From the IMG/VR virus record IMGVR_UViG_3300026270_000002: DNA of 42,147 bases; one strand, given 5' to 3'. Positions 1 to 42,147 of the stretch are shown one piece after another. This stretch comes from a virus. The position numbers were made by a program, and so were the translations under genes. Numbering within the stretch: the stretch's first letter is position 1; each line of letters begins with the position of its first letter. The notes beneath the pieces were generated by a model. That model ran no database searches and had not been told where the DNA came from. It worked only from the letters and a program-made list of their open reading frames with translations.

Positions 1-99
1 CCACATGGCGATAGTAATAATGATGGTAAATTTTTACGAGCTAATAACGGTGCAGACCCTACATATGAAACTGTTAATACTGATTTAAGTGCTGACAGT
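1..99. repeat. Terminal overlap copy 1: identical to 42049-42147 (circular or circularly permuted genome, unit length 42,048 bp)
   Basis: Direct comparison: ccacatggcgatagtaataatgatgg...gatttaagtgctgacagt occurs at both ends of the window. Confidence 0.95.
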
Positions 100-1620
100 T
101 CACCTCAATTAGGTGCTGATCTAGATACGAATGGTAATGATATTGATTTTGCTGATGGCGATAAAGCAACTTTTGGTGCTAGTCAAGATTTAGTTGTACG
201 TCACAGTAATAGTGACAACAATTCTTATGTAGAAGAATCAGGTGGTGGTAGTTTAGTTGTTAAGTCAGATGATTTTTATTTACAAAATGCTGGTGCTAAC
301 CATACACAAATAAAATCTGATTCAGATGCTGAAGTAGAACTTTCACATAATGGTACACCAAAATTCCAAACTACACAGGACGGAGCAAAAATTTTAGGTA
401 CTGGTAATCTTATATTACCTGCTGGAGATACAAGTCAAAGAGGTACAGGTCAAGCTGGTTCTATTAGATATAACACCCAGACATCTATGTTAGAAATACA
501 TAATGGAACTACATGGGTAGGAGTTGGCAAAAGTACACCACAAATTGTAAGCGTAACTAATCAAACTACTAATGGTGCTGCTGGTACTACTATGGTTATT
601 AAAGGCGAAGGTTTTGTTAGTGGTTGTACTGTTCACTATGTTGGAAATGATGGCACTAATATTGCAGCAGGTTCAGTAACGTTTAATAGTTCTACGCAAC
701 TTACTATTGTGAGTCCAGCATTGACTGTAGCTAAAGCACCTTACGCTATAAAAGTAACTAACCCAGATGGTGGGTTAATAATAGCAGCACCAGAAGTAGA
801 AGTTACTGCGGGTAGTGCACCAAACTGGACAACAGCCCAAGGTCAATTAGGTGGTGGTAGTATACAAAAAAATGCTGCTGTAAATATAACTGTTGCAGCG
901 TCAGACGCAGATGGACAAGCTATTACATACTCTGAGACAACAAGTGTTTTAACATCTAATAGCAATACACCTGCTGCTACTATGAACTTATCGTTAAACA
1001 GTTCGACAGGTGTAATTTCTGGTACATCTCCTAACGTATCCGCAGACACAACATATAACTTTACACTTAGAGCAACTGATACTGCTACTAACTTTTCAGA
1101 CAGAAACTTTTATATTATTGTACAAGCTGCACCACCTCCTAGCTATTGGTTTAGAGGAACATCACAAGGTGGTAATGGTTTAGCAAGTGGCGTAACTTGG
1201 AGTCATACAGGTTATTATCCTAATGCTACTGGTGGATCTAACGCTAACGCAGATAGATTGTATAACTATGGTCAAGGTAATAGCGGTACATACGCTGGCT
1301 TTAGACAAACTGGATATACAAATGGTATTACAATACCTGTAGGACACGACAGATGTGATATTTATATAAGTGCTATTGCTAGATATAACTATTCAAATGG
1401 TAACCAATGGACTTCAACACAACCAAGTGGTAACAGCACAGGTACTGGTGCGTTTGGTAATTTAATGAGCAACCCTAGTACAGGACTGCATACTTATACC
1501 ATACCTTCACAAGATCAAGGTCAAGTAAGGTATTTTATAATGTCGGGATACGCTGGGCAGTATGGTAGCTGGTCACAAGAAGTTACTTTAGTTAAAACAT
1601 ATAATCAAAACAATCCATAA
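1..1620 (+). CDS. Tail fiber / receptor-binding protein 2, 3' part (gene starts at 41986 and wraps through the terminal overlap; about 560 aa in total)
   Basis: Frame 1 is open from nt 1 (PHGDSNNDGKFLRANNGADPTYETVN...) and matches the reading frame of the ORF opening at 41986. The track start at 487 is only an internal Met. It contains an IPT/TIG-like segment (PQIVSVTNQ..MVIKGEGF..AIKVTNPDGG) and a cadherin-like/He_PIG-like Ig segment (ITYSETT..LNSSTGVISGTS..YNFTLRATD). Confidence 0.8.
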   Translation, partial: PHGDSNNDGKFLRANNGADPTYETVNTDLSADSSPQLGADLDTNGNDIDFADGDKATFGASQDLVVRHSNSDNNSYVEESGGGSLVVKSDDFYLQNAGANHTQIKSDSDAEVELSHNGTPKFQTTQDGAKILGTGNLILPAGDTSQRGTGQAGSIRYNTQTSMLEIHNGTTWVGVGKSTPQIVSVTNQTTNGAAGTTMVIKGEGFVSGCTVHYVGNDGTNIAAGSVTFNSSTQLTIVSPALTVAKAPYAIKVTNPDGGLIIAAPEVEVTAGSAPNWTTAQGQLGGGSIQKNAAVNITVAASDADGQAITYSETTSVLTSNSNTPAATMNLSLNSSTGVISGTSPNVSADTTYNFTLRATDTATNFSDRNFYIIVQAAPPPSYWFRGTSQGGNGLASGVTWSHTGYYPNATGGSNANADRLYNYGQGNSGTYAGFRQTGYTNGITIPVGHDRCDIYISAIARYNYSNGNQWTSTQPSGNSTGTGAFGNLMSNPSTGLHTYTIPSQDQGQVRYFIMSGYAGQYGSWSQEVTLVKTYNQNNP

Positions 1621-1750
1621 TTACTTTACCTGTTCTCGCAATTGCCTTGTCATTATACCCATAGTGACGTAAAGAGGACTGATTGCTACTATAAGAAGCA
1701 GAACGACTATGCTCATTACTGAGCAAGCTCGTATTATTGACTCTTTAATC

Positions 1751-1972
1751 ATGAGAAAAATTCTTGATGCTTTAACAATCTTAACCACGATCCTAACTTT
1801 GGGCATTGTTGGTACAGGATTTTATACATACAAATTTGTAAGCAGCGAACAATTCAAAGCTAAGATTATGAACTCTATACTTGGCGAGGTAAAGGGGCTA
1901 TTACCTAACGTCATGGATAACGCATTACCAAAAACAACTGGCATATCTATACCAACACTTCCAAAAAAATAA
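1751..1972 (+). CDS. Small membrane protein (N-terminal TM helix); possible holin/spanin-like late gene
   Basis: ATG at 1751 (MRKILDALTILTTILTLGIVGTGFYTY...) lies in frame inside track ORF 1709-1972. It has one clear hydrophobic helix and follows the tail fiber genes. No family recognised. Confidence 0.5.
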   Translation: MRKILDALTILTTILTLGIVGTGFYTYKFVSSEQFKAKIMNSILGEVKGLLPNVMDNALPKTTGISIPTLPKK

Positions 1973-2626
1973 TTGGAAATACCTGAGATACATATACCTG
2001 ATGTTCATATCCCATACACTTATGTGCCTGACTATGGGCATTCAAATGTACAAATTATAGGTTGCACTTACTACCACAGAGATACAAAAAATACAGGCAA
2101 TAGAAATTTAATAATAGAAGATCCAAATGGGGTTGTGACAAATTGTCCGTACCCTAGTTTTAACCCATTGAACTATGTACCAGATCAATTAACAATTACA
2201 GAAGAGATGCCTAATCTTGCTAACGATAGTGAGATGCCAACTAGTGAGCCACCTAAAACTGAGACAACAAACAATGAAAAAAAAGAAGAAGAATACAAAC
2301 CTTGCCCTCCAAAGAACGCACCATTTAGGGAAGGAGATTACAGAAATGATAAAAAAATTGAAAGATTGGTAAAATATGAAAGAAGTATAGATGGCTCTTG
2401 TGACCCGATCTGGGAAGACGTACCATTCAGAGAAAGTCTTATTGGTACTCCTGAAGTTCTCGTTTCTACTACTGTTATCGGTCTGGTTGCCGGTGGCTCT
2501 GCGGCTCTTGTACCCTTGATACAGGGGGCGGCGAAGTCAACTATAAAACAATTAGGTAAACGTCTAAGTAAATCTAAGGTTTCAAAGAATGAGAGTGAGG
2601 TATCACCTGACCGGGAGGAACAGTAA
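1973..2626 (+). CDS. Hypothetical protein with C-terminal TM anchor
   Basis: TTG start directly abuts the upstream TAA. Cys/Pro/Tyr-rich N-terminal part, acidic-basic linker and a C-terminal hydrophobic helix (VLVSTTVIGLVAGGSAALVPLI). No family recognised; start uncertain. Confidence 0.45.
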   Translation: MEIPEIHIPDVHIPYTYVPDYGHSNVQIIGCTYYHRDTKNTGNRNLIIEDPNGVVTNCPYPSFNPLNYVPDQLTITEEMPNLANDSEMPTSEPPKTETTNNEKKEEEYKPCPPKNAPFREGDYRNDKKIERLVKYERSIDGSCDPIWEDVPFRESLIGTPEVLVSTTVIGLVAGGSAALVPLIQGAAKSTIKQLGKRLSKSKVSKNESEVSPDREEQ

Positions 2627-3287
2627 CTGCAATCCCCTCGCATATTGTTGCAAACTTACCTGTAAATTGAACACCAAGTTTAGCTTGTTCACCACATACT
2701 TTTAGCCGAAACAGAGCGACCTCTAGTTCAGTTTTCTTATACAATAATTCTTGGTTTTTTATATTTATTTCTGTTGCCTGATGACATAGTGCAGGTGATT
2801 TGCCTAATGGAATAGTAAACTGTGCTGATATACCGTAGTTTAAATTGTAGTTATCCTTCTCAAACCTTGGTGTACGCTGATAATATTTGATCTCACCAGT
2901 GTCTTCGTTGTAAATTGGTTGTACAGTTTCTGTTGATATAGGTCGGTTAAATGACCATGAGTCAGTAAGAAAAGGTGTAATGGTAAGGCTAGGTGAACTA
3001 CAAACTATACCCTGTGACATTCTAAATTGAGGGGTTGATTGTGGGGCAATCATGGTGGCATTGTTATTTACCGTTCCCTGTGCGTTACTAGATGGGCTTG
3101 CTACAGTTGTATTAGCAAATACCTTAGTTGGACATAGACAAAGTAAAACTACTGCCCAAACGTGGTTTCTACGGTGGTTGTTGTAGTGGTGTTTATTACT
3201 CTGTTGATTGTGGTAATTGTGTCTAAACCGGGAGAAATTATTGATTCGACCAAGCTGAAAGGCTGACCTTCGTTTACTATTTTCCAT
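2574..3287 (-). CDS. Envelope cassette protein 4: basic N-terminal tail, signal-anchor/signal peptide, beta-rich middle, helical C-terminus
   Basis: 237-aa ORF. The hydrophobic segment VWAVVLLCLCPTKVFA/N starts exactly after the upstream gene's stop. The only canonical start is the ATG at 3287, 139 nt inside the upstream gene. No family recognised. Confidence 0.5.
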   Translation of the reverse strand: MENSKRRSAFQLGRINNFSRFRHNYHNQQSNKHHYNNHRRNHVWAVVLLCLCPTKVFANTTVASPSSNAQGTVNNNATMIAPQSTPQFRMSQGIVCSSPSLTITPFLTDSWSFNRPISTETVQPIYNEDTGEIKYYQRTPRFEKDNYNLNYGISAQFTIPLGKSPALCHQATEINIKNQELLYKKTELEVALFRLKVCGEQAKLGVQFTGKFATICEGIAVTVPPGQVIPHSHSLKP

Positions 3288-3586
3288 CTAGGCACACCTT
3301 CCAACGTAGGACTTGTATATGAAAACTTAATGCCATTAACTGTTTGTTCAGCATCTGCTGTAGGGATTGAATTAATATAGCCATTAACATCTGCACTTTC
3401 TATGTTCGTGCCTGAGACACTTAAAGAATACCCTGTCCGAAACTGATGAGATACCACGGATTCCGTTATAACACTTTGAGTCTGGGAATTTGTGCTTGAA
3501 CTTCCTGTACGGAAGGTAGGTATTACTGGATTTGCAAGGGTTTTGACAGGAAATAATATTATGAATAGCAGCCAAAATTTAGTCAA
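3149..3586 (-). CDS. Envelope cassette protein 3: secreted Ser/Thr-rich protein, paralog-like to protein 2
   Basis: Sec-type signal peptide MTKFWLLFIILFPVKTLA/N. Shares short motifs with the 173-aa neighbour (LSVSGTNIESADV vs YSISGTNITPSV; PFSLVESI vs AFSLTESV). Confidence 0.6.
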   Translation of the reverse strand: MTKFWLLFIILFPVKTLANPVIPTFRTGSSSTNSQTQSVITESVVSHQFRTGYSLSVSGTNIESADVNGYINSIPTADAEQTVNGIKFSYTSPTLEGVPRWKIVNEGQPFSLVESIISPGLDTITTINRVINTTTTTTVETTFGQ

Positions 3587-4100
3587 TGGTTATTGTTACT
3601 GTTGTCGATCCTATGCAACTAGAACCAGATCCAAATGCACCTGAACAGGTATGCACCCCACTACTCAAACTCGTCATCACCCCACTTCCCAAAGTACCCC
3701 CAGATCCTATAGTTGTCTGTCCACCAAGATGTGGTAATGCTGCTATGCCTGACGATGGCGTGATCGCACTTGGAGTTGCGTCACCCATAGTAACTGATTC
3801 AGTAAGAGAAAAAGCTGATCCCGCTGTTGTTACCGCTTTGTCTGTTTGAATCATGGCAGGTACACCTGCGGTCAAGCTGCCTATATTTAAACCACCTATG
3901 GCATTAGATGTTGTAGATCCCCCACTAGTTACAGATGGAGTTATATTTGTACCTGATATTGAATATGTCGTGCCTAATTTATTGGTAACAGAGTACGGCA
4001 TATCTACCGAGATCTGAGCAGATGTCGTGAACTTCTGGGTAATGTCTGCTAATGCTACAGAAGGACTAAACAGTAAAAGTAGTGCTAGTAGTTTTTTCAT
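3579..4100 (-). CDS. Envelope cassette protein 2: secreted Gly/Ser/Thr-rich protein
   Basis: Signal peptide MKKLLALLLLFSPSVALA/D. Low-complexity G/S/T-rich mature part with a C-terminal Cys pair (HTCSGAFGSGSSC). Overlaps the neighbours by 4 and 8 nt, consistent with translational coupling. Confidence 0.65.
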   Translation of the reverse strand: MKKLLALLLLFSPSVALADITQKFTTSAQISVDMPYSVTNKLGTTYSISGTNITPSVTSGGSTTSNAIGGLNIGSLTAGVPAMIQTDKAVTTAGSAFSLTESVTMGDATPSAITPSSGIAALPHLGGQTTIGSGGTLGSGVMTSLSSGVHTCSGAFGSGSSCIGSTTVTITID

Positions 4101-4495
4101 TTTTTTTGTTTAGGATCAACAATTTCTGCACCAATAATTTTAATTGGCGTTTCAATTCTAACTGTTTGATAGCTGCCAGATTGTGATGCTAGTAACTCTT
4201 CTACTTCTTTTTTGTTTAATGGTTTGTCTTCTGGTTTAAATGTACCGTCACCTCTTTTCTTAGCACCTTCCAAACCAAAACTTGCTAATGCACCTGTCAG
4301 CAAACTTGCAGGGAAAGTTATATCTTTGGGTTCGTTGCTGTATCCGGGTAGCGATATGTAGTTAAGGGATACTATAAAACCACTCCATGCAACAACTACA
4401 AGTCGGACAACAACAGATATAAAAGTTAGTTGTTCTTCTTTGTCAGTAATATTTTCTTTGAGTTTTTGTAGAACTCCTTTCTTTTCCTCTGTCAT
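4097..4495 (-). CDS. Envelope cassette protein 1: membrane protein
   Basis: 132-aa ORF with the TM helix FISVVVRLVVVAWSGFIVSL and a second amphipathic segment (ASLLTGALASFGL). First gene of the minus-strand cassette. Confidence 0.6.
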   Translation of the reverse strand: MTEEKKGVLQKLKENITDKEEQLTFISVVVRLVVVAWSGFIVSLNYISLPGYSNEPKDITFPASLLTGALASFGLEGAKKRGDGTFKPEDKPLNKKEVEELLASQSGSYQTVRIETPIKIIGAEIVDPKQKK

Positions 4496-4513
4496 AATAA
4501 GGATTTATTAGTC

Positions 4514-4542
4514 ATACTATACATAATTACCTATTTACGCAA
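4514..4542 (-). promoter_or_regulatory. Sigma70-like promoter for the 4495-2574 cassette
   Basis: The minus strand reads TTGCGT (4542-4537), a 17-nt spacer, then TAGTAT (4519-4514), about 20 nt upstream of the ATG at 4495. Confidence 0.4.
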
Positions 4543-4704
4543 ATGCCAGATGTATATGCAGCACTTATAGGAGCATCTGTTACTGCACTTGTTATGGTGT
4601 TATCTAATATAAGTAGTCGTAGAGAACGAGACATACGAGACATATACTTTAGACTAAACAAGTTATCAGAAGCGGTTAGCAAAATAGAAGGCAAGATCCA
4701 ATAA
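4543..4704 (+). CDS. Small membrane protein (53 aa), missed by the ORF track
   Basis: My translation: MPDVYAALIGASVTALVMVLSNISSRRERDIRDIYFRLNKLSEAVSKIEGKIQ*. It has an N-terminal TM helix and a charged helical tail. First gene of a short plus-strand operon. Confidence 0.5.
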   Translation: MPDVYAALIGASVTALVMVLSNISSRRERDIRDIYFRLNKLSEAVSKIEGKIQ

Positions 4705-4705
4705 C

Positions 4706-4900
4706 GTGTGCTATGTTTGGAAAAACAAACAAACTATGTACAAAATACTAAAACCTATATTATTACGCTTCCTTTCTACGACAGGATGCAAGAGGTTAAT
4801 TGTAGATTTATTACGGACAATTTGTAAGCAGACCTCGAACACATTAGATGACCGTGCAGTAGATCTGCTTGAGCAACAGTTGTTTCCTAAATTAAACTAA
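4706..4900 (+). CDS. Hypothetical small protein (start at GTG 4706 or ATG 4736)
   Basis: ORF-track entry. An in-frame ATG at 4736 would give MYKILKPILLRFL... The stop overlaps the next start (TAATG). Confidence 0.4.
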   Translation: MCYVWKNKQTMYKILKPILLRFLSTTGCKRLIVDLLRTICKQTSNTLDDRAVDLLEQQLFPKLN

Positions 4901-5175
4901 TGACTAAAGAAAAATTTCTCAACATTGAAATTGAAGAGCCACCTGTAGAGTTGCAGTTATCGGTTGAAATGCGAATAAGAGAAATTTTAAAAAGTGATGA
5001 TGTAGTTGGAATAAAAAAATATTGCACACACTTAATAAGACATCAGATGAAACAAGATGTATTTTTAGCAAGTCTATTAGGTAGAGTTATTGAATTAGAA
5101 GCAGCACTTGATAAAAAATACAGGGCAGATGAATTTACTACTATGGACAGAATAAGAAAATTCTTTCATAATTAA
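4900..5175 (+). CDS. Hypothetical helical protein (91 aa)
   Basis: ORF-track entry, coupled to the upstream gene through a TAATG overlap. No family recognised with confidence. Confidence 0.5.
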   Translation: MTKEKFLNIEIEEPPVELQLSVEMRIREILKSDDVVGIKKYCTHLIRHQMKQDVFLASLLGRVIELEAALDKKYRADEFTTMDRIRKFFHN

Positions 5176-5193
5176 AATAAAAGGAGTTTTATT

Positions 5194-5253
5194 ATGCCAA
5201 AAGGAAAAGGTACTTACGGAACTAAAGTTGGTAGACCACCAAAGAAAAAGTAA
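5194..5253 (+). CDS. Micro-ORF encoding a 19-aa Lys/Gly/Pro-rich peptide (MPKGKGTYGTKVGRPPKKK)
   Basis: AAGGAG (5180-5185) lies 8 nt upstream of the ATG at 5194. The ORF is followed by a hairpin terminator. The GRP core is flanked by basic residues and resembles an AT-hook. Confidence 0.45.
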   Translation: MPKGKGTYGTKVGRPPKKK

Positions 5254-5301
5254 GCGTGGTCTACTAGGCTCTAGTCTCTTCCCCAAAATCTAGAGTCGAT
5301 A

Positions 5302-5346
5302 CCTCAGAGTGTTCTTCTGGTCTGCTCACTCTGGGGTATTTTATTT
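5302..5346 (+). terminator. Rho-independent terminator between convergent units (possibly bidirectional)
   Basis: Stem cctcagagtg (5302-5311) pairs with cactctgggg (5327-5336) with one G-U pair. It is followed by tattttattt. Confidence 0.65.
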
Positions 5347-5635
5347 AAAAAGGTATATCGTTATCGTTTCCTTTATACGATGGAGGTATGTCTTTGCGGT
5401 TAGCTTGGTAGTCATTATCTACATCAAACATATTTACCATTATTGATCCAGAATTTTCTTTGCCACTAAAGTCAGGTATCCCTGCAAAGTTTATCCATTT
5501 ATCTAACAGCATAAATTGTTTGCCTTGGTCATTCTCCATAATGACTCCAATGTTAACCCAATTTGCCTTGGGATTACCATCCCTATCTTTGTACTCTCGT
5601 GTCTTGACGGATAGGTTCTTGATCTTTCGTGCCAT
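5345..5635 (-). CDS. ssb: Short single-stranded DNA-binding protein-like protein
   Basis: Start taken at MARKIKNLSV (ATG at 5635). The C-terminus ...KGNDNDIPF resembles the bacterial SSB acidic tip (DDDIPF). The body is only about 96 aa, so the OB-fold is assumed rather than seen. Confidence 0.55.
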   Translation of the reverse strand: MARKIKNLSVKTREYKDRDGNPKANWVNIGVIMENDQGKQFMLLDKWINFAGIPDFSGKENSGSIMVNMFDVDNDYQANRKDIPPSYKGNDNDIPF

Positions 5636-5999
5636 AAGGAATTTCCTGTAGTATGCGTATGCGGACAAAACCACCAAGGTAGTCTTGATCCATTGTTGAT
5701 ATAACAGTATTAAAACGTTTATCGTTTATGCGTAGTGCATCTGCGAGTCCGTCAATACCTGCCTTCATTCTAGCAACTAAATTGTCTCGGTCATAACTTC
5801 GTCTGTCTGGTGGTATAAACGTCATTTCTAATACTAATTTTTCTGGCAAAGAATCATATTTATATTTTTTTAGTTGTAATTTTGTAGCAGTATGACAGTT
5901 TTGTCTGTATTGTTTCTTCGCTCTAGCTACTTGTGCCCAGTGCTTTCTTGCGTTTGGGGAGAGATCTGTTGGCGGCCAACCCAATACTATCTCAATCAT
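5583..5999 (-). CDS. rusA: RusA-family Holliday junction resolvase
   Basis: MIEIVLGWPPTDLSPNARKHW..., then PDRRSYDRDNLVARMKAGIDGLADAL. The size and the D..DN...K...D pattern are typical of RusA. Confidence 0.8.
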   Translation of the reverse strand: MIEIVLGWPPTDLSPNARKHWAQVARAKKQYRQNCHTATKLQLKKYKYDSLPEKLVLEMTFIPPDRRSYDRDNLVARMKAGIDGLADALRINDKRFNTVISTMDQDYLGGFVRIRILQEIPYGTKDQEPIRQDTRVQR

Positions 6000-6159
6000 T
6001 TTCTAACCTCTTTATTTCTGCCTTAATACGGTCATGGTTAACCTGCCAAAACCTACTATCTAAATCTTCAAACCACCATTGCCTATCTAATTCTGCAAGT
6101 TGGCATTTGTACCTTGCAATTTTTAAAATAGTTTCTTCCTTCATAGTTACTTGCTCCAT
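5992..6159 (-). CDS. Small hypothetical protein (55 aa, or 50 aa from ATG 6144), missed by the ORF track
   Basis: My translation: MEQVTMKEETILKIARYKCQLAELDRQWWFEDLDSRFWQVNHDRIKAEIKRLEND*. Its stop overlaps the rusA start (ATGATTGA). Confidence 0.35.
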   Translation of the reverse strand: MEQVTMKEETILKIARYKCQLAELDRQWWFEDLDSRFWQVNHDRIKAEIKRLEND

Positions 6160-6227
6160 AGTTTAATTAATAATTCTAGTTCTTTGATGCGTGTTTTAGC
6201 TGCTGCAATCTTTTGTTCAGTTGTCAT
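6147..6227 (-). CDS. Possible 26-aa micro-ORF (MTTEQKIAAAKTRIKELELLIKLWSK)
   Basis: The ATG overlaps the stop of the upstream gene (TAATG). It fills the gap between 6227 and 6159. Very short, so weakly supported. Confidence 0.2.
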   Translation of the reverse strand: MTTEQKIAAAKTRIKELELLIKLWSK

Positions 6228-7174
6228 TAAAATAGTACTCCTTGTGTAGTTGGTTCATATGACGCATCATATCTTTTGTTTTTACCTTTTGGATAAGGTT
6301 GAATTTTTAAGTTCAAATCTTTATGTATTTTATTCTTGTCCTTACCTTTTATAAATAAATAACGATGTTTTGGGCGTGGTTCATACCTTTCTTGTAAATG
6401 CAATTGCCTAATAACATCTTGCCTGTCTGGATACCATTCAAAATTAGTCATAAGATTATCTAATGAGTCATCAAAATTTAGTATTTTTTTTAATTTTATC
6501 CAATCGTCAACTGTTGGAAAACTAAAACCTTTGTCTAATCGAAACCAATGTGCAGCGGTATCTTTATATCCAAAGATTTTATCTAATTGATTAGCTGTAA
6601 ACTCACCTTTATTTTTTCTAAGAAAATTAGCTATTAAGACCCTATCTATATTCAGTTCATTTATTCTTCGTTTTCTATGCTTAATGTCTTTTCTACCTTT
6701 TAATCTGTCTAACACATGAGCTAAGTTTCTAAAATGAAATTCGTTTCCTTCTTTATCTATTAATTTTTTTTGATTAGCTGTTGTGCCTGTATATAAAAAA
6801 TTACAAGCTTGATATATGTAACCGTGATGGTTCATGTTAGTGTCACTAAAACTAATAATAATGTCAAAATTTTTTAATGATTTTATTGTTTTACTTACAA
6901 AAAAAGATAAACAATTTCTTGGTAATCCTTCACTAACACAAAGTCTATTAAGCTCTATGACTTTATCCTTATATTTTCTCCCTGCTATACTTTCACACAG
7001 AGTTGGACTAGCTGGCATTCCATAAGTGCAAACTCCTTGTAATGCATGATCTTTATATAAACCAAACGCAATGGTAATTGATGGTATTCTTTTTGCGTAA
7101 TGCTTTTTTAAAAACCAATCACGGCATTCAATAGTCATAATTTGTTTAACCATATAAGTACTAGGTATTGTCAT
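6227..7174 (-). CDS. Mom-like (GNAT-fold) putative DNA-modification acyltransferase with a roughly 150-aa C-terminal extension
   Basis: As I recall the family, the N-terminal half resembles Mom adenine-methylcarbamoylation proteins (WFLKKHYAKRIP..GVCTYGMPAS..IELNRLCV..SFSDTNMNHHGYIYQACNFLYTG). Start chosen at ATG 7174, behind AGGAGA. From memory, not searched. Confidence 0.5.
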   Translation of the reverse strand: MTIPSTYMVKQIMTIECRDWFLKKHYAKRIPSITIAFGLYKDHALQGVCTYGMPASPTLCESIAGRKYKDKVIELNRLCVSEGLPRNCLSFFVSKTIKSLKNFDIIISFSDTNMNHHGYIYQACNFLYTGTTANQKKLIDKEGNEFHFRNLAHVLDRLKGRKDIKHRKRRINELNIDRVLIANFLRKNKGEFTANQLDKIFGYKDTAAHWFRLDKGFSFPTVDDWIKLKKILNFDDSLDNLMTNFEWYPDRQDVIRQLHLQERYEPRPKHRYLFIKGKDKNKIHKDLNLKIQPYPKGKNKRYDASYEPTTQGVLF

Positions 7175-7946
7175 TATTTCTCCTGTAACTATCCCAATTA
7201 AATCCAATCAATGCCCCTCCGTTTTCACGCAACCTATCGGTTACACGTTCACCAAGGTAATCCGACAATTGGTCACTAGGAATATTTGATAACAAAATAG
7301 ATGGTTTAAGTTTTTCATATCTCTCATTTAATACATCAAACAATATTTGTTTTTCAAACTCTGATCCAAATTGTACGCCCACCTCATCCAGTATTAATAA
7401 ATCAGGCGATGCAAAGGCATTGATCACATCGCTTTCCGTTTCTTCTTTTGTTCTCCAACTGTCCTTAACTCTTCTTATAAGACGCTGTACGGTGACAAAT
7501 ACTGGTGACCGTTGTTGTTGCATAATGCTCAACGCAATGCCTACTGCCAAATGGGTTTTGCCTGTACCCACTTTGCCAACAAAGATTGCAGAACGTCCTG
7601 TTTTTATTACTTGGTCAAAGTCTTCTGCATACTCTTTAGCAAAAGCTAATGCCTTCTGTTGACCACTTGTCTTTGCTACATAGCTATCCAATGTCCGATC
7701 CTTAAATCGTTCTGGAATAGCTGCACTGCCTATCTTCGCTGCCCATATACGTTGCTCACGCTCTTGTTCACGAAGTTTGTCAGCTTTGATTTGCTCTAAG
7801 GCTTCCTTTTGCTTACGTTCCATCATGCATTTAGGACACTCTGTCCAATGCTCGCCAATAAAGTTTGTTGAAGTATACGCAACATTGTGTATAGAACAAG
7901 TGCGTTCTTCTGTCGGCCTGTCTTTGTTAATTAGATCTTCTAACAT
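7161..7946 (-). CDS. DnaC/IstB-like AAA+ helicase loader with an N-terminal zinc-finger-like motif
   Basis: Walker A GKVGTGKTH and Walker B LLILDEVG. N-terminal CSIH...CPKC. Start chosen at ATG 7946, behind GGAGACAGGAGGAG. Confidence 0.8.
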   Translation of the reverse strand: MLEDLINKDRPTEERTCSIHNVAYTSTNFIGEHWTECPKCMMERKQKEALEQIKADKLREQEREQRIWAAKIGSAAIPERFKDRTLDSYVAKTSGQQKALAFAKEYAEDFDQVIKTGRSAIFVGKVGTGKTHLAVGIALSIMQQQRSPVFVTVQRLIRRVKDSWRTKEETESDVINAFASPDLLILDEVGVQFGSEFEKQILFDVLNERYEKLKPSILLSNIPSDQLSDYLGERVTDRLRENGGALIGFNWDSYRRNNDNT

Positions 7947-8113
7947 TCTCCTCCTGTCTCCCAAGTTTCAATTTGTTTTTGAATTGTTTCTAAGCTTAGA
8001 ATCCACGCTTTTCTATCTATTATTTGGCTAGTACGAAATTGATTTAATAAATAATCAACACTTTTTTTAACTTGAAGCATTGCTTCGTATTCTTTTAGTG
8101 TTTGGAAAATCAT
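7940..8113 (-). CDS. Small hypothetical protein (57 aa), missed by the ORF track
   Basis: My translation: MIFQTLKEYEAMLQVKKSVDYLLNQFRTSQIIDRKAWILSLETIQKQIETWETGGEC*. Its start overlaps the upstream stop (ATGA) and its end overlaps the DnaC-like start. Confidence 0.4.
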   Translation of the reverse strand: MIFQTLKEYEAMLQVKKSVDYLLNQFRTSQIIDRKAWILSLETIQKQIETWETGGEC

Positions 8114-8763
8114 ATCTTTTGTACTCCCTCACCGTAGTTAGTAGTAGCAAAAGATTTTTGTTCTTTTTCAATCCAATCAGATTTAAAACTTTGCCATCCC
8201 CTTGCTTGCACCATAACCAATGCATCCTCCAAGCTAATAGAAGTTTTACTAACTTCTTTTTTTATACCTTTTAAGGCAGTTTCTGTTAATGGTTTTTTTA
8301 AATTTTTTCTGTGAATAAGAAAATCCTCCCATGTTTTTTTAGTTACATTGTTTGGACGCTTTAGCGTATCCTTAATTGGTTTATGGTTATTGGTTATTGG
8401 TTTATGGTTATTGGTTGGCAGTTGTCCACCGCTAGTGGACTTGCGGTTCACTAACGCTGCACTCTTACCACCCCTAGAAGAAGCTGCCAATTTGTTTTTA
8501 TATTTCTGTATTTCTTCATCTGCTCTTGCAAGTGTCCATCCCTTACCAACATCATGTGTAAAATATTTATTCAACACATAGGTAACTTCGGGTATGTTGT
8601 CAGGCATTCTAATTTCACGAGCCACTTCTCCTATATCTTCCAGCAATGGTTTCTCATGCAGGTAATAGATCATCATGCATCTGATGTATGCAATGTCCTC
8701 AATTGGCGTGAGGTGTGCAGTGTGGCTCATGTAATCACTAATGTGAAAAGAGAAGTAATGCAT
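8110..8763 (-). CDS. DUF1376 (YdaU-like) replication-initiation-associated protein
   Basis: The N-terminus MHYFSFHISDYMSHTAHLTPIEDIAYIRCMMIYY is typical of DUF1376. It sits immediately upstream of the DnaC-like loader, as in lambdoid O/P-type modules. Confidence 0.75.
   Translation of the reverse strand: MHYFSFHISDYMSHTAHLTPIEDIAYIRCMMIYYLHEKPLLEDIGEVAREIRMPDNIPEVTYVLNKYFTHDVGKGWTLARADEEIQKYKNKLAASSRGGKSAALVNRKSTSGGQLPTNNHKPITNNHKPIKDTLKRPNNVTKKTWEDFLIHRKNLKKPLTETALKGIKKEVSKTSISLEDALVMVQARGWQSFKSDWIEKEQKSFATTNYGEGVQKI
8375..8416. repeat. Perfect 21-bp x2 tandem repeat (attggtttatggttattggtt), carrying ATTGGTT four times
   Basis: Read directly. It encodes TNNHKPI-TNNHKPI in the linker of the DUF1376 protein. 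Confidence 0.9.
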
Positions 8764-9563
8764 TACTCCTCCTTGCGGTAGTTATTAATTACGTTATCTG
8801 CTGCCTGATCTACTTCTTCGTTAGCCATACCCATAGCTTCTTTTAATCTAGACAGTGGTTTATCTTGTTTATCAGGATTAGGAGTAACGTTTACTGGCTC
8901 TTTAAAATTAGTTTCTTCATCTATTCTTACAACAGAGTTAATTGCATCGTTCTTTGGTAGTCGTTTTGCAATACGATGAATAACAGTTTTTTTAGCCATC
9001 TGGTCAAACCATTTTGCCCAAGGACTATGAGGTGATGAACTAGCTTTTGATACCTGACGGCATTTTTCTATTTCTGCCATGTTCATAATCTCTATGTATT
9101 GACCATCGTTACTTGTTACAGCAATCGCATAAACACATACAGGTTGACCCTTATCACCAGTAATTAATGGCTTATGAGTTATATGTTGTTTAGTGCCTAA
9201 CTCATAATCAAATAAATCATTTTCGTATACAACTTCAGCACATAAAGTTTTTATTAATCCACTGTTATGTAATACCTTAATGATTCCTTCGACCATAGGA
9301 ATGTATTGAACTGAGTTGCCATACTGAACTGCTGCTGCTTCTTTGCCATCTAGATATAAACCATCTTGTGCAGCTTTCATGAAGGTTTGCATCAAACTAG
9401 TTTTATCTGCTTGTAGCAATCTTGGATTTTTATTTAGCGTTAACTTGGCTACACTAATAAATTTGTTTACATCCATTTGCTTTGGCAAAGCTTCTGTAAA
9501 TTTGTCCGCCATTTTTTCAAGTGTTCCCTGCATGGCTACAAGTGGTGTGATTGATGAGGTCAT
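8763..9563 (-). CDS. recT: RecT-family single-strand annealing recombinase
   Basis: The N-terminal and core pattern (KFISVAKLTLNKNPRLLQADKTSLMQTFMKAAQDGLYLDGKEAA..IPMVEG) is typical of RecT. It is paired with a YqaJ exonuclease gene. Confidence 0.85.
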   Translation of the reverse strand: MTSSITPLVAMQGTLEKMADKFTEALPKQMDVNKFISVAKLTLNKNPRLLQADKTSLMQTFMKAAQDGLYLDGKEAAAVQYGNSVQYIPMVEGIIKVLHNSGLIKTLCAEVVYENDLFDYELGTKQHITHKPLITGDKGQPVCVYAIAVTSNDGQYIEIMNMAEIEKCRQVSKASSSPHSPWAKWFDQMAKKTVIHRIAKRLPKNDAINSVVRIDEETNFKEPVNVTPNPDKQDKPLSRLKEAMGMANEEVDQAADNVINNYRKEE

Positions 9564-9566
9564 TAG

Positions 9567-10514
9567 TTAAACTCCTTTTGGTTGATTAAATTTAAATTGG
9601 CGAAAGCCTTTGCGTGGGTTGATGTATGTACCAACCATATCTTGGGTAATGTATTTACCTTGACTACCCTTAGTCATTCCGCAGTTGATAATTCCATACT
9701 TAGAAATGATCTTAGATGCACCTATACTTTTTTCTAGTATTTGTGCTTTTATAGAATCTTTTTGTTTGCCAAGTGAAACGTACTCTTTGTTGATTGCGTT
9801 GTAGTCATCAACTAATTGATCCATGTCTTCATCTGCTTCTAGAAACAAACTAGGGTCAGCATGATTACATAACTTTTTAATTATGTAATTAGAATCTCTT
9901 TCATAATCAATCTCAGGTGGTGTACCTGTCTTAATTCTGCTCCAAAACTCTTTAACCCTTGCTTCTAGTTGCTCTCCAATATCTGTGTTCCTGTCTCTAA
10001 TGATTAACTTTTGTGTGTTACCACCAACTAACGCAACTATGCATCCCCAATTAATGTTGGCTACATGAAGTTGATGTTGTAGCTGCATTTCAATGTGAGG
10101 TGGTGCTTCAATGTTGCCGTTACCATCGTCAATCCATTTCGTGCGATAAACCATTGAGTCAACATTTTTGACTTCCATAATTCCTAGCTCGTCACCACTA
10201 GTAATTTTGTAATCAAAAGAGCTACCCATTCTAGTTTTAGTGTTGCTCATGTATACATCAAATGGTTCTACATCCCATCCTTGTATGTCTGCACAACCTT
10301 GAGCTATAGAGTCTTCAAGTCTGCGACCCCATGCCATCCTTTCGCTGTCCTCCAGATTAATAACTACTTTATCTTTTTTCTGGTTGTACAACTCAAACTC
10401 TGTTTGGTATGGGTTGACATTAAACAATGCTGATACTTCTGTAGAAGTTACATCAAGCAATCTGTTTTCTAACCAATCTTGTTTGTTGGTTATTGGAATT
10501 TCTTTTACGGTCAT
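9567..10514 (-). CDS. YqaJ-like (lambda Exo-type) recombination exonuclease
   Basis: DWLENRLLDVTSTEVSALFNVNPYQTEFELYNQK matches the YqaJ N-terminal signature. It lies directly upstream of recT. Confidence 0.8.
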   Translation of the reverse strand: MTVKEIPITNKQDWLENRLLDVTSTEVSALFNVNPYQTEFELYNQKKDKVVINLEDSERMAWGRRLEDSIAQGCADIQGWDVEPFDVYMSNTKTRMGSSFDYKITSGDELGIMEVKNVDSMVYRTKWIDDGNGNIEAPPHIEMQLQHQLHVANINWGCIVALVGGNTQKLIIRDRNTDIGEQLEARVKEFWSRIKTGTPPEIDYERDSNYIIKKLCNHADPSLFLEADEDMDQLVDDYNAINKEYVSLGKQKDSIKAQILEKSIGASKIISKYGIINCGMTKGSQGKYITQDMVGTYINPRKGFRQFKFNQPKGV

Positions 10515-10747
10515 TAAAATAATTCTCCTTGTTTGTAGTTTTTTGGAAATGAATAACTGGCATATGATTTGCCGTTATCATCTTTTAAAATTTCAGTTTG
10601 TATGACGTAACCTTTGTTTCTTAGGTCATTCATTCGGGCTGCAAGTCTGAAGCATTGAAATTTTTCTAGTGCTTCGATTGGTGTTAATGACCCTCCACTT
10701 TCTAAGAAGTTAAGGATCATTGCATTCTGAGAACTTAACCTACTCAT
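10514..10747 (-). CDS. Winged-helix DNA-binding protein
   Basis: ILNFLESGGSLTPIEALEKFQCFRLAARMNDLRNKGYVI follows the common phage wHTH pattern (HTH then ...RLaaRI.DLR.kG..I). Confidence 0.6.
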   Translation of the reverse strand: MSRLSSQNAMILNFLESGGSLTPIEALEKFQCFRLAARMNDLRNKGYVIQTEILKDDNGKSYASYSFPKNYKQGELF

Positions 10748-11049
10748 AGGTCAGGACTCTCTTGAAACTTGCGGTAGTCTTGGTCTGGAACAATTTGCAT
10801 TTTCCATTTACCAGTACAAACAGTATTCCCACCTGAGTTCCATGTAGGATCTTCTTTCTCATATTCATAATCAGAAAGTTGATACTGCTTTTCTTCTTCA
10901 ATGCAACCTGACTCAAAATGCTTGCGGCTACCATCAGTAAAGGAACATGAAGGCCAAACAATTCTGGTAATCTCCATTTGTATTTCTTTTAGCCTGTCAT
11001 CAAGTGAATACTCGCTGTTGGCATAAAGTTCGATAGTAATTTTTCTCAT
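10744..11049 (-). CDS. Hypothetical protein (101 aa)
   Basis: ORF-track entry with 4-nt overlaps to both neighbours. No family recognised. Confidence 0.5.
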   Translation of the reverse strand: MRKITIELYANSEYSLDDRLKEIQMEITRIVWPSCSFTDGSRKHFESGCIEEEKQYQLSDYEYEKEDPTWNSGGNTVCTGKWKMQIVPDQDYRKFQESPDL

Positions 11050-11234
11050 TGTGTAACCTCCATAACGTGTTGAATAACTGGGTCGCTGACAAATGTATTC
11101 ACATTGTCACGTTGCTTTTTACCGATAACAGTTAAATCTCTAGAAACAATTTGTGCTGCTTCAAGTAAACTGTCTGCTTCAATCACAAATGTGTGATGAA
11201 TAGTTTTTCTTTCTACGATTTCGTATTTGGTCAT
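11046..11234 (-). CDS. Hypothetical protein (62 aa)
   Basis: ORF-track entry, first gene after a hairpin terminator. No family recognised. Confidence 0.5.
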   Translation of the reverse strand: MTKYEIVERKTIHHTFVIEADSLLEAAQIVSRDLTVIGKKQRDNVNTFVSDPVIQHVMEVTQ

Positions 11235-11260
11235 TTCAATAATGGTTAATAGTGTTTTTA

Positions 11261-11294
11261 AGGAAAATAAAAATGAGTGTGACTAAGCACACCC
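11261..11294 (-). terminator. Candidate rho-independent terminator within the early leftward block
   Basis: The minus strand reads GGGTGTG-cttagt-CACACTC (a 7-bp stem with one G-U pair), followed by ATTTTTATTTT. Confidence 0.45.
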
Positions 11295-11312
11295 ATATAA
11301 TGAAGGTTGTCA

Positions 11313-11723
11313 TCAAGTGACCTCCTTTAATACGATTACTTTTTCTGATTCATAGACTTTGTCTACAGTTAGATTGATTGCACAATCTTGTTCCATGTAT
11401 TCAATGTATTGGTCATCTGTCCAATTCATAGAATCATTATCTATTTCGTATATGCCACGCTCCATAGCAATTGCTTTGGCATGATATACATAAAACATTG
11501 ATGCAAGTTTTTCTCTATTGAGTTTTTCTAAACTTGCAAAAGTTTTTTGAACAAGGCTGAACTCACCATCTTCATTTACTTCATGACCAATTACTAAATA
11601 GAATGTATGGTCATCTAATTCACACTCAAGAGCTAACTCTTCATCCCAATCTTCAGAAGTGTGCTTTGAGTAGGGAAGGCTGGACAAGTAGTCCAACCTT
11701 TCCAGTTTCTGGGTATCTGTCAT
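11313..11723 (-). CDS. Strongly acidic hypothetical protein (136 aa)
   Basis: ORF-track entry. My hand count gives about 31 D/E against 12 K/R. No family recognised. Confidence 0.55.
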   Translation of the reverse strand: MTDTQKLERLDYLSSLPYSKHTSEDWDEELALECELDDHTFYLVIGHEVNEDGEFSLVQKTFASLEKLNREKLASMFYVYHAKAIAMERGIYEIDNDSMNWTDDQYIEYMEQDCAINLTVDKVYESEKVIVLKEVT

Positions 11724-12142
11724 GCACCCTCCACAAACTCTGGGAACTCTTGAGATAGTCTGTTCTCAATAGTCTTGTAGTCCATGTCATGGTCTTTTAT
11801 GTAATCAAGCCTATATTGCTTAAGACTTTCCTTTCTAGCTTTGGTCTGTTTAACCTGCTTTTGTAAATGCTTAATCTCAGCTTGCAATTTTTTAATGTGT
11901 GGATCACAAGCTTTTATAGAACTGTCTGTTTGTTGAAGATGCATAAATACACCTTGTGACCAAAAACCAGTTTTATCGTAGTTGTCATCTTCCAATGCTC
12001 TTTCGAGATCGTGATGCCTACAGTTGAGATCATCATCCCAATGTTTTGATTGTTCTCCTCCAAGTTCAAACATTCTTGTATGAAACTTTTCGAGAATTGC
12101 AAATGACTTTTCAGCCCATGCGTAATAGTGACCTGCTTTCAT
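11720..12142 (-). CDS. Hypothetical protein (140 aa) with a C-terminal coiled-coil-like segment
   Basis: ORF-track entry with a 4-nt overlap to the downstream gene. No family recognised. Confidence 0.55.
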   Translation of the reverse strand: MKAGHYYAWAEKSFAILEKFHTRMFELGGEQSKHWDDDLNCRHHDLERALEDDNYDKTGFWSQGVFMHLQQTDSSIKACDPHIKKLQAEIKHLQKQVKQTKARKESLKQYRLDYIKDHDMDYKTIENRLSQEFPEFVEGA

Positions 12143-12148
12143 GTCTTT

Positions 12149-12175
12149 GTTAATAGAAATTAGTAAAGGACAATT
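12149..12175 (-). repeat. Conserved 5' leader element, copy A (minus strand AATTGTCCTTTACTAATTTCTATTAAC)
   Basis: A 16-nt exact match plus flanking similarity to 14054-14081. It lies 6 nt upstream of the ATG at 12142. Confidence 0.6.
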
Positions 12176-12199
12176 GAAGGCATAACACCTTCATTAACT

Positions 12200-12228
12200 A
12201 GTGTACAACATAATGCAACACTTGTCAA
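12200..12228 (-). promoter_or_regulatory. Sigma70-like early leftward promoter
   Basis: The minus strand reads TTGACA (12228-12223), a 17-nt spacer, then TACACT (12205-12200). Confidence 0.5.
12212..12223. promoter_or_regulatory. Operator-like 12-mer AATGCAACACTT, copy 2
   Basis: Identical to 12633-12644. It abuts the -35 hexamer of the promoter at 12200-12228. Confidence 0.35.
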
Positions 12229-12237
12229 ATAATTAAT

Positions 12238-12399
12238 TTAATCGTATGCATCTCTTTTCTTTAAAACTTCTACCTCTGACTCACATCTGGGGCATGATAA
12301 GTTAGTCATTACTGAAAACTCAGGATATCCACTCATGCCCTCTTCAATATCGACATCAGAACCCCATATAAGATCGCTATCACACCACCAACACCTCAT
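12238..12399 (-). CDS. Small zinc-ribbon protein (53 aa), missed by the ORF track
   Basis: My translation: MRCWWCDSDLIWGSDVDIEEGMSGYPEFSVMTNLSCPRCESEVEVLKKRDAYD*. It has two CxxC pairs, and its ATG directly follows the stop of the Cro-like gene. Confidence 0.5.
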   Translation of the reverse strand: MRCWWCDSDLIWGSDVDIEEGMSGYPEFSVMTNLSCPRCESEVEVLKKRDAYD

Positions 12400-12615
12400 T
12401 TATTCTTCTCCAAAAATAATAGAATATGGGGTAATATTTAAATTTAATTCCCATGCCTTTTCAAGTACTGTTCTTTGAACACTGGTAGGAATTAACCCTG
12501 ATTTTTTCCATTTTGAAATACTACCGCAGTGCCTATGAATAATTCTAGCCATAGGACGGACTCCTCCAAATTCTTTTATACAGTGTTCAACTGGCGTAAG
12601 TTTTGCTTTTTCCAT
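12400..12615 (-). CDS. Cro/Ner-like small HTH regulator
   Basis: Start taken at MEKAKLTPVEHCIKEFGGVRPMARIIHRHCGSISKWKKSGLIP, an HTH-like pattern common in small phage regulators. The upstream track extension (MLHLCQYRD) overlaps the predicted promoter. Confidence 0.55.
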   Translation of the reverse strand: MEKAKLTPVEHCIKEFGGVRPMARIIHRHCGSISKWKKSGLIPTSVQRTVLEKAWELNLNITPYSIIFGEE

Positions 12616-12621
12616 ATCTCT

Positions 12622-12650
12622 ATATTGGCATAAATGCAACACTTAATCAA
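12622..12650 (-). promoter_or_regulatory. Sigma70-like promoter placed to give a leaderless Cro-like mRNA
   Basis: The minus strand reads TTGATT (12650-12645), a 17-nt spacer, then CAATAT (12627-12622). The ATG at 12615 begins 7 nt after the -10 hexamer. Confidence 0.4.
12633..12644. promoter_or_regulatory. Operator-like 12-mer AATGCAACACTT, copy 1
   Basis: Identical to 12212-12223. It lies in the spacer next to the -35 hexamer of the Cro-like promoter. Confidence 0.35.
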
Positions 12651-12660
12651 GTAATTAGGC

Positions 12661-12686
12661 AAAAAAAAGAGGGTTGTTAACCCTCT
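12661..12686 (-). terminator. Rho-independent terminator (minus strand)
   Basis: The minus strand reads AGAGGGTT-aac-AACCCTCT followed by T8. The stop codon of the 48-aa ORF lies in the loop. Confidence 0.7.
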
Positions 12687-12823
12687 CTATCAAGCCATTT
12701 AACAGAATCTTCATTAATTTCTTTTAATGCGTCTATGACTTCGTCATGGCTGAAGTTACGATTGATTGCATTGTCTCCAAAAGCAATTTCATAAACTTGT
12801 TCAATAAATTGTTTGTTGTCCAT
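12677..12823 (-). CDS. Small hypothetical protein (48 aa), missed by the ORF track
   Basis: My translation: MDNKQFIEQVYEIAFGDNAINRNFSHDEVIDALKEINEDSVKWLDREG*. The ATG overlaps the upstream stop (TAATG). Confidence 0.45.
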   Translation of the reverse strand: MDNKQFIEQVYEIAFGDNAINRNFSHDEVIDALKEINEDSVKWLDREG

Positions 12824-13005
12824 TACTTTGTACCTCCAAGGATAGATTCGATTTTGTCTCTACACTCTTTTGCTTGGTCTTCGGTAATGTGTGCAGCGAA
12901 TGATTCAGCCATGCTTTCACATTCTTTTTGTAGTGCTTCATCTTTTGTGGTCAAAGCTAATACTAAAGCTTGATAGTATGCTTGTTGGTGGTTTTGAATG
13001 GTCAT
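12823..13005 (-). CDS. Hypothetical helical protein (60 aa)
   Basis: ORF-track entry. No family recognised. Confidence 0.5.
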   Translation of the reverse strand: MTIQNHQQAYYQALVLALTTKDEALQKECESMAESFAAHITEDQAKECRDKIESILGGTK

Positions 13006-13062
13006 GTCAAATAAGGATTAAGAATAAAAGTAAGTAAGGAAATAGTGCGAAAGCCATAATTA

Positions 13063-13095
13063 ATAAAAAAAAGAAAGGTGAGCTTATTGCTCACC
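13063..13095 (-). terminator. Rho-independent terminator overlapping the end of the ArdC-like gene
   Basis: The minus strand reads GGTGAGC-aataa-GCTCACC followed by TTTCTTTTTTTT. Confidence 0.65.
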
Positions 13096-14046
13096 AATTA
13101 TTAGATTTGCTGCTTTAACTGAATTGCTAAATACCTTCATCAAAGCTTGACTAGGGTTCTTAGCATTCTTAACAGACTTAGCCCAGCTAGAGATGTAAGC
13201 TGCATGGTTTTTAGTATTACAAGTAATCTGGAGCCTTTTTGCTACCAGTACGCTTGTAAATTCTGCACAACACTCTTCAAGTCCACGATAGGTTGAATAG
13301 TTGTTTAACCACTTACGATTAAGACGATCTTTATGTCCTGTCGAATGGGCAAATTCGTGACTCAGCGTAGATAAATACTCTTGGTCATCAATGAAAGAGT
13401 CTCTCTCAGGCATTACTACATGATCCAACTGATCCTGATAGTATGCTTGATCACCTCCATGAATTAAGCCACCTTTAAGATCTTTTGCATAGATCATTAA
13501 GCGGTCATGGGCGGCCTTGCATCTCTCATCTAGTGGTCTTGTTTCCTTGTCGCATTCTGCTTGAAAATCAGCAATTGCTTTATCAAGTTTTGCTTGACCT
13601 TTTTCATCAAGTCCGACTAGGTCTTGAATATTAAAAACGGATGCACCCTTGAAAGTTAATTTCATGTAAAAGTCAGGATTACCTGCTTTATCTAATTTGG
13701 GAGAGCCATCCTCATTTTTAAGATCAATCTTAATTAAATTTGGCCTTAAAATTTTTGCTGCTTTACTACCCTTTTTAGGGATGCAATTTAGCTCTTTTTT
13801 GGCCTGACCAAATCCGCACCACATAGGGAGTGAATGACCTCTTAAGGTCATGTACATTTGTAGGATGATTGGATTTGCACCAGTATAAGAATTACCAGTA
13901 AGGAAATTATGTTGACCTTTAGACTCTGTATTTGTCCAAGGCTTAGACCAGCAAGTATCTAATCTGCCAGAATCAAATAATTCCATAAAGTCAGCTAAAA
14001 TTTGGTCTTCAATTTTAACCGCTGGTTTTTTTGGTGTGAAAGTCAT
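13084..14046 (-). CDS. ardC: ArdC-like antirestriction protein (DUF1738 ssDNA-binding N-domain plus zincin metalloprotease C-domain)
   Basis: The N-domain pattern is WSKPW..NFLTGNSYTGANPIIL..MWCGFGQAKK. The C-domain carries HEFAHSTGH (HExxH) followed by ...EECCAEF. Confidence 0.8.
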   Translation of the reverse strand: MTFTPKKPAVKIEDQILADFMELFDSGRLDTCWSKPWTNTESKGQHNFLTGNSYTGANPIILQMYMTLRGHSLPMWCGFGQAKKELNCIPKKGSKAAKILRPNLIKIDLKNEDGSPKLDKAGNPDFYMKLTFKGASVFNIQDLVGLDEKGQAKLDKAIADFQAECDKETRPLDERCKAAHDRLMIYAKDLKGGLIHGGDQAYYQDQLDHVVMPERDSFIDDQEYLSTLSHEFAHSTGHKDRLNRKWLNNYSTYRGLEECCAEFTSVLVAKRLQITCNTKNHAAYISSWAKSVKNAKNPSQALMKVFSNSVKAANLIIGEQ

Positions 14047-14053
14047 TGTTTTA

Positions 14054-14081
14054 GTTAATAGAAATTAGTTAAAGAACAATT
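14054..14081 (-). repeat. Conserved 5' leader element, copy B (minus strand AATTGTTCTTTAACTAATTTCTATTAAC)
   Basis: Matches 12149-12175. It lies 7 nt upstream of the ArdC-like ATG at 14046. Confidence 0.6.
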
Positions 14082-14144
14082 TTTGGGTGAAGTTAGAGAA
14101 CTTCATAGAGGTATTTAAACCTCTAAGAAATCATCAGGTTGTAA

Positions 14145-14444
14145 TTAATCACCTAAATATGCGTCAAGTAATTCTTTGTACTCGACAGAACCTTCTACAA
14201 GTTGTTTAGGAGTAATTGCAGATACTGTTGAGCTAGACATAAAAGCATTAATAAATGCGTCTTTGTTAGCTTTGCCTTTAACATCCCTGTAATCAACTCC
14301 AAGCATTAAATCAGCAAATACTATAAAAGCACGTTTGCCTTCTGCTTTAGTACGCTTAAGCAATCTTGCATAAGTACCAGCATGAGTCATAAACCATAAA
14401 CTAGCTTGGTTTTGGATTTCGGCAGGGGTGAAAGTTTCGTTCAT
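14145..14444 (-). CDS. Hypothetical protein (99 aa), first gene of the leftward early block
   Basis: ORF-track entry. No family recognised. Confidence 0.55.
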   Translation of the reverse strand: MNETFTPAEIQNQASLWFMTHAGTYARLLKRTKAEGKRAFIVFADLMLGVDYRDVKGKANKDAFINAFMSSSTVSAITPKQLVEGSVEYKELLDAYLGD

Positions 14445-14473
14445 TGTTATTAGAAAATAGTAATGTACTTTTA

Positions 14474-14503
14474 TAGTGTTGCAATAAGTTGGTCATATGT
14501 CAA
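14474..14503 (-). promoter_or_regulatory. Candidate leftward early promoter with an inverted copy of the operator-like motif
   Basis: The minus strand reads TTGACA (14503-14498), a 17-nt spacer, then AACACT (14480-14475). The minus strand at 14485-14474 reads ATTGCAACACTA, sharing the 9-mer TGCAACACT with the two 12-mers. Confidence 0.3.
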
Positions 14504-14594
14504 GTAAAAAATTGAACGCATCGGGAAATTGTTATAAAAAACATTGCAAAAACTAATATAATTTTATATATTACAAATAATTATTTATTGGTTA

Positions 14595-14873
14595 ATGCCT
14601 TCTATTACTCAAGTAACAAGGAAGTATCTGGAGGTAAACGAACTAGGAAGAAGAATTAACTCTTCTCATCCTAATTGCTCAGTCTCTCAAGAGATTGTGG
14701 ATTCAATCCGTTTACTTAGAGAAACTCTAGGCTTGAGTTATTCAGCATTATCAATAATCTTTTCTTTACCGAGGGAAACTTGTGGGAAGTACTGCCGTTA
14801 CGAGATTAGATCGCAAACAGGCGATAGATGGAAAACCGTTTACGAAACCAAGACTTTCAAAAGGGAAACTTAA
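14595..14873 (+). CDS. Hypothetical HTH-like protein at the head of the rightward block
   Basis: ORF-track entry. The segment LGLSYSALSIIFSLPRETCGKY looks HTH-like. It overlaps the terS ORF by 92 nt in another frame, so one of the two boundaries is uncertain. Confidence 0.4.
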   Translation: MPSITQVTRKYLEVNELGRRINSSHPNCSVSQEIVDSIRLLRETLGLSYSALSIIFSLPRETCGKYCRYEIRSQTGDRWKTVYETKTFKRET

Positions 14874-15279
14874 TCAGGTAATCGTTGAAGAGGTGCTTCT
14901 TTGGGTGGCTTCTGGTGGAACTTTGAGGTCTTATTGTAGACAAGAAGGAAAGCCAGCATACACGACTATTTATAACTGGATGAACAGAAAGGATAATGAG
15001 GAATCTAAAGACTTCTTAGAGCGATTTGGAAAGGCTCGTGAGATGGGTGCAGATTATATAGCAGATGAGATTTTGGAGATGGTTGATGAAGCTCCTAGAT
15101 TGATAGGTGAAGATGATCCTAGAATTGATCCAGCATGGGTTAATCTCACTCGTCTTAGGTGTGATCTTAGACTAAGACTGCTTGCTAAATGGTATCCCCA
15201 GAAATGGAGCGATAGGACAAACCTAGAACATTCTGGAGGGATATCTTTAACCGTTAGCACTGGAGTTCCTCAACAATAG
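14782..15279 (+). CDS. terS: Terminase small subunit
   Basis: VIVEEVLLWVASGGTLRSYCRQEGKPAYTTIYNWM (HTH), then RIDPAWVNLTRLRCDLRLRLLAKWYPQKW, a pattern typical of this TerS family. GTG start uncertain. Confidence 0.7.
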   Translation: MGSTAVTRLDRKQAIDGKPFTKPRLSKGKLNQVIVEEVLLWVASGGTLRSYCRQEGKPAYTTIYNWMNRKDNEESKDFLERFGKAREMGADYIADEILEMVDEAPRLIGEDDPRIDPAWVNLTRLRCDLRLRLLAKWYPQKWSDRTNLEHSGGISLTVSTGVPQQ

Positions 15280-15829
15280 GAACGCAGTCAAAGATAATGT
15301 GTATACGTTCTGTATCTCCCACGTTGTGGGCTGTATGTAGCTTCTTGTGATTAAACCACCAAACATCTCCTACCTCGAACCTCTGAAGCTCATTACCGCA
15401 AGTCTGAAAGCAATGTTGATTTGATTTAAGAACAAGATGGAATCTTTGGTAGTGATCAGCATATGTTCCCTGATCATTGTGCTTTGTTACATGACCGCAA
15501 GGCTTGAGGTTAACAATCATTACCCTTCCCATCTCTTTAACTTGTAGCTGCTCCAGTATGGGTCGCATCAACGGAACTAAGGCAGGTTTCAAGTACTCCA
15601 TGCAAGGATAATCGTATGCTCCTGTATCCCACATAAGGTAATAAGCGGACATCTTCAATGCACCTCGGACATGGATAGTTTCGGTGTCTTTATGAGGTGA
15701 ACCTGTGAACTTCTGTCTTGTCTGTATCTCCTTCCATAACTCAGGCTTTGCGTCCAACAATTGGAGCAATGGTTCAACGTCTAACCCTTTGGCTATACGT
15801 CTAAAATTAGATGACTTTGTAGGGGTCAT
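15254..15829 (-). CDS. Aspartyl/asparaginyl beta-hydroxylase-like 2OG-Fe(II) cupin oxygenase
   Basis: LKPCGHVTKHND...RFHLVL...GDVWWFNHKKLHTAHN..ERIHIIFD shows an HxD...H metal triad in the arrangement typical of this family. Confidence 0.65.
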   Translation of the reverse strand: MTPTKSSNFRRIAKGLDVEPLLQLLDAKPELWKEIQTRQKFTGSPHKDTETIHVRGALKMSAYYLMWDTGAYDYPCMEYLKPALVPLMRPILEQLQVKEMGRVMIVNLKPCGHVTKHNDQGTYADHYQRFHLVLKSNQHCFQTCGNELQRFEVGDVWWFNHKKLHTAHNVGDTERIHIIFDCVPIVEELQC

Positions 15830-17132
15830 AATCGGTCTTCTGTGTGGCTGCTTTACGTCTTTTGATATAGATATCTTCTGGTTGTTTCTTGGCTACTGGA
15901 AGAGCAAATGTAAGGGCTAGTGCATCAGCTAGATCAGGTGACCCTGCACCCTGCAATCTCTTCTTAATCTGATCCTTAGACTCAAGTACTCGTCTACCCA
16001 CATTGTCGTACCAATAAATGGGTGTAGCTAACTCTTGTTTAAGGGCTATGTCGTTAGGTATTGCACCTCCTTCTTCTATCCATTGTTTCATTAACCACCA
16101 CATCTCAGATCTACGGTTGATGTACTGGTCAGGTTTCATAGCCTTACCACCAAAAGGAATCTCTATAACGTCATATGAAAGTTGGCGTAACCTATCAATA
16201 ACACCACTCCCTGCCCCTGCGTCACAAAAGACAGCATCTGGGTCATGCTCTTCAATTAGGTTAGCCACTCTTGTAGCTAGTTCCATATTGTCTATTCCTC
16301 GGTAGACTACAGGCTTAAAAGCTTGTCTTCCCTGCCTACGAAATATGACAGAGCGATCATCACCAAAACGAGCAGGGTCGATACCAAGAATTACAGGTGA
16401 TAGCTTTACATGATCAGCTTGATATACACGTTTAGCTGCATCTTCGGTATCTGCCAAAGCTATTAACTGGTCATCACCTTGTGCTGAGAAGTCACATAGA
16501 TATTCCCTAGCAAATGAAGTCTCACTCATATCACGTTTAAGACGAGTTACCTCATTAGGATGTAGAGAATCTGTGTCATAAACGGTATATCTAGCAGCAG
16601 TCCAATCTTCCTCGTTTATTGCTTTGTAGTACAACTCAGAAAACAAGTTAATGCCACTAGGTGTACCGATAAATATCGACCAACCAAGACGGTCAGAAAG
16701 TGCAGGTTGAACTATATCTGTCCATAGTTCGTTTTTTAGCTGTGCAACCTCGTCCATAACTATGCCATCTAGACGTAGACCACGCATAGCATCAGGATTA
16801 TCACCACCAAACAGCCTAATTATTGCACCGTTATGTTTAAATTTTATAGATAATTCACCTTCATTTATTTCTATAGCTGATCTTTGTCTTAATGGCTCTA
16901 TTTTTTGTTTTAATCTAGCCCATGCAATAGCTTTTGCTTGGCGAAGAAAGGGAGCAACATAAACAAACATAGACAATTCCTTGTCTGTTTTCATAGCTTT
17001 GTCTATTAGTTCCATAATTGCGAGTTCAGTTTTACCAGAACGTCTATGCAAAGCGTAAACACTAAACCTTTTCTTGTTTATATGACACTGTCTTTGCCAT
17101 TCACGAGCCGTATAGTCAAGACTTACTTGCAT
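15807..17132 (-). CDS. terL: Terminase large subunit
   Basis: Walker A HRRSGKTE and Walker B IVMDEVA. Nuclease motifs GIDPARFGDDRSV, DAGAGSGVIDRL and SPDLADALALTF. Confidence 0.9.
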   Translation of the reverse strand: MQVSLDYTAREWQRQCHINKKRFSVYALHRRSGKTELAIMELIDKAMKTDKELSMFVYVAPFLRQAKAIAWARLKQKIEPLRQRSAIEINEGELSIKFKHNGAIIRLFGGDNPDAMRGLRLDGIVMDEVAQLKNELWTDIVQPALSDRLGWSIFIGTPSGINLFSELYYKAINEEDWTAARYTVYDTDSLHPNEVTRLKRDMSETSFAREYLCDFSAQGDDQLIALADTEDAAKRVYQADHVKLSPVILGIDPARFGDDRSVIFRRQGRQAFKPVVYRGIDNMELATRVANLIEEHDPDAVFCDAGAGSGVIDRLRQLSYDVIEIPFGGKAMKPDQYINRRSEMWWLMKQWIEEGGAIPNDIALKQELATPIYWYDNVGRRVLESKDQIKKRLQGAGSPDLADALALTFALPVAKKQPEDIYIKRRKAATQKTDYDPYKVI

Positions 17133-17177
17133 TAATTAAAATTAATTCCAATAATAGTTATATATATTATATCTTTT

Positions 17178-17687
17178 ATGACTAGTGTGACCGTAACTGC
17201 TGATAGTACAGCTACTGTTAACGAAAGTAGAGTACCTAAAACAGAAATTAGACTCTGCACGTTAGATGAATTTAAGGTATTAGCAGAACCATTGTTTCAA
17301 GAGCATTACGAAGAGATTGCTCGCAACAAACAAGTAATGAAGCTAAAACCAAACTGGCCGATGTATGAAGCAGTCGACCACGGAAAATTCCTATTTATTT
17401 ATCTAGCAATGCAAGGTGATGTCTGTATTGGTTATTCTATGAATATCATCATGCATCATTTTCATTATGCTGATCTAAGAGTTACCCAGAATGACGTTTT
17501 GTTTGTCAAAAAAGAGTTTAGGGGTGGACGATTAGGTTTGCGTTTATTGAAAGTTACAGAAGATCACGCAAGATCTGAAGGCTGCAAATTGATGTTATGG
17601 CATGCTAAAGAGAACACCGCTTTGGCTAAACTGCTACCAAAACTAAAATATGGTGTACAAGAAATCATGTATTCTAAGGAGATTTAA
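17178..17687 (+). CDS. GNAT-family N-acetyltransferase
   Basis: The acetyl-CoA-binding pattern FVKKEFRGGRLGLRLL (Q/RxxGxG/A type) lies in a 169-aa ORF. The start is uncertain because the 12-mer motif occupies codons 3-7. Confidence 0.65.
   Translation: MTSVTVTADSTATVNESRVPKTEIRLCTLDEFKVLAEPLFQEHYEEIARNKQVMKLKPNWPMYEAVDHGKFLFIYLAMQGDVCIGYSMNIIMHHFHYADLRVTQNDVLFVKKEFRGGRLGLRLLKVTEDHARSEGCKLMLWHAKENTALAKLLPKLKYGVQEIMYSKEI
17185..17196 (+). promoter_or_regulatory. GTGTGACCGTAA motif, copy 1 (terL / late-block divergent region)
   Basis: Exact 12-mer. On the minus strand a perfect TATAAT (17171-17166) lies 13 nt from it, ahead of terL. There is no TAGATA box at the +24 offset on the plus strand. 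Confidence 0.5.
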
Positions 17688-17690
17688 ACA

Positions 17691-18014
17691 ATGGTAGTAT
17701 CAGCAGTTGTTCTCGGTGCAGCGAGCGTTGGATATCAAATATATTCTGGTGAAAAGCAAAGGCAACAACAAAAGAAACAGTTAAGGTTGCAAGAACAAGC
17801 AAATAGAGATGCTAAACAAAGGGCGAAAGAAGCATCTGACCGTGCTGATATTGAGATGAACAAAGCCAATAGAAAGAGGGCTGATGTTAGTGCATTAACT
17901 AGAAAAGAAGAACAAGCAGCAATGTCAGGACCTGCTGGAACATTACTTACTGGTGTACAAGGTGTAGATAGTAGTCAATTGAATCTTGGTGGTAACACTT
18001 TATTGGGTGGTTAA
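17691..18014 (+). CDS. Small head-module protein (N-terminal TM-like helix, coiled coil, Gly/Leu-rich tail)
   Basis: MVVSAVVLGAASVGYQIY..., a basic coiled coil, then ...GTLLTGVQGVD..LGGNTLLGG. It lies immediately upstream of the portal gene. No named family recognised. Confidence 0.55.
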   Translation: MVVSAVVLGAASVGYQIYSGEKQRQQQKKQLRLQEQANRDAKQRAKEASDRADIEMNKANRKRADVSALTRKEEQAAMSGPAGTLLTGVQGVDSSQLNLGGNTLLGG

Positions 18015-18017
18015 TCA

Positions 18018-19697
18018 ATGAAAACAAAACGTGCAGACTTGTTAACAAGGTGGGGTCACCTTAGATCAGAAAGAGCTACATGGTGGTCACATTGGCAAGA
18101 AGTAACAACATATTTGTTACCTAGAAATGGACGTTATTTTGAGCAAGATAGGAATAAAGGTCATAGAAGACATAACTCGATATACGACAACACTGGTACA
18201 AGAGCGTTAAGAACATTAGGTGCAGGTATGATGGCAGGTGCAACATCCCCTGCAAGACCTTGGTTTAGGCTAGGAACGGCTGATCCAGACTTAAATAGGT
18301 ACGCACCTGTTAAGTTATGGCTTAATGACGTTACAGAACGTATGCAATTAGTGTTTCAGAAGTCTAATACATACCGCACATTACATGGAATATACGAAGA
18401 ATTAGGAGCATTTGGTACAGCAGGTTCTATTGTTTTGCCTGATCCTAAAACAGCCATACATCATTACCCTGTAACTGTTGGCGAATATGCAATAGCTACT
18501 GATTATCAAGGTAGAGTTAATACTTTGTATAGAGAATTTCAAAAAACTGTAGGGGAAACAGTAAGAGAATTTGGGTATAAGCAATGTTCAACGTCCGTTA
18601 AAAATCTGTATGACAGAGGTTCATTAGATCAATGGATAACTATTATTCATGCGATAGAACCAAGAGATGATAGAGAACGTGATTTTAAGAAGAAGGACAA
18701 TATGAACATGGCATACAAATCTTGTTATTTTGAACAAGGTGGTGATGGCGAAGATGTACTTAGAGAAAGTGGATATAAGGAATTCCCTGCTGTTGTACCT
18801 AGATGGGGCATAGCAGGTGGCGATATTTATGGTAATTCACCCGGAATGGAAGCATTAGGTGACATAAAACAGCTACAACATGAACAATTACGCAAGGCAC
18901 AAGGCATTGATTACCAAACAAAGCCACCATTACAAGTGCCTAGCTACATGAAAAACAGAGATGTAGATAGTTTGCCGGGTGGAGTTACGTTTATTGATGG
19001 TCAGCAAGGCAAAATTGAGACAGCGTTTAACGTAAATCTTAATTTAAATCATTTATTGGCAGACATACAAGACGTAAGACAGCGTATTAATAGTAGTTTT
19101 TATGCTGATTTGTTTTTAATGTTGGCAAATGCTACCGATACAAGGATGACTGCAACAGAGGTAGCAGAACGTCATGAAGAAAAATTGTTAATGTTAGGTC
19201 CAGTATTAGAAAGATTGCATAACGAATTGCTTGATCCGTTAATTGATAACACATTTAATAGGATGATTGAAGCAAATTTAGTGCCACCTGCACCAGAAGA
19301 GTTGCAAGGTATGGAATTAAACGTAGAATTTGTATCTATGTTGGCACAAGCACAACGCGCTATCGGTACAAATAGCATTGATAGATATGTAAATAACATG
19401 GGTATGGTTGCACAAATGAAACCTGATGTATTAGATAAGTTTGATTCTGATGCGTGGGCCGATGGATATGCCGATATGTTAGGCGTAGATCCTAAATTAG
19501 TAGTTGCTGGCGAAAAAGTAGCTAAGATACGACAAGCAAGAGCAGAACAACAACAGGCAATGGCACAACAAGAAGCACAACAACAAGCAGTAGAGAATGC
19601 AACTAAATTAAATAACAGTAAAACTGGTGAACCATCTATGCTGGACATGATGAACCAGTTTAGTGGTTACAACTCACCATCACCATTGGAGGTATAA
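18018..19697 (+). CDS. Portal protein (T7 gp8-type head-to-tail connector)
   Basis: LLTRWGHLRSERATWWSHWQEVTTYLLPRNGRYF...SPARPWFRLG is characteristic of this portal family. Size is 559 aa. Confidence 0.9.
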   Translation: MKTKRADLLTRWGHLRSERATWWSHWQEVTTYLLPRNGRYFEQDRNKGHRRHNSIYDNTGTRALRTLGAGMMAGATSPARPWFRLGTADPDLNRYAPVKLWLNDVTERMQLVFQKSNTYRTLHGIYEELGAFGTAGSIVLPDPKTAIHHYPVTVGEYAIATDYQGRVNTLYREFQKTVGETVREFGYKQCSTSVKNLYDRGSLDQWITIIHAIEPRDDRERDFKKKDNMNMAYKSCYFEQGGDGEDVLRESGYKEFPAVVPRWGIAGGDIYGNSPGMEALGDIKQLQHEQLRKAQGIDYQTKPPLQVPSYMKNRDVDSLPGGVTFIDGQQGKIETAFNVNLNLNHLLADIQDVRQRINSSFYADLFLMLANATDTRMTATEVAERHEEKLLMLGPVLERLHNELLDPLIDNTFNRMIEANLVPPAPEELQGMELNVEFVSMLAQAQRAIGTNSIDRYVNNMGMVAQMKPDVLDKFDSDAWADGYADMLGVDPKLVVAGEKVAKIRQARAEQQQAMAQQEAQQQAVENATKLNNSKTGEPSMLDMMNQFSGYNSPSPLEV

Positions 19698-19859
19698 ATG
19701 GGAAAAAGAAACATCACAACACCAGATAATATTAAATTTGGTGATTTGTCAGCAGAAGCACGAATGAAAATTTTAAAAATGAGAGAAAAAAAAGCAAAAG
19801 AAGAAGAAGAAAAAAAATTAAAAAAATTATATAATAAATCAAATATGGGAGGTAAGTAA
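19698..19859 (+). CDS. Small Lys-rich protein (53 aa), missed by the ORF track
   Basis: My translation: MGKRNITTPDNIKFGDLSAEARMKILKMREKKAKEEEEKKLKKLYNKSNMGGK*. The ATG directly follows the portal stop. Confidence 0.5.
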   Translation: MGKRNITTPDNIKFGDLSAEARMKILKMREKKAKEEEEKKLKKLYNKSNMGGK

Positions 19860-20008
19860 TGGCTGAGAAAAAAAAAGATGGCACTATCAAAAGAATACAA
19901 ATGAAAGATATTCAACTTATAAAAACGAAAATAGCAACAGATTCAGCAACAGAAAAAGATAAAGAAAAATTAGAAATGTATAAAAAACTTTATCCTTCAA
20001 TGTTTTAA
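19859..20008 (+). CDS. Small Lys-rich protein (49 aa), missed by the ORF track
   Basis: My translation: MAEKKKDGTIKRIQMKDIQLIKTKIATDSATEKDKEKLEMYKKLYPSMF*. Its start overlaps the upstream stop (TAATG). Confidence 0.5.
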   Translation: MAEKKKDGTIKRIQMKDIQLIKTKIATDSATEKDKEKLEMYKKLYPSMF

Positions 20009-20010
20009 TT

Positions 20011-20154
20011 ATGAAAAATCAAGGATTATGGGCAAACATCCACGCCAAGCGAAAAAGAATTAAAGCAGGTTCTGGTGAAAAGATGCGTAAGCCGGGTTCA
20101 AAAGGAGCACCAACAGCCAAAGCATTAAAAGATAGTCAAAGCAAAAAGGCATAA
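20011..20154 (+). CDS. Small basic protein (47 aa) with a GLWANIHAKRKRIKAGSGEKMRKPG motif, missed by the ORF track
   Basis: My translation: MKNQGLWANIHAKRKRIKAGSGEKMRKPGSKGAPTAKALKDSQSKKA*. As I recall, the motif recurs in small proteins of marine phages. Not searched. Confidence 0.55.
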   Translation: MKNQGLWANIHAKRKRIKAGSGEKMRKPGSKGAPTAKALKDSQSKKA

Positions 20155-20155
20155 G

Positions 20156-20186
20156 GTGTGACCGTAACCCAGTTATGACTAGATAT
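20156..20186 (+). promoter_or_regulatory. GTGTGACCGTAA motif, copy 2, plus TAGATAT box (candidate late promoter)
   Basis: Exact 12-mer at 20156-20167, 2 nt after the upstream stop. TAGATAT starts 24 nt after the motif start. The next ATG is at 20195, so the mRNA would be nearly leaderless. Confidence 0.55.
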
Positions 20187-20194
20187 ATTGATGT

Positions 20195-20539
20195 ATGAGT
20201 GAATACAATCCTCTCGACCTCAAGAGTCAACAAAAAACCAAAGACAATAAAAAGTCTGAGGAAAGAATTGACCGCCAAAATGAAGAGTCGGACATCAAAT
20301 GGCTGATGAGCAGCAAGAGGGGTCGCAGATTAATCTGGAGACTTCTGGAAAAAGCAGGTGTTTACCGATCATCGTTTAACACTAACGCAATGGCAATGTC
20401 ATTTAGCGAAGGTAACAGAAACTATGGTTTGCAAATACTAAACTTAATTCACACTCTCTGCCCAGAGTTATACCCGACAATGATTAAGGAGCAAAAAAAT
20501 GTCAGAAACGCTGATGACGGAAGCCGATCAAACCAATGA
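20195..20539 (+). CDS. Bbp19-like head-module protein
   Basis: From memory, GRRLIWRLLEKAGVYRSSFNTNAMAMSFSEGNRNYGLQILNLIHTLCPELYPTMIKEQ matches the Bbp19-family pattern. Confidence 0.65.
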   Translation: MSEYNPLDLKSQQKTKDNKKSEERIDRQNEESDIKWLMSSKRGRRLIWRLLEKAGVYRSSFNTNAMAMSFSEGNRNYGLQILNLIHTLCPELYPTMIKEQKNVRNADDGSRSNQ

Positions 20540-21197
20540 AGGCAGCACACAGCAACCAGTAGAAGAAGCAAAAACCGAGCAATCGGCTGAAGCAACTAAT
20601 ACTGAAGAAACACAGCAACAAGCTGAAACCGTAGCAGATCAGCAAGATTCGGATGAATCCTCTGCTGAAAGTGAAACTAGCGAACAGGAACCCGAAAAAG
20701 AAGGTGCTCCTGAGAAATACGAGTTCAACGATAAGGTGGCTGACGCACCAGAAGTACTCGACCCCGAAGTCTTAACTGCATTCGGTGAAGTCGCTAAAGA
20801 ACTTGACCTGCCACAAGAAGCTGCACAAAAGGTATTAGACAAAGTCGCACCTGTAATACAGGCGAGACAAGCAGCACAGGTTGAACAAGCAAGGACAGAA
20901 TGGGCAGAAAGTTCAAAATCAGATGATGAATTTGGTGGAGAAAACTTAGATGCCAATCTTGAAGTTGCTAAAACAGCCCTTGATGCGTTTGGTACTGATC
21001 CTTTAAAACAGTTGCTGTCAGAATCAGGCTTGGGAAATCATCCCGAAGTAATTCGGTTTATGTACCGAGCGGGTAAGGCAATTAGTGAAGACAGTTATGT
21101 TGGTAATTCACAAGGAGCAAATGCACAAGGCAGTAAAGTTCCTAAAGATTTTAACGGCATAGCTAACGCACTATATTCAAATCAGCAAAACAAGTAA
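20499..21197 (+). CDS. Scaffolding protein (acidic, helical)
   Basis: AAGGAG lies upstream of the ATG at 20499. Highly acidic N-terminus, helical body, and a position directly upstream of the major capsid gene. Confidence 0.6.
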   Translation: MSETLMTEADQTNEGSTQQPVEEAKTEQSAEATNTEETQQQAETVADQQDSDESSAESETSEQEPEKEGAPEKYEFNDKVADAPEVLDPEVLTAFGEVAKELDLPQEAAQKVLDKVAPVIQARQAAQVEQARTEWAESSKSDDEFGGENLDANLEVAKTALDAFGTDPLKQLLSESGLGNHPEVIRFMYRAGKAISEDSYVGNSQGANAQGSKVPKDFNGIANALYSNQQNK

Positions 21198-21208
21198 GGA
21201 GTTATTAA

Positions 21209-22228
21209 ATGGCTACACTATCAACCTCAAATTTAACACTAGCGGATTGGGCAAAAAGAACTGACCCAGACGGTAGAGTTCCAATTGTTGCAGAATTATT
21301 ATCACAAAGCAACGAAATACTAGATGATTGCGTGTTCAAGGAAGGTAATTTACCTACTGGAGAACGTGTAGTTATTAGAACAGGTCTACCCGGTGTTTAC
21401 TGGAGAGCACTTAACCAAGGTATTCCATCAACTAAGTCAACAACAGCACAGATTGACGAAGCTTGTGGAATTCTAGAAGCTCGTTCTGAAGTGGACAAAG
21501 ACTTGGCAATGTTAAATGGTAACACTGCACAGTTCCGTTTATCTGAAGACACTGCGTTCTTGGAAGCAATGAACCAGACTCAAGCAGAAACAATGTTCTA
21601 CGGTAATCCCGGAACAGATCCTAAGAAGTTTTTAGGATTAGCACCAAGATATGGTGACTTATCTGCTGACAACGCTGTCAACATTCTTGATGCAGGTGGA
21701 TCAGGTTCTGATAACGCTTCTGTATATCTAGTTGTTTGGGGTGACAATACTGTTTATTGTCCTTTTCCTAAAGGATCAAAAGCAGGTTTAACTCACGAAG
21801 ATCTAGGTGAGCAAACTGTTTACAACAGTGACGGTACAAGACTACAAGCTTTTGCTACTCGTTATCAGTGGAAAAACGGTTTGGTCGTTAAAGATTGGAG
21901 ATACGTTGTTCGTATTTGCAACATCGACATTTCTGACCTCCTTGGTAGTACTGGTACACAAACAGCAGCAGCTTCAACTAACTTAGTTAAATTGATGGCT
22001 AGAGCATTGTACAGAATACCAAACATGGCAATGGGAAGAGCAGCGTTCTATATGAATAGAACTGTTCACTCAGGCATGGCTATCGCAGCACTTGATAAAT
22101 CACAAAACGTATTAAACATACAAGAAGGTTTATCACAGTTTGGATCAGCACAAAACTACTTATCATTCCTTGGAGTACCTCTAAGAAGAGTAGATGCGTT
22201 GATTAACAGCGAAGCTCGTGTAGTTTAA
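21209..22228 (+). CDS. Major capsid protein (HK97 fold, BPP-1 Bbp17-like lineage)
   Basis: LTLADWAKRTDPDGRVPIVAELLSQSNEILDDCVFKEGNLPTGERV..LNGNTAQFRLSE is the typical N-terminal region of this MCP family. Size is 339 aa. Confidence 0.9.
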   Translation: MATLSTSNLTLADWAKRTDPDGRVPIVAELLSQSNEILDDCVFKEGNLPTGERVVIRTGLPGVYWRALNQGIPSTKSTTAQIDEACGILEARSEVDKDLAMLNGNTAQFRLSEDTAFLEAMNQTQAETMFYGNPGTDPKKFLGLAPRYGDLSADNAVNILDAGGSGSDNASVYLVVWGDNTVYCPFPKGSKAGLTHEDLGEQTVYNSDGTRLQAFATRYQWKNGLVVKDWRYVVRICNIDISDLLGSTGTQTAAASTNLVKLMARALYRIPNMAMGRAAFYMNRTVHSGMAIAALDKSQNVLNIQEGLSQFGSAQNYLSFLGVPLRRVDALINSEARVV

Positions 22229-22255
22229 TTTGTTTATTATTAAAGGAGATCTAAA

Positions 22256-22687
22256 ATGATTACAGATAGTCTGCTCAGAGTGAGCGAAGATCAAGCGGTA
22301 ACAACAACTGCTGTATCTACAAACACTGTTGATTTAAGTGTTGCAAGAGACATGGGTGAAGGTAAAACTTTGTACATGAATTTTGCACTTACTGAAGCAT
22401 TTGCTAACGGTACTAGCGTAACTTTTGAAGTTATTACTAGTGCTAGTGCAAACTTAGGTACACCAACTGTTATTGGTAGCAGTACAACATTAGCTACAGC
22501 AGCACTTACATTAGGTAAAAACATTGTTGTTACTTTAAATCCAGACATCGCTGGCAAGGGTCAGAGATATCTAGGTGCTAGATACACTGTTGTTGGTACT
22601 ATGAATGCAGGTAAAGTTACTGCTGATATAGTAGAGACAATTGGTGATGGTCAAAAGTACTATGCTTCTGGCTTTACCGTAGTTTAA
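22256..22687 (+). CDS. Bbp16-like capsid cement/decoration protein
   Basis: MITDSLLRVSEDQAVTTTAVSTNTVDLSVARDMGEG...RYLGARYTV...YASGFTVV. The pattern and position immediately after the MCP fit the family. Confidence 0.75.
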   Translation: MITDSLLRVSEDQAVTTTAVSTNTVDLSVARDMGEGKTLYMNFALTEAFANGTSVTFEVITSASANLGTPTVIGSSTTLATAALTLGKNIVVTLNPDIAGKGQRYLGARYTVVGTMNAGKVTADIVETIGDGQKYYASGFTVV

Positions 22688-22699
22688 TAAGGAAAATTT

Positions 22700-23011
22700 A
22701 TGCCTATTTACAAAGCTAAAATCAAGTGTTTTGTCGGTCAATCTATGCGAGAAGCTGACGAAGAGTTTGAATACAACGGAGAGTTCAATAGTAATATTGA
22801 ATTAGTTGGTGGAACTGAATCTGATCTGCCTGTGCCGTCTAACACACCAACCGTAGTGTCAGAGGATGTTCAGCCAACTACTCAATCCATTGATTATTTA
22901 TCAATGACTAAAGCAGAACTTGAAGTTTATGGTCGTTCTATTGGTGTAGAGCTTGATAGAAGACAAACTAAAGAAACTCTTATTAGTCAACTTGAAGCAG
23001 CAAATAAATAG
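22700..23011 (+). CDS. Hypothetical head-module protein with a C-terminal SAP/Rho-N-like helix-extension-helix
   Basis: The C-terminus reads LSMTKAELEVYGRSIGVELDRRQTKETLISQLEAA. Confidence 0.5.
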   Translation: MPIYKAKIKCFVGQSMREADEEFEYNGEFNSNIELVGGTESDLPVPSNTPTVVSEDVQPTTQSIDYLSMTKAELEVYGRSIGVELDRRQTKETLISQLEAANK

Positions 23012-23036
23012 GCATTTACAACCTTATTTATTTACC

Positions 23037-23073
23037 GGGGGGCTAGTAGTAATACTGCTAACCTCCTCTTTTT
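23037..23073 (+). terminator. Strong rho-independent terminator after the capsid genes
   Basis: GGGGGGCTAGTAG-taata-CTGCTAACCTCCTC forms a long stem with G-U pairs and one mismatch, followed by TTTTTA. Confidence 0.7.
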
Positions 23074-23085
23074 ATAGGAGATAAC

Positions 23086-23754
23086 ATGGCAACTGAAGTA
23101 GATATTTGCAACCTTGCCCTAGCACATTTGGGTGATGATGCAACAATAGCTTCGCTAAATCCACCAGAAGGATCTGCACAGGCGGAAAAAGCTGCACGTT
23201 TTTATCCGATTGCAAGAAACAGTTTGTTAGAAATGCATACATGGAATTTTGCATCAAAGCGTGGAAATATTGCATTAACAACTAATACTCTTGATCAGTG
23301 GGATTATGCATATGTAGCCCCTGCGGACATGATGAGTCCTGTTGCAATCATATCTCCTACAGCACAAAACGATTACGCTACAAGAATGTCAGCCGGTGAT
23401 ACCCCCGGAGGTATAACATCCAACTATGCACCTACTATTGTGGCAGGGCAATATACACCACAACAATTTTCATTAGAAGGCGATTTAATATATACCAATC
23501 AAGAAAACGCAATGTTAAGATATCAAGCATTTGTAACTGATCCATCATTATTTTCACCTTTATTTGTAGTTACATTGTCATGGCATTTAGCATCTATGTT
23601 GGCTGGTCCTGTAATTAAAGGAGATCAAGGTGCGGCAGAAGCAAAACGTAGTTCACAAATGATGGTTAATTATTTGAATAGTGCAAAACAATCAGATAAT
23701 TTACATAGAGATATTACAGTTGAGCATATAGTTCCTTGGACATCTGGGAGGTAA
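23086..23754 (+). CDS. Head-tail adaptor / tail tubular protein A (T7 gp11-like)
   Basis: ICNLALAHLGDDATIASL....AEKAARFYPIARNSLLEMHTWNFA is the typical N-terminal pattern. It precedes the gp12-like nozzle gene. Confidence 0.7.
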   Translation: MATEVDICNLALAHLGDDATIASLNPPEGSAQAEKAARFYPIARNSLLEMHTWNFASKRGNIALTTNTLDQWDYAYVAPADMMSPVAIISPTAQNDYATRMSAGDTPGGITSNYAPTIVAGQYTPQQFSLEGDLIYTNQENAMLRYQAFVTDPSLFSPLFVVTLSWHLASMLAGPVIKGDQGAAEAKRSSQMMVNYLNSAKQSDNLHRDITVEHIVPWTSGR

Positions 23755-23757
23755 CTT

Positions 23758-26226
23758 ATGCCAGTAACTCGTAATTTTAAACAAGCATTTTCTGGAGGAG
23801 AAATATCACCAGAAATGTTTGGACGTATTGCTGATAATAAATTCCAACAAGGTGCAGCAACAATGCGTAATTTTATTGCTAAACCCCAAGGACCTGCTCA
23901 AAACAGACCCGGCTTTGCATTTGTTAGAGAAGTAAAAAATAGTTCAAAATCTACAAGATTATTGTCTTTTACATTTAATACAACTCAAACTATGATACTT
24001 GAGTTTGGTGATCAGTATTTTAGGTTTCATACACAAGGACAAACTTTATTTTATAACAATGGTTCAGCATGGAATAGTAATGGAACTTATTCAGTAGGTG
24101 AAATAGTTATACATAACAATATAAATTATTACGCTAAAACTACAAACCAAAACAGCCAACCACCTAATGCTACAAATTGGTATCCAATGCCAACAAATCC
24201 CAACATATACGAAATACCACATCCATATTTAGAAGCAGAATTGTTTGATGTTAATTATGTGCAATCTGCTGACGTTATAACATTAGTGCATCCTAACCAT
24301 GCACCTAGAGAATTAAGAAGACTTAGTGCAACACAATGGGAATTGCGTGTAATTGATTTTAATAGTCCATTAACTGCTCCTACAAACGTAGCAGTATCTA
24401 TGTATATACCATCATCTACTTCTACAAACACAGATACTTATGTTTCACACGAATATGTTGTTACGGCTGTTAAATCTAATTTAGTAGATGAAAGTAACCA
24501 ATCAACTGCGGCATCTGTAAATAATAATATTTTTGTTTCTGGAGCAAAAAATACTATTACATGGAACGCAGTTTCTGGTGCTAGTAGATATAGAGTTTAC
24601 AAACAACAAGGTGGTATATATGGATTTCTTGGTGAAACTACTGCAACAACACTTGTAGATGATAATATTGCTCCTGATTTTTCTAGAACACCACCAATTC
24701 ATGAAAATGATTTTGTAGGCTCTGGTAATTATCCCGGTGCTGTATCTTATTTTGAACAACGCAGAGTGTTTGCAGGTACAAATAATGCACCACAAAATAT
24801 ATGGATGACGAAATCAGGTACTGAAAGTAATATGTCTTTTGGATTGCCAATACGAGATGATGATCGCATTGAGTTTAGAGTAGCTGCACGTGAAGCTAAT
24901 ACTATTAGACATATTGTTCCATTAACAAACTTACTTATGCTTACTGGATCAGCAGAATGGAGAGTAACTTCTGTTAATAGTGATGCAATAACACCTACAT
25001 CTATATCAGTAAAACCACAATCTTATGTTGGTGCAAACAATGCACAACCAGTAATAGTTAATAATAGCTTGGTATATGCTGCTGCTCGTGGCGGTCATAT
25101 AAGAGAACTAGGTTATAACTGGCAAGCAAATGGTTTTATTACAGGTGATTTATCTCTTCGTGCTCCGCATTTATTTGATAATTTCACAATTGTAGATATG
25201 GCTTTATCAAAATCACCTATACCTATTGTATGGCAAGTAAGTAGTAGTGGAAAATTATTAGGTCTTACATATGTTCCAGAGCAACAAATAGGAGCATGGC
25301 ATCAACATGACACAGATGGAACTTTTGAAAGTGTAGCTTGCGTGTCTGAAGGAAACGATGACGTTACATATTGCATTGTAAAAAGATTTATAGATGGTGC
25401 TTTTGTTAGATATGTAGAACGCATGGGTACAAGATTATATGCAACTCAACGTGATAACTTTTTTGTAGATGCAGGTGCAACTTACAATGGTACAAATACA
25501 AACACAGGTCAAACCGTAACTATATCTGGTGGTACAAATTATACTAAAGGAGAAAGCGTTACAATAACTGCTAACTATAATTTATTTAACGCACCACCTA
25601 GTACTGATGATGTAGGTGATGCAATTGTATTGGTTGATGGTGCAAATTATTATCGTTGCAATATTACTGCTACAACAAGTCAAACAGTAGCTACAGTAAA
25701 ACTTGATCGGGATTTGCCTGTAAATTTACGCAATACAGCAATAACTACATATGAAGTTGCAAGAAATGTAATATCAGGTATTACTTTTTTAGAAGGTAAA
25801 AAATTAAACATATTAGCGGACGGTGCTGTACATCCACAAAGAACAGTTGTTAATGGCTCTATTACATTAGAACGTGCGTCTAGTATCGTACATCTTGGAT
25901 TACCTATAGAAGCTGATTTGCAAACTTTACCAATGGCATTACAAGTAGAAGCATTTGGACAAGGTAGAGTCAAAAATTTAAATCATGTATGGTTACGAGT
26001 ATTAGAATCTTCTGGTATTTTTGCAGGTCCTAGTGCAGATAAATTAGTAGAAGCAAAACAACGTACAACAGAACCATATGGAACGCCGCCAAATTTAAAA
26101 ACGCAAGACATAAAGATTATGCTTACACCACAATGGCAAGACAACGGCCAATTGTTTGTACGTCAAACTGACCCATTACCATTAACTATTGTAGGTTTAA
26201 CACTAGAAGTAGCTATGGGTGGATAG
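23758..26226 (+). CDS. Tail tubular protein B / nozzle (T7 gp12-like)
   Basis: The N-terminus FSGGEISPEMFGRIADNKFQQGAATMRNFIAKPQGPAQNRPGF, the 822-aa size and the gene order all fit. Confidence 0.8.
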   Translation: MPVTRNFKQAFSGGEISPEMFGRIADNKFQQGAATMRNFIAKPQGPAQNRPGFAFVREVKNSSKSTRLLSFTFNTTQTMILEFGDQYFRFHTQGQTLFYNNGSAWNSNGTYSVGEIVIHNNINYYAKTTNQNSQPPNATNWYPMPTNPNIYEIPHPYLEAELFDVNYVQSADVITLVHPNHAPRELRRLSATQWELRVIDFNSPLTAPTNVAVSMYIPSSTSTNTDTYVSHEYVVTAVKSNLVDESNQSTAASVNNNIFVSGAKNTITWNAVSGASRYRVYKQQGGIYGFLGETTATTLVDDNIAPDFSRTPPIHENDFVGSGNYPGAVSYFEQRRVFAGTNNAPQNIWMTKSGTESNMSFGLPIRDDDRIEFRVAAREANTIRHIVPLTNLLMLTGSAEWRVTSVNSDAITPTSISVKPQSYVGANNAQPVIVNNSLVYAAARGGHIRELGYNWQANGFITGDLSLRAPHLFDNFTIVDMALSKSPIPIVWQVSSSGKLLGLTYVPEQQIGAWHQHDTDGTFESVACVSEGNDDVTYCIVKRFIDGAFVRYVERMGTRLYATQRDNFFVDAGATYNGTNTNTGQTVTISGGTNYTKGESVTITANYNLFNAPPSTDDVGDAIVLVDGANYYRCNITATTSQTVATVKLDRDLPVNLRNTAITTYEVARNVISGITFLEGKKLNILADGAVHPQRTVVNGSITLERASSIVHLGLPIEADLQTLPMALQVEAFGQGRVKNLNHVWLRVLESSGIFAGPSADKLVEAKQRTTEPYGTPPNLKTQDIKIMLTPQWQDNGQLFVRQTDPLPLTIVGLTLEVAMGG

Positions 26227-26256
26227 TGTGACCGTAAAAAGATATTATGTAGATAT
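26226..26256 (+). promoter_or_regulatory. GTGTGACCGTAA motif, copy 3, plus TAGATAT box (candidate late promoter)
   Basis: The exact 12-mer at 26226-26237 overlaps the nozzle stop codon. TAGATAT starts 24 nt after the motif start. The next ATG is at 26293. Confidence 0.55.
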
Positions 26257-26292
26257 ACTAAAAAATAAAGAAGCGTTGAGGTAAGCACAACA

Positions 26293-26874
26293 ATGGCTCA
26301 AGTAGGTTGGAGTGGCTTAAGTAATTTAGGTAAAGCAGGGATAATTACACAGGGTTTTGGTGCGGTAAGTGGTGCTGTTGGTTCTTTTTACGCAGCAAGT
26401 GCAGAAAAATATAAAACAAAAAGTTTAGCTTTAAGTTTGCAGCATAAAAAAGATATGGCTCTTTTTAATATGCGTCAAAAAGAAAGTCAAGCACAGCATA
26501 TAAATCGTGCTTATAACAAACGATTTCAAATAATGAGTTTGAAGCAAGGAGCAGCAAAGTCTAAAAACATAGTATCAATAGCTTCTAGAGGTGGTGTAAG
26601 AGGTGTTGGTAGTAATTTAAATGCAATGGTTAGTAATGACATATTGGCAGAGATAGATAAATTAACGATGAATTCTAATAAAGTGCGAGCAGTACAAAAC
26701 AAACGATTAGAAGGTGTAGGTCTTGGAATACAAGGAGATATGTATGGAATGAGTGCAAGTAATATGTTTGCTACAGCGTCTTCTATTAGTCCGTTTATGA
26801 ATATGAGCAGTAGTTTGTTAACAGGTGCAGGTAATGTTCTTAGCAGCTTACCAGAAGGAATGTTAAGAGCATAA
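26293..26874 (+). CDS. Internal virion protein A (gp14-position)
   Basis: Assigned by position after the nozzle gene, Gly/Ala/Ser-rich hydrophobic ends and a helical middle. Assignment is by synteny only. Confidence 0.5.
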   Translation: MAQVGWSGLSNLGKAGIITQGFGAVSGAVGSFYAASAEKYKTKSLALSLQHKKDMALFNMRQKESQAQHINRAYNKRFQIMSLKQGAAKSKNIVSIASRGGVRGVGSNLNAMVSNDILAEIDKLTMNSNKVRAVQNKRLEGVGLGIQGDMYGMSASNMFATASSISPFMNMSSSLLTGAGNVLSSLPEGMLRA

Positions 26875-26876
26875 TT

Positions 26877-29303
26877 ATGGCAAAAGTTCCTTTTCAAAAT
26901 TACAAATTAGGAGAACAAGTAGAAACAGGTTCTGAAGTGCAATTTGGTGCTACTAGTGTAGAACCACAAAAAGATGTAGTTTCTGATGACATAAAACGTA
27001 TGTCACAAGCTCAAATAGCTTTTGGAAAAACGTTAAATCGAATAGATGATCAGCTTAATGATTCTGAAGCTAAACGTTTGTATAACGAAGCTCATTATGA
27101 AGTTGAAGCTGTTGTAAACGAATATGGACAATTACAAGGTTACGATGCAGTAAAACCATTAACAACAGAAGGAGAGGGAGAAGATCAGGTATATACCTTA
27201 GATGAATATAACAACAATAAATTAAAAAAAGTTCTTGATACTGGTTCAGATAAAGCTAGTAATGGCGTTGTTAAATATATGTATGAACAAATGATGTCAT
27301 CGTCTATAAAATCTGCACAAAATAAGATGATTAATCATTCCTTAACACAAGGACGTATAGCATTAGAAAACGAAACAAATGCGAGTATTGACATACATAA
27401 AACTAAAGCAAAAAATAATTATAAAGATTTTAGAGATCCAGAGGGTGAATTTAATAAAAATCGTATAGCGGCACATAGATTATTAGAACAAAAAGCAGTT
27501 TTAAAAGGTTGGAATCTTGACCCTAATGCCGTTGATGCTAACGGTAAAAAAATTGGAATAAGTGAACAATATTTAAAAGAAAAAAGTGAGCTTGATAAGG
27601 AAATAGCAAAAGATGTATTAGATAAATTAGATGAAGACAAAGATACAGAAGGCATTAAAGATTTTTTGGCAAGCTTGAAGCCTTTTACATCTGATAAAAC
27701 TTTTAATGAATTAGCGTCAGACAAAGAACAAAAACACGAGAATTTTAAAGGTGAGAACTGTGTTAATGCCACTCTTGCTAATACTGGTAATCAAAACGAT
27801 GGTGAATTTTTAAGTCAAATTAATAAAACAATGTGTTTAAAATCAAACCATGCGTATGAAGATGGAAACGGAGGAGTTGTCACAGATGGATTACATTCAA
27901 ATGAAAACGAAACATCAGGTACAACAACAACAGAAAATATAGAAACATTACAAAAAATAAGAGATACGTCTAAATTTTATTCACCTGAATCTTCACAAGC
28001 AGGTACTCTTATACCAGAACATCAAACTACGCACTTGTTTGCAATACAGCATATAGGAGTAGAAAAAGCTGATTCATTGTACACAAAAGCAAAATCAGAC
28101 ATAGAGATTGATAAAGCAAAATACAAAGAAGATCCTGTATATGCTGAAAAAATAAATAAAAAAATTATACAAAGATACAATCAATTAATTGTTCAAGAAG
28201 CAGCAAAAAAATATAAATTTGGTGGTGGAGAATATGTAAGCATTATAGAAAACGATTTAGCAATTATAGAAAAAGGTATTGATTACAATTATAAAAATAC
28301 TAACGAAGAAGTTAAGGTAGATTTTGTTACAGGTTTGCGTCCTATAGAAGATTTAAAACGTGAAATTAAAGAAACTATTACAGATAAAGAAACACAAAAA
28401 CACGCAATAAAAGATTTAGAAGTTAAATACGAAAAAATCGCAAATCAAAAAACACAAATTTATAATGAAAATTTAAACGCTGCAAAAAAAATAGCATTTG
28501 CAGAGCCAAACGGATACAAGAATCTTGCAGCTAATGGAATACAAATAGATAGTTTTAGTCCAAAAGATCAAGAGATTTTAAAAAATGGACAGCCAGTAGA
28601 TTCTGATCAAGGAACGATAGCTAAATTAAAAGATAATCCAGAAGAAGTCGTTAATAATTTAGAGTCATACAGCCATAAAATTTCTAAATCTGATTATCTA
28701 GAATTAGAAAGATACGCTAAAGAATTGCAAGGAGGAGGAGAATCAAAAATTTTTGAAGTAACTACTGATAACAAAATGTTTAAAAGTGTTTTATATAAAA
28801 ATGGTTTTGGAGATTTAGCTTTTCCAGAAGAAGAATTAAAAGGCGATGATGCAGCTATATATAATGAACTTGAAGATGCATGGAGAGATAGAATAAATTA
28901 TGCACAAAGGGTAGAAGGCAGAAAATTAACTAGAGCAGAAAAAGAACAATTATTAGTAAATGTATTATTAGACAAAGTAAATGTAGGCAAGAAATATAAA
29001 AAACAGGTTACTTTTGCAACTGTTCTTGAGACAGGTGAAAAGGATAAGTTAGATAAAACATCTGTCCTTGTCAAAGTAAAACGTGCTGATGGAACTGAAA
29101 CAGAAGATCGGATATTTAATTCAGAGATTCCACCAGATATAAATATTGCAATAATGGCTGCGTTGTATAAACGTAAAAAACCTATGAATCAACAACAAAT
29201 TGCACAACTATGGCAAAACATGGGTAGGCCAGAAACGTTAGAAGAAGCGGATAAATTTATTAAAGCAAGTAAAAACTATGAATTATTAACTATGGAGGAA
29301 TAA
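26877..29303 (+). CDS. Internal virion protein B (gp15-position), Lys/Glu-rich helical
   Basis: An 808-aa ORF between the 193-aa and giant genes. Assignment is by synteny only. Confidence 0.5.
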   Translation: MAKVPFQNYKLGEQVETGSEVQFGATSVEPQKDVVSDDIKRMSQAQIAFGKTLNRIDDQLNDSEAKRLYNEAHYEVEAVVNEYGQLQGYDAVKPLTTEGEGEDQVYTLDEYNNNKLKKVLDTGSDKASNGVVKYMYEQMMSSSIKSAQNKMINHSLTQGRIALENETNASIDIHKTKAKNNYKDFRDPEGEFNKNRIAAHRLLEQKAVLKGWNLDPNAVDANGKKIGISEQYLKEKSELDKEIAKDVLDKLDEDKDTEGIKDFLASLKPFTSDKTFNELASDKEQKHENFKGENCVNATLANTGNQNDGEFLSQINKTMCLKSNHAYEDGNGGVVTDGLHSNENETSGTTTTENIETLQKIRDTSKFYSPESSQAGTLIPEHQTTHLFAIQHIGVEKADSLYTKAKSDIEIDKAKYKEDPVYAEKINKKIIQRYNQLIVQEAAKKYKFGGGEYVSIIENDLAIIEKGIDYNYKNTNEEVKVDFVTGLRPIEDLKREIKETITDKETQKHAIKDLEVKYEKIANQKTQIYNENLNAAKKIAFAEPNGYKNLAANGIQIDSFSPKDQEILKNGQPVDSDQGTIAKLKDNPEEVVNNLESYSHKISKSDYLELERYAKELQGGGESKIFEVTTDNKMFKSVLYKNGFGDLAFPEEELKGDDAAIYNELEDAWRDRINYAQRVEGRKLTRAEKEQLLVNVLLDKVNVGKKYKKQVTFATVLETGEKDKLDKTSVLVKVKRADGTETEDRIFNSEIPPDINIAIMAALYKRKKPMNQQQIAQLWQNMGRPETLEEADKFIKASKNYELLTMEE

Positions 29304-29304
29304 T

Positions 29305-32300
29305 ATGAGTTCATCAAATCCTTTTGATAATGTTGGAAACGATCAATTTTTAGGTGAAAGCTACGGATCTAATCAAAATAATTATGTAGATGACAATCCG
29401 TTTGATACTTATTTTAAAGTACAAGACAAACAAAAAGAAGAAGTACTAAAACAAGTTCTTAGTCTTGCACAAAAAAAAGATCCAAACAGAATTGGAAAAG
29501 CACAGATATTAGCTGAAGAATTAGGCATACCACCTGACATGGCACTAGATAATGAAGGTGTATTAGAAATATTAGAGGAAAGAAAAAAACAACAAGAAAT
29601 ACAAAATCTTAATGCACGAGATTTAGCATTAGTAAATCCATTGTTGGCAAAACAATTGCGTGATCCTAACTTTGCAGCAATAGCATATGACAATATTCCC
29701 AGACTACAAAAAACTGAAGGTTTATTTCCCGGTTTTAAAAAGTTAGCACAAAACTATTACGAAGGTGATGCAAGGGGAACTATCGCAAGAGAAATGGGAG
29801 ACATTGGAGATCGTTTAAAAACAAACGGTGTACCGTTTTTAGATACAAAAAGAGGATTTGAAGAAGGATATGTGCCCACTCAACAAGATTTAGATGACTT
29901 AGAAGCATTAAGAGTAATGGAAGAAAGATTAAGAGAATACGACAATAATGGTATTGGTCTTCTTGAAGGTTTCGCATATATGCCGGGTTTATTGCGTGGT
30001 GGTCAAATTGAAGCAATCACAGCAGGTTTAGTAACAGCCAAGGGAACAGATGTTGCAACAAAAGCACTTACTTCAACTTTTTTCTCTCAATTATTTGGTA
30101 ATGATGGCGGTGGCAATTTTATGGGCTACGGAGTTGGTTACGCAATTGGTCAGGTAGTTTCACCATTTATAAGTCTCTTTACTGGTATGAATGCTTATAC
30201 CAACAAAATGACTTTAGACATGAAACAAATAGCATCTGGTCATCAATATATGGAAGCAAGAAGTAGAGGTATAAGTGTAGAAAGAGCACAAGTATTAGCA
30301 GAAATAACTGGATGGAGTGAAGCTGCTATTGAAAGAGTAGGAATAGAATATTTTTCTCGTGTTTTAAAAAAAAGTGCACCGGGTTACTTAAAACTTATTG
30401 ACCCATTAACTAGTCCATTAATGAAAAAATCTGGATTAGATAAAGCAATAAACAGAGTATTTGCAAAAAATGTTTTAAGTAACGGTGGACGCAAACTTAC
30501 ATATAAAGCAGCATTATTTAGAGGTGCAACACAATATATGTCTAACGTAGGAGTAGAACTTACTACAGAATTATTACAAGAATTAAATGCAATTGCAGGT
30601 ATAAATTTATTTGCTGAATTTGAAGATGGAGTAACTCCAATTAGTGCAGTAGAAATAGGAGACAGAATTTATAACACAATGGATATGACTTTTAGAAGTA
30701 TGGTTTTATTTGGTTTATTGCCGTCAATAGGTAGTTTTGCAACTGATTTTACAGCGGCGAGCAAAGCAAAAAAAGATACCGCAATATTATCTAAGTTAAG
30801 TCAAATATCTAAAGATGACGTAACAAAAAAAAGAAATAAAACTGCATGGCAAAACTGGGTACAACAATTAGCCGATCAAAATAATGCAGACACAATACAT
30901 ATAAATGCACAGGAATTCAAACAACAATTAGATAACAATGCTATTACAGAACAGCAATTAGAATTGTTTTCACCAGAACTTGCTAATCAATTAAAAAATG
31001 CAGAAAAACAAGGTTTATCAGGAACAACTATACAAATAAAAACTGGTGATTATTTAGCAAATATTTCTGGTACAAAATTTGATGAGTCATTAAAACCACA
31101 TATAAAATTTGGTAGTGACCAAATGAGTTTGACAGAAGCTAATCAATTTTTTAAAGACCAGCCAGAAATATTAAAAGCAATGAAAGAAGAAGTTAGTAAA
31201 CAAAAAGACCAATTATTACAAGATCAAGAAGAATCAAGACAAATAGAATTACAAATTACAAACCAATTAAAGAATTTAAATATTTACAAACCACATAATG
31301 CCCGGTTTTTATCACGACTAATAGGAAATTTTGCAAAAACATATTCTCAATACACAAATCAAACACCTTCACAATTTATAAACGATCATTTTTATAACAT
31401 TCAATTAGACACTAAAAGTAAAAATTTTGGTCAACAATATTTTAATCAAGACGGAACAATAAAAACAGATTCGCCATTATTTAAAAACTGGTTTCGTAAA
31501 TCGAAAATGGTTAATAAAGATGGTACACCAATGGTTTTTTACCACGGAACTACAGACAATATAAGACAGTTTGATTTAGAACACCCAAACAGATTAGACA
31601 CAGGGTATTTAGGCAAAGGCATATACGTTACTCCTAACAAAGGATTGGCAAAGATTTATGCTGACATTAAAAAAAGTAGATTTAGAAAAAAAACAGAAGA
31701 TAAAAAAATATTAGAATTGTATGTACGTCTAGAAAATCCAAAAACAGTAAATGTAAATAGTGGGATTAAATCACAAAATAAAGATGGTGGTAAAGCAGCG
31801 GCAAATGCATACAAAGATAAATTAATTAACGAAGGACATGATGGTGTCATTATGGTTAATAATTCTGGAGAAATAGTAGAGGTAGCTGTTTTTGATGCAA
31901 ATGCTGTTAAGTCTGTAGACAATAGTGGTAACTGGTCTAACGAAATAAATGACATATATAAACAACAAGTTACAGAATCCTTTGAACAAAAAGCAACACA
32001 AAAACAAGGCAAGCCAGTATCAGAAGAAGTATTTCAATTAGCAAGAATTTTAGAAAATTTTGATTTTGCAAAGAGTAAACCTTTTGCAACTAATCGTGAT
32101 TTTAAATTAGAAATACAAGGTCGTATACAAGCTGCTGCTAAAAAAGCAGGTGTAAATTTAGCAGATTTTAGTGTAGAAACAGAAAAATATCTTGTAAGAA
32201 CTTTATTGGAAGACGCACGATTTGCTTTGACAGAAAATGCAAATGCTGTTGGTTGGTATGACGAAAAAGTATCTAAAGCAGTACGAATACTTTCTCTTGT

Positions 32301-35300
32301 ATATCCAAAAGTTGCTACTGATAAAAGACATGAATTTGTATTTAAATGGGCATTAGCAGCTACATCTAACGGTATAAAAGTAGATAAAAATTATGAGTAT
32401 GCAGCAGATGTATATGAAAAATGGTTGAGGTCAGAAGAAGAACTAGGTGAAGGTAAAGGCAGATTGCCAGAAAAAATGTTAAATGCACAAGGCGAAAAGA
32501 CAGGTGGTACTGCAAGAGCAGCAATGGAAAAATCTTTTAAAATATTAAATTTATTATTTGATAGAAAATCTTTTAAAGAAATAGAAGAATTTATGAGAAC
32601 TATGCATACTGTAAGAGAAGTGCATGAGTTTGTAGGAACATATAAAAATGGAAGACAAATAAAAGTAGGCGGTGGTTATGGATTAGATGAAATGGTTTAT
32701 GGTGCTGCAATAATGGGTCCAAAAATTGGTAATGGATTTTTTGCAAATTTAAATGGCAACTATGACCAATTAACTTTAGATAGATGGGCTATGCGTACAT
32801 GGGGTCGCATGACAGGTACGTTAGTTTTAAACAAACAAAAACAAGCAAAAATAAAAAGAGGGCAAATAAAACAAATAATTAAAGCTTTAACTAAGACACA
32901 GAAAAAAGCGTTTGAAGCAATTATTGGCAGAAAACTTACAATAGGTGACCTTGATCAATTAGCTATTGATATTGAAAAAGCATCTACTACAGAAGAAAAT
33001 CGTAAATTAATGGCACAAATAGCTACTTTTAAAGAAGATCCAAAACATAAAGAAATATATGTAGAAATTAATGGTAAGCCAAGAAAAGATGATGCCACAG
33101 TTTCTCTTGGTGACTACTTGCGTAAAAGAGGTAATTTATTAGCTAAAGATAATGATGGTCAAAAAGAAGCACCAAGTGGTGCTCCAGAAAGAAGAAATAT
33201 AGAAAAAGTTTTTGCACAAGTATTAGAAGTTTTGCAAAAAGATTATCCTTCTTTAACAATGGCAGATTTGCAAGCACTTGTTTGGTATCCAGAAAAAAAA
33301 TTATATGATTCTGCAAAATTAAAAGAAGCAGTAGTAGAAACAAATTACGAAGATAATGAAGCACCTGATTATGCCAATGCTGCTGTTGAATTTGCTGCTA
33401 GAATAGGTATACCAGATGAAGACATACAATCTGCAATACAGGAGGTGGATGATGAGTTACAGGCCGTTGAGCAATCAAGAGGAACACAACCTGATGCTGG
33501 AGGAAGAGGAGAGGTACGAGGAGATGATGGAACTTTCCAACAACAAGGAAGAATTGACGAAACCACAGGACTCCCTCTCAACCCAGATGGAACTGTCACC
33601 GTCTACCACCACACCAGTAGAAGAAACGCAGAACGAATCAGAGCGACAGGTGAACTTAGAAGTGCTGGAGAACCTGATGTCTACGTTACCACCAGAGCTA
33701 TCACGGATACTGGCTATGGTGATACAGCAGTTCCCATCAGGGTTGACCCAAAAATCCTTGAACCAAATGATGAATTCCCTAACGGACGAAGAGATTTCAA
33801 CATCAGACTTACAGATGCTGAAGGAAATCTTGTCTACGGAGGATCTATTCGAGTAAACGTTGGAGAGTTTGCACAGCAACAAGATTCTGACGGTGCTAGA
33901 GGTCGTTTTCAACCGGATACATTAACAGCATTATTTACTACACAAGCAGATTTCTCAACTTTTGCACATGAGAGTGCTCACTATATGTTAACTGTATTAG
34001 AAAATATAGTTACAGGAGAAAATGCCCCATTAGAACTAATAAATGATTTTAATATTTTATTAGATTTTTGGGGTGTAAAAGATTTAGAAACATGGAAATC
34101 TTTTGACATTGATCAAAAAAGAAAGTACCACGAATCATTTGCATATAACTTTGAAATTTATCTGTTTGAAGGTAAAGCTCCAAGCACGGCATTACAAGAA
34201 ATGTTTAGGAAATTTAGTAGATTTATTAAAAGAGTTTATACAGATGTTATTTACAAAGTTAACGCTGCTTATAAACAAGAAACTGGTCAAGACTTGCCTA
34301 TGCTTACTGACGAAGTAAGAAACGTAATGGACAGAATGTTAGCTGTTGATGAAGACATAGTACAAGCAAATGCAATATATGACATGAAAGGTATGTTCCA
34401 AACACAAGAACAAAGTGGGATGAATGATACAGAGTGGGCAGAATATACAGCAGCATTAGAAGAAGCAGAAAACGAATCAATAGAAATAATGACACGGCAA
34501 AGCATGAGACAAGTGCGTTGGTTAAATAACAAAAGAGAAAAAGTCAAAAAACAATTTGATAAAAAAGTTCTTAAATTGCGTCAAAAAATAGAACAAGAAG
34601 AACTTGAAAAATTAAAACAAGATCCAGTTTATAAAGTCCAATCATTTTTAAAACGTGGTGAAACTTATAATGAAAAAGGTGAATTAGTAAAAACAAAAGG
34701 TATTCATAAATTATCTATTAATAGCATCAAAAATTTAATACCATTTTATGACGAAGACGTAGCAAAAGCAGATATAAAAAAACTAGGTACTGGTCAAAAT
34801 GGCATGGTTAGAAAAAACGGTTTAGACGCAAAAGTTGTAGCAGATATGTTTGGGTTTCCATCAGGAGAATCATTGGTAAATGCATTATTAGAAATAAGAC
34901 CTATACAAGATGTTGTAAAAGAACGTACAGATCATCGTATGTTAGAAGAACATAGTGATTTAATTGATGACAGACAATTAGAATTACAAGTACAAGAAGC
35001 AATACATAACGAAGCAAGAGCAAGATTTATAGCAGTTGAACTAGGATTTTTAACAAAAGCTATGCAACCAGTAAGATATCAAGTTGCTGCTGCAAAACAA
35101 GTTGCTCAAGATATATTGGCAGAAATGAAATTATCAGAAATAAGACCGTCAGTATTTACAAGAGCAGAAGCTAATGCGTTAAAAGAAGCTGAAAAAGCAA
35201 TGAAAAGAAAAGATGCTGATTCTATTAGAGATGTTGTACAAGCAAAACGATCACAACTTTTAAACAATCAACTAGCAAAAGAAGCTATAGAAATACAAAA

Positions 35301-37968
35301 ACAATATAGAAAACAAGTTACAAATAGAGATTCTTTATTTAACAAGTTTTTTGGATCTGATAAAAAATTATTTAAAAAAGGCAAAAGTCAACGAAATTCA
35401 GATTTAGTAAGTGCGGGTAGAGCAATATTATCTTCTTATGGTATTGGACCAATAGTAGAAAATCCAATGGTGTATGTAGAAAATATGAAAGAATATGACA
35501 AATATATGTATGAAGAACTTAAGCCTATGATTGAGGACACACAAGCAGCCGAAGGTCAGGCAGATATTACAGATTTAACTTATGAAGAATTTTTAAATTT
35601 AAATGATTTGATGGAGTCTTTATGGCATCAATCTTTACGTCAAAATCAAATGAGAATACAAGGTGAATTAGTAGATATACAGCCATTAAAAGATACTTTA
35701 AATAATCGTATGAAAGTAATGATATCTAGAAGTAAAAGATTAAGTGCTAGAGCAGCAACACCTATTGGAACAACGGAAGCTGTACCAACATCATATGGCG
35801 ATTTTTTAGGGTTGTTAGGATTTGGAGCAAAACTGAGAAGAATGGAACCGTGGGTTGACATGATGGATGGAGCACAAGGTGTAAATCCGGGATTTCTTTC
35901 AGCAGTATTAGAATTAAAAGATGGCAAATTAGGTGATTTTTATAATACGTTATGGTTTCCAATGCGATCAGCATTAGATGAATACAGAGTAGATCAAACT
36001 ATTTATACAAAAGAATATGCAGAATTAGTTGGTGCTGTTGATTTTGGTAATACAGAAATTATGGCAAATGAATTTGCAATGGTTTCTGAAGAGTCTCAAG
36101 CATATAAATTTGGAGCAGAAAGTAATGGCAGAGGAAAAGTTGAATTGCTTGGAGCTATGCTGCATACAGGTAACGACAGCAATAAAAAGAAATTATTACT
36201 TGGCAGAAAATGGGGCAAACTTAACGAAGATGGGTCATTAGATTCAACTCATTGGGATGCGTTTGTAGAACGTATGATTAACGAGGGACATTTAACAAAA
36301 CAAGATTTTATATTTTTACAGTCAGTATGGGATTTAAATAAAAAGATGTTACCTCTTTTGCAAAAAGCACATAAAGAAACTGAAGGATATTATTTTAAAA
36401 TAGTTAAACCAACGCCAATTGTGAATAGATTTGGCGAATTTGAAGGAGGTTATGTACCTGCTAAAGGTGATCCAAATATGACAGATGTAAATATTAAAGA
36501 TGAAATAAGTACCGCAAAAATGGAGTTTAAAAATTCATTACCAAAAGTTGAAAACGGTATGACAAAAAAACGTAATGAGCAGTTTGCACAACCACTATCA
36601 TTGCATTTAGGCTATATGACAAAACATATAGATGACACACTACGTTATGCCCATATACAACCAGTAATCAAAGATTTATTAAAAATAATAGACGATAAAG
36701 AATTTACAAAGTTATTAAAAATTATAGATCCAACTATTAAAGATGAAATGATAATGCCTTGGTTAAAATCAGCAGCTAGTCAAAAAACATATTCACCTAG
36801 TGTGCTTGGTCCAAAAGCTGACGCACTTATACAAATTGGTAAACGTAGAACTGGTATGGGAATAATGTTTGGAAATTTAACAAACGCATTTACACAACTT
36901 ACAGGTTTATTCCCTGCACTTATAAAAGTAAAACCTAGACATTTAATAGAAGGCATAATTGAATACATGAAAGATAGAGAAGGCACAATGCAAAAAATTG
37001 CCGCAGCATCACCTTTCATGGCAGATAGACAACAGAATTTAATATTTGATATTCAAGGCAGGTTAAACGATTTAATTATAAATCCGGATAATTTTCAAAA
37101 AATGCAAGAGTGGAGTAAAGCTCATGGTTATTTTTTACAACAAACATTTCAAGGTATAACTGACGCTATTGTCTGGATTGGAACTGTTAACCAAGTAACT
37201 GAAAGAATGCCTGTAACTATGAGCAATGAAGAGGTAATGGCTGAAGCTATTAAACAAGCAGATGCAAATGTTCGTATGACACAAGATAGTTTATTGCCAG
37301 AAGACAGAGCAGCATTTCAAAACATGGACCCCATAATTCAATCATTAACACAATTTACTGGTTACTTTAATATGATTGCAAATTTAGATTTTACGCAATA
37401 TCAAAAGTTAGTTAAAGATGAAATAGGTTATAAAAATAAAGGTATAGGAACAGAGCAAGGATTTTATTTATATCTGTACACTATTCTTATGCCAGCAATA
37501 ATCTCAGGTCTTATTATGCGTGGTTTAGGTGGCAGATTAGGAGAAGACAAAGATGATGATGGCTATATACATGATGATGTAGCTAAAGCATTTTTAGGAG
37601 ATATTATGGGTTACAAGGCAGGTTTAATACCTGTAGTAGGACAACTTGCACTTATCCCAATAAATGCTCAAAATGATCTGCCTTGGGATGACGATATAGT
37701 TTCTAGCCCAAGTATTGAAGCATTGCAAGATTCGGCTCGTGTAATACTAGATCTTCCCATAACAATATTCCAAGAAGGTTTAGAAGGTACAACAGGAAAA
37801 CAAATAAGAGATGTTTCTACCTTGGTTACATTAAGAACTGGCATTCCATTTACACCATTAGGTAGAACATTTGGTTATTTACGAGATGTACAACGTGGCT
37901 ATGCTAAACCTAAAGGACCAGTTGATTTTATAAGAGGTGTTGTTACAGGTAAAACAGGTACAAGATAA
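29305..37968 (+). CDS. Giant (2,887 aa) internal/ejection polyvalent protein (gp16-position) with two ART-like modules, an HExxH module and C-terminal TM helices
   Basis: Uninterrupted ORF. Module 1: NWFRKSKMVNKDGTPMVFYHGT..GIYVT..GEIVEVAVFD, about 31477-31929. Module 2: TVTVYHHTS..DVYVTT..NDEFPNGRRDF, about 33560-33800. HESAH lies at 33967-33981, followed by YHESFAYNFEIYLFEGKAPS. The C-terminal hydrophobic helices are LYTILMPAIISGLIM and LIPVVGQLALIPI. Confidence 0.8.
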   Translation: MSSSNPFDNVGNDQFLGESYGSNQNNYVDDNPFDTYFKVQDKQKEEVLKQVLSLAQKKDPNRIGKAQILAEELGIPPDMALDNEGVLEILEERKKQQEIQNLNARDLALVNPLLAKQLRDPNFAAIAYDNIPRLQKTEGLFPGFKKLAQNYYEGDARGTIAREMGDIGDRLKTNGVPFLDTKRGFEEGYVPTQQDLDDLEALRVMEERLREYDNNGIGLLEGFAYMPGLLRGGQIEAITAGLVTAKGTDVATKALTSTFFSQLFGNDGGGNFMGYGVGYAIGQVVSPFISLFTGMNAYTNKMTLDMKQIASGHQYMEARSRGISVERAQVLAEITGWSEAAIERVGIEYFSRVLKKSAPGYLKLIDPLTSPLMKKSGLDKAINRVFAKNVLSNGGRKLTYKAALFRGATQYMSNVGVELTTELLQELNAIAGINLFAEFEDGVTPISAVEIGDRIYNTMDMTFRSMVLFGLLPSIGSFATDFTAASKAKKDTAILSKLSQISKDDVTKKRNKTAWQNWVQQLADQNNADTIHINAQEFKQQLDNNAITEQQLELFSPELANQLKNAEKQGLSGTTIQIKTGDYLANISGTKFDESLKPHIKFGSDQMSLTEANQFFKDQPEILKAMKEEVSKQKDQLLQDQEESRQIELQITNQLKNLNIYKPHNARFLSRLIGNFAKTYSQYTNQTPSQFINDHFYNIQLDTKSKNFGQQYFNQDGTIKTDSPLFKNWFRKSKMVNKDGTPMVFYHGTTDNIRQFDLEHPNRLDTGYLGKGIYVTPNKGLAKIYADIKKSRFRKKTEDKKILELYVRLENPKTVNVNSGIKSQNKDGGKAAANAYKDKLINEGHDGVIMVNNSGEIVEVAVFDANAVKSVDNSGNWSNEINDIYKQQVTESFEQKATQKQGKPVSEEVFQLARILENFDFAKSKPFATNRDFKLEIQGRIQAAAKKAGVNLADFSVETEKYLVRTLLEDARFALTENANAVGWYDEKVSKAVRILSLVYPKVATDKRHEFVFKWALAATSNGIKVDKNYEYAADVYEKWLRSEEELGEGKGRLPEKMLNAQGEKTGGTARAAMEKSFKILNLLFDRKSFKEIEEFMRTMHTVREVHEFVGTYKNGRQIKVGGGYGLDEMVYGAAIMGPKIGNGFFANLNGNYDQLTLDRWAMRTWGRMTGTLVLNKQKQAKIKRGQIKQIIKALTKTQKKAFEAIIGRKLTIGDLDQLAIDIEKASTTEENRKLMAQIATFKEDPKHKEIYVEINGKPRKDDATVSLGDYLRKRGNLLAKDNDGQKEAPSGAPERRNIEKVFAQVLEVLQKDYPSLTMADLQALVWYPEKKLYDSAKLKEAVVETNYEDNEAPDYANAAVEFAARIGIPDEDIQSAIQEVDDELQAVEQSRGTQPDAGGRGEVRGDDGTFQQQGRIDETTGLPLNPDGTVTVYHHTSRRNAERIRATGELRSAGEPDVYVTTRAITDTGYGDTAVPIRVDPKILEPNDEFPNGRRDFNIRLTDAEGNLVYGGSIRVNVGEFAQQQDSDGARGRFQPDTLTALFTTQADFSTFAHESAHYMLTVLENIVTGENAPLELINDFNILLDFWGVKDLETWKSFDIDQKRKYHESFAYNFEIYLFEGKAPSTALQEMFRKFSRFIKRVYTDVIYKVNAAYKQETGQDLPMLTDEVRNVMDRMLAVDEDIVQANAIYDMKGMFQTQEQSGMNDTEWAEYTAALEEAENESIEIMTRQSMRQVRWLNNKREKVKKQFDKKVLKLRQKIEQEELEKLKQDPVYKVQSFLKRGETYNEKGELVKTKGIHKLSINSIKNLIPFYDEDVAKADIKKLGTGQNGMVRKNGLDAKVVADMFGFPSGESLVNALLEIRPIQDVVKERTDHRMLEEHSDLIDDRQLELQVQEAIHNEARARFIAVELGFLTKAMQPVRYQVAAAKQVAQDILAEMKLSEIRPSVFTRAEANALKEAEKAMKRKDADSIRDVVQAKRSQLLNNQLAKEAIEIQKQYRKQVTNRDSLFNKFFGSDKKLFKKGKSQRNSDLVSAGRAILSSYGIGPIVENPMVYVENMKEYDKYMYEELKPMIEDTQAAEGQADITDLTYEEFLNLNDLMESLWHQSLRQNQMRIQGELVDIQPLKDTLNNRMKVMISRSKRLSARAATPIGTTEAVPTSYGDFLGLLGFGAKLRRMEPWVDMMDGAQGVNPGFLSAVLELKDGKLGDFYNTLWFPMRSALDEYRVDQTIYTKEYAELVGAVDFGNTEIMANEFAMVSEESQAYKFGAESNGRGKVELLGAMLHTGNDSNKKKLLLGRKWGKLNEDGSLDSTHWDAFVERMINEGHLTKQDFIFLQSVWDLNKKMLPLLQKAHKETEGYYFKIVKPTPIVNRFGEFEGGYVPAKGDPNMTDVNIKDEISTAKMEFKNSLPKVENGMTKKRNEQFAQPLSLHLGYMTKHIDDTLRYAHIQPVIKDLLKIIDDKEFTKLLKIIDPTIKDEMIMPWLKSAASQKTYSPSVLGPKADALIQIGKRRTGMGIMFGNLTNAFTQLTGLFPALIKVKPRHLIEGIIEYMKDREGTMQKIAAASPFMADRQQNLIFDIQGRLNDLIINPDNFQKMQEWSKAHGYFLQQTFQGITDAIVWIGTVNQVTERMPVTMSNEEVMAEAIKQADANVRMTQDSLLPEDRAAFQNMDPIIQSLTQFTGYFNMIANLDFTQYQKLVKDEIGYKNKGIGTEQGFYLYLYTILMPAIISGLIMRGLGGRLGEDKDDDGYIHDDVAKAFLGDIMGYKAGLIPVVGQLALIPINAQNDLPWDDDIVSSPSIEALQDSARVILDLPITIFQEGLEGTTGKQIRDVSTLVTLRTGIPFTPLGRTFGYLRDVQRGYAKPKGPVDFIRGVVTGKTGTR

Positions 37969-37973
37969 TAAAA

Positions 37974-38004
37974 GTGTGACCGTAATCTATAAAGTTATTG
38001 ATAA
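37974..38004 (+). promoter_or_regulatory. GTGTGACCGTAA motif, copy 4, plus TTGATAA box (candidate late promoter)
   Basis: The exact 12-mer at 37974-37985 lies 5 nt after the giant gene's stop. TTGATAA starts 24 nt after the motif start. The next ATG is at 38035. Confidence 0.55.
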
Positions 38005-38034
38005 CCTTAATAAGATAGTGAAAATGTCTAGTTA

Positions 38035-41000
38035 ATGACGATAAATTCGACTACACGAAAGACTAGTAATTTGGCCGGAAATGGCAATACTCATACATAT
38101 CCGTTTGCCTTTAAAGTTTTTACAGACGCAGATGTAGTTGTAAAAAAATTAGAAGTTAGTACAAGTATAGAAACTACCTTAACTCTAGGTGCTAACAATG
38201 ATTATATAGTTACTTTAAATTCAGATCAAAATGGTAATCCCGGTGGAAGCATAACCTTAAAATCAGGTGGTAACAATTTTAATTTACCTTCTGGTTTTCA
38301 ACTTGTTATTACATCTGCTGTAGAACCATTACAAGGAACAGATCTTACTAACCAAGGTGGATTTTACCCAGAGGTTATTAATGACGCTTTAGATCAAGCA
38401 GTTATATTGCACCAACAACAGCAAGATGAATTAGATAGATCAATTAAATTTTCATTAACTAATACTATTGGTAGTTTAGAAATTACAGAAAACGCTAACG
38501 CTCGTAAAAACAGAGTATTAGGTTTTGACAATTTAGGTGAGTTTGAAGTATTAAAAGAACTAGGAACATATCGTGGTAATTGGGCTGCTGGTACTTCTTA
38601 TGCAGTAAGAGATCTTGTTAAAGATACATCTACAAATAATATTTTCTTTTGTAATACAGCACATACTTCACAAGGTGCACAGCCATTAACAACTAATACT
38701 AACTCTGCAAATTGGGATTTAATAGTAGACGCAGCATCATCTACTACTGCACAAAATAATGCAGCGGCATCCGCTACTGCATCCGCAAATTCTGCCACTG
38801 CCGCAGCTTCATCTCAAACGGCAGCAGCAAATAGTGCGACGGCCGCAGCAACGTCTGAAACAAATGCAAGTAATTCTGCAACTACTGCATCTACAAAAGC
38901 GACACAAGCAGACGCATCTAAAACAGCCGCCCAAACTGCGCAAGCCGCAGCGGAACTTGCACTTGATACTTTTGATGACAGATATTTAGGAGCAAAACAA
39001 AGCGACCCGGCTACGGATAATGACGGTAATGCACTTATAGATGGAGCGTTATATTACAACACAACATCTAACATAACTAAAGTTTATGATTTAGGTACAA
39101 CATCTTGGTTAGTTGTAAATATAACTGGTACTGATCTAACAAATACAAATACAGTTGCTGGTGCGATTAGTAACGTTAATACAGTAAGCAGCAACATTTC
39201 TAATGTAAATGCAGTTGCTAGTAATTCTAGTAATATTAACGCTGTAGCTGGAAATAACAGCAATATTAATACAGTTGCAGCAGCTAATACAAATGTTAAT
39301 TCTGTAGCTGGCAGTATTGCAAACGTAAATACTGTGGCAAGCAATATATCCAACGTCAATACAGTAGCAGCGGATATCGCTAAAGTAGTTACTGTCGCTA
39401 ATGATTTAAATGAAACTGTTTCAGAAATAGAAACAGCAGCAGCAGATTTACAAGAAACAACTTCAGAAATAGATACTGTTGCTAATGCAATTACTAATGT
39501 AAACCTAGTAGGAAATAATATAAGTAATATCAATGCAATAGGTACTATTCTTGCAGGTCAAACTACATATGCAGTAACTGTTGCTAATGGTGTTTTCTAT
39601 ATTGATGGTGCTGCTAATCCAACTCTAAGTATTATTAGAGGGTTTACATATATATTTGACCAATCGAACAATTCAAATGCTGGGCATCCATTAGCTTTTA
39701 AAGATGGAAGTGGCAATGCTTATACAACTGGAGTAACTGTTAACGGTACGGCAGGTCAATCAAATGCAAATGTAACTTTTGTTGTACCTTCAAATGCCCC
39801 TGCATCAATGCGTTATTACTGTACACAACATGGTAATGGTATGGGTAATACTATTACAGTTGGTGATGACAATATTGGTGTTGTAGCAGGTGATATAAAT
39901 AACGTTAATACTGTTGCAGGTTCAATCTCTAACGTAAATAATGTTGGTGGTAGTATTGCAAATGTTAACTCTGTTGCTAGTAATTTAAGTGGTGTTAATG
40001 CATTTGCTGAAAGATATAGAACAGATAATAGTGGTAATAATCCATCAACTAATAATGATGGTGGTGATTTATTTTTTAACCAAGCAAGCGGTAAATTACT
40101 TGTTTATAACGCTAACACTTCTGCATGGGAAGAAACACAATCTGTTGGTAACTTTTTTATAAATACTATTAGCAGTTTTAGTGGCACTGGTGGTAATAGT
40201 GCAACGTTTAATGGATCTGCATACAAATTTACATTAAGCAATGCAGGTCAGTTTGCTCAACAAATGTTGGTAAGTGTTGCTGGTGTAGTACAAAAACCAA
40301 ATACAGGCACAGGACAACCTAGTGAAGGGTTTGCTTTAGATGGTGCAAACATTGTTTTTGCTGCTCCACCTCCAGCCGGGGCTGATTATTTTATAGTTAC
40401 TATTGGTGCGTCTGTAAGTATTGGTACGCCTAGCGATGGCACTATTACAGAAGCCAAATTAAATGCTAGTAACAATCCTGTTAATGGATATTTTTTACAA
40501 GCACAATCTGGTGCAGCAGGTGGTTTAACTTGGGCTGCTGTAGATCTTACTAATCTAAGTGCAAGCAATTTAACTTCTGGTACTTTACCTAATGCTAGAT
40601 TCCCTGCAACATTGCCAGCAGTTAGTGGAGCAAATCTAACTAATTTACCAGCAGGTAATTTAACAGGCACAGTAGCAGATGCTCGTATCACAAGTTTAAC
40701 AGCATCAAAATTAACAGGTGCTTTGCCCGCCATAGACGGATCAAACCTTACAGGTATTACCTCAACAACTATAAACAACAACGCAAACAATAGAATTATT
40801 ACTGGTTCTGGAACTGCAAATACTTTAGAAGGTGAATCAACCTTAACCTTTGATGGTACAAATTTACTTTTTGGTGCTGGTAGAAGTCTTAGATTTACCT
40901 CTGGTGGAGGTTGGTCAGGTAATAGTGCTATGAAGATTGAAGGTCATAATAATCATCTTTATCTTTGTGGTGGATCAAGTGGATTTATCTTTAGAGATAC

Positions 41001-41259
41001 TGGTGGTACTGACCAATGGGGTATCAATAGTAGTGGACATTTTTTTCCTCAAAGTAACAATACTTACGATATAGGTACTACAAGTTATAGAGTAAGAAAC
41101 ATCTACACTAATGACCTTAACTTATCTAACGAAGGTTCTTCTAATGACGTTGACGGAACTTGGGGAAGTTATACTATACAAGAAGGAGCAGAAGATCTTT
41201 TCTTGGTGAACAAACGCAATGGTAAAAAATATAAATTTAATTTAACGGAGGTAACATAA
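38035..41259 (+). CDS. Tail fiber 1 (1,074 aa): Ala/Ser/Thr coiled coil, decapeptide-repeat shaft, embedded cupredoxin-like domain, conserved C-terminal domain
   Basis: AELALDTFDDRYLGAKQSDPATDNDGNALIDGALYYNT is a classic phage fiber segment. The xIxNVNxVAx repeats and the C-terminus NLSNEGSSNDVDGTWGSYTIQEGAEDLFLVNKRNGKKYKFNL also fit. Confidence 0.85.
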   Translation: MTINSTTRKTSNLAGNGNTHTYPFAFKVFTDADVVVKKLEVSTSIETTLTLGANNDYIVTLNSDQNGNPGGSITLKSGGNNFNLPSGFQLVITSAVEPLQGTDLTNQGGFYPEVINDALDQAVILHQQQQDELDRSIKFSLTNTIGSLEITENANARKNRVLGFDNLGEFEVLKELGTYRGNWAAGTSYAVRDLVKDTSTNNIFFCNTAHTSQGAQPLTTNTNSANWDLIVDAASSTTAQNNAAASATASANSATAAASSQTAAANSATAAATSETNASNSATTASTKATQADASKTAAQTAQAAAELALDTFDDRYLGAKQSDPATDNDGNALIDGALYYNTTSNITKVYDLGTTSWLVVNITGTDLTNTNTVAGAISNVNTVSSNISNVNAVASNSSNINAVAGNNSNINTVAAANTNVNSVAGSIANVNTVASNISNVNTVAADIAKVVTVANDLNETVSEIETAAADLQETTSEIDTVANAITNVNLVGNNISNINAIGTILAGQTTYAVTVANGVFYIDGAANPTLSIIRGFTYIFDQSNNSNAGHPLAFKDGSGNAYTTGVTVNGTAGQSNANVTFVVPSNAPASMRYYCTQHGNGMGNTITVGDDNIGVVAGDINNVNTVAGSISNVNNVGGSIANVNSVASNLSGVNAFAERYRTDNSGNNPSTNNDGGDLFFNQASGKLLVYNANTSAWEETQSVGNFFINTISSFSGTGGNSATFNGSAYKFTLSNAGQFAQQMLVSVAGVVQKPNTGTGQPSEGFALDGANIVFAAPPPAGADYFIVTIGASVSIGTPSDGTITEAKLNASNNPVNGYFLQAQSGAAGGLTWAAVDLTNLSASNLTSGTLPNARFPATLPAVSGANLTNLPAGNLTGTVADARITSLTASKLTGALPAIDGSNLTGITSTTINNNANNRIITGSGTANTLEGESTLTFDGTNLLFGAGRSLRFTSGGGWSGNSAMKIEGHNNHLYLCGGSSGFIFRDTGGTDQWGINSSGHFFPQSNNTYDIGTTSYRVRNIYTNDLNLSNEGSSNDVDGTWGSYTIQEGAEDLFLVNKRNGKKYKFNLTEVT
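39139..39543 (+). repeat. Array of about 30-nt (10-aa) imperfect tandem repeats in tail fiber 1
   Basis: ISNVNTVSSN / ISNVNAVASN / SSNINAVAGN / NSNINTVAAA / NTNVNSVAGS / IANVNTVASN / ISNVNTVAAD / IAKVVTVAND, then ETVSEIET / ETTSEIDT and two further NV(I)N units. Confidence 0.85.
39871..40005 (+). repeat. Second block of the same decapeptide repeats, downstream of the cupredoxin-like domain
   Basis: GVVAGDINNVNTVAGSISNVNNVGGSIANVNSVASNLSGVNAF. Confidence 0.8.
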
Positions 41260-41696
41260 TGGCTATTGTTTTTCCAGAAGGTACACAAAATTACAGAAAT
41301 AGAATTTTGCAAACACAATTTAATTTTGCTAATAATAATGTTTATAATAACAGCAATACTTTTGCAGAAAGCCAATGCAATGTAGCTATAACTCCTTTAG
41401 AATCAAATAGTACAATTATTATTGAAGTTAATTGTATGCAATGGATAAGTGGTAATGTTTACCATAAACAACAATTAAGATGTACAGGTGGTACTACAAA
41501 TAACGACATAGGTACATACGCTGATGTTTATGGTAGTGGTGTTTCGTACGCTGGCTATTGGCTATACACACATACTTCACACAATACTACTTCAGCCCTT
41601 ACTTATAAAATTTGGTTTACAAGAGGTTATTTTCCTAATAATAGTAATGGTGGTAACTTATCTTGGTTTATGAAAGCAACGGAGTATGCAGCATGA
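41259..41696 (+). CDS. Hypothetical tail-module protein (145 aa)
   Basis: ORF-track entry. Its ATG overlaps the fiber stop (TAATG). Asn/Thr/Tyr-rich and probably beta-rich. No family recognised. Confidence 0.5.
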   Translation: MAIVFPEGTQNYRNRILQTQFNFANNNVYNNSNTFAESQCNVAITPLESNSTIIIEVNCMQWISGNVYHKQQLRCTGGTTNNDIGTYADVYGSGVSYAGYWLYTHTSHNTTSALTYKIWFTRGYFPNNSNGGNLSWFMKATEYAA

Positions 41697-41983
41697 TTAC
41701 TAAACATCAAATTATTTGTGATCTATATAAAGACAAAGGTGTCGAAGTTGTTTACGGAAATGAAGATGGCTCATTTACTGCAACTAAAATTGATGGCACA
41801 GTTGTAGCTATAGATCAAAGTGCAGTAGATACAGAATTTGCTAAACAAGAATATAAAAATAACAGGCAAATGGAGTATCCAGATTGGGGTACACAGTTAG
41901 ACTATATTTACCATAACGGAATTGACAAATGGAAGGCAGATATAGTCGATCCTGTCAAAGCCAAATACCCAAAACCTAACTAA
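41693..41983 (+). CDS. Hypothetical tail-module protein (96 aa), possibly a fiber assembly factor
   Basis: Start chosen at ATG 41693 (an ATGA overlap, with GGAG 9 nt upstream). It lies between the two fiber genes. No family recognised. Confidence 0.5.
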   Translation: MITKHQIICDLYKDKGVEVVYGNEDGSFTATKIDGTVVAIDQSAVDTEFAKQEYKNNRQMEYPDWGTQLDYIYHNGIDKWKADIVDPVKAKYPKPN

Positions 41984-41985
41984 TT

Positions 41986-42147
41986 ATGGGATTAACAAAA
42001 ATTTCTACTGATGGTGTAAAAGATCAAAATGTTGATCTTACTAAATTGCCACATGGCGATAGTAATAATGATGGTAAATTTTTACGAGCTAATAACGGTG
42101 CAGACCCTACATATGAAACTGTTAATACTGATTTAAGTGCTGACAGT
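41986..42147 (+). CDS. Tail fiber 2, 5' part (continues at nt 100 of the window through the terminal overlap)
   Basis: MGLTKISTDGVKDQNVDLTKLPHGDSNNDGKFLRANNGADPTYETVNTDLSADS runs off the window end in the same frame as nt 1 onward. Confidence 0.8.
   Translation, partial: MGLTKISTDGVKDQNVDLTKLPHGDSNNDGKFLRANNGADPTYETVNTDLSADS
42049..42147. repeat. Terminal overlap copy 2 (identical to 1-99)
   Basis: Direct comparison with the window start. Confidence 0.95.

What the first reader, a model, noticed from the sequence alone, without database searches (positions are those of the whole stretch)
2574..4542. Self-contained four-gene cassette of exported or membrane proteins of unrecognised family
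Four co-oriented, overlapping minus-strand genes have their own sigma70-like promoter (TTGCGT-17-TAGTAT, 4542-4514). They are separated from both the early and late blocks.
- Gene 1 is a membrane protein (FISVVVRLVVVAWSGFIVSL).
- Genes 2-4 each carry a Sec-type signal sequence (..LLLLFSPSVALA/D, ..LLFIILFPVKTLA/N, VWAVVLLCLCPTKVFA/N).
- Genes 2 and 3 look like diverged paralogs (YSISGTNITPSV vs LSVSGTNIESADV; AFSLTESV vs PFSLVESI). Both are Ser/Thr/Gly-rich with no catalytic motif.
- Gene 4 ends in a long predicted helix.

I cannot place any of them in the holin, endolysin, spanin, curli or chaperone-usher families. Proteins routed through Sec are unlikely to be virion components.

Candidate roles are superinfection exclusion or receptor masking, a periplasmic or surface polymer, or an unconventional lysis device. 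The last is worth considering because this complete genome has no recognisable endolysin.
Basis: partly seen in the sequence, partly recalled or inferred. Interest (0 to 1): 0.72.

Follow-up and report, generated by a model that had tools for sequence, protein, structure and literature searches.

The report
Pan-cyanophage envelope module, probable lysis genes
The four genes are half of a six-gene set of membrane and exported proteins shared by nearly all tail types of phage infecting marine Prochlorococcus and Synechococcus; it is made late and is the best candidate for their unknown lysis machinery.

Summary
The four minus-strand genes are real and are membrane or exported proteins, but they are not self-contained. 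They are half of a convergent six-gene module. The other half is two plus-strand membrane-protein genes at 1709-2626.

All six genes recur in the same order in 80 metagenomic relatives: g1-g3 in 100% of loci with enough flank, the partners in 92-97%. They also recur in T4-like cyanomyoviruses (Syn9 gp161-167, P-HM2 PHM2_191-197), S-TIM5 and siphoviruses MED4-117/P-HS2. T7-like cyanopodoviruses P-SSP7 and P-GSP1 carry four of them, where T7 has its holin and spanins.

The families are catalogued but uncharacterised (DUF6450, DUF6322, PHROGs 564/650/848/568/570). No cellular homologues were found.

- Genes 2 and 3 are paralogs (hhalign 95.9%).
- Gene 4 starts inside gene 3; that frame is open in 88/88 loci.
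- The AlphaFold2 models (gene 3 moderate, gene 4 low confidence) show long beta-hairpins with no significant fold match.
- P-HM2 homologues are expressed middle to late.
- These phages lack recognisable holin, endolysin and spanin genes.

Best reading, at 0.45: a cyanophage-specific envelope-disruption (lysis) module. No function has been demonstrated.

The parts
4097..4495 (-). g1: small inner-membrane protein with two hydrophobic segments and charged ends. It is a holin-like candidate and the homologue of Syn9 gp161, P-HM2 PHM2_191 and P-SSP7 PSSP7_043.
   Evidence: Pfam DUF6450, E 3.3e-21. phrog_2714 and phrog_721. Hydropathy and family alignment show TMD1 at about 22-44 and a G/A/S/T-rich TMD2 at about 58-78. 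The P-SSP7 record notes '2 transmembrane regions predicted by TMHMM' for the homologue. PHM2_191 is classed as late.
3579..4100 (-). g2: Sec-exported Ser/Thr/Gly-rich beta protein and a paralog of g3. It is the homologue of Syn9 gp167 and PHM2_197. Some records name it 'OMP1 protein'.
   Evidence: phrog_564, E 5e-29. The signal peptide MKKLLALLLLFSPSVALA/D has an AxA site kept in 6 of 7 diverse homologues. hhalign against the g3 family gives 95.9%. tblastn finds 89 phage records, all cyanophage or marine. PHM2_197 is Late (E).
3149..3586 (-). g3: Sec-exported beta protein. Long N- and C-terminal strands flank a small beta domain. It is the homologue of Syn9 gp166, PHM2_196 and PSSP7_044.
   Evidence: Pfam DUF6322, E 3.8e-21. 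phrog_650. AlphaFold2 pLDDT 74.3, with strands 28-50 and 120-143. BFVD matches only its own family, TM 0.69. The PSSP7_044 record carries a SignalP note.
2574..3287 (-). g4: exported protein with four invariant Cys and a C-terminal PHxH motif. The model shows a long beta-hairpin followed by a 40-residue helix. It starts at an ATG inside g3. It is the homologue of Syn9 gp165, PHM2_195 and PSSP7_045.
   Evidence: phrog_848 and phrog_1755. Invariant C96, C168, C198, C216, H231 and H233. AlphaFold2 pLDDT 57.6, with the core at about 70-83. tblastn finds 387 cyanophage records. The family has 605 clusters at 50% identity.
3149..3287 (.). Out-of-frame overlap of g3 and g4. It encodes the basic, poorly conserved N-terminal extension of g4.
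   Evidence: The g4 frame is open for at least 41 codons upstream of the g3 stop in 88 of 88 loci (median 57). The control frame has a median of 9 and a maximum of 21. Codon-position variability follows the g3 frame. The overlap is also annotated in MED4-117, Syn9, P-HM2 and S-SM1.
1973..2626 (+). p164-like partner gene (homologue of Syn9 gp164 and PHM2_194). It has a conserved MEIP N-terminus, four invariant Cys, and a C-terminal hydrophobic segment with a basic tail. It converges on g4 and overlaps it.
   Evidence: phrog_570, E 3.6e-31. Alignment A5 shows invariant C31, H35, D50, C58, C111 and C143. It is present next to g4 in 58 of 60 IMG/VR loci with enough flank. PHM2_194 is classed as late.
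1709..1972 (+). p162-like partner gene (homologue of Syn9 gp162 and PHM2_192, mis-named 'plasmid stability'). It has an N-terminal signal-anchor TMD and a tail of about 50 residues. The likely true start is near 1751.
   Evidence: phrog_568, E 8.8e-15. Family alignment and hydropathy. Present in 49 of 53 loci. PHM2_192 is classed as late.
2574..2626 (.). Tail-to-tail (3') overlap of the two convergent halves, g4 and p164.
   Evidence: Window coordinates. The same convergent overlap is annotated in Syn9, P-TIM40, P-SSM2 and S-TIM5. No terminator-like site lies between the two genes.
4514..4519 (-). TAGTAT, a -10-like box 19 nt upstream of the g1 ATG.
   Evidence: It recurs 8-45 nt upstream of g1 in 29 of 54 distinct relatives, in at least two sequence contexts, against 1.3 expected from shuffles. 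The proposed -35 is not conserved, and the pair was not listed by the scanner.
4543..4704 (+). Divergent 53-aa ORF with an N-terminal TMD and a charged C-terminal half. It may be a seventh membrane component. Its membership of the module was not tested.
   Evidence: phrog_26178, E 6e-5. Hydropathy. Its start codon abuts the g1 upstream region in close relatives.

Best explanation
The four genes are the minus-strand half of a convergent six-gene envelope module, possibly seven genes. The module is specific to phages of marine Prochlorococcus and Synechococcus. Its most likely job is to break the host envelope at the end of infection, that is, lysis.

PROPOSED MECHANISM
1. Late in infection, three small inner-membrane proteins accumulate. 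They are g1 (two TMDs with charged ends, holin-like), p162 (an N-terminal signal anchor) and p164 (a C-terminal anchor with a Cys-rich domain).
2. In parallel, three proteins are exported by Sec and cleaved at conserved AxA sites. They are the paralogs g2 and g3, and g4.
3. g4, and perhaps the Cys-rich domain of p164, is likely disulfide-bonded outside the cytoplasm.
4. The long beta-hairpins of g2, g3 and g4 assemble into an oligomer in the periplasm or outer membrane.
5. When the holin-like protein triggers, this oligomer breaches the wall and/or outer membrane. It would thus stand in for the endolysin-spanin arm that these phages lack.

SHOWN
- Gene content, gene order and co-occurrence.
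- Restriction of the module to cyanophages.
- Hydrophobic segments, signal-peptide features and invariant cysteines.
- Paralogy of g2 and g3.
- The conserved overlap of g3 and g4.
- Middle-to-late transcription of the P-HM2 homologues.
- The module's position in T7-like genomes.

INFERRED
- Export and topology.
- Oligomerisation.
- Any lytic activity.
For: - The module travels as a unit. In 80 IMG/VR relatives, g3 is present in 64 of 64 loci with enough flank, g2 in 61 of 61, g1 in 57 of 57, p164 in 58 of 60 and p162 in 49 of 53, always in the same order.
- The same genes occur in T4-like cyanomyoviruses, in TIM5-like myoviruses, in siphoviruses and in T7-like podoviruses. These include Syn9, S-RSM4, P-SSM2, P-TIM40, Syn30, P-HM2, S-SM1, S-TIM5, MED4-117, P-HS2, P-GSP1 and P-SSP7.
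- P-SSP7, P-HS2 and P-HM2 are three lytic phages of one host, MED4, with different tail types, and all three carry the module. This argues for a host-envelope function rather than a receptor-specific one.
- tblastn hits come only from cyanophage or marine-virus records. Among 185,579 species genomes only 12 loci matched. I read these as phage contigs, from their lengths and from the presence of the full module; one is a 41-kb contig in a Prochlorococcus single-cell genome.
- In P-GSP1 and P-SSP7 the genes lie between the tail fibre and the small terminase. From established knowledge of T7, that is where genes 17.5 (holin) and 18.5/18.7 (spanins) lie.
- P-SSP7 lacks T7 genes 3.5, 17.5 and 18.5. 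Its authors suggested that ORFs in the homologous positions may supply these functions.
- Marine cyanophages, including Syn9, P-SSM2 and S-RSM4, are listed as spanin-less. The T4 r genes are absent from cyanomyoviruses.
- The P-HM2 homologues are expressed middle to late. PHM2_191-194 and 197 are Late, 195 is Mid(C), and 196 is Late or Mid.
- In this 42-kb genome every strongly hydrophobic real gene lies in 1709-4704, at the end of the late operon. No muralytic domain was found elsewhere.
- g1 has the generic holin hallmarks.
- Both AlphaFold2 models show strands of 21-24 residues. Their best, non-significant, Foldseek neighbours are subunits of oligomeric beta-barrel tubes and pores: FlgH, anthrax PA, lysenin, CDTb, and the phi29, Andhra and P68 lower collars.
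Against: - No component has detectable homology to any holin, endolysin or spanin. No experiment bears on function.
- No candidate peptidoglycan hydrolase was identified in the module or anywhere in the genome, so the wall-degrading step is unexplained.
- No protein in the module has a lipobox, so the spanin mechanism cannot be transferred to it.
- The structure models are of low to moderate confidence (pTM 0.26 and 0.37). All fold matches are non-significant, with TM-scores of 0.21 or below.
- The long strands are Ser/Thr-rich on both faces. Only one g4 strand has a clear alternating hydrophobic pattern. A lipid-embedded barrel is therefore not indicated.
- The T7-like cyanophage Syn5 lyses its host, yet no module gene was found in its genome. 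The module is therefore not universal.
- g4 is classed Mid(C) rather than Late in P-HM2.
- The positional argument from T7 is synteny, not homology.
Confidence: 0.45

Rival explanations
1. The module remodels the envelope for superinfection exclusion, or to mask or destroy receptors. Exported proteins would coat or block periplasmic or outer-membrane components. Secondary phages could then not inject, or progeny would not be lost on cell debris.
For: The proteins are exported or membrane-bound and lie outside the virion blocks. The decameric surface-exclusion lipoprotein TraT appears among the non-significant fold neighbours of g4. Cyanophages lack the T4 r genes that act in superinfection and lysis inhibition.
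Against: The module is shared by phages with unrelated tails and receptor-binding proteins, so a receptor-specific blocker is unlikely. Its conservation is core-like, whereas exclusion genes are usually variable accessory genes. Expression in P-HM2 is middle to late, not early. There are no hits in the PADLOC defence library. There is no lipobox, unlike TraT and, from established knowledge, T5 Llp.
Confidence: 0.12
2. The module modifies host physiology in the periplasm or thylakoid lumen. The signal peptides would route g2-g4 to the lumen or periplasm, where they alter photosynthetic, transport or envelope processes during infection. This would be an auxiliary function rather than lysis.
For: The module is restricted to phages of photosynthetic picocyanobacteria. 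In myoviruses it sits among hli, petF, psbA, plastocyanin, transaldolase, hsp20 and pstS genes. g4 has four invariant Cys plus PHxH, which could bind a metal. From established knowledge, cyanobacterial Sec signals serve both the periplasm and the lumen.
Against: No cellular homologue was found, unlike host-derived auxiliary genes. Neighbouring auxiliary genes such as hli03 are Mid(B), while most module genes are Late. P-HS2 is scored as having no auxiliary metabolic genes, yet it keeps the module. In podoviruses the module lies in the tail-fibre to terminase block. No cofactor or enzyme domain was detected.
Confidence: 0.12
3. The module is needed to build the virion. Its proteins would be structural or membrane-associated assembly factors, for example a beta-barrel tube or collar-like part, or an inner-membrane assembly platform.
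For: Expression is late, alongside structural genes. The best fold neighbours of g3 include the lower collar proteins of phages Andhra, phi29 and P68. In the window, the plus-strand half continues the late operon after the tail-fibre genes.
Against: Conserved cleavable signal peptides and invariant cysteines point to export from the cytoplasm, where virions assemble. The same proteins serve podo-, sipho- and myoviruses, which have unrelated tails. In records that flag virion proteins (S-TIM5, S-RSM4), the module genes are not flagged. This last point is weak, because I did not read the proteome tables.
Confidence: 0.08
4. The exported paralogs polymerise into a periplasmic or surface fibre or sheath. 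Its role would be neither lysis nor exclusion, for example envelope stabilisation during a long latent period, or altered buoyancy or grazing.
For: The sequences are Ser/Thr/Gly-rich and consist mainly of beta structure. The long strands are polar on both faces. A spore-appendage subunit appears among the weak fold neighbours. g2 and g3 are paralogs, as is common for fibre subunits.
Against: No usher, sortase or secretin-like partner is present. No repeats or amyloid-type motifs were seen. The fold matches are not significant. This reading does not explain the three inner-membrane partners or the T7 holin-slot position.
Confidence: 0.08

Closest known systems
Phage lysis cassettes (holin + endolysin + spanin; the T7 17.5 / 3.5 / 18.5-18.7 and lambda S-R-Rz/Rz1 paradigm)
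   Same: - It is a cluster of small membrane and exported proteins, made late.
- It lies at the end of the late block, and in T7-like cyanophages in the T7 holin/spanin slot.
- One member (g1) has the generic holin look.
- Two members are encoded by overlapping out-of-frame genes, as in overlapped spanin pairs.
- Conserved periplasmic cysteines recall the disulfide-linked Rz/Rz1.
   Different: - No sequence or significant fold relation to any holin, endolysin or spanin.
- No muralytic domain, no lipoprotein, and no type II coiled-coil i-spanin.
- Three Sec-exported beta-rich proteins take the place of the enzyme and the spanins.
- The genes are split into two convergent halves.
Oligomeric beta-hairpin pore or ring formers (aerolysin/lysenin/binary-toxin pores, FlgH L-ring, TraT)
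   Same: In the g3 and g4 models, each subunit has a very long beta-hairpin, and g4 also has a long helix. These structures are the top fold neighbours of both models.
   Different: All matches are non-significant (best E 1.3e-3 to 0.06, TM-scores of 0.21 or below). There is no cap or receptor-binding domain. Most of the strands lack a hydrophobic face. The proteins would act from the periplasmic side, after Sec export.
Pfam DUF6450 and DUF6322; PHROGs 2714/721, 564, 650, 848/1755, 568, 570; cyanomyovirus clusters T4-GC 218, 414, 234-237
   Same: The window proteins are ordinary, high-scoring members of these catalogued families.
   Different: These entries carry no function. Names such as 'OMP1 protein' and 'plasmid stability' are unsupported labels. 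I found no description of these families as one module spanning all cyanophage morphotypes.
Non-spanin outer-membrane disruptors of 'spanin-less' phages (for example the phiKT gp28 cationic peptide; from my own knowledge, not checked here)
   Same: It would solve the same problem, breaching the outer membrane without a spanin, in a phage group listed as spanin-less.
   Different: That system is a single small cationic amphipathic peptide. This one has several Sec-exported folded beta proteins plus membrane partners.

Membership tests
Pfam DUF6450 (g1) and DUF6322 (g3) | Score above the curated gathering threshold of the family model | tested here: met
   g1 scores 75.3 bits against a cutoff of 25. 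g3 scores 75.9 bits against a cutoff of 30.6.
Holin (g1) | Small protein with at least one TMD and a charged, hydrophilic C-terminus | tested here: met
   g1 is 132 aa. Two hydrophobic segments are conserved across podo-, sipho- and myovirus homologues, and the tail is rich in Lys and Glu. The P-SSP7 record notes TMHMM '2 transmembrane regions' for the homologue.
Holin (g1) | Encoded next to an endolysin in a lysis cassette | tested here: not met
   No muralytic domain was found in the module or in any other scanned ORF of the window.
Holin (g1) | Forms lethal membrane lesions at a programmed time | not testable with these tools
   This needs expression and membrane-permeabilisation assays.
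Two-component spanin (o-spanin) | Outer-membrane lipoprotein with a lipobox and Cys at +1 of the mature protein | tested here: not met
   The predicted mature N-termini are D (g2), N (g3) and N (g4). The Cys residues in the g4 hydrophobic segment (LLCLC) have Leu at -1 and are absent in MED4-117 and the myoviruses.
Two-component spanin (i-spanin) | Type II inner-membrane protein with a long periplasmic coiled-coil domain | tested here: inconclusive
   p162 has an N-terminal signal-anchor TMD, but only about 50 residues follow it. Coiled-coil content was not computed. No spanin family hit was found.
Unimolecular spanin | N-terminal lipoprotein signal plus a C-terminal TMD in one chain | tested here: not met
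   p164 has a C-terminal hydrophobic segment. It begins MEIPEI..., with no signal peptide or lipobox.
Endolysin | Recognisable peptidoglycan hydrolase domain (lysozyme, transglycosylase, amidase or peptidase) | tested here: not met
   The six proteins have no such Pfam, NCBIfam or PHROG hit. Profile searches against PDB sequences for g2, g3, g4 and p164 found nothing better than E 0.16.
Beta-barrel pore-forming toxins / oligomeric beta-hairpin rings | Significant structural similarity to a solved member | tested here: inconclusive
   The top Foldseek hits are of this kind, but best E is 0.057 for g4 and 1.3e-3 for g3, with TM-scores of 0.21 or below, on models with pTM 0.26 and 0.37.
Superinfection-exclusion proteins (T4 Imm/Sp type) | Early expression and homology to known exclusion or defence families | tested here: not met
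   The P-HM2 homologues are Mid(C) to Late(E). There are no PADLOC hits.

The most novel reading that the evidence does not exclude
Phages of marine picocyanobacteria may use a new kind of lysis machinery. Three Sec-exported beta-hairpin proteins (g2, g3, g4) would form a hetero-oligomeric structure in the periplasm or outer membrane. A holin-like protein and two other inner-membrane partners would control it. Together they would replace both the endolysin and the spanins. The conserved start of g4 inside g3 would serve to couple or ration the synthesis of g4.
Probability: 0.3. Interest if true: 0.85.

Novelty: new variant of a known kind. Interest (0 to 1): 0.68.

Why it matters
Prochlorococcus and Synechococcus are among the most abundant phototrophs on Earth. 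Phage lysis of these cells moves a large share of ocean carbon. Yet their phages have no recognisable holin, endolysin or spanin genes.

This work delimits a late-expressed module of six membrane and exported proteins. Podo-, sipho- and myoviruses of these hosts share it, and it is absent from cells. That gives a concrete, testable candidate for the missing machinery. Genetic tools for cyanophages now exist, so the test is feasible.

If the reading is correct, the module would be a lysis route without a recognisable muralytic enzyme or lipoprotein spanin. It would also be a marker gene set for cyanophage contigs. If the reading is wrong, a core module of three exported proteins still calls for an explanation.

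Tried and rejected
- NCBIfam and PADLOC scans of the four proteins gave nothing.
- Profile searches against PDB sequences for g2, g3, g4 and p164 gave nothing better than E 0.16.
- Foldseek against the PDB gave no significant match for either model. Foldseek of the g3 model against BFVD returned only the protein's own family.
- I rejected a twin-arginine (Tat) signal for g4. The HRRNH motif of the window is not kept in the myovirus or podovirus homologues.
- I rejected a lipoprotein reading of g4. Its Cys residues are not in a lipobox context and are not conserved.
- I tested whether the g4 N-terminal extension is a conserved peptide. It is not: codon-position variability follows the g3 frame. 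The T-avoidance count is circular by construction, so I replaced it with the open-frame comparison.
- I looked for host-derived origins. The scan of species genomes gave only 12 loci, which I read as phage contigs from their contig lengths and module content.
- I looked for an anticorrelation between the module and conventional lysis genes. Syn5 lacks the module but has no clear conventional lysis genes either. Its gp14, with an HExxH motif, scores below threshold for Peptidase_M76. The test is therefore uninformative.
- Nine full-text searches found no paper assigning a function to these genes.
- The Syn9 transcriptome paper is not held. The supplement of the 2010 cyanomyovirus paper was cut before the relevant clusters.

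Full report
**What is at the site**

The region holds four co-oriented minus-strand ORFs:
- g1, 4097-4495, 132 aa
- g2, 3579-4100, 173 aa
- g3, 3149-3586, 145 aa, TTG start
- g4, 2574-3287, 237 aa

They overlap by 4, 8 and 139 nt. g1 has a strong hydrophobic segment at residues 22-44 and a weaker G/A/S-rich one at 58-78, with charged N- and C-terminal regions.

g2 and g3 start with classical signal peptides. The residue at -1 of the predicted cleavage site is an invariant Ala in 121 g3 homologues and in 72 g4 homologues. The AxA site is kept in 6 of 7 diverse g2 homologues.

The only canonical start is ATG 3287, inside g3. This puts 42 basic residues in front of the hydrophobic segment.

**The families are catalogued but have no function**

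- g1 is Pfam DUF6450 and g3 is DUF6322.
- All four have PHROG families of unknown function: 2714/721, 564, 650 and 848/1755.
- NCBIfam, PADLOC and PDB-sequence searches gave nothing.

**The unit is larger than reported**

Two plus-strand genes converge on g4 and overlap its 3' end:
- 1709-1972 is phrog_568, labelled 'plasmid stability'. It has one N-terminal TMD.
- 1973-2626 is phrog_570. It has four invariant Cys and a C-terminal hydrophobic segment with a basic tail.

In Syn9 the same six families lie together, as gp167-166-165 converging on gp164-(163)-162-161. The same holds in P-HM2 (PHM2_197-196-195 against 194-191), S-RSM4, P-TIM40, Syn30, S-SM1 and S-TIM5, and partly in P-SSM2. The siphoviruses MED4-117 and P-HS2 have exactly the window's arrangement.

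The T7-like podoviruses P-GSP1 and P-SSP7 carry a short p164, g1, g3 and g4. These are co-oriented and lie between the tail fibre and the small terminase.

I built HMMs of the six families and scanned 80 IMG/VR loci found with g4. Wherever the contig reached far enough:
- g3 was present in 64 of 64 loci
- g2 in 61 of 61
- g1 in 57 of 57
- p164 in 58 of 60
- p162 in 49 of 53

The order was always the same.

The window phage is not a MED4-117 relative overall. It has T7-like tail-tube and internal-virion genes plus lambdoid RecET, DnaC and RusA genes. It shares only the module region with MED4-117 at about 70% nucleotide identity. The module therefore moves between phage lineages.

**Distribution**

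- tblastn of each protein against 50,697 phage records hit only Synechococcus or Prochlorococcus phages, records named 'Cyanophage', and uncultured marine virus records. g4 hit 387 records, g1 310, g3 111 and g2 89.
- The g4 family has at least 8,000 clusters at 90% identity and 605 clusters at 50% identity.
- A scan of one genome per species for 185,579 species gave 12 loci. From their contig lengths and full module content I read all of them as phage contigs inside single-cell or metagenome assemblies. One is a 41-kb contig in a Prochlorococcus single-cell genome.
- I therefore see no evidence of a host origin.
- Syn5, a T7-like cyanophage of another clade, has no module gene.

**The g3/g4 overlap**

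The g4 reading frame is open for at least 41 codons upstream of the g3 stop in 88 of 88 loci, with a median of 57. These loci span myo-, podo- and siphovirus lineages. The other alternative frame has a median of 9 and a maximum of 21 open codons.

Within the overlap, nucleotide variability follows the g3 frame. In g4-frame terms, the entropy is 1.21 at position 1, 0.68 at position 2 and 0.48 at position 3. The extension is therefore kept open and basic, but its sequence is not conserved.

I read this as selection for starting g4 translation inside g3, for coupling or dosage. I do not read it as selection for a functional peptide. This interpretation is an inference.

**Structure**

The AlphaFold2 model of g4 has mean pLDDT 57.6 and pTM 0.26, with the core at about 68-83. 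It shows a hairpin of 21-residue strands (106-126 and 133-154) followed by a 40-residue helix (164-203). Insertions in the myovirus homologues fall at the hairpin tip.

The model of g3 has pLDDT 74.3 and pTM 0.37. It shows 23-24-residue N- and C-terminal strands flanking a small beta domain. An independent BFVD model of a homologue agrees with it, at TM 0.69.

Foldseek against the PDB gave no significant match. The top neighbours of both models are subunits that contribute one long hairpin to an oligomeric barrel or ring. They include the FlgH L-ring, the anthrax, CDTb and iota pores, lysenin, aerolysin, TraT, and the phi29, Andhra and P68 lower collars.

Most strand faces are polar. Only g4 147-160 alternates clearly between polar and hydrophobic residues. 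Oligomerisation is plausible. A lipid-spanning barrel is not shown.

**Timing and context**

In P-HM2 infecting Prochlorococcus MED4, supplementary file 3 of PMC5082946 classes the homologues as follows:
- PHM2_191-194: Late
- PHM2_195 (g4): Mid(C)
- PHM2_196 (g3): Late or Mid
- PHM2_197 (g2): Late(E)

Neighbouring hli genes are Mid(B).

In the window, the plus-strand pair ends the late operon after the tail-fibre genes. Every strongly hydrophobic real gene of the genome lies in 1709-4704. This includes an extra 53-aa TMD ORF at 4543-4704.

The proposed promoter is weak. By my own reading it matches the consensus at 7 of 12 positions. The scanner did not list it, and promoter-like sites in the region are at chance level. 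The TAGTAT box does recur upstream of g1 in 29 of 54 distinct relatives, in two different sequence contexts.

**Interpretation**

Four facts point to host lysis:
- The module is core-like across phages whose tails and receptor-binding proteins differ but whose hosts are the same. That fits a host-envelope task, not a receptor-specific one.
- Expression is middle to late.
- In T7-like genomes it occupies the place of T7 17.5 and 18.5/18.7. P-SSP7 lacks T7 3.5, 17.5 and 18.5, and its authors suggested that ORFs at the homologous positions may supply those functions (PMC1079782).
- Marine cyanophages are listed as spanin-less (PMC6139136) and lack the T4 r genes (PMC2984593). No muralytic domain was found in this genome.

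g1 has the generic holin features.

Against this reading:
- Nothing has homology to known lysis proteins.
- No wall-degrading enzyme has been identified.
- No lipoprotein is present.
- Syn5 does without the module.
- The models are weak.

I put the lysis reading at 0.45. The rivals are lower: exclusion or receptor masking at 0.12, periplasm or thylakoid-lumen physiology at 0.12, virion assembly at 0.08, and a periplasmic or surface polymer at 0.08.

**Novelty**

The genes have been known as hypothetical cyanophage proteins since 2005. Nine full-text searches found no functional assignment for them. They also found no description of them as one module shared by all morphotypes.

If it is a lysis system, it is a new variant built from non-homologous parts. 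The most novel reading, at a probability of about 0.3, is an exported beta-hairpin complex that replaces both endolysin and spanin.

Noticed in passing
window 29305-37968 (+): A 2887-aa protein follows the T7-like internal-virion genes. It carries an ADP-ribosyltransferase domain of polyvalent proteins (ART-PolyVal, E 8e-18) and an LPD22 domain. It is possibly an ejected effector.
   Followed up: no
window 5583-14046 (-) and 17178-41983 (+): The genome is a mosaic. It has a T7-like portal, capsid, tail tubular A/B and internal-virion genes. These are combined with lambdoid RecE/RecT, an O-like initiator, a DnaC-like loader and RusA, plus a Mom-like DNA-modification protein and an anti-restriction protein.
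   Followed up: partly
window 14782-15279 (+) and 15807-17132 (-): The small and large terminase genes lie on opposite strands, apart from the main structural block. The large subunit is on the minus strand.
   Followed up: no
window 4543-4704 (+): A 53-aa ORF diverges from g1. It has an N-terminal TMD and a charged C-terminal half (phrog_26178). Its start abuts the g1 upstream region in close relatives. It could be a seventh member of the module.
   Followed up: partly
window 17691-18014 (+): A 107-aa ORF lies before the portal gene. It has sub-threshold Pfam hits to DUF2514 and T7_gp14 (E about 0.01). These are too weak to interpret.
   Followed up: no
L013 (Nonlabens xiamenensis NZ_RMVE01000006.1, 188 kb); also L009, L010, L016: Assemblies labelled as Flavobacteria, Saccharibacteria, Bacteroidetes and Euryarchaeota contain contigs with the full cyanomyovirus-type module. 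The 188-kb Nonlabens contig is the size of a cyanomyovirus genome. Contamination or mis-binning is likely.
   Followed up: no
P0242 (g3 homologue, 169 aa): A close g3 homologue carries an exact-looking internal duplication of about 24 residues, FRTGSSSTNSQT...VVSHQ, in the first long strand. The strand length therefore tolerates change.
   Followed up: no
L003 (P-SSM2 gp165), L005 and L006: g4 homologues, alignment A1 columns about 147-217: Myovirus g4 homologues carry Asp/Gly/Asn-rich insertions, such as DADGNPIGDGIID, at the tip of the predicted hairpin. These resemble calcium-binding loops. P-SSM2 has a much larger insertion and a long C-terminal tail.
   Followed up: no
L106 3667-4116 (Syn5 gp14) and L103 8393-8653 (Syn5 gp47): Syn5 lacks the module. 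It has a signal-peptide protein with an HEVWH motif (sub-threshold Peptidase_M76). It also has, directly after the tail fibre, an 86-aa protein with an N-terminal TMD. These are possible alternative lysis genes.
   Followed up: partly
L008 6720-8753: In the Prochlorococcus single-cell contig, about 2 kb carrying three other ORFs is inserted between g4 and p164. The two convergent halves can therefore be separated.
   Followed up: no

Follow-up and report, generated by a model that had tools for sequence, protein, structure and literature searches.

The window analyzed here, i.e., the whole stretch of 42,147 nt of viral DNA, contains four exact copies of the 12-mer GTGTGACCGTAA, all on the plus strand and each at the head of a group of genes. 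Copy 1 (17185..17196) heads a group consisting of a GNAT gene, a small ORF, and the portal gene; copy 2 (20156..20167) heads the Bbp19-like, protease-scaffold, and capsid group; copy 3 (26226..26237) heads the internal virion protein group; and copy 4 (37974..37985) heads the fiber gene (38035-41259). An exact search confirmed these four positions as given in the original prediction, and no further site with one or two mismatches was found on either strand of the window. Copy 1 was correctly placed within codons 3-7 of the annotated GNAT ORF. By k-mer count, GTGTGACCGTAA is the sole 12-mer that reaches four copies in the window, and a 12-mer of any sequence with four copies arose in 1 of 100 first-order Markov simulations. 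These counts and simulations, together with the conservation in relatives described below, rule out a chance origin of the four copies.

Copies 2, 3, and 4 had been described as lying 0-5 nt from a stop codon, and the distances read for each copy agree: copy 2 begins 1 nt past the TAA of a 47-aa ORF (20011-20154), copy 3 overlaps by its first G the TAG that closes the tail-tube B gene (gene end 26226), and copy 4 begins 5 nt past a 2887-aa ORF (end 37968). The companion claim that the boxes mark the only sizeable gaps of the late block does not hold because a 74-nt gap at 23012-23085, after the head genes, has no box. Within it lies a plus-strand terminator-like hairpin with a U-run (23037..23072; centroid stem GGGGGG...CCUCCU, followed by UUUUU), and similar hairpins occupy the same position in MW202722, DC33, and BPP-1.

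The conserved hexamer downstream of the box

The box was originally reported to be followed by a -10-like element at +24 (all offsets are 0-based from the box start). Such an element is present in three copies (TAGATAT at 20180 and 26250, TTGATAA at 37998), but it is not what is conserved. Among unique flanks of relatives, A+25 and G+26 are conserved at only ∼85%, whereas T+28, A+29, and T+33 are invariant in 138 of 138 unique flanks from loci found by portal homology, with variation at the neighboring bases. The conserved element is a TAnnnT hexamer at +28..+33, 16 nt past the box, and it is found in all four copies of the window. Its T, A, and T correspond to the -12, -11, and -7 bases that are read by region 2 of sigma70. 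Given the base composition, the chance that every one of the four copies has TAnnnT at the same offset is ∼9e-7. Copy 1, which had been regarded as lacking a -10 box, carries TACTGT at +28 (17213..17218, +) and does not differ in this respect from the other three, with a putative start near 17225. The corresponding plus-strand hexamers are TATATT for copy 2 (20184..20189), TATACT for copy 3 (26254..26259; putative start near 26266), and TAACCT for copy 4 (38002..38007; putative start near 38014). Copy 3 has a GAGG Shine-Dalgarno-like leader ahead of the ATG at 26293.

If these hexamers serve as -10 elements, the box would cover about -40 to -29 and be centered near -34.5. No TTGACA-like -35 element was found at a usable spacing (16-18 bp) from the hexamers; a 17-bp spacer would place ACCGTA at -35, and the only hexamer containing TGAC (GTGACC) needs a 20-bp spacer. 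Consistent with this result, none of the sites listed in a sigma70 consensus scan uses the +28 hexamer of any box, and the sole nearby match is a weak one beside copy 3 (TGGATA-17-TATTAT, 26220-26248). A search for the family pattern GTRMCCGTR-N17-TANNNT with up to one mismatch returned only the four sites in the window, compared to 0.88 expected. Conservation stops at box position 12 and restarts only at the three hexamer bases.

At copy 2, the hexamer lies close to a start codon. The ATG of the Bbp19-like gene (20195-20539; ATG at 20195..20197, +) is 5 nt past the hexamer, a distance retained in 57 of 57 unique marine flanks, and the corresponding distance at the Bbp19 homologue is 6 nt in MW202722, DC33, L234, L235, and BPP-1. 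The N-terminus of the Bbp19-like protein aligns with BPP-1 Bbp19 from residue 1. Because the ATG follows the hexamer by only 5-6 nt in every lineage examined, a leaderless mRNA is implied for this gene.

Conservation among marine relatives and in the BPP-1 clade

The box was found in 80 of 80 loci identified by portal homology, always on the late strand. Box and hexamer thus recur at equivalent positions in relatives, both in the portal-homology loci and, with a different box sequence, in the BPP-1 clade. The relatives provided 89 unique flanks for the position of copy 1 and 24 for that of copy 4; the box is exact in 57 of 61 unique flanks at copy-2 sites and in 15 of 21 at copy-3 sites, where the others differ by one or two bases, all at box positions 5, 11, and 12. 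The variants GTGTAACCGTAA, GTGTGACCGTAT, and GTGTAACCGTGA carry single changes at positions 5, 11, or 12; the box is nearly, not absolutely, invariant among these relatives. The marine lineage that carries the box recurs widely in ocean metagenome assemblies. We also considered whether unrelated phages share the box; about a dozen IMG/VR pattern matches outside the group look like chance, and in L094, L109, and L163 a 415-aa ORF contains the box and the locus holds no second copy.

In most marine variants, the annotated GNAT ORF encloses copy 1, and the GNAT start is downstream of the copy-1 hexamer in one sub-lineage and in BPP-1, MW202722, and DC33. This copy had been suggested to act on a divergent terL unit. 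The TATAAT cited for that role is present on the minus strand (17166..17171), where it would face the inverted terL gene, and it is kept in the 19 unique flanks of the inverted-terL variant; in most relatives, however, terL is co-oriented and upstream of copy 1. Only in the inverted variant might copy 1 additionally serve a divergent terL. No inverted repeats were found at the boundaries of the terL inversion.

The same design, nnGTRMCCGTRn-N16-TAnnnT, recurs at corresponding positions, three or four per genome, in DC33, zth2-2, MW202722, MW202640, and BPP-1, in every case on the late strand. Four sites each are found in DC33 and zth2-2 (box mGGTACCCGTAw in both), MW202722 (nGGTACCCGTAw), and MW202640 (AGGTGCCCGTAT), and three in BPP-1 (GGGTGCCCGTGC). 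Prophages of Thiobacillus and Gallionella also carry the design, and Caulobacter phage Jess A has three copies of a diverged box, GGTGCGCATGAT, followed by TAAATA, TAAAAA, or TACAAG. The box was not found in epsilon15 or elsewhere in the related epsilon15 group. Loci identified by homology to the helix-turn-helix (HTH) protein described below, and by that alone (382 kb), yielded 35 matches on the strand of the HTH gene and 2 on the other strand. The box sequence drifts while the design and the genomic positions persist in phages of different hosts. In BPP-1, VR2 contains 14 tandem near-cognate boxes; a possibility is that these titrate or store the factor that binds the box.

These features bear on a reading in which the 12-mers direct strand-specific nicking of virion DNA, or mark places of RNA processing, and TAnnnT is incidental. 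Some podoviruses and T5 have site-specific nicks, and the sites described here are strictly strand-specific in the window and in every relative, with a near-invariant sequence. Nicking or processing would leave unexplained, however, both the lack of any variation in the T, A, and T of a hexamer that always begins 16 nt past the box and the constant 5-6 nt distance from the hexamer to a start codon. Structured RNA or a terminator at the four box regions was rejected, as the folding energies equaled those of shuffled controls (z 0.0-0.9). The three Jess A hexamers depart from TAnnnT, which could reflect a different -10 preference of the host. We consider nick or processing sites extremely unlikely.

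A candidate factor for the box

Pfam and PHROGs scans of the window ORFs examined detected no RNA polymerase, sigma factor (including region 2), MotA, or AsiA, in agreement with the earlier statement that no phage RNA polymerase is encoded. The longest nonstructural ORF is the 441-aa terminase, and the only transcription factor matches in these scans were HTH_39 at 10514-10747 and a weak regulator match at 12400-12642. The central proposal of the original prediction, late promoters with an invariant element in place of the -35 hexamer, implying a phage-encoded factor, is supported by all of the computational tests that were run, namely by TAnnnT at a fixed 16 nt, the missing -35, the 5-6 nt to the ATG, the syntenic conservation, and the lack of an RNA polymerase or sigma gene. 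On sequence grounds, the four boxes are very probably late-gene promoters with a phage-specific box replacing the -35 element.

Among the candidate early regulators that had been named, 10514-10747 has a tblastn match in MW202722 only and 12400-12642 has none in BPP-1. The third fared better. The gene at 14595..14873 (+), directly upstream of terS, encodes a 92-aa HTH-like protein of the Bbp27 family, and its product is the only nonstructural, nonterminase protein of the window with tblastn matches in DC33, MW202722, and BPP-1. A Bbp27-family profile identified exactly one ORF each in DC33, MW202722, BPP-1, and Jess A, and no ORF in epsilon15, which lacks both the protein and the box. The box, its spacing, and the hexamer are conserved, their positions are syntenic, and the Bbp27-family protein shares the phyletic distribution of the box; this co-occurrence is confounded by descent, as a single clade is characterized by both. 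Three conserved small proteins (3149-3586, 3579-4100, and 4097-4495) were also considered for this role; marine relatives share them at 85-96% identity, but they were set aside for want of any tblastn match in DC33, MW202722, or BPP-1. We infer the 14595-14873 product to be the best activator candidate.

The Bbp27-family gene is always immediately 5' of terS, with a box between the two in Jess A. This constant adjacency would also fit a packaging role. The gap 5' of the candidate gene contains a sigma70-type promoter-like site, TTGCAA-17-TATATT (14544..14572, +), identified by consensus scan only. The HTH assignment of the product is weak. Pfam HTH_SB is recognized in 7 of 16 family members (best E 4.9e-5) but not in the window protein itself, and comparison of the family profile with PDB sequences gave weak matches (E ≥ 0.036). 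The predicted model of the product has three helices flanked by two strands (pLDDT 67.7), and a Foldseek search with this model returned nothing significant (best E-value 0.8).

We compared the putative recognition helix with the box across lineages. In Jess A, the third helix reads DIIACRQR rather than KICRYERR, along with a box core of GCAT rather than CCGT. The helix varies among marine relatives (PRETCGKYC, PRGTIAKIC, SRGYIAQIC, and NKHTIAKIC), and the box barely does; conversely, box positions 1-2, 5-6, and 11-12 differ among lineages whose KICRYERR helix is identical. Beyond the single case of Jess A, residues of the HTH helix and bases of the box gave no clean signal of covariation. The lack of clean covariation with the phage protein is a point in favor of a reader of the box that comes from the host (an alternative sigma or an activator), with the phage borrowing the promoter type of a host regulon. 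A slowly evolving host partner would also explain how the box stays near-invariant although the early proteins of the marine relatives have diverged to 35-60% identity. The design, however, spans phages of Bordetella, Limnohabitans, Thiobacillus, Gallionella, Caulobacter, and a low-GC marine host; two phages of Burkholderiales hosts have differing boxes (BPP-1 GGGTGCCCGTGC versus DC33 GGTACCCGTAT); and the related epsilon15 group is without the box. To our knowledge, the box matches no sigma32, sigma54, or ECF consensus. A host protein as the reader is, in our judgment, very improbable.

Our preferred explanation, to which we assign a probability of roughly 70%, is that the four sites are late promoters used by the host polymerase with a sigma70-type sigma and that the box is bound by a phage factor, most likely the Bbp27-family protein. 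Host RNA polymerase with its primary (sigma70-type) sigma would read the four sites, sigma region 2 would recognize TAnnnT, and the 12-bp phage box, 16 bp 5' of the hexamer, would take the place of the -35 element. The phage factor would bind the asymmetric box, probably as a monomer, and would recruit or stabilize the polymerase. This factor would most likely be the 14595-14873 product; its gene comes first in the terminase operon and would be transcribed from an ordinary sigma70-type promoter, and production of the protein would then activate the four internal late units. Transcription of the unit at 20195 would begin at or beside the A of its ATG and give rise to a leaderless mRNA. We infer the late firing of these promoters, the binding of the box by a protein, the Bbp27-family identity of the binder, and the start sites from sequence patterns.

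Alternatively, the box could be a -35 element for a phage sigma-like specificity factor, one version being the small HTH protein as a free-standing substitute for region 4. The box would sit exactly at the region 4 site, about -40 to -29, and its asymmetry fits a monomer; the nonsignificant structural neighbors of the model include sigmaE and region 4 of SigC, and one Bbp27-family member has a weak Sigma70_r4_2 match. Every one of these structural and profile matches is, however, far from significant, no ORF matches sigma region 2, and the hexamer is a standard TAnnnT that would be readable by the primary sigma of the host. This alternative, which differs from our preferred explanation only in how the factor contacts the polymerase, appears unlikely. 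The boldest reading, that a ∼90-aa Bbp27-family monomer stands in for sigma70 region 4 at a 12-bp box in the -35 position and brings the host polymerase to three or four late promoters, some of them giving leaderless mRNAs, is possible but doubtful.

Comparison with known promoter systems

BPP-1 is a model phage for diversity-generating retroelements. A literature search with the box sequences returned unrelated primer sequences only, and nothing was found on the promoters of BPP-1 or Rauchvirus; as far as the literature was searched, late transcription of BPP-1-like podoviruses is undescribed. The proposed model provides exact promoter coordinates and one named candidate gene, both of which are testable in the cultivable systems BPP-1/Bordetella and Jess A/Caulobacter. 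For the uncultured marine lineage, nnGTRMCCGTRn-N16-TAnnnT marks late units and gene starts, including putative leaderless starts that gene callers reliant on ribosome-binding sites can miss.

The arrangement resembles that of T7-like phage promoters in that near-identical, strand-specific short sequences lie just past stop codons in a T7-like structural block, and a terminator-like hairpin follows the head genes. In contrast to T7-like phages, no RNA polymerase gene was found here, and the T7-like promoter is a continuous sequence of ∼17-23 bp through +1, whereas here a box, 16 variable bases, and TAnnnT follow one another. Small phage activators that switch on several late promoters are familiar from temperate phages (Mu C, P2 Ogr/P4 Delta, P1 Lpa, and lambda CII at PRE). 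In these systems, the target promoters combine a usable -10 with a -35 that is poor or missing, and an ordinary promoter drives earlier expression of the activator gene; the activators recognize dyads or repeats, most of which lie upstream of -35 or straddle it (for CII, TTGC-N6-TTGC). The sites described here differ from these by having a single asymmetric 12-mer in the -35 position, and no sequence relationship to Mu C, Ogr/Delta, Lpa, or CII was detected in the Pfam and PHROGs scans.

The middle promoters of T4 offer a further comparison. There, a MotA box is combined with AsiA-remodeled sigma70 in what is termed 'sigma appropriation' (PMC2988021). The MotA box is asymmetric and is bound by a MotA monomer, a good -10 is strictly required, and T4 has no RNA polymerase of its own; the box has a tolerant consensus of 9-10 bp, is centered at -30, and lies 12 ± 1 bp from the -10 (PMC2988021). 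As in T4 middle promoters, a phage-specific asymmetric box would replace the -35 beside a host-type -10. Unlike the MotA box, the box described here is 12 bp long and nearly invariant, with its center near -34.5 and a distance to the -10 of exactly 16 bp, and the putative promoters serve late structural genes. No MotA or AsiA homologue was found in the Pfam and PHROGs scans, and the candidate is a 92-aa HTH-like protein, whereas MotA is a two-domain 'double wing' protein. If the Bbp27-family protein does stand in for region 4, sigma appropriation would be achieved here by one protein that has no relationship to MotA/AsiA and is common to the whole BPP-1/DC33/Jess A clade and the marine lineage, and box and factor would offer a compact pair that is portable for synthetic biology. 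If the small protein alone replaces -35 recognition, these phages would provide a second, independent, and simpler case of the T4 strategy.

A conserved box and hexamer at late-gene boundaries

The 12-mer box was found on the plus strand at 17185, 20156, 26226 and 37974 (copies 1 to 4), with the coordinates, strand and nearness to stop codons all as the original prediction had stated. It was the only 12-mer with four copies in the window, and such multiplicity arose in 1 of 100 simulated sequences. Among 80 IMG/VR loci collected purely via portal homology (89–100% protein identity), the box was present in every one, always on the late strand and in the same places. When 138 distinct flanks from portal-retrieved IMG/VR loci were aligned on the box, the invariant bases were T at +28, A at +29 and T at +33 (counted from 0 at the box start), with the bases around them varying freely. 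These define a hexamer, TAnnnT, that begins 16 nt after the box; window copies 1 to 4 read TACTGT, TATATT, TATACT and TAACCT. The T(A/T)GATA(T/A) element originally placed at +24 overlaps this hexamer, but its A at +25 and G at +26 were only ~85% conserved in the same flanks. Copy 1 had been thought to lack a −10 box; it has TACTGT and is therefore a full member of the set.

Region 2 of sigma70-family factors reads T−12, A−11 and T−7. With the hexamer placed at −12 to −7, the box spans about −40 to −29, and the bases at the −35 position are ACCGTA, unlike TTGACA. No site listed in a sigma70 consensus scan of the window employed the +28 hexamer of any box, and a family pattern search allowing one mismatch returned only these four sites within the window. 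Folding controls ruled out a structured RNA or terminator at the boxes. A role as nick sites or RNA-processing sites would leave the hexamer, the fixed spacing and the start-codon distance unexplained. Judging from sequence comparison, we put the probability that the box sites are promoters at roughly 85%. Strong comparative evidence supports the main proposal of the original prediction, namely late promoters in which the box would replace a sigma70 −35 element and be read by a phage-encoded factor; the underlying observation is confirmed and sharpened.

Gene content and the terL inversion at copy 1

Bases 1–99 of the window are repeated at 42049–42147 (shared k-mers 15/42063, 59/42107, 65/42113 and 81/42129), as an assembly overlap or short terminal repeat; the window is therefore a complete podovirus-type phage genome with a unit length of ~42,048 bp. 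A T7-like structural module lies on the plus strand, in a late block (17178–41983) that opens with the GNAT gene and encodes the portal (18018–19697), a Bbp19-like protein (20195–20539), a protease/scaffold, the major capsid protein (21209–22228), a Bbp16-like cement protein, tail tube A and B, a gp14-like protein, an 808-aa protein, a 2887-aa polyvalent protein with an ADP-ribosyltransferase domain (29305–37968) and a 1074-aa fibre. Also on the plus strand is terS (14782–15279); on the minus strand are terL (15807–17132) with an Asp/Arg-hydroxylase gene, and a block (2574–14444) of Mom-like, DnaC-like, DUF1376, RecT, YqaJ, HTH_39 and ArdC-like genes. Scans of the window found no gene for an RNA or DNA polymerase, a sigma factor, MotA or AsiA, and matches to its own proteins were confined to marine metagenome records.

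The Mom-family DNA-modification gene (6227–7207), the ArdC-like anti-restriction/metallopeptidase gene (13084–14046) and the polyvalent protein suggest a substantial counter-defence kit in a marine phage. Three lysine-rich, tightly packed mini-ORFs (53, 49 and 47 aa) occupy the interval that separates the portal gene from box copy 2 (19698–20154), a stretch previously assigned to the preceding gene group. Iteron-like tandem 7-nt repeats (TGGTTAT/TGGTTTA, 8377–8415) within the DUF1376 gene (8110–8763, minus strand) may mark a replication origin. The 74-nt gap after the head genes (23012–23085) has no box and contains a terminator-like hairpin with a U-run (23037–23072) that is reminiscent of the partial terminator which T7-like phages carry behind the capsid gene; similar hairpins occupy the same position in the relatives MW202722, DC33 and BPP-1.

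The ATG opening the GNAT frame lies 7 nt upstream of the copy-1 box in 87 of 89 distinct marine flanks. Codon-position periodicity is slight in the GNAT N-terminal stretch (0.21/0.16/0.22 versus 0.27/0.18/0.34 further downstream), and in nine variants the upstream frame ends after 22 codons and GNAT begins downstream of the hexamer, at an ATG that has a GGAG site, so the arrangement in BPP-1, with the promoter ahead of the gene, is probably the ancestral one. Most relatives (61 distinct flanks) have terL and the hydroxylase gene upstream of copy 1 in the orientation of the late genes, with a near-consensus TTGGCA-N16-TATAAT ~35 nt before the box and ahead of the GNAT ATG; there, with the box promoter inside the first 14 GNAT codons, the promoters appear nested (window 17133–17260). 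The terL block (15254–17132) has the reverse orientation in the window and 19 other distinct flanks. Its right-hand junction is only ~50 nt from copy 1, no inverted repeats were found flanking it, and the hydroxylase gene is absent from 8 relatives. The inverted variant has a conserved minus-strand TATAAT (17171–17166) facing terL; the earlier suggestion that copy 1 may serve a divergent terL unit could apply only to this minority arrangement.

Box variants and start codons across the clade

Ranked by portal identity to the window, the nearest GenBank phages were two Manatee Spring assemblies, MW202722 and MW202640 (73–74%), zth2-2 and Limnohabitans phage DC33 (71–72%), and the Bordetella BPP-1 (64%), Caulobacter Jess A (55%) and Epsilon15/phiV10 (45%) groups. 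Syntenic boxes in relatives lie ahead of the genes for GNAT, the Bbp19 homologue and the fibre, and behind tail-tube B. Four late-strand sites each were found in DC33 and zth2-2 (both mGGTACCCGTAw), MW202722 (nGGTACCCGTAw) and MW202640 (AGGTGCCCGTAT), and three in BPP-1 (GGGTGCCCGTGC); in these five genomes exactly 16 bases separate every box from a downstream TAnnnT, and the opposite strand has zero box sites. Metagenomic lineages carry further variants (AAGTAACCGTGC, TGGTGCCCGTAT and GCGTGCCCGTAA), as do prophages of Thiobacillus (CGGTGCCCGTwC) and Gallionella (GGGTGCCCGTGT), giving the clade consensus nnGTRMCCGTRn. Changes in rare marine-group variants were confined to positions 5, 11 and 12, which also differ between lineages. 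The Jess A box, GGTGCGCATGAT, is more diverged and occurs at three sites, one before terS, followed by TAAATA, TAAAAA or TACAAG.

In 382 kb of loci found via the candidate helix-turn-helix (HTH) protein alone (Bbp27 family, below), the pattern occurred 35 times on that gene's strand versus 2 on the opposite strand. Two short metagenomic loci, L237 and L239, have the box AGGTGCCCGTAT on the strand opposite the HTH gene, which points to additional inversion of late-gene blocks with respect to the regulator gene. Neither the box nor a comparable repeat was found in epsilon15, which also lacks a Bbp27-family gene, so its regulation may go through another site; three copies of the palindrome TGTGACATGTCACA lie at boundaries between its gene blocks (2141, 19516 and 39611). 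The annotated VR2 region of bbp36 in BPP-1 (33229–33558, late strand) consists of 14 tandem 24-nt units, each holding CGGTGGCCGTGCC on the strand of the late genes, with no −10 hexamer. CGGTGGCCGTGCC is an 11/13 match to the BPP-1 late-promoter box, GGGTGCCCGTGCC; the units could act as a decoy or in titration, or the likeness could be an accident of a peptide repeat.

The ATG of the Bbp19-like gene follows the copy-2 hexamer by 5 nt in 57 of 57 distinct marine flanks, and by 6 nt in MW202722, DC33, BPP-1 and the metagenomic loci L234 and L235; in BPP-1 and MW202722 the GNAT ATG similarly comes 5–7 nt past the copy-1 hexamer. This spacing leaves no space for a ribosome-binding site and puts the A of the ATG at the expected transcription start, so these units would most simply yield leaderless mRNAs. 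At copies 3 and 4 the leader would be ~20–30 nt long.

Candidate reader of the box and known systems

A host factor is unlikely to read the box, and a phage-encoded reader is more likely, because these phages have different hosts and the box is not the same even in the phages of two Burkholderiales hosts. Among the candidate regulators put forward originally, the 92-aa product of 14595–14873 (corresponding to BPP-1 Bbp27) stood out and the others did not: it was the only non-structural, non-terminase window protein with relatives in DC33, MW202722 and BPP-1. Searched with a family profile, DC33, MW202722, BPP-1 and Jess A (gene 003c) each gave exactly one copy, whereas epsilon15 gave none. The gene is always the immediate upstream neighbour of terS, and in the window the consensus scan places a sigma70-type site, TTGCAA-17-TATATT, before it. 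Its sequence and predicted model show three helices flanked by two strands, and the family gave weak matches to HTH families (Sleeping Beauty/Tc3-type, HTH_38 and one sigma region 4). Clustering of public data at 50% identity gives the family at least 324 clusters, and its GenBank phage members are confined to 13 records, all of this clade. Protein and box both mark one clade, so their joint occurrence carries no independent weight. Among the marine phages the putative recognition helix is variable and the box nearly constant, an identical KICRYERR helix occurs across lineages whose boxes differ at variable positions, and the only matched change is in Jess A (helix DIIACRQR with core GCAT). 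Because of this clade confounding and poor helix–box covariation, we are far less sure of the reader than of the promoters, and give the Bbp27-family protein even odds of being the factor.

In the literature searched, neither these promoters nor the function of Bbp27 had been described. A T7-type promoter was ruled out by the lack of a polymerase gene and by the split conservation pattern. The late promoters of Mu, P2 and P1, which depend on activators, bear a resemblance to the proposed box promoters; the latter are set apart by one asymmetric site in the −35 position. Closest in logic is the T4 middle promoter, where a host −10 element is combined with a phage box that stands in for the −35 and is recognised by a monomeric activator (PMC2988021). 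The position, length and stringency of the box differ from those in T4, and no MotA/AsiA homologue was found in the window. By this analogy, the box promoters would work like the T4 middle-promoter system and are not members of it.

What the first reader, a model, noticed from the sequence alone, without database searches (positions are those of the whole stretch)
29305..37968. 2,887-aa virion polyvalent protein with two ART-like modules and an HExxH module
The gene occupies the T7 gp16 position, after the nozzle and two internal proteins, but is more than twice that size.

Motifs I can read:
- ART-like module 1, around 31477-31929: NWFRKSKMVNKDGTPMVFYHGT ... GKGIYVT ... GEIVEVAVFD. This is an H-Y-E arrangement like the ART domains described for phage and conjugative-element polyvalent proteins.
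- A second, divergent H-Y-[DE] module: TVYHHTS ... DVYVTT ... NDEFPNGRRDF.
- HESAH at 33967-33981, followed by YHESFAYNFEIYLFEGKAPS, a zincin-like module.
- C-terminal hydrophobic helices that could form an ejection conduit.

Inference: this is an injected multi-effector protein delivered with the DNA, probably for counter-defence or host takeover through ADP-ribosylation and proteolysis. The long stretches between the modules have no assignment.
Basis: partly seen in the sequence, partly recalled or inferred. Interest (0 to 1): 0.7.

Follow-up and report, generated by a model that had tools for sequence, protein, structure and literature searches.

The report
Giant phage ejection protein carrying enzymes
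This 2,887-residue gene is the large internal "ejection" protein of a short-tailed phage; its front half has been loaded with enzyme modules (two ADP-ribosyltransferase-like domains and a large unknown one) that are probably shot into the bacterium with the DNA, which is a known design with some uncatalogued parts.

Summary
There is one uninterrupted 2,887-aa ORF at 29305-37968 (+). It follows the tail-tube genes and two internal-protein genes, and every quoted motif is at the stated place.

- **Module 1** is a bona fide Pfam ART-PolyVal domain (E 8e-18).
- **N-terminus** carries LPD22.
- **C-terminal 1,360 aa** are homologous to Bordetella phage BPP-1 Bbp10, which the literature lists as a T7 gp16 (IVP-D) homologue.
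- **Module 2** (aa 1416-1519) is a mobile ~95-aa domain with no Pfam entry. Its AlphaFold model (pLDDT 86) matches only ART-fold proteins at high Foldseek probability, and family members give recurrent sub-threshold hits to Tpt1/KptA, Tox-ART-HYD1 and PARP.
- **HExxH segment** has invariant residues in twelve divergent phages and always sits between variable cargo and the conserved core. No profile or fold search placed it in a zincin family, so that claim stays open.

At least 70 IMG/VR contigs carry the same architecture. This is a new member of the known polyvalent / IVP-D class, with two uncatalogued domains. Packaging, ejection and all enzyme activities are inferred, not shown.

The parts
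29305..37968 (+). Giant gene, 2,887 aa: IVP-D (gp16-class) ejection protein with polyvalent cargo
29461..29754 (+). LPD22 domain (aa 53-150), the shared N-terminal signature of the Bbp10-like family
   Evidence: Pfam PF18834, E 1.4e-10, 41.7 bits against cut-off 28.6. Also found in ctQRb9, DC33, ctEw122, BPP-1, JessA and AF.
29755..31464 (+). N-terminal scaffold (aa ~151-720) with two Gly-rich, moderately hydrophobic segments (aa 271-298 and 458-486). No family assignment.
   Evidence: aa 494-717 aligns with BPP-1 Bbp10 398-611 and JessA 369-657. Hydrophobic segments recur in homologues.
31513..31926 (+). ART module 1 = ART-PolyVal (aa 737-874): H747 (YHGT), Y774 (GIYVT), acid E859 or D864
   Evidence: Pfam PF18760, E 8.1e-18, 66 bits against cut-off 31.2, profile positions 1-136 of 140. 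Alignment A2.
32002..33516 (+). MID domain (aa ~900-1404): large conserved domain of unknown function. Motifs: GWYDEK, TSNGxKVDKNFELAE, GPKIGNGFFxNLxGxFDQLTMDRWxxRTWGR, DGQKEAP, LTMADLQALLWYPEKRLYD, APDYANAA.
   Evidence: 1,813 representative proteins at E<=1e-3 and 438 at E<=1e-30, mostly 2,000-4,400 aa. Conservation. No Pfam or PDB relative. Present in proteins that carry LPD37, LPD38, InPase and ART-PolyVal.
33550..33861 (+). ART-like module 2 (aa 1416-1519): compact mobile domain. Proposed triad H1435 / Y1460 / D1497, with invariant R1495.
   Evidence: Homologues. Invariant residues. AF2 pLDDT 85.7. Foldseek PDB and BFVD. Weak Pfam hits to ART families.
33886..34479 (+). HExxH junction domain (aa ~1528-1725): HESAH at nt 33967-33981. 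Invariant E1610 (nt 34132-34134) and E1617 (nt 34153-34155) lie on a downstream helix.
   Evidence: Invariant residues in 11-12 divergent phages. AF2 pLDDT 82.8 with a beta-hairpin followed by helices. No significant zincin match.
33877..37956 (+). Conserved IVP-D core (aa 1525-2884), homologous to BPP-1 Bbp10
   Evidence: phrog_9880, E 3.4e-277. tblastn to Bbp10, E 2e-76. Hardies 2016 Table 2.
37456..37680 (+). C-terminal hydrophobic pair (aa 2718-2746 and 2759-2792), candidate membrane-inserting helices
   Evidence: Kyte-Doolittle 1.8 and 1.35. The first is conserved in position in nearly all homologues.
26293..29303 (+). Two upstream internal-protein genes. The 193-aa protein is IVP-B/Bbp12-like. 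The 808-aa protein is in the IVP-C/Bbp11 position and has no muralytic domain.
   Evidence: phrog_418. BLAST to ctQRb9, DC33 and BPP-1 counterparts. No Pfam hit.

Best explanation
The gene encodes the large internal virion (ejection) protein of a BPP-1/epsilon15-like podophage. It is the counterpart of T7 gp16 (IVP-D), and its N-terminal half has been expanded into a polyvalent cargo carrier.

Layout:
- LPD22 and a scaffold with hydrophobic segments (aa 1-720)
- ART-PolyVal (aa 737-874)
- a large conserved MID domain (aa 900-1404)
- a compact second ART-fold domain (aa 1416-1519)
- an HExxH domain (aa 1528-1725)
- the ~1,200-aa helical IVP-D core, ending in a hydrophobic helix pair

Proposed mechanism, all steps inferred:
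1. A few copies are packaged in the capsid core.
2. At infection they are ejected through the tail.
3. The C-terminal core helps build the trans-envelope DNA conduit.
4. The cargo half reaches the cytoplasm, where the two ART-fold domains use NAD+ to modify host targets. Module 2 may act on RNA or translation factors, judging by its structural neighbours.
5. The HExxH domain sits exactly at the cargo/core boundary. It most likely acts as a zinc-dependent self-processing peptidase that separates cargo from conduit.

Shown here: the domain identities, the homologies, the synteny and the conservation. Inferred: packaging, ejection, catalysis, targets and cleavage.
For: Identity and context:
- Structural-module synteny.
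- LPD22 and ART-PolyVal score above Pfam cut-offs.
- aa 1531-2795 aligns with Bbp10 at E 5e-98 and matches phrog_9880 at E 3e-277. Bbp10 is listed as an IVP-D homologue, and IVPs are described as hosting cytoplasm-destined domains.

Cargo is variable, the rest is fixed:
- PBECR1 in BPP-1, LPD23 in AF, GNAT+PBECR5 in Ab9, PBECR5 in Carin1, ART-PolyVal in JessA.
- LPD22, the HExxH block and the core persist.

Module 2:
- AF2 pLDDT 85.7.
- Foldseek PDB top eight hits: TreTu, Agrobacterium 6b and RhsP2, probability 0.92-0.99; CNFy ranks thirteenth at probability 0.77.
- BFVD hits: Mycobacterium phage ART (E 4e-3) and viral PARPs.
- Among 59 family members, 21 weakly hit Tpt1/KptA, 8 hit Tox-ART-HYD1 and 1 hits PARP.
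- H, Y, R and D are invariant or nearly so.
- The same domain occurs in head-module genes of unrelated SU10-like phages.

HExxH block:
- H, E, H, E1610 and E1617 are invariant in 11-12 divergent phages.
- It lies at the cargo/core junction in essentially all of the 80 IMG/VR loci whose sequence reaches that point.

Other:
- The hydrophobic C-terminal helices are conserved in position.
- Iyer et al. propose exactly this logic for polyvalent proteins.
Against: - No direct sequence link to T7 gp16. A profile of the core found nothing in the PDB at E<=10, so the link rests on published HMM-HMM chains.
- Module 2 matches to ART structures are modest (E 0.03-0.14, TM 0.43-0.47). hhalign against ART-PolyVal gave only 2.4% probability.
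- The triad assignment comes from the order of secondary-structure elements, not from coordinates.
- The HExxH domain has no significant zincin match by Pfam, PDB sequence or Foldseek. Only two strands are predicted before the helix.
- No experimental data on virion content, cleavage or activity exist for this family as far as I found.
Confidence: 0.72

Rival explanations
1. The HExxH block is not a peptidase. It is a conserved helical, possibly metal-stabilised, structural element at the start of the IVP-D core. It might serve as a hinge or docking site for the capsid core stack or the portal, and the cargo stays covalently attached.
For: - No significant zincin match in any search.
- The model is almost all long helices, with only a two-strand hairpin.
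- According to Iyer et al., the N4 vRNAP and several plasmid polyvalent proteins with MPTase domains are transferred unprocessed.
Against: - H, E and H plus two Glu on a later helix are invariant at 22-44% overall identity. That is the gluzincin ligand pattern.
- The sub-threshold hits that do appear are enriched for zincins: Reprolysin_3/4/5, Peptidase_M78, DUF4344, Spartan, anthrax LF and PprI.
Confidence: 0.3
2. Module 2 has an ART-derived fold but is not a transferase. It would act as a binding module, for NAD+/ADP-ribose, a nucleic acid or a packaging/ejection partner, or as an NADase.
For: - The core is very small (~95 aa).
- No ART family is matched above threshold.
- Non-catalytic ART-like domains exist. 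The CNFy ART-like domain has no confirmed activity, as quoted.
Against: - Identity is 55-65% across unrelated protein contexts, with invariant polar residues (H1435, Y1460, R1495, D1497, plus the GYG and FPxGR motifs), which is typical of an active site.
- The closest solved structures of similar size, TreTu (113 aa) and RhsP2 (about 140 aa), are active ARTs.
Confidence: 0.2
3. The 8.7-kb ORF is an assembly or annotation artefact that fuses separate genes.
For: Many database homologues are short fragments of 180-540 aa.
Against: - No stop codon in 2,887 codons.
- At least 70 independent IMG/VR contigs, and isolates or complete genomes such as DC33, ctQRb9 and ctEw122, encode the same continuous architecture at 2,760-3,330 aa.
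- Most of the short hits come from short contigs.
Confidence: 0.01

Closest known systems
Bordetella phage BPP-1 Bbp10 and relatives (Caulobacter phage Jess A gp039c, Pseudomonas phage AF gp16, Xanthomonas CP2 ORF24, Limnohabitans phage DC33, uncultured ctQRb9 and ctEw122)
   Same: - Same gene position.
- LPD22 at the N-terminus.
- Same HExxH junction block and ~1,200-aa C-terminal core, with a conserved hydrophobic helix near the end.
- ctQRb9, DC33 and ctEw122 also share ART-PolyVal and MID.
   Different: - Bbp10 is 2,052 aa and carries a PBECR1 nuclease instead of ARTs.
- None of the deposited phage genomes examined carries module 2.
- Identity to the nearest deposited genome is only 39.5%.
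Polyvalent proteins of phages and conjugative elements (Iyer et al. 2017, PMC5512222)
   Same: - A single giant polypeptide that combines unrelated enzymatic domains.
- ART-PolyVal and LPD22 are families defined in that work.
- It is encoded among virion genes.
- An HExxH module is proposed there as the processing hub.
   Different: - The HExxH block here does not match Pfam's MPTase model or any other zincin model.
- Module 2 and MID have no Pfam entry. I could not see the paper's supplementary list of LPDs, so they may or may not have been catalogued there.
T7 gp16 / IVP-D ejection proteins (Hardies et al. 2016, PMC4819975)
   Same: - Last and largest of the internal-protein genes, after tubular B, IVP-B and IVP-C and before the fibre.
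- Predicted to be largely helical.
- Bbp10 is listed as an IVP-D homologue.
- N4 gp50 and H66 gp60 are precedents for cytoplasmic enzymes embedded in IVP-D.
   Different: - More than twice the size of gp16 (1,318 aa, from my own knowledge).
- No lytic transglycosylase domain.
- No detectable direct sequence similarity to any solved structure.
Small ART toxins TreTu (Salmonella Rhs1), RhsP2 (P. aeruginosa), Agrobacterium 6b; Tpt1/KptA and Tox-ART-HYD1 families
   Same: - Best structural matches of module 2, and recurrent weak Pfam matches.
- Similar size.
- The spacing of beta1 His to beta2 Tyr (25 residues) equals the R6-H31 spacing in TreTu.
- D1497 lies 62 residues after H1435, at the start of the predicted fifth strand. 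W68 of TreTu lies 62 residues after R6.
- R1495, two residues before the acid, parallels K1574/E1576 of RhsP2.
   Different: - Sequence identity is 8-18%.
- The triad would be H-Y-D, not R-H-h (TreTu) or R-Y-E (RhsP2).
- Delivery is by a phage ejection protein, not by T6SS Rhs.
T4 Alt (head-packaged, injected ART)
   Same: The functional precedent: an ART packaged in the virion and injected with the DNA to modify host proteins.
   Different: - Alt belongs to the R-S-E clade.
- It is a separate head protein of a myovirus, not part of an ejectosome protein.

Membership tests
Polyvalent protein (Iyer et al. 2017) | Two or more biochemically disparate domains in one large polypeptide, including family-signature domains | tested here: met
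   LPD22 and ART-PolyVal score above Pfam cut-offs. There is also a second ART-fold domain, MID and an HExxH block.
Polyvalent protein (Iyer et al. 2017) | Encoded among virion or packaging genes of a phage, or in a conjugation locus | tested here: met
   The gene lies between tubular B plus the internal proteins and the tail fibre.
Polyvalent protein (Iyer et al. 2017) | Delivered into the host with the DNA | not testable with these tools
   Needs virion proteomics and infection assays.
ART-PolyVal (PF18760; Tox-ART-HYD2 clade) | Profile match above the gathering threshold over the full domain | tested here: met
   66 bits against 31.2, profile positions 1-136 of 140, aa 737-874.
ART-PolyVal (PF18760; Tox-ART-HYD2 clade) | H on strand 1, Y on strand 2, acidic residue (D) on strand 5 | tested here: inconclusive
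   H747 is invariant and Y774 is present. The acid could be E859 (E-I-V-V-F pattern) or D864, and neither column is invariant in alignment A2. The family is described as H-Y-D.
ART superfamily (module 2) | Split beta-sheet ART fold | tested here: met
   The AF2 model has pLDDT 85.7. The top eight PDB matches are all ART toxins at probability 0.92-0.99, but with E 0.03-0.14 and TM 0.43-0.47. BFVD gives a phage ART at E 4e-3 and viral PARPs.
ART superfamily (module 2) | Significant sequence-profile match to an ART family | tested here: not met
   Only sub-threshold hits: Tpt1/KptA best E 0.0056 (21 of 59 members), Tox-ART-HYD1 0.024 (8 of 59), PARP 0.0037 (1 of 59). hhalign against ART-PolyVal gave 2.4% probability. 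There were no PDB sequence hits.
ART superfamily (module 2) | Catalytic triad on strands 1, 2 and 5, and NAD+ use | tested here: inconclusive
   H1435 and Y1460 are nearly invariant, and R1495 and D1497 are invariant. Their placement on strands 1, 2 and 5 is inferred from the order of secondary-structure elements.
Zincin-like metallopeptidase (MPTase of polyvalent proteins) | HExxH on a helix plus a Glu ligand on the following conserved helix | tested here: met
   H1555, E1556 and H1559 are invariant. E1610 and E1617 are invariant on a downstream helix. Which Glu would be the ligand is unknown.
Zincin-like metallopeptidase (MPTase of polyvalent proteins) | Three-stranded sheet and N-terminal helix before the HExxH helix, with a fold or profile match to zincins | tested here: not met
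   Only a two-strand hairpin is predicted. Foldseek against PDB gave no match with probability above 0.14. There was no Pfam hit for the window sequence at E<=10. Single-member weak hits went to Reprolysin, M78 and DUF4344. Spartan scored E 0.29.
T7 gp16 / IVP-D ejection protein | Synteny: last large internal-protein gene after tubular B, before the fibre | tested here: met
T7 gp16 / IVP-D ejection protein | Homology to an accepted IVP-D member | tested here: met
   Homology to Bbp10 at E 5e-98 over aa 1531-2795. Bbp10 is listed as IVP-D in Hardies Table 2.
T7 gp16 / IVP-D ejection protein | Direct similarity to T7 gp16 itself, and an N-terminal lytic transglycosylase | tested here: not met
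   A profile of the core found no PDB chain at E<=10. No SLT or lysozyme hit was found anywhere in the protein.

The most novel reading that the evidence does not exclude
Module 2 defines an uncatalogued minimal (~95-aa core) H-Y-D ADP-ribosyltransferase family that phages load onto ejection and head proteins. Its nearest structural neighbours are RNA- or translation-targeting enzymes (RhsP2, Tpt1/KptA, TreTu). It would therefore ADP-ribosylate host RNA or the translation machinery within seconds of DNA entry, after release by the adjacent HExxH self-processing domain. The neighbouring 500-aa MID domain, present in more than 1,800 protein clusters and often next to ART-PolyVal, would be a second new enzyme of this delivered toolkit.
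Probability: 0.2. Interest if true: 0.65.

Novelty: new member of a known kind. Interest (0 to 1): 0.4.

Why it matters
This finding adds a well-resolved example to the idea that podophage ejection proteins double as delivery vehicles for host-manipulating enzymes. It also gives that idea a clear modular grammar: LPD22, then variable cargo, then the HExxH junction, then the IVP-D core.

Two abundant domains without any database entry now have boundaries, conserved residues and, for one of them, a fold:
- the mini-ART, with at least 189 IMG/VR loci;
- MID, with 1,813 representative clusters.

Both are therefore directly testable. If active, the mini-ART would be among the smallest ARTs known and a candidate counter-defence or takeover effector. 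A self-cleaving junction would explain how cargo is separated from the conduit.

Tried and rejected
Searches that found nothing or nothing useful:
- Megablast of the gene against deposited phages: no match.
- phmmer of the whole protein against PDB: only a chance QueH hit, E 0.56.
- NCBIfam: no family.
- A second homologue search on aa 1520-1840 added no new sequences.
- Profile of the HExxH block against PDB: the best hit was penicillin G acylase, E 0.02, over a helical stretch with no shared HExxH, which I judged to be chance. Spartan scored E 0.29.
- Foldseek of the HExxH model against PDB: nothing with probability above 0.14.
- Profiles of MID, the IVP-D core and module 2 against PDB: no hits.
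- hhalign of module 2 against ART-PolyVal: only the first strand aligns, at 2.4% probability. Module 2 is therefore not a diverged copy of module 1.
- MID against Pfam: only a weak DUF7178 hit in 2 of 10 members.

Limits of the tools:
The triad and metal-site geometry could not be measured.
- One tool call was wasted on a malformed alignment request.

Rejected ideas:
- An assembly artefact.
- A muralytic role for this protein: no lysozyme, SLT or M23 signal was found.
Full report
**Observation.** The window holds a single ORF at 29305-37968 (+), ATG start, 2,887 codons, no internal stop. It starts two bases after the stop of the preceding gene.

The surrounding genes form a podophage structural module:

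| Gene | Coordinates | Best PHROG match |
|---|---|---|
| Portal | 18018-19697 | phrog_332, E 2e-180 |
| Protease/scaffold | 20499-21197 | phrog_458 (protease), E 9.8e-48 |
| Major capsid | 21209-22228 | phrog_212 (major head protein), E 7.6e-85 |
| Tail tubular A | 23086-23754 | phrog_394 (tail protein), E 6.8e-44 |
| Tubular B / nozzle | 23758-26226 | phrog_376, E 4e-208 |
| 193-aa internal virion protein | 26293-26874 | phrog_418 (internal virion protein), E 5.9e-05 |
| 808-aa protein | 26877-29303 | none |
| Giant gene | 29305-37968 | see below |
| Tail fibre | 38035-41259 | phrog_13518 (unknown function), E 6.7e-83; several tail fiber families also match |

HESAH at 33967-33981 is the only HExxH in the protein.

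**What the protein is related to.** No nucleotide-level relative exists among deposited phages. At protein level, 57 phage records match.
- Three match along most of the length: uncultured podophage ctQRb9 (3,209 aa, 39.5% identity, 94% coverage), Limnohabitans phage DC33 (3,125 aa) and ctEw122 (2,792 aa).
- Many match only the C-terminal ~1,350 aa: Bordetella BPP-1/BMP-1/BIP-1 Bbp10, Pseudomonas AF, Xanthomonas CP2 and relatives, several Vibrio phages, Acinetobacter Ab9 and Cobetia Carin1. Caulobacter Jess A-type phages match the N-terminal scaffold and ART region as well as parts of the C-terminal core.
- PHROG 9880 covers aa 1525-2884 at E 3e-277.

Hardies et al. (PMC4819975) list Bbp10 as the IVP-D (T7 gp16) homologue of BPP-1. 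They also note that IVPs 'variably host ... domains destined for the cytoplasm', with N4 gp50 and H66 gp60 as examples. The link to T7 gp16 itself is only through that literature: a profile of the core found no PDB chain at E<=10.

**Domain map.** Pfam gives LPD22 (aa 53-150; 41.7 bits against cut-off 28.6) and ART-PolyVal (aa 737-874; 66 bits against 31.2; E 8e-18). Both families were defined in the polyvalent-protein study of Iyer et al. (PMC5512222). That paper describes this ART family as H-Y-D, within the Tox-ART-HYD2 clade.

In module 1, H747 is invariant and Y774 is present. The acid could be E859 (an E-I-V-V-F strand, as in PARP-type enzymes) or D864.

Relatives keep LPD22, the HExxH block and the core but swap the middle:

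| Phage | Cargo |
|---|---|
| BPP-1 | PBECR1 |
| Pseudomonas AF | LPD23 |
| Acinetobacter Ab9 | GNAT + PBECR5 |
| Cobetia Carin1 | PBECR5 |
| Caulobacter Jess A | ART-PolyVal |
| ctQRb9, DC33, ctEw122 | ART-PolyVal + MID |

The family grammar is LPD22, then variable cargo, then the HExxH junction, then the IVP-D core.

**Module 2 (aa 1416-1519).** A homologue search found 91 proteins. About 70 of them share only this ~95-aa stretch, at 50-68% identity, inside otherwise unrelated proteins of 177-540 aa. Some also carry ART-PolyVal or GNAT domains. It is absent from ctQRb9, DC33, ctEw122, BPP-1 and Jess A. No Pfam, NCBIfam or PDB sequence match reaches significance.

The consensus is TGLPLNxDGTVTVYHHT...SAGEPDVYVTT...TGYGDT...DDEFPxGRxDF. 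Invariant residues are V1431, I1445, Y1471, G1472, F1491, P1492, G1494, R1495 and D1497. H1435 and Y1460 are nearly invariant.

Structure evidence:
- AlphaFold2 with this alignment gives a confident model: pLDDT 85.7, pTM 0.76, seven strands and one helix.
- Foldseek against PDB has no hit at E<=1e-3. The eight best are all ART-fold toxins at probability 0.92-0.99: Salmonella TreTu, Agrobacterium 6b and P. aeruginosa RhsP2. The ART-like domain of CNFy follows at rank 13 with probability 0.77. TM scores are 0.43-0.47.
- Against BFVD, after three homologues, the next hits include a Mycobacterium phage 'ADP-ribosyltransferase' (E 4e-3, TM ~0.5) and PARP catalytic domains of Bodo saltans virus and an uncultured phage.

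Sequence evidence: when the 59 family members are scanned singly, 21 give weak hits to Tpt1/KptA (best E 0.0056), 8 to Tox-ART-HYD1 and 1 to PARP. All three are ART-superfamily families. The coordinates of these per-member hits were not reported, so I could not confirm that they fall on the module 2 segment. For the window sequence itself, the Tpt1/KptA hit (aa 1303-1466) overlaps its first half.

Three independent lines therefore place module 2 in the ART superfamily, though none is individually strong. It is not a diverged copy of module 1: hhalign gives 2.4% probability, and only the first strand aligns.

From the order of elements, I propose the triad H1435 (strand 1), Y1460 (strand 2) and D1497 (start of strand 5). 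The spacings mirror TreTu, where R6 to H31 is 25 residues and R6 to W68 is 62 residues. R1495 lies two residues before the acid, like K1574/E1576 of the RNA-modifying RhsP2.

**Distribution of module 2.**
- A scan of IMG/VR found 189 loci. Nearly all of the best 80 encode the same giant architecture as the window, 2,760-3,330 aa when complete: ART-PolyVal, MID, module 2, HExxH, IVP-D core. A few carry extra ART-PolyVal copies.
- Seventeen loci were found in bacterial genomes. They are mostly Burkholderiales MAGs, plus Castellaniella sp. FW104-7C03. Several are giant ORFs with module 2 directly before the HExxH-core unit.
- In unrelated SU10-type phages, the domain occurs in a 440-aa ART-PolyVal protein between terminase and portal, and in a 178-aa protein just upstream of the scaffold and capsid genes. 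These are positions typical of head-packaged cargo.

The window's gene is thus a typical member of a large uncultivated clade, not a singular object.

**HExxH block (aa ~1528-1725).** Alignments of 11-12 phage proteins at 22-44% identity show invariant S-T-[FV]-x-H-E-x-x-H. They also show a downstream invariant pattern, (H)E-x-[FW]-A-x-x-[FY]-E-x-Y-...-G-K-A-P-S (E1610, E1617), and a later V-x-D-R motif. The AF2 model (pLDDT 82.8) has a two-strand hairpin, then the HExxH helix, then several helices, with the two Glu on one of them. This is the ligand pattern Iyer et al. describe for MPTases of polyvalent proteins.

Every similarity test failed to reach significance:
- no Pfam hit for the window sequence at E<=10;
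- single-member weak hits to Reprolysin_3/4/5, Peptidase_M78 and DUF4344;
- Spartan at E 0.29;
- Foldseek probabilities of 0.14 or less, for anthrax LF and PprI.

I therefore treat 'zincin' as likely but unproven. What is solid is its position. It is always the first conserved element after the variable cargo. In the profile search, its upstream neighbours carry different polyvalent domains: PF18760, PF18853 (LPD37), PF18812 and PF18798. That favours a role in cis, such as processing or a hinge, over a role as a host-directed protease.

**MID (aa ~900-1404).** An exhaustive HMMER search found 1,813 representative proteins (50% identity clusters) at E<=1e-3 and 438 at E<=1e-30. Almost all are 2,000-4,400 aa long.

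Two were scanned and are classical polyvalent proteins, carrying lysozyme or glucosaminidase, InPase, LPD37, LPD38 and ART-PolyVal. About 70 columns are invariant in ten members that are 38-53% identical to the window sequence. There is no Pfam or PDB relative. Among the 150 best representatives, about 60 have ART-PolyVal next to MID and about 55 have the HExxH-core unit.

**Other features.**
- Hydrophobic helices lie at aa 2718-2746 and 2759-2792. The first is conserved in position, roughly 130-170 residues from the C-terminus, in nearly all homologues. Two moderate N-terminal segments (aa 271-298, 458-486) are also recurrent. This fits a membrane-inserting ejectosome component.
- No muralytic domain is present, either here or in the 808-aa upstream protein. 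The ends of that protein align with the lysozyme/SLT-bearing counterparts of ctQRb9 and BPP-1.

**Mechanism and status.** The best-supported reading is an IVP-D ejection protein that carries polyvalent cargo. It would be packaged in the capsid core and ejected at infection. The C-terminal core would build the conduit, and the cargo would be delivered to the cytoplasm. The two ART-fold domains would use NAD+ on host targets, and the HExxH junction would probably separate cargo from core.
- Shown here: domain identities, homology, synteny, conservation and predicted folds.
- Inferred: packaging, ejection, catalysis, targets and cleavage.

**Novelty.** The class is known: polyvalent proteins (2017), IVP-D proteins hosting enzymes (2016) and head-packaged ARTs (T4 Alt). 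This is a new member of that class. The two un-databased domains are the parts worth follow-up.

Noticed in passing
window 1-99 and 42049-42147: The first 99 bases are identical to the last 99 bases. The window is therefore a complete, circularly closed assembly of 42,048 bp, similar in size to its 39-40 kb relatives, or it has a 99-bp terminal repeat.
   Followed up: partly
window 26877-29303 (+): This 808-aa protein is in the IVP-C/Bbp11 position. Its N- and C-terminal ends align with the lysozyme-annotated protein of ctQRb9, with DC33 and with BPP-1 Bbp11 (SLT). It has no Pfam or PHROG hit and no muralytic domain. No virion-associated peptidoglycan hydrolase is recognisable in this phage's internal proteins.
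   Followed up: partly
window 32002-33516 (aa ~900-1404 of the giant protein): MID is a ~500-aa domain with about 70 invariant columns. It is found in 1,813 representative protein clusters, mostly giant polyvalent proteins, and is often adjacent to ART-PolyVal. It has no Pfam or PDB relative and was not modelled.
   Followed up: partly
window 29500-29540 and 33382-33425 (aa ~66 and ~1360): The motif A..LA...GIP.D occurs twice: at the start of LPD22 and at the end of MID. Three of ten MID members weakly match LPD22 (E 3e-4). It may be a recurring inter-domain helix or linker element, and its meaning is unknown.
   Followed up: no
window 15807-17132 (-) versus 18018-19697 (+): The large terminase is on the minus strand and diverges from the plus-strand portal and structural operon. 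The left third of the genome (about 2.3-14.4 kb) is transcribed leftward.
   Followed up: no
L012 8001-9323; L014 103-639: In SU10-type phages the module 2 domain occurs in two places. One is a 440-aa ART-PolyVal protein between terminase and portal. The other is a 178-aa stand-alone protein just upstream of the scaffold and capsid genes. The same mini-ART therefore appears to be used as head cargo in an unrelated phage lineage.
   Followed up: partly
L103 4051-11013 (Castellaniella sp. FW104-7C03, NZ_JBELOK010000005.1): This isolate genome has a prophage-like giant ORF of 2,321 aa with module 2, HExxH and the IVP-D core. It could serve as a culturable system for experiments.
   Followed up: no
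L009 (Pseudomonas phage AF gp16, aa ~807) and L011 (Xanthomonas CP2 ORF24, aa ~668): These relatives carry a second, upstream HExxH motif (VVMHEVQHAIQ and VVLHEVLHGV) in addition to the junction HExxH. Pfam gave no peptidase hit for either.
   Followed up: partly

Follow-up and report, generated by a model that had tools for sequence, protein, structure and literature searches.

A GC-rich island inside a giant phage gene is probably the footprint of a second gene embedded in the +1 frame

The locus and its relatives

The window analysed here, a stretch of 42,147 nt from the virus record IMGVR_UViG_3300026270_000002, contains a giant gene located between tail, lysozyme-like and tail-fibre genes (Table 1). 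In tblastn the giant protein matched BPP-1-like podoviruses, and it is a homologue of Bbp10 of Bordetella phage BPP-1 and of the phrog_9880 proteins (match at aa 1525-2884, E 3e-277), giant proteins of the structural module that are carried in GenBank as 'crystallin beta/gamma motif-containing protein'. The homologous C-terminal ~1350 aa and the position of the gene, preceded by a lysozyme or peptidase gene and followed by the tail fibre, are common to these proteins, whereas the N-terminal half and the junction slot vary. Both the phrog_9880 match and all tblastn matches of distant relatives start at aa 1525-1549. The Pfam families LPD22 and ART-PolyVal were found above threshold in the 2887-aa protein, which bears out its initial annotation as a polyvalent protein, and the synteny supports the prediction that the protein is a virion component carried into the host.

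No match of the giant gene was obtained by megablast against deposited phages. Comparison of related giant genes revealed that the three closest GenBank relatives (53-55% GC) carry unrelated inserts of 246-579 aa exactly at the junction slot, in place of the mini-ART module described below; Pfam searches of these alternative inserts gave nothing. The island itself returned nothing in tblastn against phages, even at E = 1, and no deposited phage record matches it. In ~78 relatives of low GC content (flank GC 0.30-0.38), among them some at 73-88% nucleotide identity, the island was found at this very position and with the same bias. The capsid protein shares 84-86% identity with that of freshwater relatives.

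Table 1. Coordinates of the features in and around the island (positions in the window)
Feature	Position	Strand	Description
Giant gene	29305..37968	+	2887 aa; frame 0, host of the overlap; polyvalent virion-protein homologue of BPP-1 Bbp10, phrog_9880
First ART module	31513..31926	+	Pfam ART-PolyVal, aa 737-874; E 8e-18, 66 bits (cut-off 31.2)
Shine-Dalgarno sequence of the putative embedded gene	33440..33445	+	AGGAGG; in frame 0 the rare G-ending codons CAG GAG
Embedded overlapping ORF	33452..33856	+	+1 frame; 134 aa plus stop
Antisense ORF	33475..33912	-	145 aa; by-product of local composition, not conserved
Upstream low-complexity linker	33475..33546	+	SRGTQPDAGGRGEVRGDDGTFQQQ; frame 0; in the +1 frame the acidic N-terminal helix predicted for the embedded protein
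Mini-ART module	33553..33870	+	106 aa, IDETTGLP...VNVGEF; from alignment, AF2 and Foldseek
Downstream linker	33871..33909	+	AQQQDSDGARGRF; frame 0; from here on, the C-terminal two-fifths of the giant protein are conserved

The compositional island

Sliding-window GC and GC3 confirmed the compositional departure that had been reported at this locus. The GC content rises up to 0.48 at 33400-33800 against ~0.31 in the remaining giant gene; in 300-nt windows it amounts to 0.42-0.48 at 33300-33999 and ~0.26-0.38 elsewhere in the gene. The island exceeds all 400-nt windows across the 42-kb sequence, the maximum of which is 0.455. In 50-codon windows the GC3 of the island peaks at 0.40 (gene mean 0.165, sd 0.07), and the three top GC3 windows of all lie inside it. 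The initial annotation had described a switch to C/G-ending codons, and only the first half of this description stands: C3 is 0.302 in the island vs 0.078 in the giant gene, whereas G3 drops from 0.085 to 0.028. A similar picture was obtained from ~75 pooled relatives, where C/(C+T) at NNY codons is 0.49 in the island vs 0.155 and G/(G+A) at NNR codons is 0.08 vs 0.12. GC1 and GC2 are likewise higher in the island, and amino-acid composition accounts for part of their rise. As the source of the GC rise, amino-acid composition was rejected, since stand-alone homologues of the module (~65% identity, in low-GC contigs) have a GC content of only 0.34-0.35; these homologues show a C3 of 0.07-0.09, 8-14 stops in the +1 frame and no GC bump.

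Three ORFs, 33369-33599 (-), 33416-33856 (+) and 33475-33912 (-), are present in the sequence as had been listed, and all of them had been called spurious. For the two antisense ORFs this is correct. They are by-products of composition and were rejected as genes on account of their lack of conservation among relatives; the stop-free run in the antisense frame of 33475-33912 is between 126 and 456 nt long, depending on the relative, and spans the island in only 5% of relatives. The plus-strand ORF, on the other hand, is likely the source of the signal.

The mini-ART module in frame 0

The bracketing linkers and the TVYHHTS...DEFPNGRRDF module were found in the translation, and the island coincides with this second ART-like module, as the initial annotation had it. 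The AF2 model of the module has a mean pLDDT of 84, and its top Foldseek matches are all ART folds (probability 0.9-1.0, but TM only 0.41-0.52), among them 6b, TreTu and RhsP2 in the PDB and phage ART, PARP and DarT in BFVD. The conserved residues are the H of VYHHT, the Y of DVYVTT and the D/E of NDEFPNGRRDF. H27 does not vary, and Y52, D81 and E82 show at least 90% conservation; these residues lie within predicted strands or at their ends. Judged by the model and the alignment, the frame-0 module appears to be an effector-like miniature domain with an ADP-ribosyltransferase (ART)-like fold.

Searches of the island with Pfam, PHROGs and PADLOC gave nothing significant. Sub-threshold Pfam matches among 29 homologues were to PTS_2-RNA (Tpt1/KptA) in 13, to Tox-ART-HYD1 in eight and to ART-PolyVal in one. 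The alignment of the island family with the ART-PolyVal copy by hhalign was not significant, though the H and Y motifs align, and the profile search of the family against PDB sequences produced chance matches only. ART domains of polyvalent proteins have been described as the Pfam ART-PolyVal and Tox-ART-HYD2 clade (Iyer et al. 2017, PMC5512222). Like these domains, the island module is a small His-Tyr-Asp/Glu ART-like module in a giant phage protein of the structural region. Its copy number per protein is one or more, the domain architectures around it are many, and it shares its protein with a bona fide ART-PolyVal domain. Unlike ART-PolyVal, the module is shorter (~100 aa), the window copy has no Pfam match and stays below the threshold of every Pfam ART family, and by weak matches it is closer to Tpt1/KptA and Tox-ART-HYD1.

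An exhaustive search recovered 372 clusters of the mini-ART family at 50% identity. Hundreds of giant proteins carry the domain, at many different places along the chain; its identity among them is 50-66%, whereas the scaffolds either share 20-35% or cannot be aligned. In these comparisons the module acts as a shuffled cassette, at a deep evolutionary scale only. The proposal of a cassette-like swap site in the initial annotation is borne out at that scale by the unrelated inserts of the GenBank relatives, and it fails as a description of a recent event.

The embedded ORF in the +1 frame

The mechanical ORF in the +1 frame begins at 33416, while the predicted start of the embedded ORF is the ATG at 33452; the in-frame ATG at 33449 is not conserved. 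The plus-strand ORF fills by far the longest stop-free run in the +1 frame of the gene (450 nt, at a mean stop spacing of 30 nt), and this frame is open in all 58 non-identical relatives (355-406 nt). The position of the stop codon is the same in all listed relatives but one, in which it moves 18 nt with a 6-codon insertion. The codon usage of the giant gene predicts 9.2 stops in the +1 frame, and fewer than two were obtained in none of 50,000 resamples. Under the codon usage of the island itself, a +1 frame free of stops is not unusual (P = 0.15), and the permutation is circular. Because of this, the open +1 frame alone proves nothing, and the case rests on the Shine-Dalgarno sequence and start codon, the constraint matched to the boundaries of the ORF and the controls.

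The third-position G of the codons CAG GAG, which form the Shine-Dalgarno sequence, is retained in 97-98% of 65 relatives, while G/(G+A) elsewhere is ~0.1. AGGAGG is located exactly 6 nt 5' of the start in 53 of 58 relatives, where it is followed by ATG (42), GTG (6) or TTG (5), and weaker variants of the Shine-Dalgarno sequence are present in the other five. On the + strand of the whole window AGGAGG occurs at only 3 sites; the other late genes of the phage have AGGAG or GGAGG at 5-9 nt. The embedded ORF was called as a gene by gene callers in 58 protein clusters, and its conservation extends to at least 101 contigs from viral metagenomes.

The predicted product has a mass of 15.5 kDa and a pI of 4.1 and is devoid of Cys and Trp. 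No signal peptide, lipobox, transmembrane segment or hydrophobic N-terminus was found in it. The structure model, of moderate quality (pLDDT 64), comprises an N-terminal helix, a disordered middle rich in Ser, Thr, Pro and Gln, and a small four-helix C-terminal part. Foldseek of this model against the PDB gave no fold match, Pfam, PHROG and PADLOC gave no match, and no homologue beyond the overlap was found. We infer that the protein is made; tryptic peptides unique to the +1 product would be, for instance, QVNLEVLENLMSTLPPELSR and ILAMVIQQFPSGLTQK.

Constraint on the overlap

The frame-0 synonymous divergence is 0.160 within the embedded ORF vs 0.329 outside, a value below all 1007 equal-sized control blocks (minimum 0.272, sd 0.0225). 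The drop and the recovery were located at ~33457 and ~33853, coinciding with the embedded start at 33452 and stop at 33856, and the drop takes in the upstream linker, which is variable in amino-acid sequence. The diversity at codon positions 1, 2 and 3 of this linker is 0.36, 0.36 and 0.31, compared with 0.29, 0.22 and 0.40 in the flanks; that is, the frame-0 third positions are its least variable ones. The +1 translation of the linker is also more conserved than that of frame 0 (0.52 vs 0.44). Invariant third positions make up 37% in the island vs 5% in the flanks, and 23% of the island third positions are saturated. In the ART core, diversity is down about two-fold, roughly proportionally, at all three codon positions; such a proportional drop is also expected from a younger age of the segment.

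The selection tests are crude and pairwise, and the alternate-frame dNN/dNS obtained with an estimator of this kind, not corrected for phylogeny, is 0.35 (0.20-0.62) for the +1 frame in the island. The corresponding controls gave 0.78 and 0.69 for fake +1 frames in the flanks and 1.45 for a fake +2 frame in the island. A translation-identity test relative to frame 0 revealed excess conservation with z = 6-9, which does not pick the frame, because the excess is as large for +2 as for +1. As in the stand-alone homologues, the +1 frame contains stops in high-GC relatives too.

Taken together, the analysis shows an open frame, conserved initiation signals, boundary-matched constraint and purifying selection in the alternate frame, all of which are absent in homologues without the overlap. 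It is likely that 33452-33856 is an embedded overlapping gene lying over the mini-ART module. In the same measure we regard the compositional island as the probable footprint of dual coding, and the GC-rich patch is probably not foreign DNA.

Alternative explanations

Translational selection for accuracy, speed or co-translational folding could favour C-ending codons in the ART module, the open +1 frame then being passive. NNC codons are the classic 'accurate' choice and the strongest codon bias is observed in the most conserved protein stretch, in line with such selection, as is the probability of an open frame under the island's codon usage. The explanation is nonetheless improbable. Stand-alone homologues in equally AT-rich phages are unbiased, the Asp, Ser and Pro codons of the island show no shift in the relatives, and many T- and A-ending island codons are invariant site by site as well. 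The non-conserved linker is under constraint too. Elsewhere in the gene, stretches of equal conservation show the usual synonymous divergence. The conservation of the Shine-Dalgarno sequence and start at 6 nt and the specificity of dNN/dNS for the +1 frame likewise argue against selection on codon choice.

The segment might also be younger than its flanks, with recent recombination or a sweep having homogenised it throughout the clade. This would agree with the lower diversity of the ART core and with the weak correlation between island and flank distances (Spearman 0.29), some pairs being mosaic. The third-position distance of the island, however, climbs with the flank distance and then reaches a plateau at 0.20, with the sites split into invariant and saturated classes. 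A young segment also leaves the C3-only bias, the Shine-Dalgarno sequence and start, the conserved stop and the frame-specific dNN/dNS unexplained, and we consider it very improbable.

Two further explanations have even slighter prospects. In the first, programmed +1 frameshifting stimulated by AGGAGG would yield a truncated giant protein (~1382 aa) with a 134-aa alternative tail. Internal Shine-Dalgarno-like sequences stimulate frameshifting in prfB and dnaX, and the +1 frame downstream is open and conserved. Against this, the site lacks a conserved slippery codon, frame 0 has neither a stop nor a rare codon there, and a +1 stop lies 5' of the embedded start in most relatives, at a distance mostly of no more than ~12 nt. 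Frameshifting would have no need of a start codon, yet the 6-nt spacing is fixed in the 53 relatives and variant Shine-Dalgarno sequences accompany the start in the other five.

In the second, about as doubtful, the constraint would stem from an element at the nucleic-acid level, i.e., an RNA structure or a packaging or regulatory DNA signal. It would fit the conservation of nucleotides beyond the need of frame 0 and the raised conservation of both alternative translations. The constraint, however, is specific to codon phase and bounded by the start and the stop. RNA structure was rejected, as the folding energy equals that of shuffled sequences (z = 0.07) and the Rfam search of the island gave no match. 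No convincing internal promoter or terminator was found in the island, and an internal promoter was rejected as there were only weak matches to the promoter consensus.

Least credible is the recent in-frame insertion of the ART module from a higher-GC donor with incomplete amelioration, put forward in the initial annotation: the GC rise is sharp and the codon usage altered in an otherwise uniform region, as in horizontally acquired islands, the site is a break point relative to the three closest GenBank relatives, and the domain has clearly moved between giant proteins and is present in the high-GC phages L074 and L077 also, but unlike in such islands only C3 is up, with G3 depleted where a higher-GC donor would lift both, T- and A-ending codons are frozen too, the constraint starts at the start codon of the embedded ORF, within the linker, rather than at the domain edge, no near-identical donor was found (the best island matches outside the clade have 50-66% protein identity), and the island, tied to the alternative frame, is inherited with its bias across a deep clade, the ~78 low-GC relatives, whose flanks are close to synonymous saturation. 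The initial annotation had itself named such relatives, of equally low GC and with the same segment and bias, as grounds for refuting the insertion, which is thereby largely refuted.

Proposed mechanism and comparison with known systems

For the embedded overlapping gene the following course may be envisaged. In one large clade, low-GC marine BPP-1-like podoviruses, a second gene would have been overprinted in the +1 frame on the mini-ART stretch. Internal initiation on the mRNA of the giant gene at the conserved AGGAGG-6 nt-ATG would then produce a very acidic protein of 134 aa. The frame-0 third positions, being second positions of +1 codons, would lose their freedom. Followed by a purine, xTA and xTG codons would give rise to +1 stops and would therefore be avoided, and C would be retained at many NNY codons, where it makes the +1 residue Ser, Thr or Pro. 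Such dual-frame constraint would result in higher C3 and overall GC, in the disappearance of +1 stops and in synonymous variation halved between the embedded start and stop.

Regarding function, it may be speculated that the embedded protein serves in the producing cell as a partner of the giant protein, with which it would share its mRNA, either neutralising the toxin-like mini-ART or chaperoning the giant protein before packaging. That the acidic protein is a partner dedicated to the overlapped domain, as an antidote or inhibitor of the mini-ART or as a packaging chaperone, is rather unlikely.

Embedded out-of-frame phage genes are exemplified by lambda Rz1 in Rz, T7 18.7 in 18.5, and phiX174 E in D and B in A. 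The candidate gene resembles them in being a complete small gene in a shifted frame of the same strand, wholly within a larger gene, with its own ribosome-binding site and a host gene of suppressed synonymous variation and skewed composition. It differs from an Rz1-type o-spanin in that its acidic product lacks Cys, a lipobox, a signal and a transmembrane segment. Furthermore, the product is not a spanin or lysis protein and belongs to a family without known relatives, the host gene encodes a virion polyvalent protein, and the overlap covers an enzyme-like ART module together with a linker.

Implications

The analysis defines an unannotated mini-ART family that is shuffled among giant virion proteins. 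It also indicates that a 'foreign-looking' GC island within a gene can be due to dual coding and not to transfer, and that the two may be told apart by a third-position rise confined to C together with frozen synonymous sites. A well-supported, fully embedded overlapping gene of 405 nt would be added to the few established in tailed dsDNA phages; in a standard annotation of intact genomes, such an embedded gene would go unreported. If the proposed partnership is true, an effector module and its neutraliser would be encoded by one stretch of 400 bases, each in its own frame, and would move as one unit, a two-frame arrangement of toxin and antidote that is not described for phage polyvalent proteins. 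The analysis also raises the testable idea that polyvalent effector modules may need a co-encoded helper.

The phage and its giant gene

At about 36% GC, the window follows the BPP-1-like podoviruses in gene order. Its major capsid protein shares 84–86% identity with the counterparts in Limnohabitans phage DC33 and in three freshwater phages, metagenomic or unannotated. Despite this identity of the capsid proteins, the closest deposited relatives (L001–L003) have 53–55% GC, and so wide a compositional gap inside a single phage lineage presumably follows the hosts, from freshwater to low-GC marine. The 39-kb genome of DC33 (L002, PQ492659.1) carries Inoviridae (filamentous ssDNA phages) in its GenBank taxonomy line; since its products include a capsid protein of the BPP-1 type (84% identity with the window's) and a giant protein of 3125 aa, this placement looks like a misclassification.

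The giant protein of the window has two Pfam domains, and its last ~1360 aa match phrog_9880, the BPP-1 Bbp10 family. It has the make-up of the 'polyvalent proteins' described by Iyer et al. 2017 (PMC5512222) and, judging from synteny, would be delivered by the virion. GC3 is 0.15–0.16 in this late gene and its upstream neighbour (26877–37968) versus 0.25–0.45 in the left-arm and capsid-region genes (1–23000); such uneven codon usage along the genome bears on any call of an 'island'.

Coordinates of the features discussed (nucleotides of the window unless amino acids are stated)
Feature	Position	Remarks
Major capsid protein	21209–22228	
Giant ORF	29305–37968 (+)	2887 aa, frame 0; between tail and lysozyme-like genes and tail fibre
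Pfam LPD22	giant protein aa 53–150	above threshold
Pfam ART-PolyVal	giant protein aa 737–874	above threshold
Sigma-70-like match	33282–33309 (+)	weak; TTGGTA, 16 nt, TATGAT (9/12); ~140 nt upstream of embedded start
Shine-Dalgarno AGGAGG	33440–33445	6 nt before ATG 33452; context 33437–33454, ACAGGAGGTGGATGATG
Embedded ORF	33452–33856 (+)	+1 frame
Mini-ART module	33553–33870	frame 0
6-codon insertion	33823–33840	GNLVYG in frame 0
+1 stop-free run	34088–34318	231 nt
+1 stop-free run	36029–36241	213 nt
Tail-fibre gene	38035–41259	
Second GC rise	38600–39200	GC 0.41–0.47; in tail-fibre gene
+1 stop-free run	38729–38989	261 nt; within second GC rise

Composition of the island

A GC-rich patch inside the giant gene (~33440–33910) was read in the initial annotation as an effector domain recently inserted in frame from a higher-GC donor. 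The island itself is there: 300-nt windows over 33300–33999 have GC of 0.42–0.48 versus ~0.31, GC3 over 50 codons reaches 0.40 at most, the mean of the gene being 0.165 (sd 0.07), and the three long ORFs noted at the site as spurious are all present. Of the proposed switch to C/G-ending codons, the part concerning C holds (C3 0.302 versus 0.078, above every gene of the window, maximum 0.261) and that concerning G does not (G3 0.028 versus 0.085). Pooled over low-GC relatives, the island differs from the sequence around it in C/(C+T) at NNY codons (0.49 versus 0.155) and in G/(G+A) at NNR codons (0.08 versus 0.12).

The second GC rise also holds a +1 stop-free run. Its frame 0 is an Ala/Ser/Thr-rich low-complexity stretch (AAASATASANSATAAASS...) with GC3 of merely 0.20–0.30, and within the window the rise seems to reflect amino-acid content, acting through second codon positions, rather than another overlap.

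A scan of IMG/VR with the island family gave 80 loci, ~78 of them with flank GC of 0.30–0.38. In these equally low-GC relatives the giant gene encodes 2750–3330 aa, with the module at aa 1330–1430, and the segment carries the same bias (island GC 0.42–0.50; GC3 0.29–0.38 versus 0.12–0.28 in the remainder of the gene); the GC step is repeated in ENA contigs at 73–88% nucleotide identity. A higher-GC donor should raise C3 and G3 together, whereas NNY C goes up and NNR G goes down, and in two relatives of high GC, L074 and L077, GC3 of the island lies under their own background. The decisive control comes from two stand-alone mini-ART genes of low-GC marine phage contigs, P0003 (L088) and P0015 (L091), which are 58–65% identical to the window's domain (GC 0.35 and 0.34, GC3 0.19 and 0.145, C3 0.086 and 0.067, respectively). 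As these lack the bias, neither the protein sequence of the domain nor its history demands it. A recent transfer of the island from a higher-GC donor is rejected.

The open +1 frame and synonymous constraint

The bias goes together with the +1 frame, which is stop-free over 355–406 nt in 58 of 58 relatives; the antisense frame holding the annotated long minus-strand ORF varies between 126 and 456 nt. The +1 stop position is common to nearly all relatives, and the nearest +1 stop upstream of the start is usually within ~12 nt. Given the protein sequence and the codon usage of the gene, 9.2 +1 stops are expected over 135 codons, and none of 50,000 resamples had fewer than two. With the island's own codon usage the probability of no stop is 0.15, and therefore the open frame alone is not the argument.

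When 65 low-GC relatives are aligned, the island shows many frozen third positions in frame 0, including those of the T-/A-ending codons CCT, GAT, GTT, GCT and AGA (frequency 0.97–1.0). Among 58 non-identical relatives, frame-0 synonymous divergence is 0.30–0.38 along 4.5 kb and 0.14–0.20 over 33433–33850 only; on a finer scale the drop begins at ~33457 and ends at ~33853 (0.160 inside versus 0.329 outside), and none of 1007 equal-sized blocks elsewhere fell under 0.272 (sd 0.0225). The upstream linker, a stretch of strongly variable frame-0 amino acids, lies within the drop, whereas similarly variable stretches elsewhere have normal values. Diversity at frame-0 codon positions 1, 2 and 3 is 0.36, 0.36 and 0.31 in the linker versus 0.29, 0.22 and 0.40, the normal pattern, in the flanks.

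Selection in the +1 frame was estimated as dNN/dNS by a crude OLGenie-style count, in which isolated pairwise differences were classified in both frames. The overlap gave 0.35 (bootstrap 0.20–0.62), versus 0.78 (0.59–1.08) and 0.69 (0.55–0.88) for fake +1 frames in the upstream and downstream flanks and 1.45 (0.74–3.12) for a fake +2 frame of the overlap.

Low divergence could also mark a uniformly young segment, and there is some mosaicism between island and flank distances (Spearman 0.29), so recombination also occurs. However, island distances climb along with those of the flanks until they reach a plateau (third positions 0.20 versus 0.43), and invariant third positions make up 37% of the island versus 5% of the flanks, with 23% of the island's saturated; this split and the plateau indicate site-specific constraint instead. 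Translational selection on the domain is contradicted by the stand-alone homologues and the frozen T-/A-ending codons. RNA structure (folding energy equal to shuffles, z = 0.07; no match in an Rfam search of the segment) and frameshifting (no slippery site found; the start codon would be superfluous) are considered very unlikely.

The two next-longest +1 stop-free runs of the giant gene lie at local GC3 peaks of 0.32–0.34. The first, the one that the alignment covers, is probably due to chance, because synonymous divergence at 34100–34300 is normal (0.30–0.385). The 6-codon insertion, which lies towards the end of the ART module and which the window shares with just four relatives, lengthens both products and leaves both frames open.

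Initiation signals

AGGAGG stands exactly 6 nt ahead of an in-frame start in 53 of 58 relatives (ATG in 42, GTG in 6, TTG in 5), and the remaining five have AGGAGA, AAGAGG or AAGGAAG ahead of ATG. The motif, which occurs only three times on the plus strand of the window, is spelled by the codons CAG GAG, whose third-position G is kept in 97–98% of relatives; elsewhere ~10% of Gln and Glu codons end in G. In the divergent relative L093 the frame-0 motif SAGEPDVYVTT has become YTTASDPFFTT, and nonetheless AGGAGG, the 6-nt spacing, a TTG and the open +1 frame are retained. Other late genes of the phage have AGGAG or GGAGG at 5–9 nt. The weak sigma-70-like match could be relevant should the small gene be transcribed separately.

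The two products

In the frame-0 mini-ART of ~106 aa, H27 is invariant and Y52, D81 and E82 are nearly so. AF2 models the module with confidence (mean pLDDT 84, core >90), and its best structural matches are ART-fold proteins throughout: Agrobacterium 6b, Rhs toxin TreTu and RhsP2 in the PDB (probability 0.90–0.99, TM 0.41–0.47), and a mycobacteriophage ART, PARP domains and DarT in BFVD. Sequence models gave sub-threshold matches only (Tpt1/KptA, Tox-ART-HYD1), and one JGI record labels a homologue 'RNA:NAD 2'-phosphotransferase'. The family comprises 372 clusters at 50% identity, most of them within giant proteins, where position and order relative to ART-PolyVal vary. The module is 50–66% identical where scaffolds are 20–35% identical or unalignable, and unrelated inserts occupy the same junction in the three closest GenBank relatives. 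The proposed cassette-like swap site is therefore supported on a deep evolutionary scale, not as a recent insertion. Outside giant genes, P0003 is a 115-aa gene (L088 634–981) adjoining a gene of >1250 aa, and P0015 (L091 103–639) is a 178-aa protein with a ~75-aa N-terminal extension, encoded immediately ahead of the capsid module in an SU10-like phage.

The +1 protein (134 aa, 15.5 kDa, pI 4.1) has 28 acidic and 8 basic residues and is devoid of Cys and Trp; fold and family searches with it gave no match. Its model (pLDDT 64) starts with a helix and ends in four short ones, with a disordered middle rich in Ser, Thr, Pro and Gln between them. The +1 translation is more conserved than frame 0 in the linker part (0.52 versus 0.44) and slightly less in the ART core (0.80 versus 0.84). 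Gene callers report the ORF in 58 protein clusters, and 101 IMG/VR stretches encode a relative of it versus 183 for the ART module. Since the ART module is widespread without the overlap, the +1 gene is the newcomer, created by overprinting.

For the scaffolds L093 and L094 (Tara and other ENA), stored gene tables list the embedded ORF and omit the surrounding giant gene, although frame 0 is open for >2000 codons. In the long-read contig L004 indels break the giant gene into dozens of fragments, and P0021 is a chimeric call that begins in the +1 frame and goes on in frame 0.

Concluding remarks

Taken together, an embedded overlapping gene is the best explanation of the island, and we consider it quite probable; the gene is presumably expressed. 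The phenomenon is of a known kind, like Rz1 in Rz and phiX174 E in D; what is new is the gene itself, the gene that hosts it and the family of its protein. Our preferred guess, a tentative one, is that the +1 protein, translated from the late message that also encodes the giant protein, may assist or neutralise that protein or its mini-ART.

Follow-up and report, generated by a model that had tools for sequence, protein, structure and literature searches.

Residues 509–610 of the tail fibre encoded by IMG/VR virus record IMGVR_UViG_3300026270_000002 are, on the evidence of a structural model, a genuine cupredoxin-fold module of the plastocyanin type. The record is a stretch of 42,147 nucleotides that was analysed as a whole and is called the window below. 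The module carries four residues (His551, Cys596, His599 and Met603) that match the ligand set of a type-1 copper site, and our preferred reading, to which we give a probability of roughly 0.6, is that this four-ligand module serves as a metal-clamped accessory knob on the fibre.

The fibre gene and its inserted domain

The fibre gene lies downstream of the portal, capsid, tail-tube and internal-protein genes, an arrangement that constitutes a podovirus structural module, and its neighbours encode terminase, portal, and the major head and tail proteins. The parts of the gene that bear on the domain are the following, all on the + strand.

38035..41259 (+): tail-fibre gene, 1074 aa (open reading frame, covered from end to end by matches to PHROG tail and tail-fibre families)
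38035..38517 (+): N-terminal tail-attachment domain, aa 1–161 (phrog_13893 and phrog_1640, "tail protein")
39136..39399 (+): about nine copies of the 10-residue repeat xIxNVNxVAx, forming the upstream block, aa ~368–455 (read from the translation)
39475..39543 (+): two extra decapeptide repeats, aa 481–503, just ahead of the cupredoxin-like domain (translation)
39559..39864 (+): cupredoxin-like domain, aa 509–610 (HMM envelope, AF2 model, Foldseek and BFVD)
39865..40014 (+): five more decapeptide repeats, forming the downstream block, aa 611–660 (translation)
39967..41253 (+): distal half of the fibre, aa 645–1073, homologous to Prochlorococcus podophage fibres

At the N-terminal end, the PDB matches of aa 9–137 are to tailspike and fibre N-termini. 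At the other end, PDB entry 8i4m_e (P-SCSP1u gp28) matches aa 645–841 and 952–1073, the match of the distal half to P-SSP3 is 62% identical, and this half is presumably the receptor-binding part of the fibre. A look-up of the exact sequence of the window fibre in an assembly collection yielded no record. The cryo-EM paper on P-SCSP1u, in which only the N-terminus of the fibre is resolved, does not mention a domain of the kind described here.

The upstream repeat block runs collinear to the repeats in the fibre of the pelagiphage Greip and is separated from the two extra repeats by a spacer without repeats (aa 456–480). The downstream block ends at a conserved ...VNAFAERYR junction and aligns to aa 416–492 of the Greip fibre, in which no domain intervenes. 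An earlier note on this DNA had placed the domain inside the fibre shaft, and this placement is confirmed by the decapeptide repeats, which are in phase on both sides of it (aa 481–503 and 611–660). The decapeptide repeat is seen only in the protein; Tandem Repeats Finder reported no 30-nt repeat array at the DNA level.

The domain is a cassette that interrupts the shaft repeats of this podovirus fibre without shifting their phase. The Greip fibre is collinear with that of the window except that aa ~446–612 are missing, and P-SCSP1u gp28 is another otherwise collinear fibre without the domain; in Baldr the domain is placed near the C-terminus instead, and in P-SCSP2 it resides on a separate protein that adjoins the fibre gene. 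Since the collinear Greip and P-SCSP1u gp28 fibres lack it, the domain is not essential for infection in general.

Fold and candidate ligand residues

The AF2 model of aa 507–612 is all-beta with nine strands (pLDDT 97.5, pTM 0.89). The best 50 PDB matches listed by Foldseek are all cupredoxins, with no Ig or FN3 fold among them, and they include rusticyanin, plastocyanin, pseudoazurin, AcoP, the Hyphomicrobium nitrite reductase and laccases. Among these listed matches the similarity is moderate (TM 0.5–0.6, rmsd 4–7 Å, best E 2.2e-4), and Phormidium and spinach plastocyanin are found at TM 0.56–0.60. The BFVD structure matches, which reach TM 0.91, are cyanophage fibre and baseplate proteins. 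The cupredoxin-like fold suggested in the earlier note is thus well supported by the confidence of the model and by the uniformity of the 50 best matches listed.

Profile comparison with hhalign points the same way. The family profile aligned with a plastocyanin/amicyanin/pseudoazurin profile at P = 2.2e-4 over 77 columns, and the best profile match, to plastocyanin, had P = 3e-4; the informative references behind these values are only a 5-sequence plastocyanin profile and an 8-sequence mixed profile. The beta-sandwich controls (FN3, Ig VH, b2m and SOD1) gave P = 0.05–0.55, with FN3 and Ig at about 0.05, and the single sequences of amicyanin, pseudoazurin, azurin, rusticyanin and plantacyanin gave P = 0.011–0.075, near or barely better than the controls. 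The hhalign register pairs the four candidate ligands with those of plastocyanin as follows.

39685..39687 (+): His551, candidate N-terminal His ligand, motif GHPLAF, just before strand 4 (aligned with plastocyanin His37; invariant in one alignment of the family)
39820..39822 (+): Cys596, candidate thiolate ligand, end of strand 7 (aligned with Cys84; the domain has no other Cys)
39829..39831 (+): His599, candidate second His ligand, loop between strands 7 and 8 (aligned with His87)
39841..39843 (+): Met603, candidate axial ligand, start of strand 8 (aligned with Met92)

The codon positions that had been given for these residues are exact in the translation. The claim that they form a complete type-1 set in canonical positions also holds at the level of computation, both in the register with plastocyanin and in their placement on the modelled strands, where H551 lies ahead of strand E47–51, C596 ends strand E85–90 and M603 falls in strand E94–104. 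The loop YYCTQHGNGMG was correctly read as C-x2-H-x3-M in the earlier note, but the plastocyanin loop quoted there for comparison is C-x2-H-x4-M and does not have the x3 spacing. The x3 spacing is intermediate between those of amicyanin (x2) and plastocyanin (x4); it occurs in 160 copies of the family, and the amicyanin spacing C-x2-H-x2-M occurs in 76.

The residue that follows the first His ligand is Pro here and in 219 family copies, whereas classical small cupredoxins have Asn at this position, where it hydrogen-bonds to the Cys thiolate. Rusticyanin (Ser86) and the T1 sites of multicopper oxidases (His-Pro) likewise deviate, and the laccase T1 motif HPxHLHGH provides a precedent for His-Pro after the first ligand; given these exceptions, Asn is no absolute requirement.

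The domain and plastocyanin (PF00127/TIGR02656) share a Greek-key beta-sandwich of about 100 residues with His...Cys-x2-His-xn-Met in the same strands and loop, and the distance from the first His to the Cys is 45 residues here and 47 in plastocyanin. The C-terminal motif of the cyanobacterial protein, YTYYCAPHRGAGMVGKITV, is nearly the same as the family's YYCxxHxxxGMxGxITV. They differ in that identity is only about 21%, the loop is shorter here (x3 or x2 against x4) and Pro replaces Asn after the first His; in addition, plastocyanin is a free electron carrier, whereas the family is a module of virion fibres, baseplates, a capsid protein and surface lipoproteins. Recent capture of a cyanophage petE was considered as an origin and set aside, given the identity of about 21% and the lack of a preference for plastocyanin among the Foldseek matches listed.

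Rusticyanin and AcoP are the top Foldseek matches of the window domain, but they and amicyanin are redox proteins of the periplasm, soluble or anchored, that act with defined partners, and single-sequence hhalign comparisons with this group were not significant. Multicopper oxidases and copper nitrite reductase, which are numerous among the Foldseek matches listed, resemble the present case in carrying cupredoxin domains as modules of larger proteins; they differ from the window domain, which is a single copy and lacks a trinuclear or T2 site, HxH motifs and a partner domain.

Curated domain models cover the family poorly in Pfam, and databases mostly miss it. With the cut-off relaxed to E ≤ 10, the window domain still matched none of the cupredoxin models of Pfam and NCBIfam, PF00127, PF13473 and TIGR02656 among them. 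One relative with tandem copies (P0129) exceeds the gathering threshold of PF00127, Copper-bind (23.5 vs 21.2 bits), and two family members match TIGR02656 at 0.006. The sole Pfam family reached by several members is PF25489, the "At5g54830-like domain", which was matched by 7 of 42 at E ≤ 10 and whose gathering threshold of 27 bits is passed by P0129 (29.5 bits) and P0136 (29.8 bits), whereas the window domain has no match to it. Pfam Ig families were matched by at most 1 of the 42, and weakly.

It is very improbable that the ligand motif is a chance or artefactual feature of an Ig-like or other beta-sandwich whose fold is not that of a cupredoxin. What speaks for this is that searches of the PDB by sequence (single sequence and profile) found no cupredoxin match for the window domain and gave only weak matches, such as those to antibody V-domains via YYC; we regard the latter, together with SUMO and similar weak matches, as chance hits driven by these three residues. 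The fibre as a whole is poor in the residues concerned (only 3 Cys, 8 His and 5 Met), and C-x2-H-x(2–4)-M is expected in it 3e-4 times and occurs in 7 of 20,000 shuffles, so the motif is not a chance match. The 50 cupredoxins that make up the best structural matches listed, the non-significant Ig, FN3, b2m and SOD1 controls and the family member that passes the Copper-bind threshold all argue against it as well.

Distribution of the family and conservation of the ligands

The domain family comprises 7,937 protein clusters at 50% identity and is present in 350 phage records. In cyanophages and in the phages of SAR11 and OM43 the domain sits in fibre and baseplate proteins; one capsid protein of the giant-virus type carries it as an insert, and its cellular carriers are lipoproteins with signal peptides on the surface of Marine Group II archaea and SAR86. 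All members examined have an extracytoplasmic or virion-surface location, and the family is restricted to viruses of marine plankton and to cell-surface proteins; classical cupredoxins are extracytoplasmic, as are the lipoprotein relatives. A module of this kind had been called unusual; this is accurate as far as publications and annotation go, but in nature the module is very common in marine phages. Our search of the literature on cupredoxin, plastocyanin-like or blue-copper domains in phage fibres, cyanophages, and virion or phage structural proteins found nothing relevant.

A ligand survey across the homologues found the four residues strongly conserved as a set. Among 348 full-length copies, all four ligands are present in 236, one in 82, and two or three in only 21; these counts describe the best matches to a profile that was itself derived from sequences with the ligands, and the copies are not phylogenetically independent. 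The Cys and the second His go together: both are present in 241 of these copies, neither in 98, and the two are discordant in 9, so that the second His accompanies the Cys in 241 of the 250 copies bearing either residue. At 35–48% identity, cultured phages from four host groups retain the whole His-Cys-His-Met set (S-TIM5, S-SSM4 in two proteins, P-SSM2, Melnitz, Mosig, Baldr and P-SCSP2); eight of nine cultured-phage copies have all four ligands, as does the P-SCSP2 copy. All four also survive in archaeal and bacterial lipoproteins.

Ligand-free relatives include PSS2 gp080 and 162-aa proteins of SU10-like phages, the latter with the sequence YYYSSGGGTYG; in P0127 and P0131, two giant repeat proteins, most of the copies are likewise ligand-free. 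A tblastn search with one of the 162-aa proteins (P0014) gave no match among cultured phages, and its AlphaFold model, made from a shallow alignment, has a pLDDT of 52.5. Among abundant uncultured phages there are close orthologues from which the Cys, His and Met have been lost. Since the ligand-free relatives are clearly viable, the fold does not need metal. The first His is kept even in copies that lack the Cys, the second His and the Met, and may therefore be conserved for another reason. The family also has conserved motifs of its own, TYxFDQSxxSNxGHP and YTTGVT.

These data bear directly on the idea that the domain is a purely structural cupredoxin-like sandwich, metal-free in the virion, which acts as a spacer or decoration and has kept its ligands for folding or packing or by inheritance. 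We consider this rather doubtful. It fits the many ligand-free copies found in the same kinds of proteins, the dispensability of the domain in related fibres, the assembly of fibres in the cytoplasm and the failure of the window domain to match curated cupredoxin sequence models. It does not readily account for the survival of the four ligands over four phage host groups at 35–48% identity, and in lipoproteins besides, or for the bimodal distribution, in which copies have mostly four ligands or one. A lone exposed Cys is otherwise disfavoured in an extracellular protein, and the known copper-free cupredoxin-like domains, such as those of CyoA and the ENOD-like phytocyanins, have lost their ligand residues.

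Proposed role of the domain in the virion

In the reading that we prefer, the metal-clamped knob, we infer that the site is occupied, most likely by copper, that it faces outward and that its role is adhesive or stabilising. Zinc is a possible occupant because the fibre folds in the host cytoplasm. One metal ion per site would clamp the ligand loop and stiffen a small knob on each fibre chain; if this virion has six trimeric fibres, the arrangement in P-SCSP1u, each fibre would bear three knobs and the whole particle about 18. Should the termini sit as in plastocyanin, at the pole opposite the site, the metal site would point outward. The knob would then be an accessory surface-contact or stability module, by analogy with Ig-like decoration domains, and would be distinct from the primary receptor-binding tip, which the P-SCSP1u-like C-terminal half would form. 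A phage fibre is presumably synthesised in the cytoplasm and reaches the outside only when the cell has lysed. Phage fibres thus fold in a compartment where free copper is scarce, which counts against a metal.

The analogy with Ig-like phage decoration domains (Hoc, Big_2, FN3 and I-set) extends to several features: these too are small beta-sandwiches found at variable positions in fibre, baseplate and capsid proteins, and they are dispensable in close relatives and thought to provide weak accessory adhesion, which may equally be the case for the window module. The difference lies in the fold, which in the window is a cupredoxin Greek key with a conserved set of four ligand residues. A metal coordinated in a tail fibre has a parallel in T4 gp37, which binds iron at HxH repeats. 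The iron of gp37 lies on the trimer axis and is held by His residues from three chains, whereas the site predicted here is a self-contained cupredoxin site in each chain.

The same ligand evidence could be taken to mean that a redox-active blue-copper centre is used directly in infection, through electron exchange with, or recognition by, a component of the host envelope, or through virion copper that exploits host copper handling, much as the "Ferrojan Horse" idea has it for iron in tail fibres. This seems unlikely to us. In its favour are the limitation of the family to viruses of marine plankton and cell-surface proteins, the insertion into a giant-virus-type capsid protein, which shows selection for external display, and the precedent of iron, which the literature discusses and for which the "Ferrojan Horse" hypothesis is set out in a preprint (bioRxiv 10.1101/674382). 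Against it, the window proteins scanned include no partner protein, reductase or copper-handling gene, close orthologues that lack Cys, His and Met are maintained in uncultured phages that are abundant, and the collinear Greip and P-SCSP1u gp28 fibres lack the domain. Moreover, the known partners of plastocyanin are inside the thylakoid lumen, and the SAR11 and OM43 hosts do not have any.

The metal-clamped knob, if correct for this fibre, has a wider bearing. Ocean viruses and plankton cells commonly display the module on their exterior, and virus particles may therefore carry bound metal, probably copper. We advance only tentatively, as a possibility somewhat short of an expectation, the broader view that ocean virions display copper-loaded type-1 sites on their exterior, in phages of Prochlorococcus, Synechococcus, SAR11 and OM43 and in at least one giant-virus-type capsid. 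If that were true, such virions, together with the lipoproteins of Marine Group II archaea and SAR86, would be an unrecognised class of very strong copper ligands in seawater, and copper occupancy would tune particle stability or adsorption, a copper counterpart of the Ferrojan Horse. For marine chemistry the module is a candidate for part of the strong copper-ligand pool, and would extend virus-bound trace metals from iron to copper; with an occupied site, the fibre would provide the first demonstrated case of a blue-copper-type centre built into the structure of a virion.

For bioinorganic chemistry the family is of interest as a scaffold of about 100 residues that bears a minimal T1 loop (C-x2-H-x2/3-M) and has His-Pro in the second sphere, and for phage biology it represents a new kind of mobile accessory module of fibres, baseplates and capsids. 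Even if the site is empty, the family would be a well-defined cupredoxin-like decoration domain with which thousands of "hypothetical" structural proteins of marine viruses could be annotated. There are ligand-bearing and ligand-free orthologues about 80% identical to each other, which constitute a natural experiment on what the metal does.

Fold and candidate ligands of the fiber domain

Genes for terminase, portal, major head, and tail proteins make up a podovirus-type structural module in the window; it is followed by a polyvalent protein and then by the fiber ORF, in which the domain considered here is embedded:

29305-37968, + strand: polyvalent protein, 2887-aa ORF, directly upstream of the fiber
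38035..41259, + strand: tail-fiber ORF, 1074 aa, matched over its whole length by PHROG tail-fiber families
39559-39864, + strand: cupredoxin-like domain, fiber aa 509-610, in phase between 10-residue xIxNVNxVAx repeats

The flanking decapeptide repeats are undetectable as tandem repeats at the DNA level. The earlier note had reported a complete set of type-1 copper ligands in this part of the shaft, and the observation is confirmed; the sequence it quoted is present in the ORF, and the four codons lie at 39685 (His551), 39820 (Cys596), 39829 (His599), and 39841 (Met603). The fiber is poor in Cys (3 residues), His (8), and Met (5), and the pattern C-x2-H-x(2-4)-M, with an expected number of 3e-4, was found in 7 of 20,000 shuffles.

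Sequence searching alone fails to identify the domain, since Pfam and NCBIfam scans gave no match and PDB sequence searches returned only antibody V-domain noise. An AlphaFold2 model of aa 507-612, built from an alignment of 42 relatives, has nine beta strands with mean pLDDT 97.5 and pTM 0.89, and the 50 best matches listed by Foldseek against the PDB are all cupredoxins (best E-value 2.2e-4). These include rusticyanin, the Hyphomicrobium nitrite reductase cupredoxin domain, AcoP, pseudoazurin, two- and three-domain laccases, and the plastocyanins of Phormidium and spinach (TM 0.56-0.60, rmsd ~4.3 A); no Ig or FN3 fold is among these 50. When the family profile was compared with a set of eight sequences of plastocyanin, amicyanin, and pseudoazurin, the alignment gave P = 2.2e-4 over 77 columns and paired all four candidates in the same register with plastocyanin His37, Cys84, His87, and Met92, while the beta-sandwich controls FN3, Ig VH, b2-microglobulin, and SOD1 gave P = 0.05-0.55. 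For one relative with tandem copies (P0129), the scores exceed the Pfam gathering thresholds of both PF00127 (Copper-bind) and PF25489.

The window domain thus almost certainly has the cupredoxin fold, and both the model confidence and the uniform Foldseek result support the structural interpretation in the earlier note. In the model His551 lies just ahead of strand 4, Cys596 ends strand 7, the 7-8 loop contains His599, and Met603 opens strand 8, so the candidate ligands are predicted to occupy canonical type-1 positions; this topology agrees with the plastocyanin register. A chance motif within some non-cupredoxin fold is hardly credible.

Cyanobacterial plastocyanins are the closest known cupredoxins by sequence, with a near-identical C-terminal motif, and small cupredoxins and the T1 domains of multicopper oxidases are closest by structure. 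Compared with plastocyanin, the window domain has a shorter ligand loop, Pro rather than Asn after the first His, and only ~21% identity, and it does not reach the curated models. A His-Pro arrangement at the first ligand also occurs in the laccase HPxHLHGH motif, whereas TYxFDQSxxSNxGHP and YTTGVT are specific to the present family, whose domain is an embedded surface module and not a free electron carrier.

Retention and loss of the ligands

Across four host groups, cultured phages with copies at 35-48% identity to the window domain keep all four ligands (S-TIM5 gp134, two S-SSM4 baseplate proteins, P-SSM2 gp028, the Melnitz, Mosig, and Baldr fibers, and P-SCSP2 gene 33), as does every archaeal and bacterial relative recovered. 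Among 348 full-length copies, a phylogenetically non-independent sample that leans to the best matches of a profile derived from sequences with ligands, the four residues are retained as a set and the distribution of ligand counts is bimodal.

Ligands kept in full-length copies of the domain
4 ligands: 236/348
3 ligands: 10/348
2 ligands: 11/348
1 ligand: 82/348
0 ligands: 9/348

In 241 of these copies the Cys and second His occur together, and in 98 both are absent; only 9 are discordant. The domain has no Cys other than the ligand Cys, and three residues (x3) separate His from Met in 160 copies, two (x2) in 76.

Loss is concerted, as is well illustrated by a protein of uncultured SU10-like podophages that consists of this domain and a tail of ~55 aa:

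L047/L048, 8001-8513: 162-170-aa protein, directly after the tail 'Collar' protein, in genomes of 35-38 kb

Most copies have jointly lost Cys, His, and Met (YYYSSGGGTYG), whereas orthologs 74-77% identical (P0058 and P0086) keep YYYCANHSGMG; the two kinds form a natural ligand-knockout pair. The first His may have a second role, since the ligand-free clade still keeps it. An empty, purely structural beta-sandwich is an unlikely reading of the window domain, which probably binds some metal. The domain also stands alone as the 112-aa 'baseplate wedge subunit' gp080 of cyanophage PSS2 (L045, 3998-4336), where the four positions read D/A/T/M and the ligands are lost.

Distribution and possible role

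Five PHROG families, annotated as tail fiber, baseplate wedge, or connector, match the domain. Searches with tblastn gave 350 phage records with the domain. Almost all of these are marine, with 335 from Synechococcus, Prochlorococcus, and other cyanophages and others from Methylophilales phages, Pelagibacter phages, and marine single-virus genomes. An exhaustive HMMER search of representative clusters at 50% identity gave 4,535 matches at E <= 1e-10 and 7,937 at E <= 1e-3, the weakest of which may be inflated because the query profile took in some flanking repeat columns; up to 26 stretches match in one 3815-aa protein. In BFVD, cyanophage fiber, baseplate, and 'virion structural' proteins match structurally with TM up to 0.91.

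In genome collections, cellular surface proteins of two kinds end C-terminally in the same domain, and an NCLDV-type major capsid protein paralog carries it inside the second jelly roll:

L009, 5023-6300, and L012, 5014-6321: Marine Group II archaeal surface lipoproteins (contigs up to 550 kb) with lipobox, collagen triple-helix repeats, and the C-terminal domain
L033, 4051-6312, and L028, 4039-6312: SAR86 surface lipoproteins with lipobox, Pro/Thr linker, lamin-tail domain, and the C-terminal domain
L003, 4915-6702 and 6717-8015: two adjacent double-jelly-roll major capsid paralogs on contig PABN01000098.1

All these lipoproteins keep C-x2-H-x2-M. The domain sits in the longer capsid paralog with its ligands intact (YKCNNHLGMG); the contig also encodes minor capsid proteins (P2 and P9) like those of PBCV and, although binned as a Dehalococcoidia MAG, comes from a large DNA virus of eukaryote type. 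In every context examined the domain is on the surface of a virion or a cell, and the family, marine and very large, forms a new surface-located branch of the cupredoxin superfamily.

The pelagiphage Greip fiber is collinear with that of the window (aa 1-445 with Greip 1-461, aa 613-691 with Greip 416-492), and its repeat array is unbroken and lacks the domain. The Baldr fiber has it near the C-terminus (aa 602-706), in P-SCSP2 it belongs to a separate protein, encoded two genes downstream from the fiber gene, and the P-SCSP1u fiber (PDB 8i4m chain e) is common to the window fiber only over aa 645-841 and 952-1073. This variable presence and position mark the domain as a mobile accessory cassette; it lies outside the conserved fiber architecture and is not the distal tip. 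Only the N-terminus of the P-SCSP1u fiber was resolved by cryo-EM (PMC10575957).

We propose, with a probability of roughly 0.6, that the domain is a metal-clamped knob, with one cupredoxin module contributed by each fiber chain. The type-1-style site of each module would bind a single metal ion. Cu is the most likely candidate; Zn is also possible, since the fiber folds in the cytoplasm, where expressed cupredoxins are known to take up Zn. Bridging strand 4 and the short C-terminal ligand loop, the metal would stiffen the domain. Should the termini have the placement seen in plastocyanin, at the opposite pole from the metal, the site would face away from the shaft. The most likely role of such a knob would be accessory contact or particle stability, much like that of Ig-like decoration domains of other phages. 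Full-text literature searches found no paper tying cupredoxin or plastocyanin-like domains to tail fibers, cyanophage structural proteins, or virions. The nearest conceptual precedent is the 'Ferrojan Horse' idea of iron in tail fibers (bioRxiv 10.1101/674382); a comparable redox-active or copper 'Trojan-horse' site acting in infection seems improbable here. Copper binding at the candidate site is a sharply testable question.

Fiber mosaicism and neighboring genes

The N-terminal half of the fiber is ~42-48% identical to SAR11 podophage fibers (Greip, HTVC204P), the C-terminal 430 aa have their counterparts in fibers of Prochlorococcus podophages (P-SSP3, 62%; P-SCSP1u gp28, PDB 8i4m), and the portal (18018-19697) is nearest to BPP-1-like and freshwater podophages (64-74%). 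The fiber is a mosaic, and since its halves and the portal each resemble different phages, no one gene reveals the host. A 12-kb query (30000-42147) gave a single nucleotide-level match, at 41056-41264, where the final ~200 nt of the fiber gene and the junction with the next ORF share 86% DNA identity with ~20 Prochlorococcus phage P-SCSP1 genomes; this suggests that the C-terminal end was recently exchanged.

Fiber aa 182-227 (38578-38715) weakly match carbohydrate-binding module family 5/12 (E = 0.0065, under the Pfam cut-off) within the conserved YRGNWAAGTSYAVRDLVKD...FFCNTAHTS segment common to pelagiphage fibers. The polyvalent protein has LPD22 (aa 53-150) and ART-PolyVal (ADP-ribosyltransferase; aa 737-874) domains and is presumably an ejected internal virion protein that brings a host-modifying enzyme. 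At the left end, a 377-aa protein (487-1620, + strand) contains Ig-like domains of the IPT/TIG and He_PIG types; it matches no PHROG family and may be a further surface or decoration protein.
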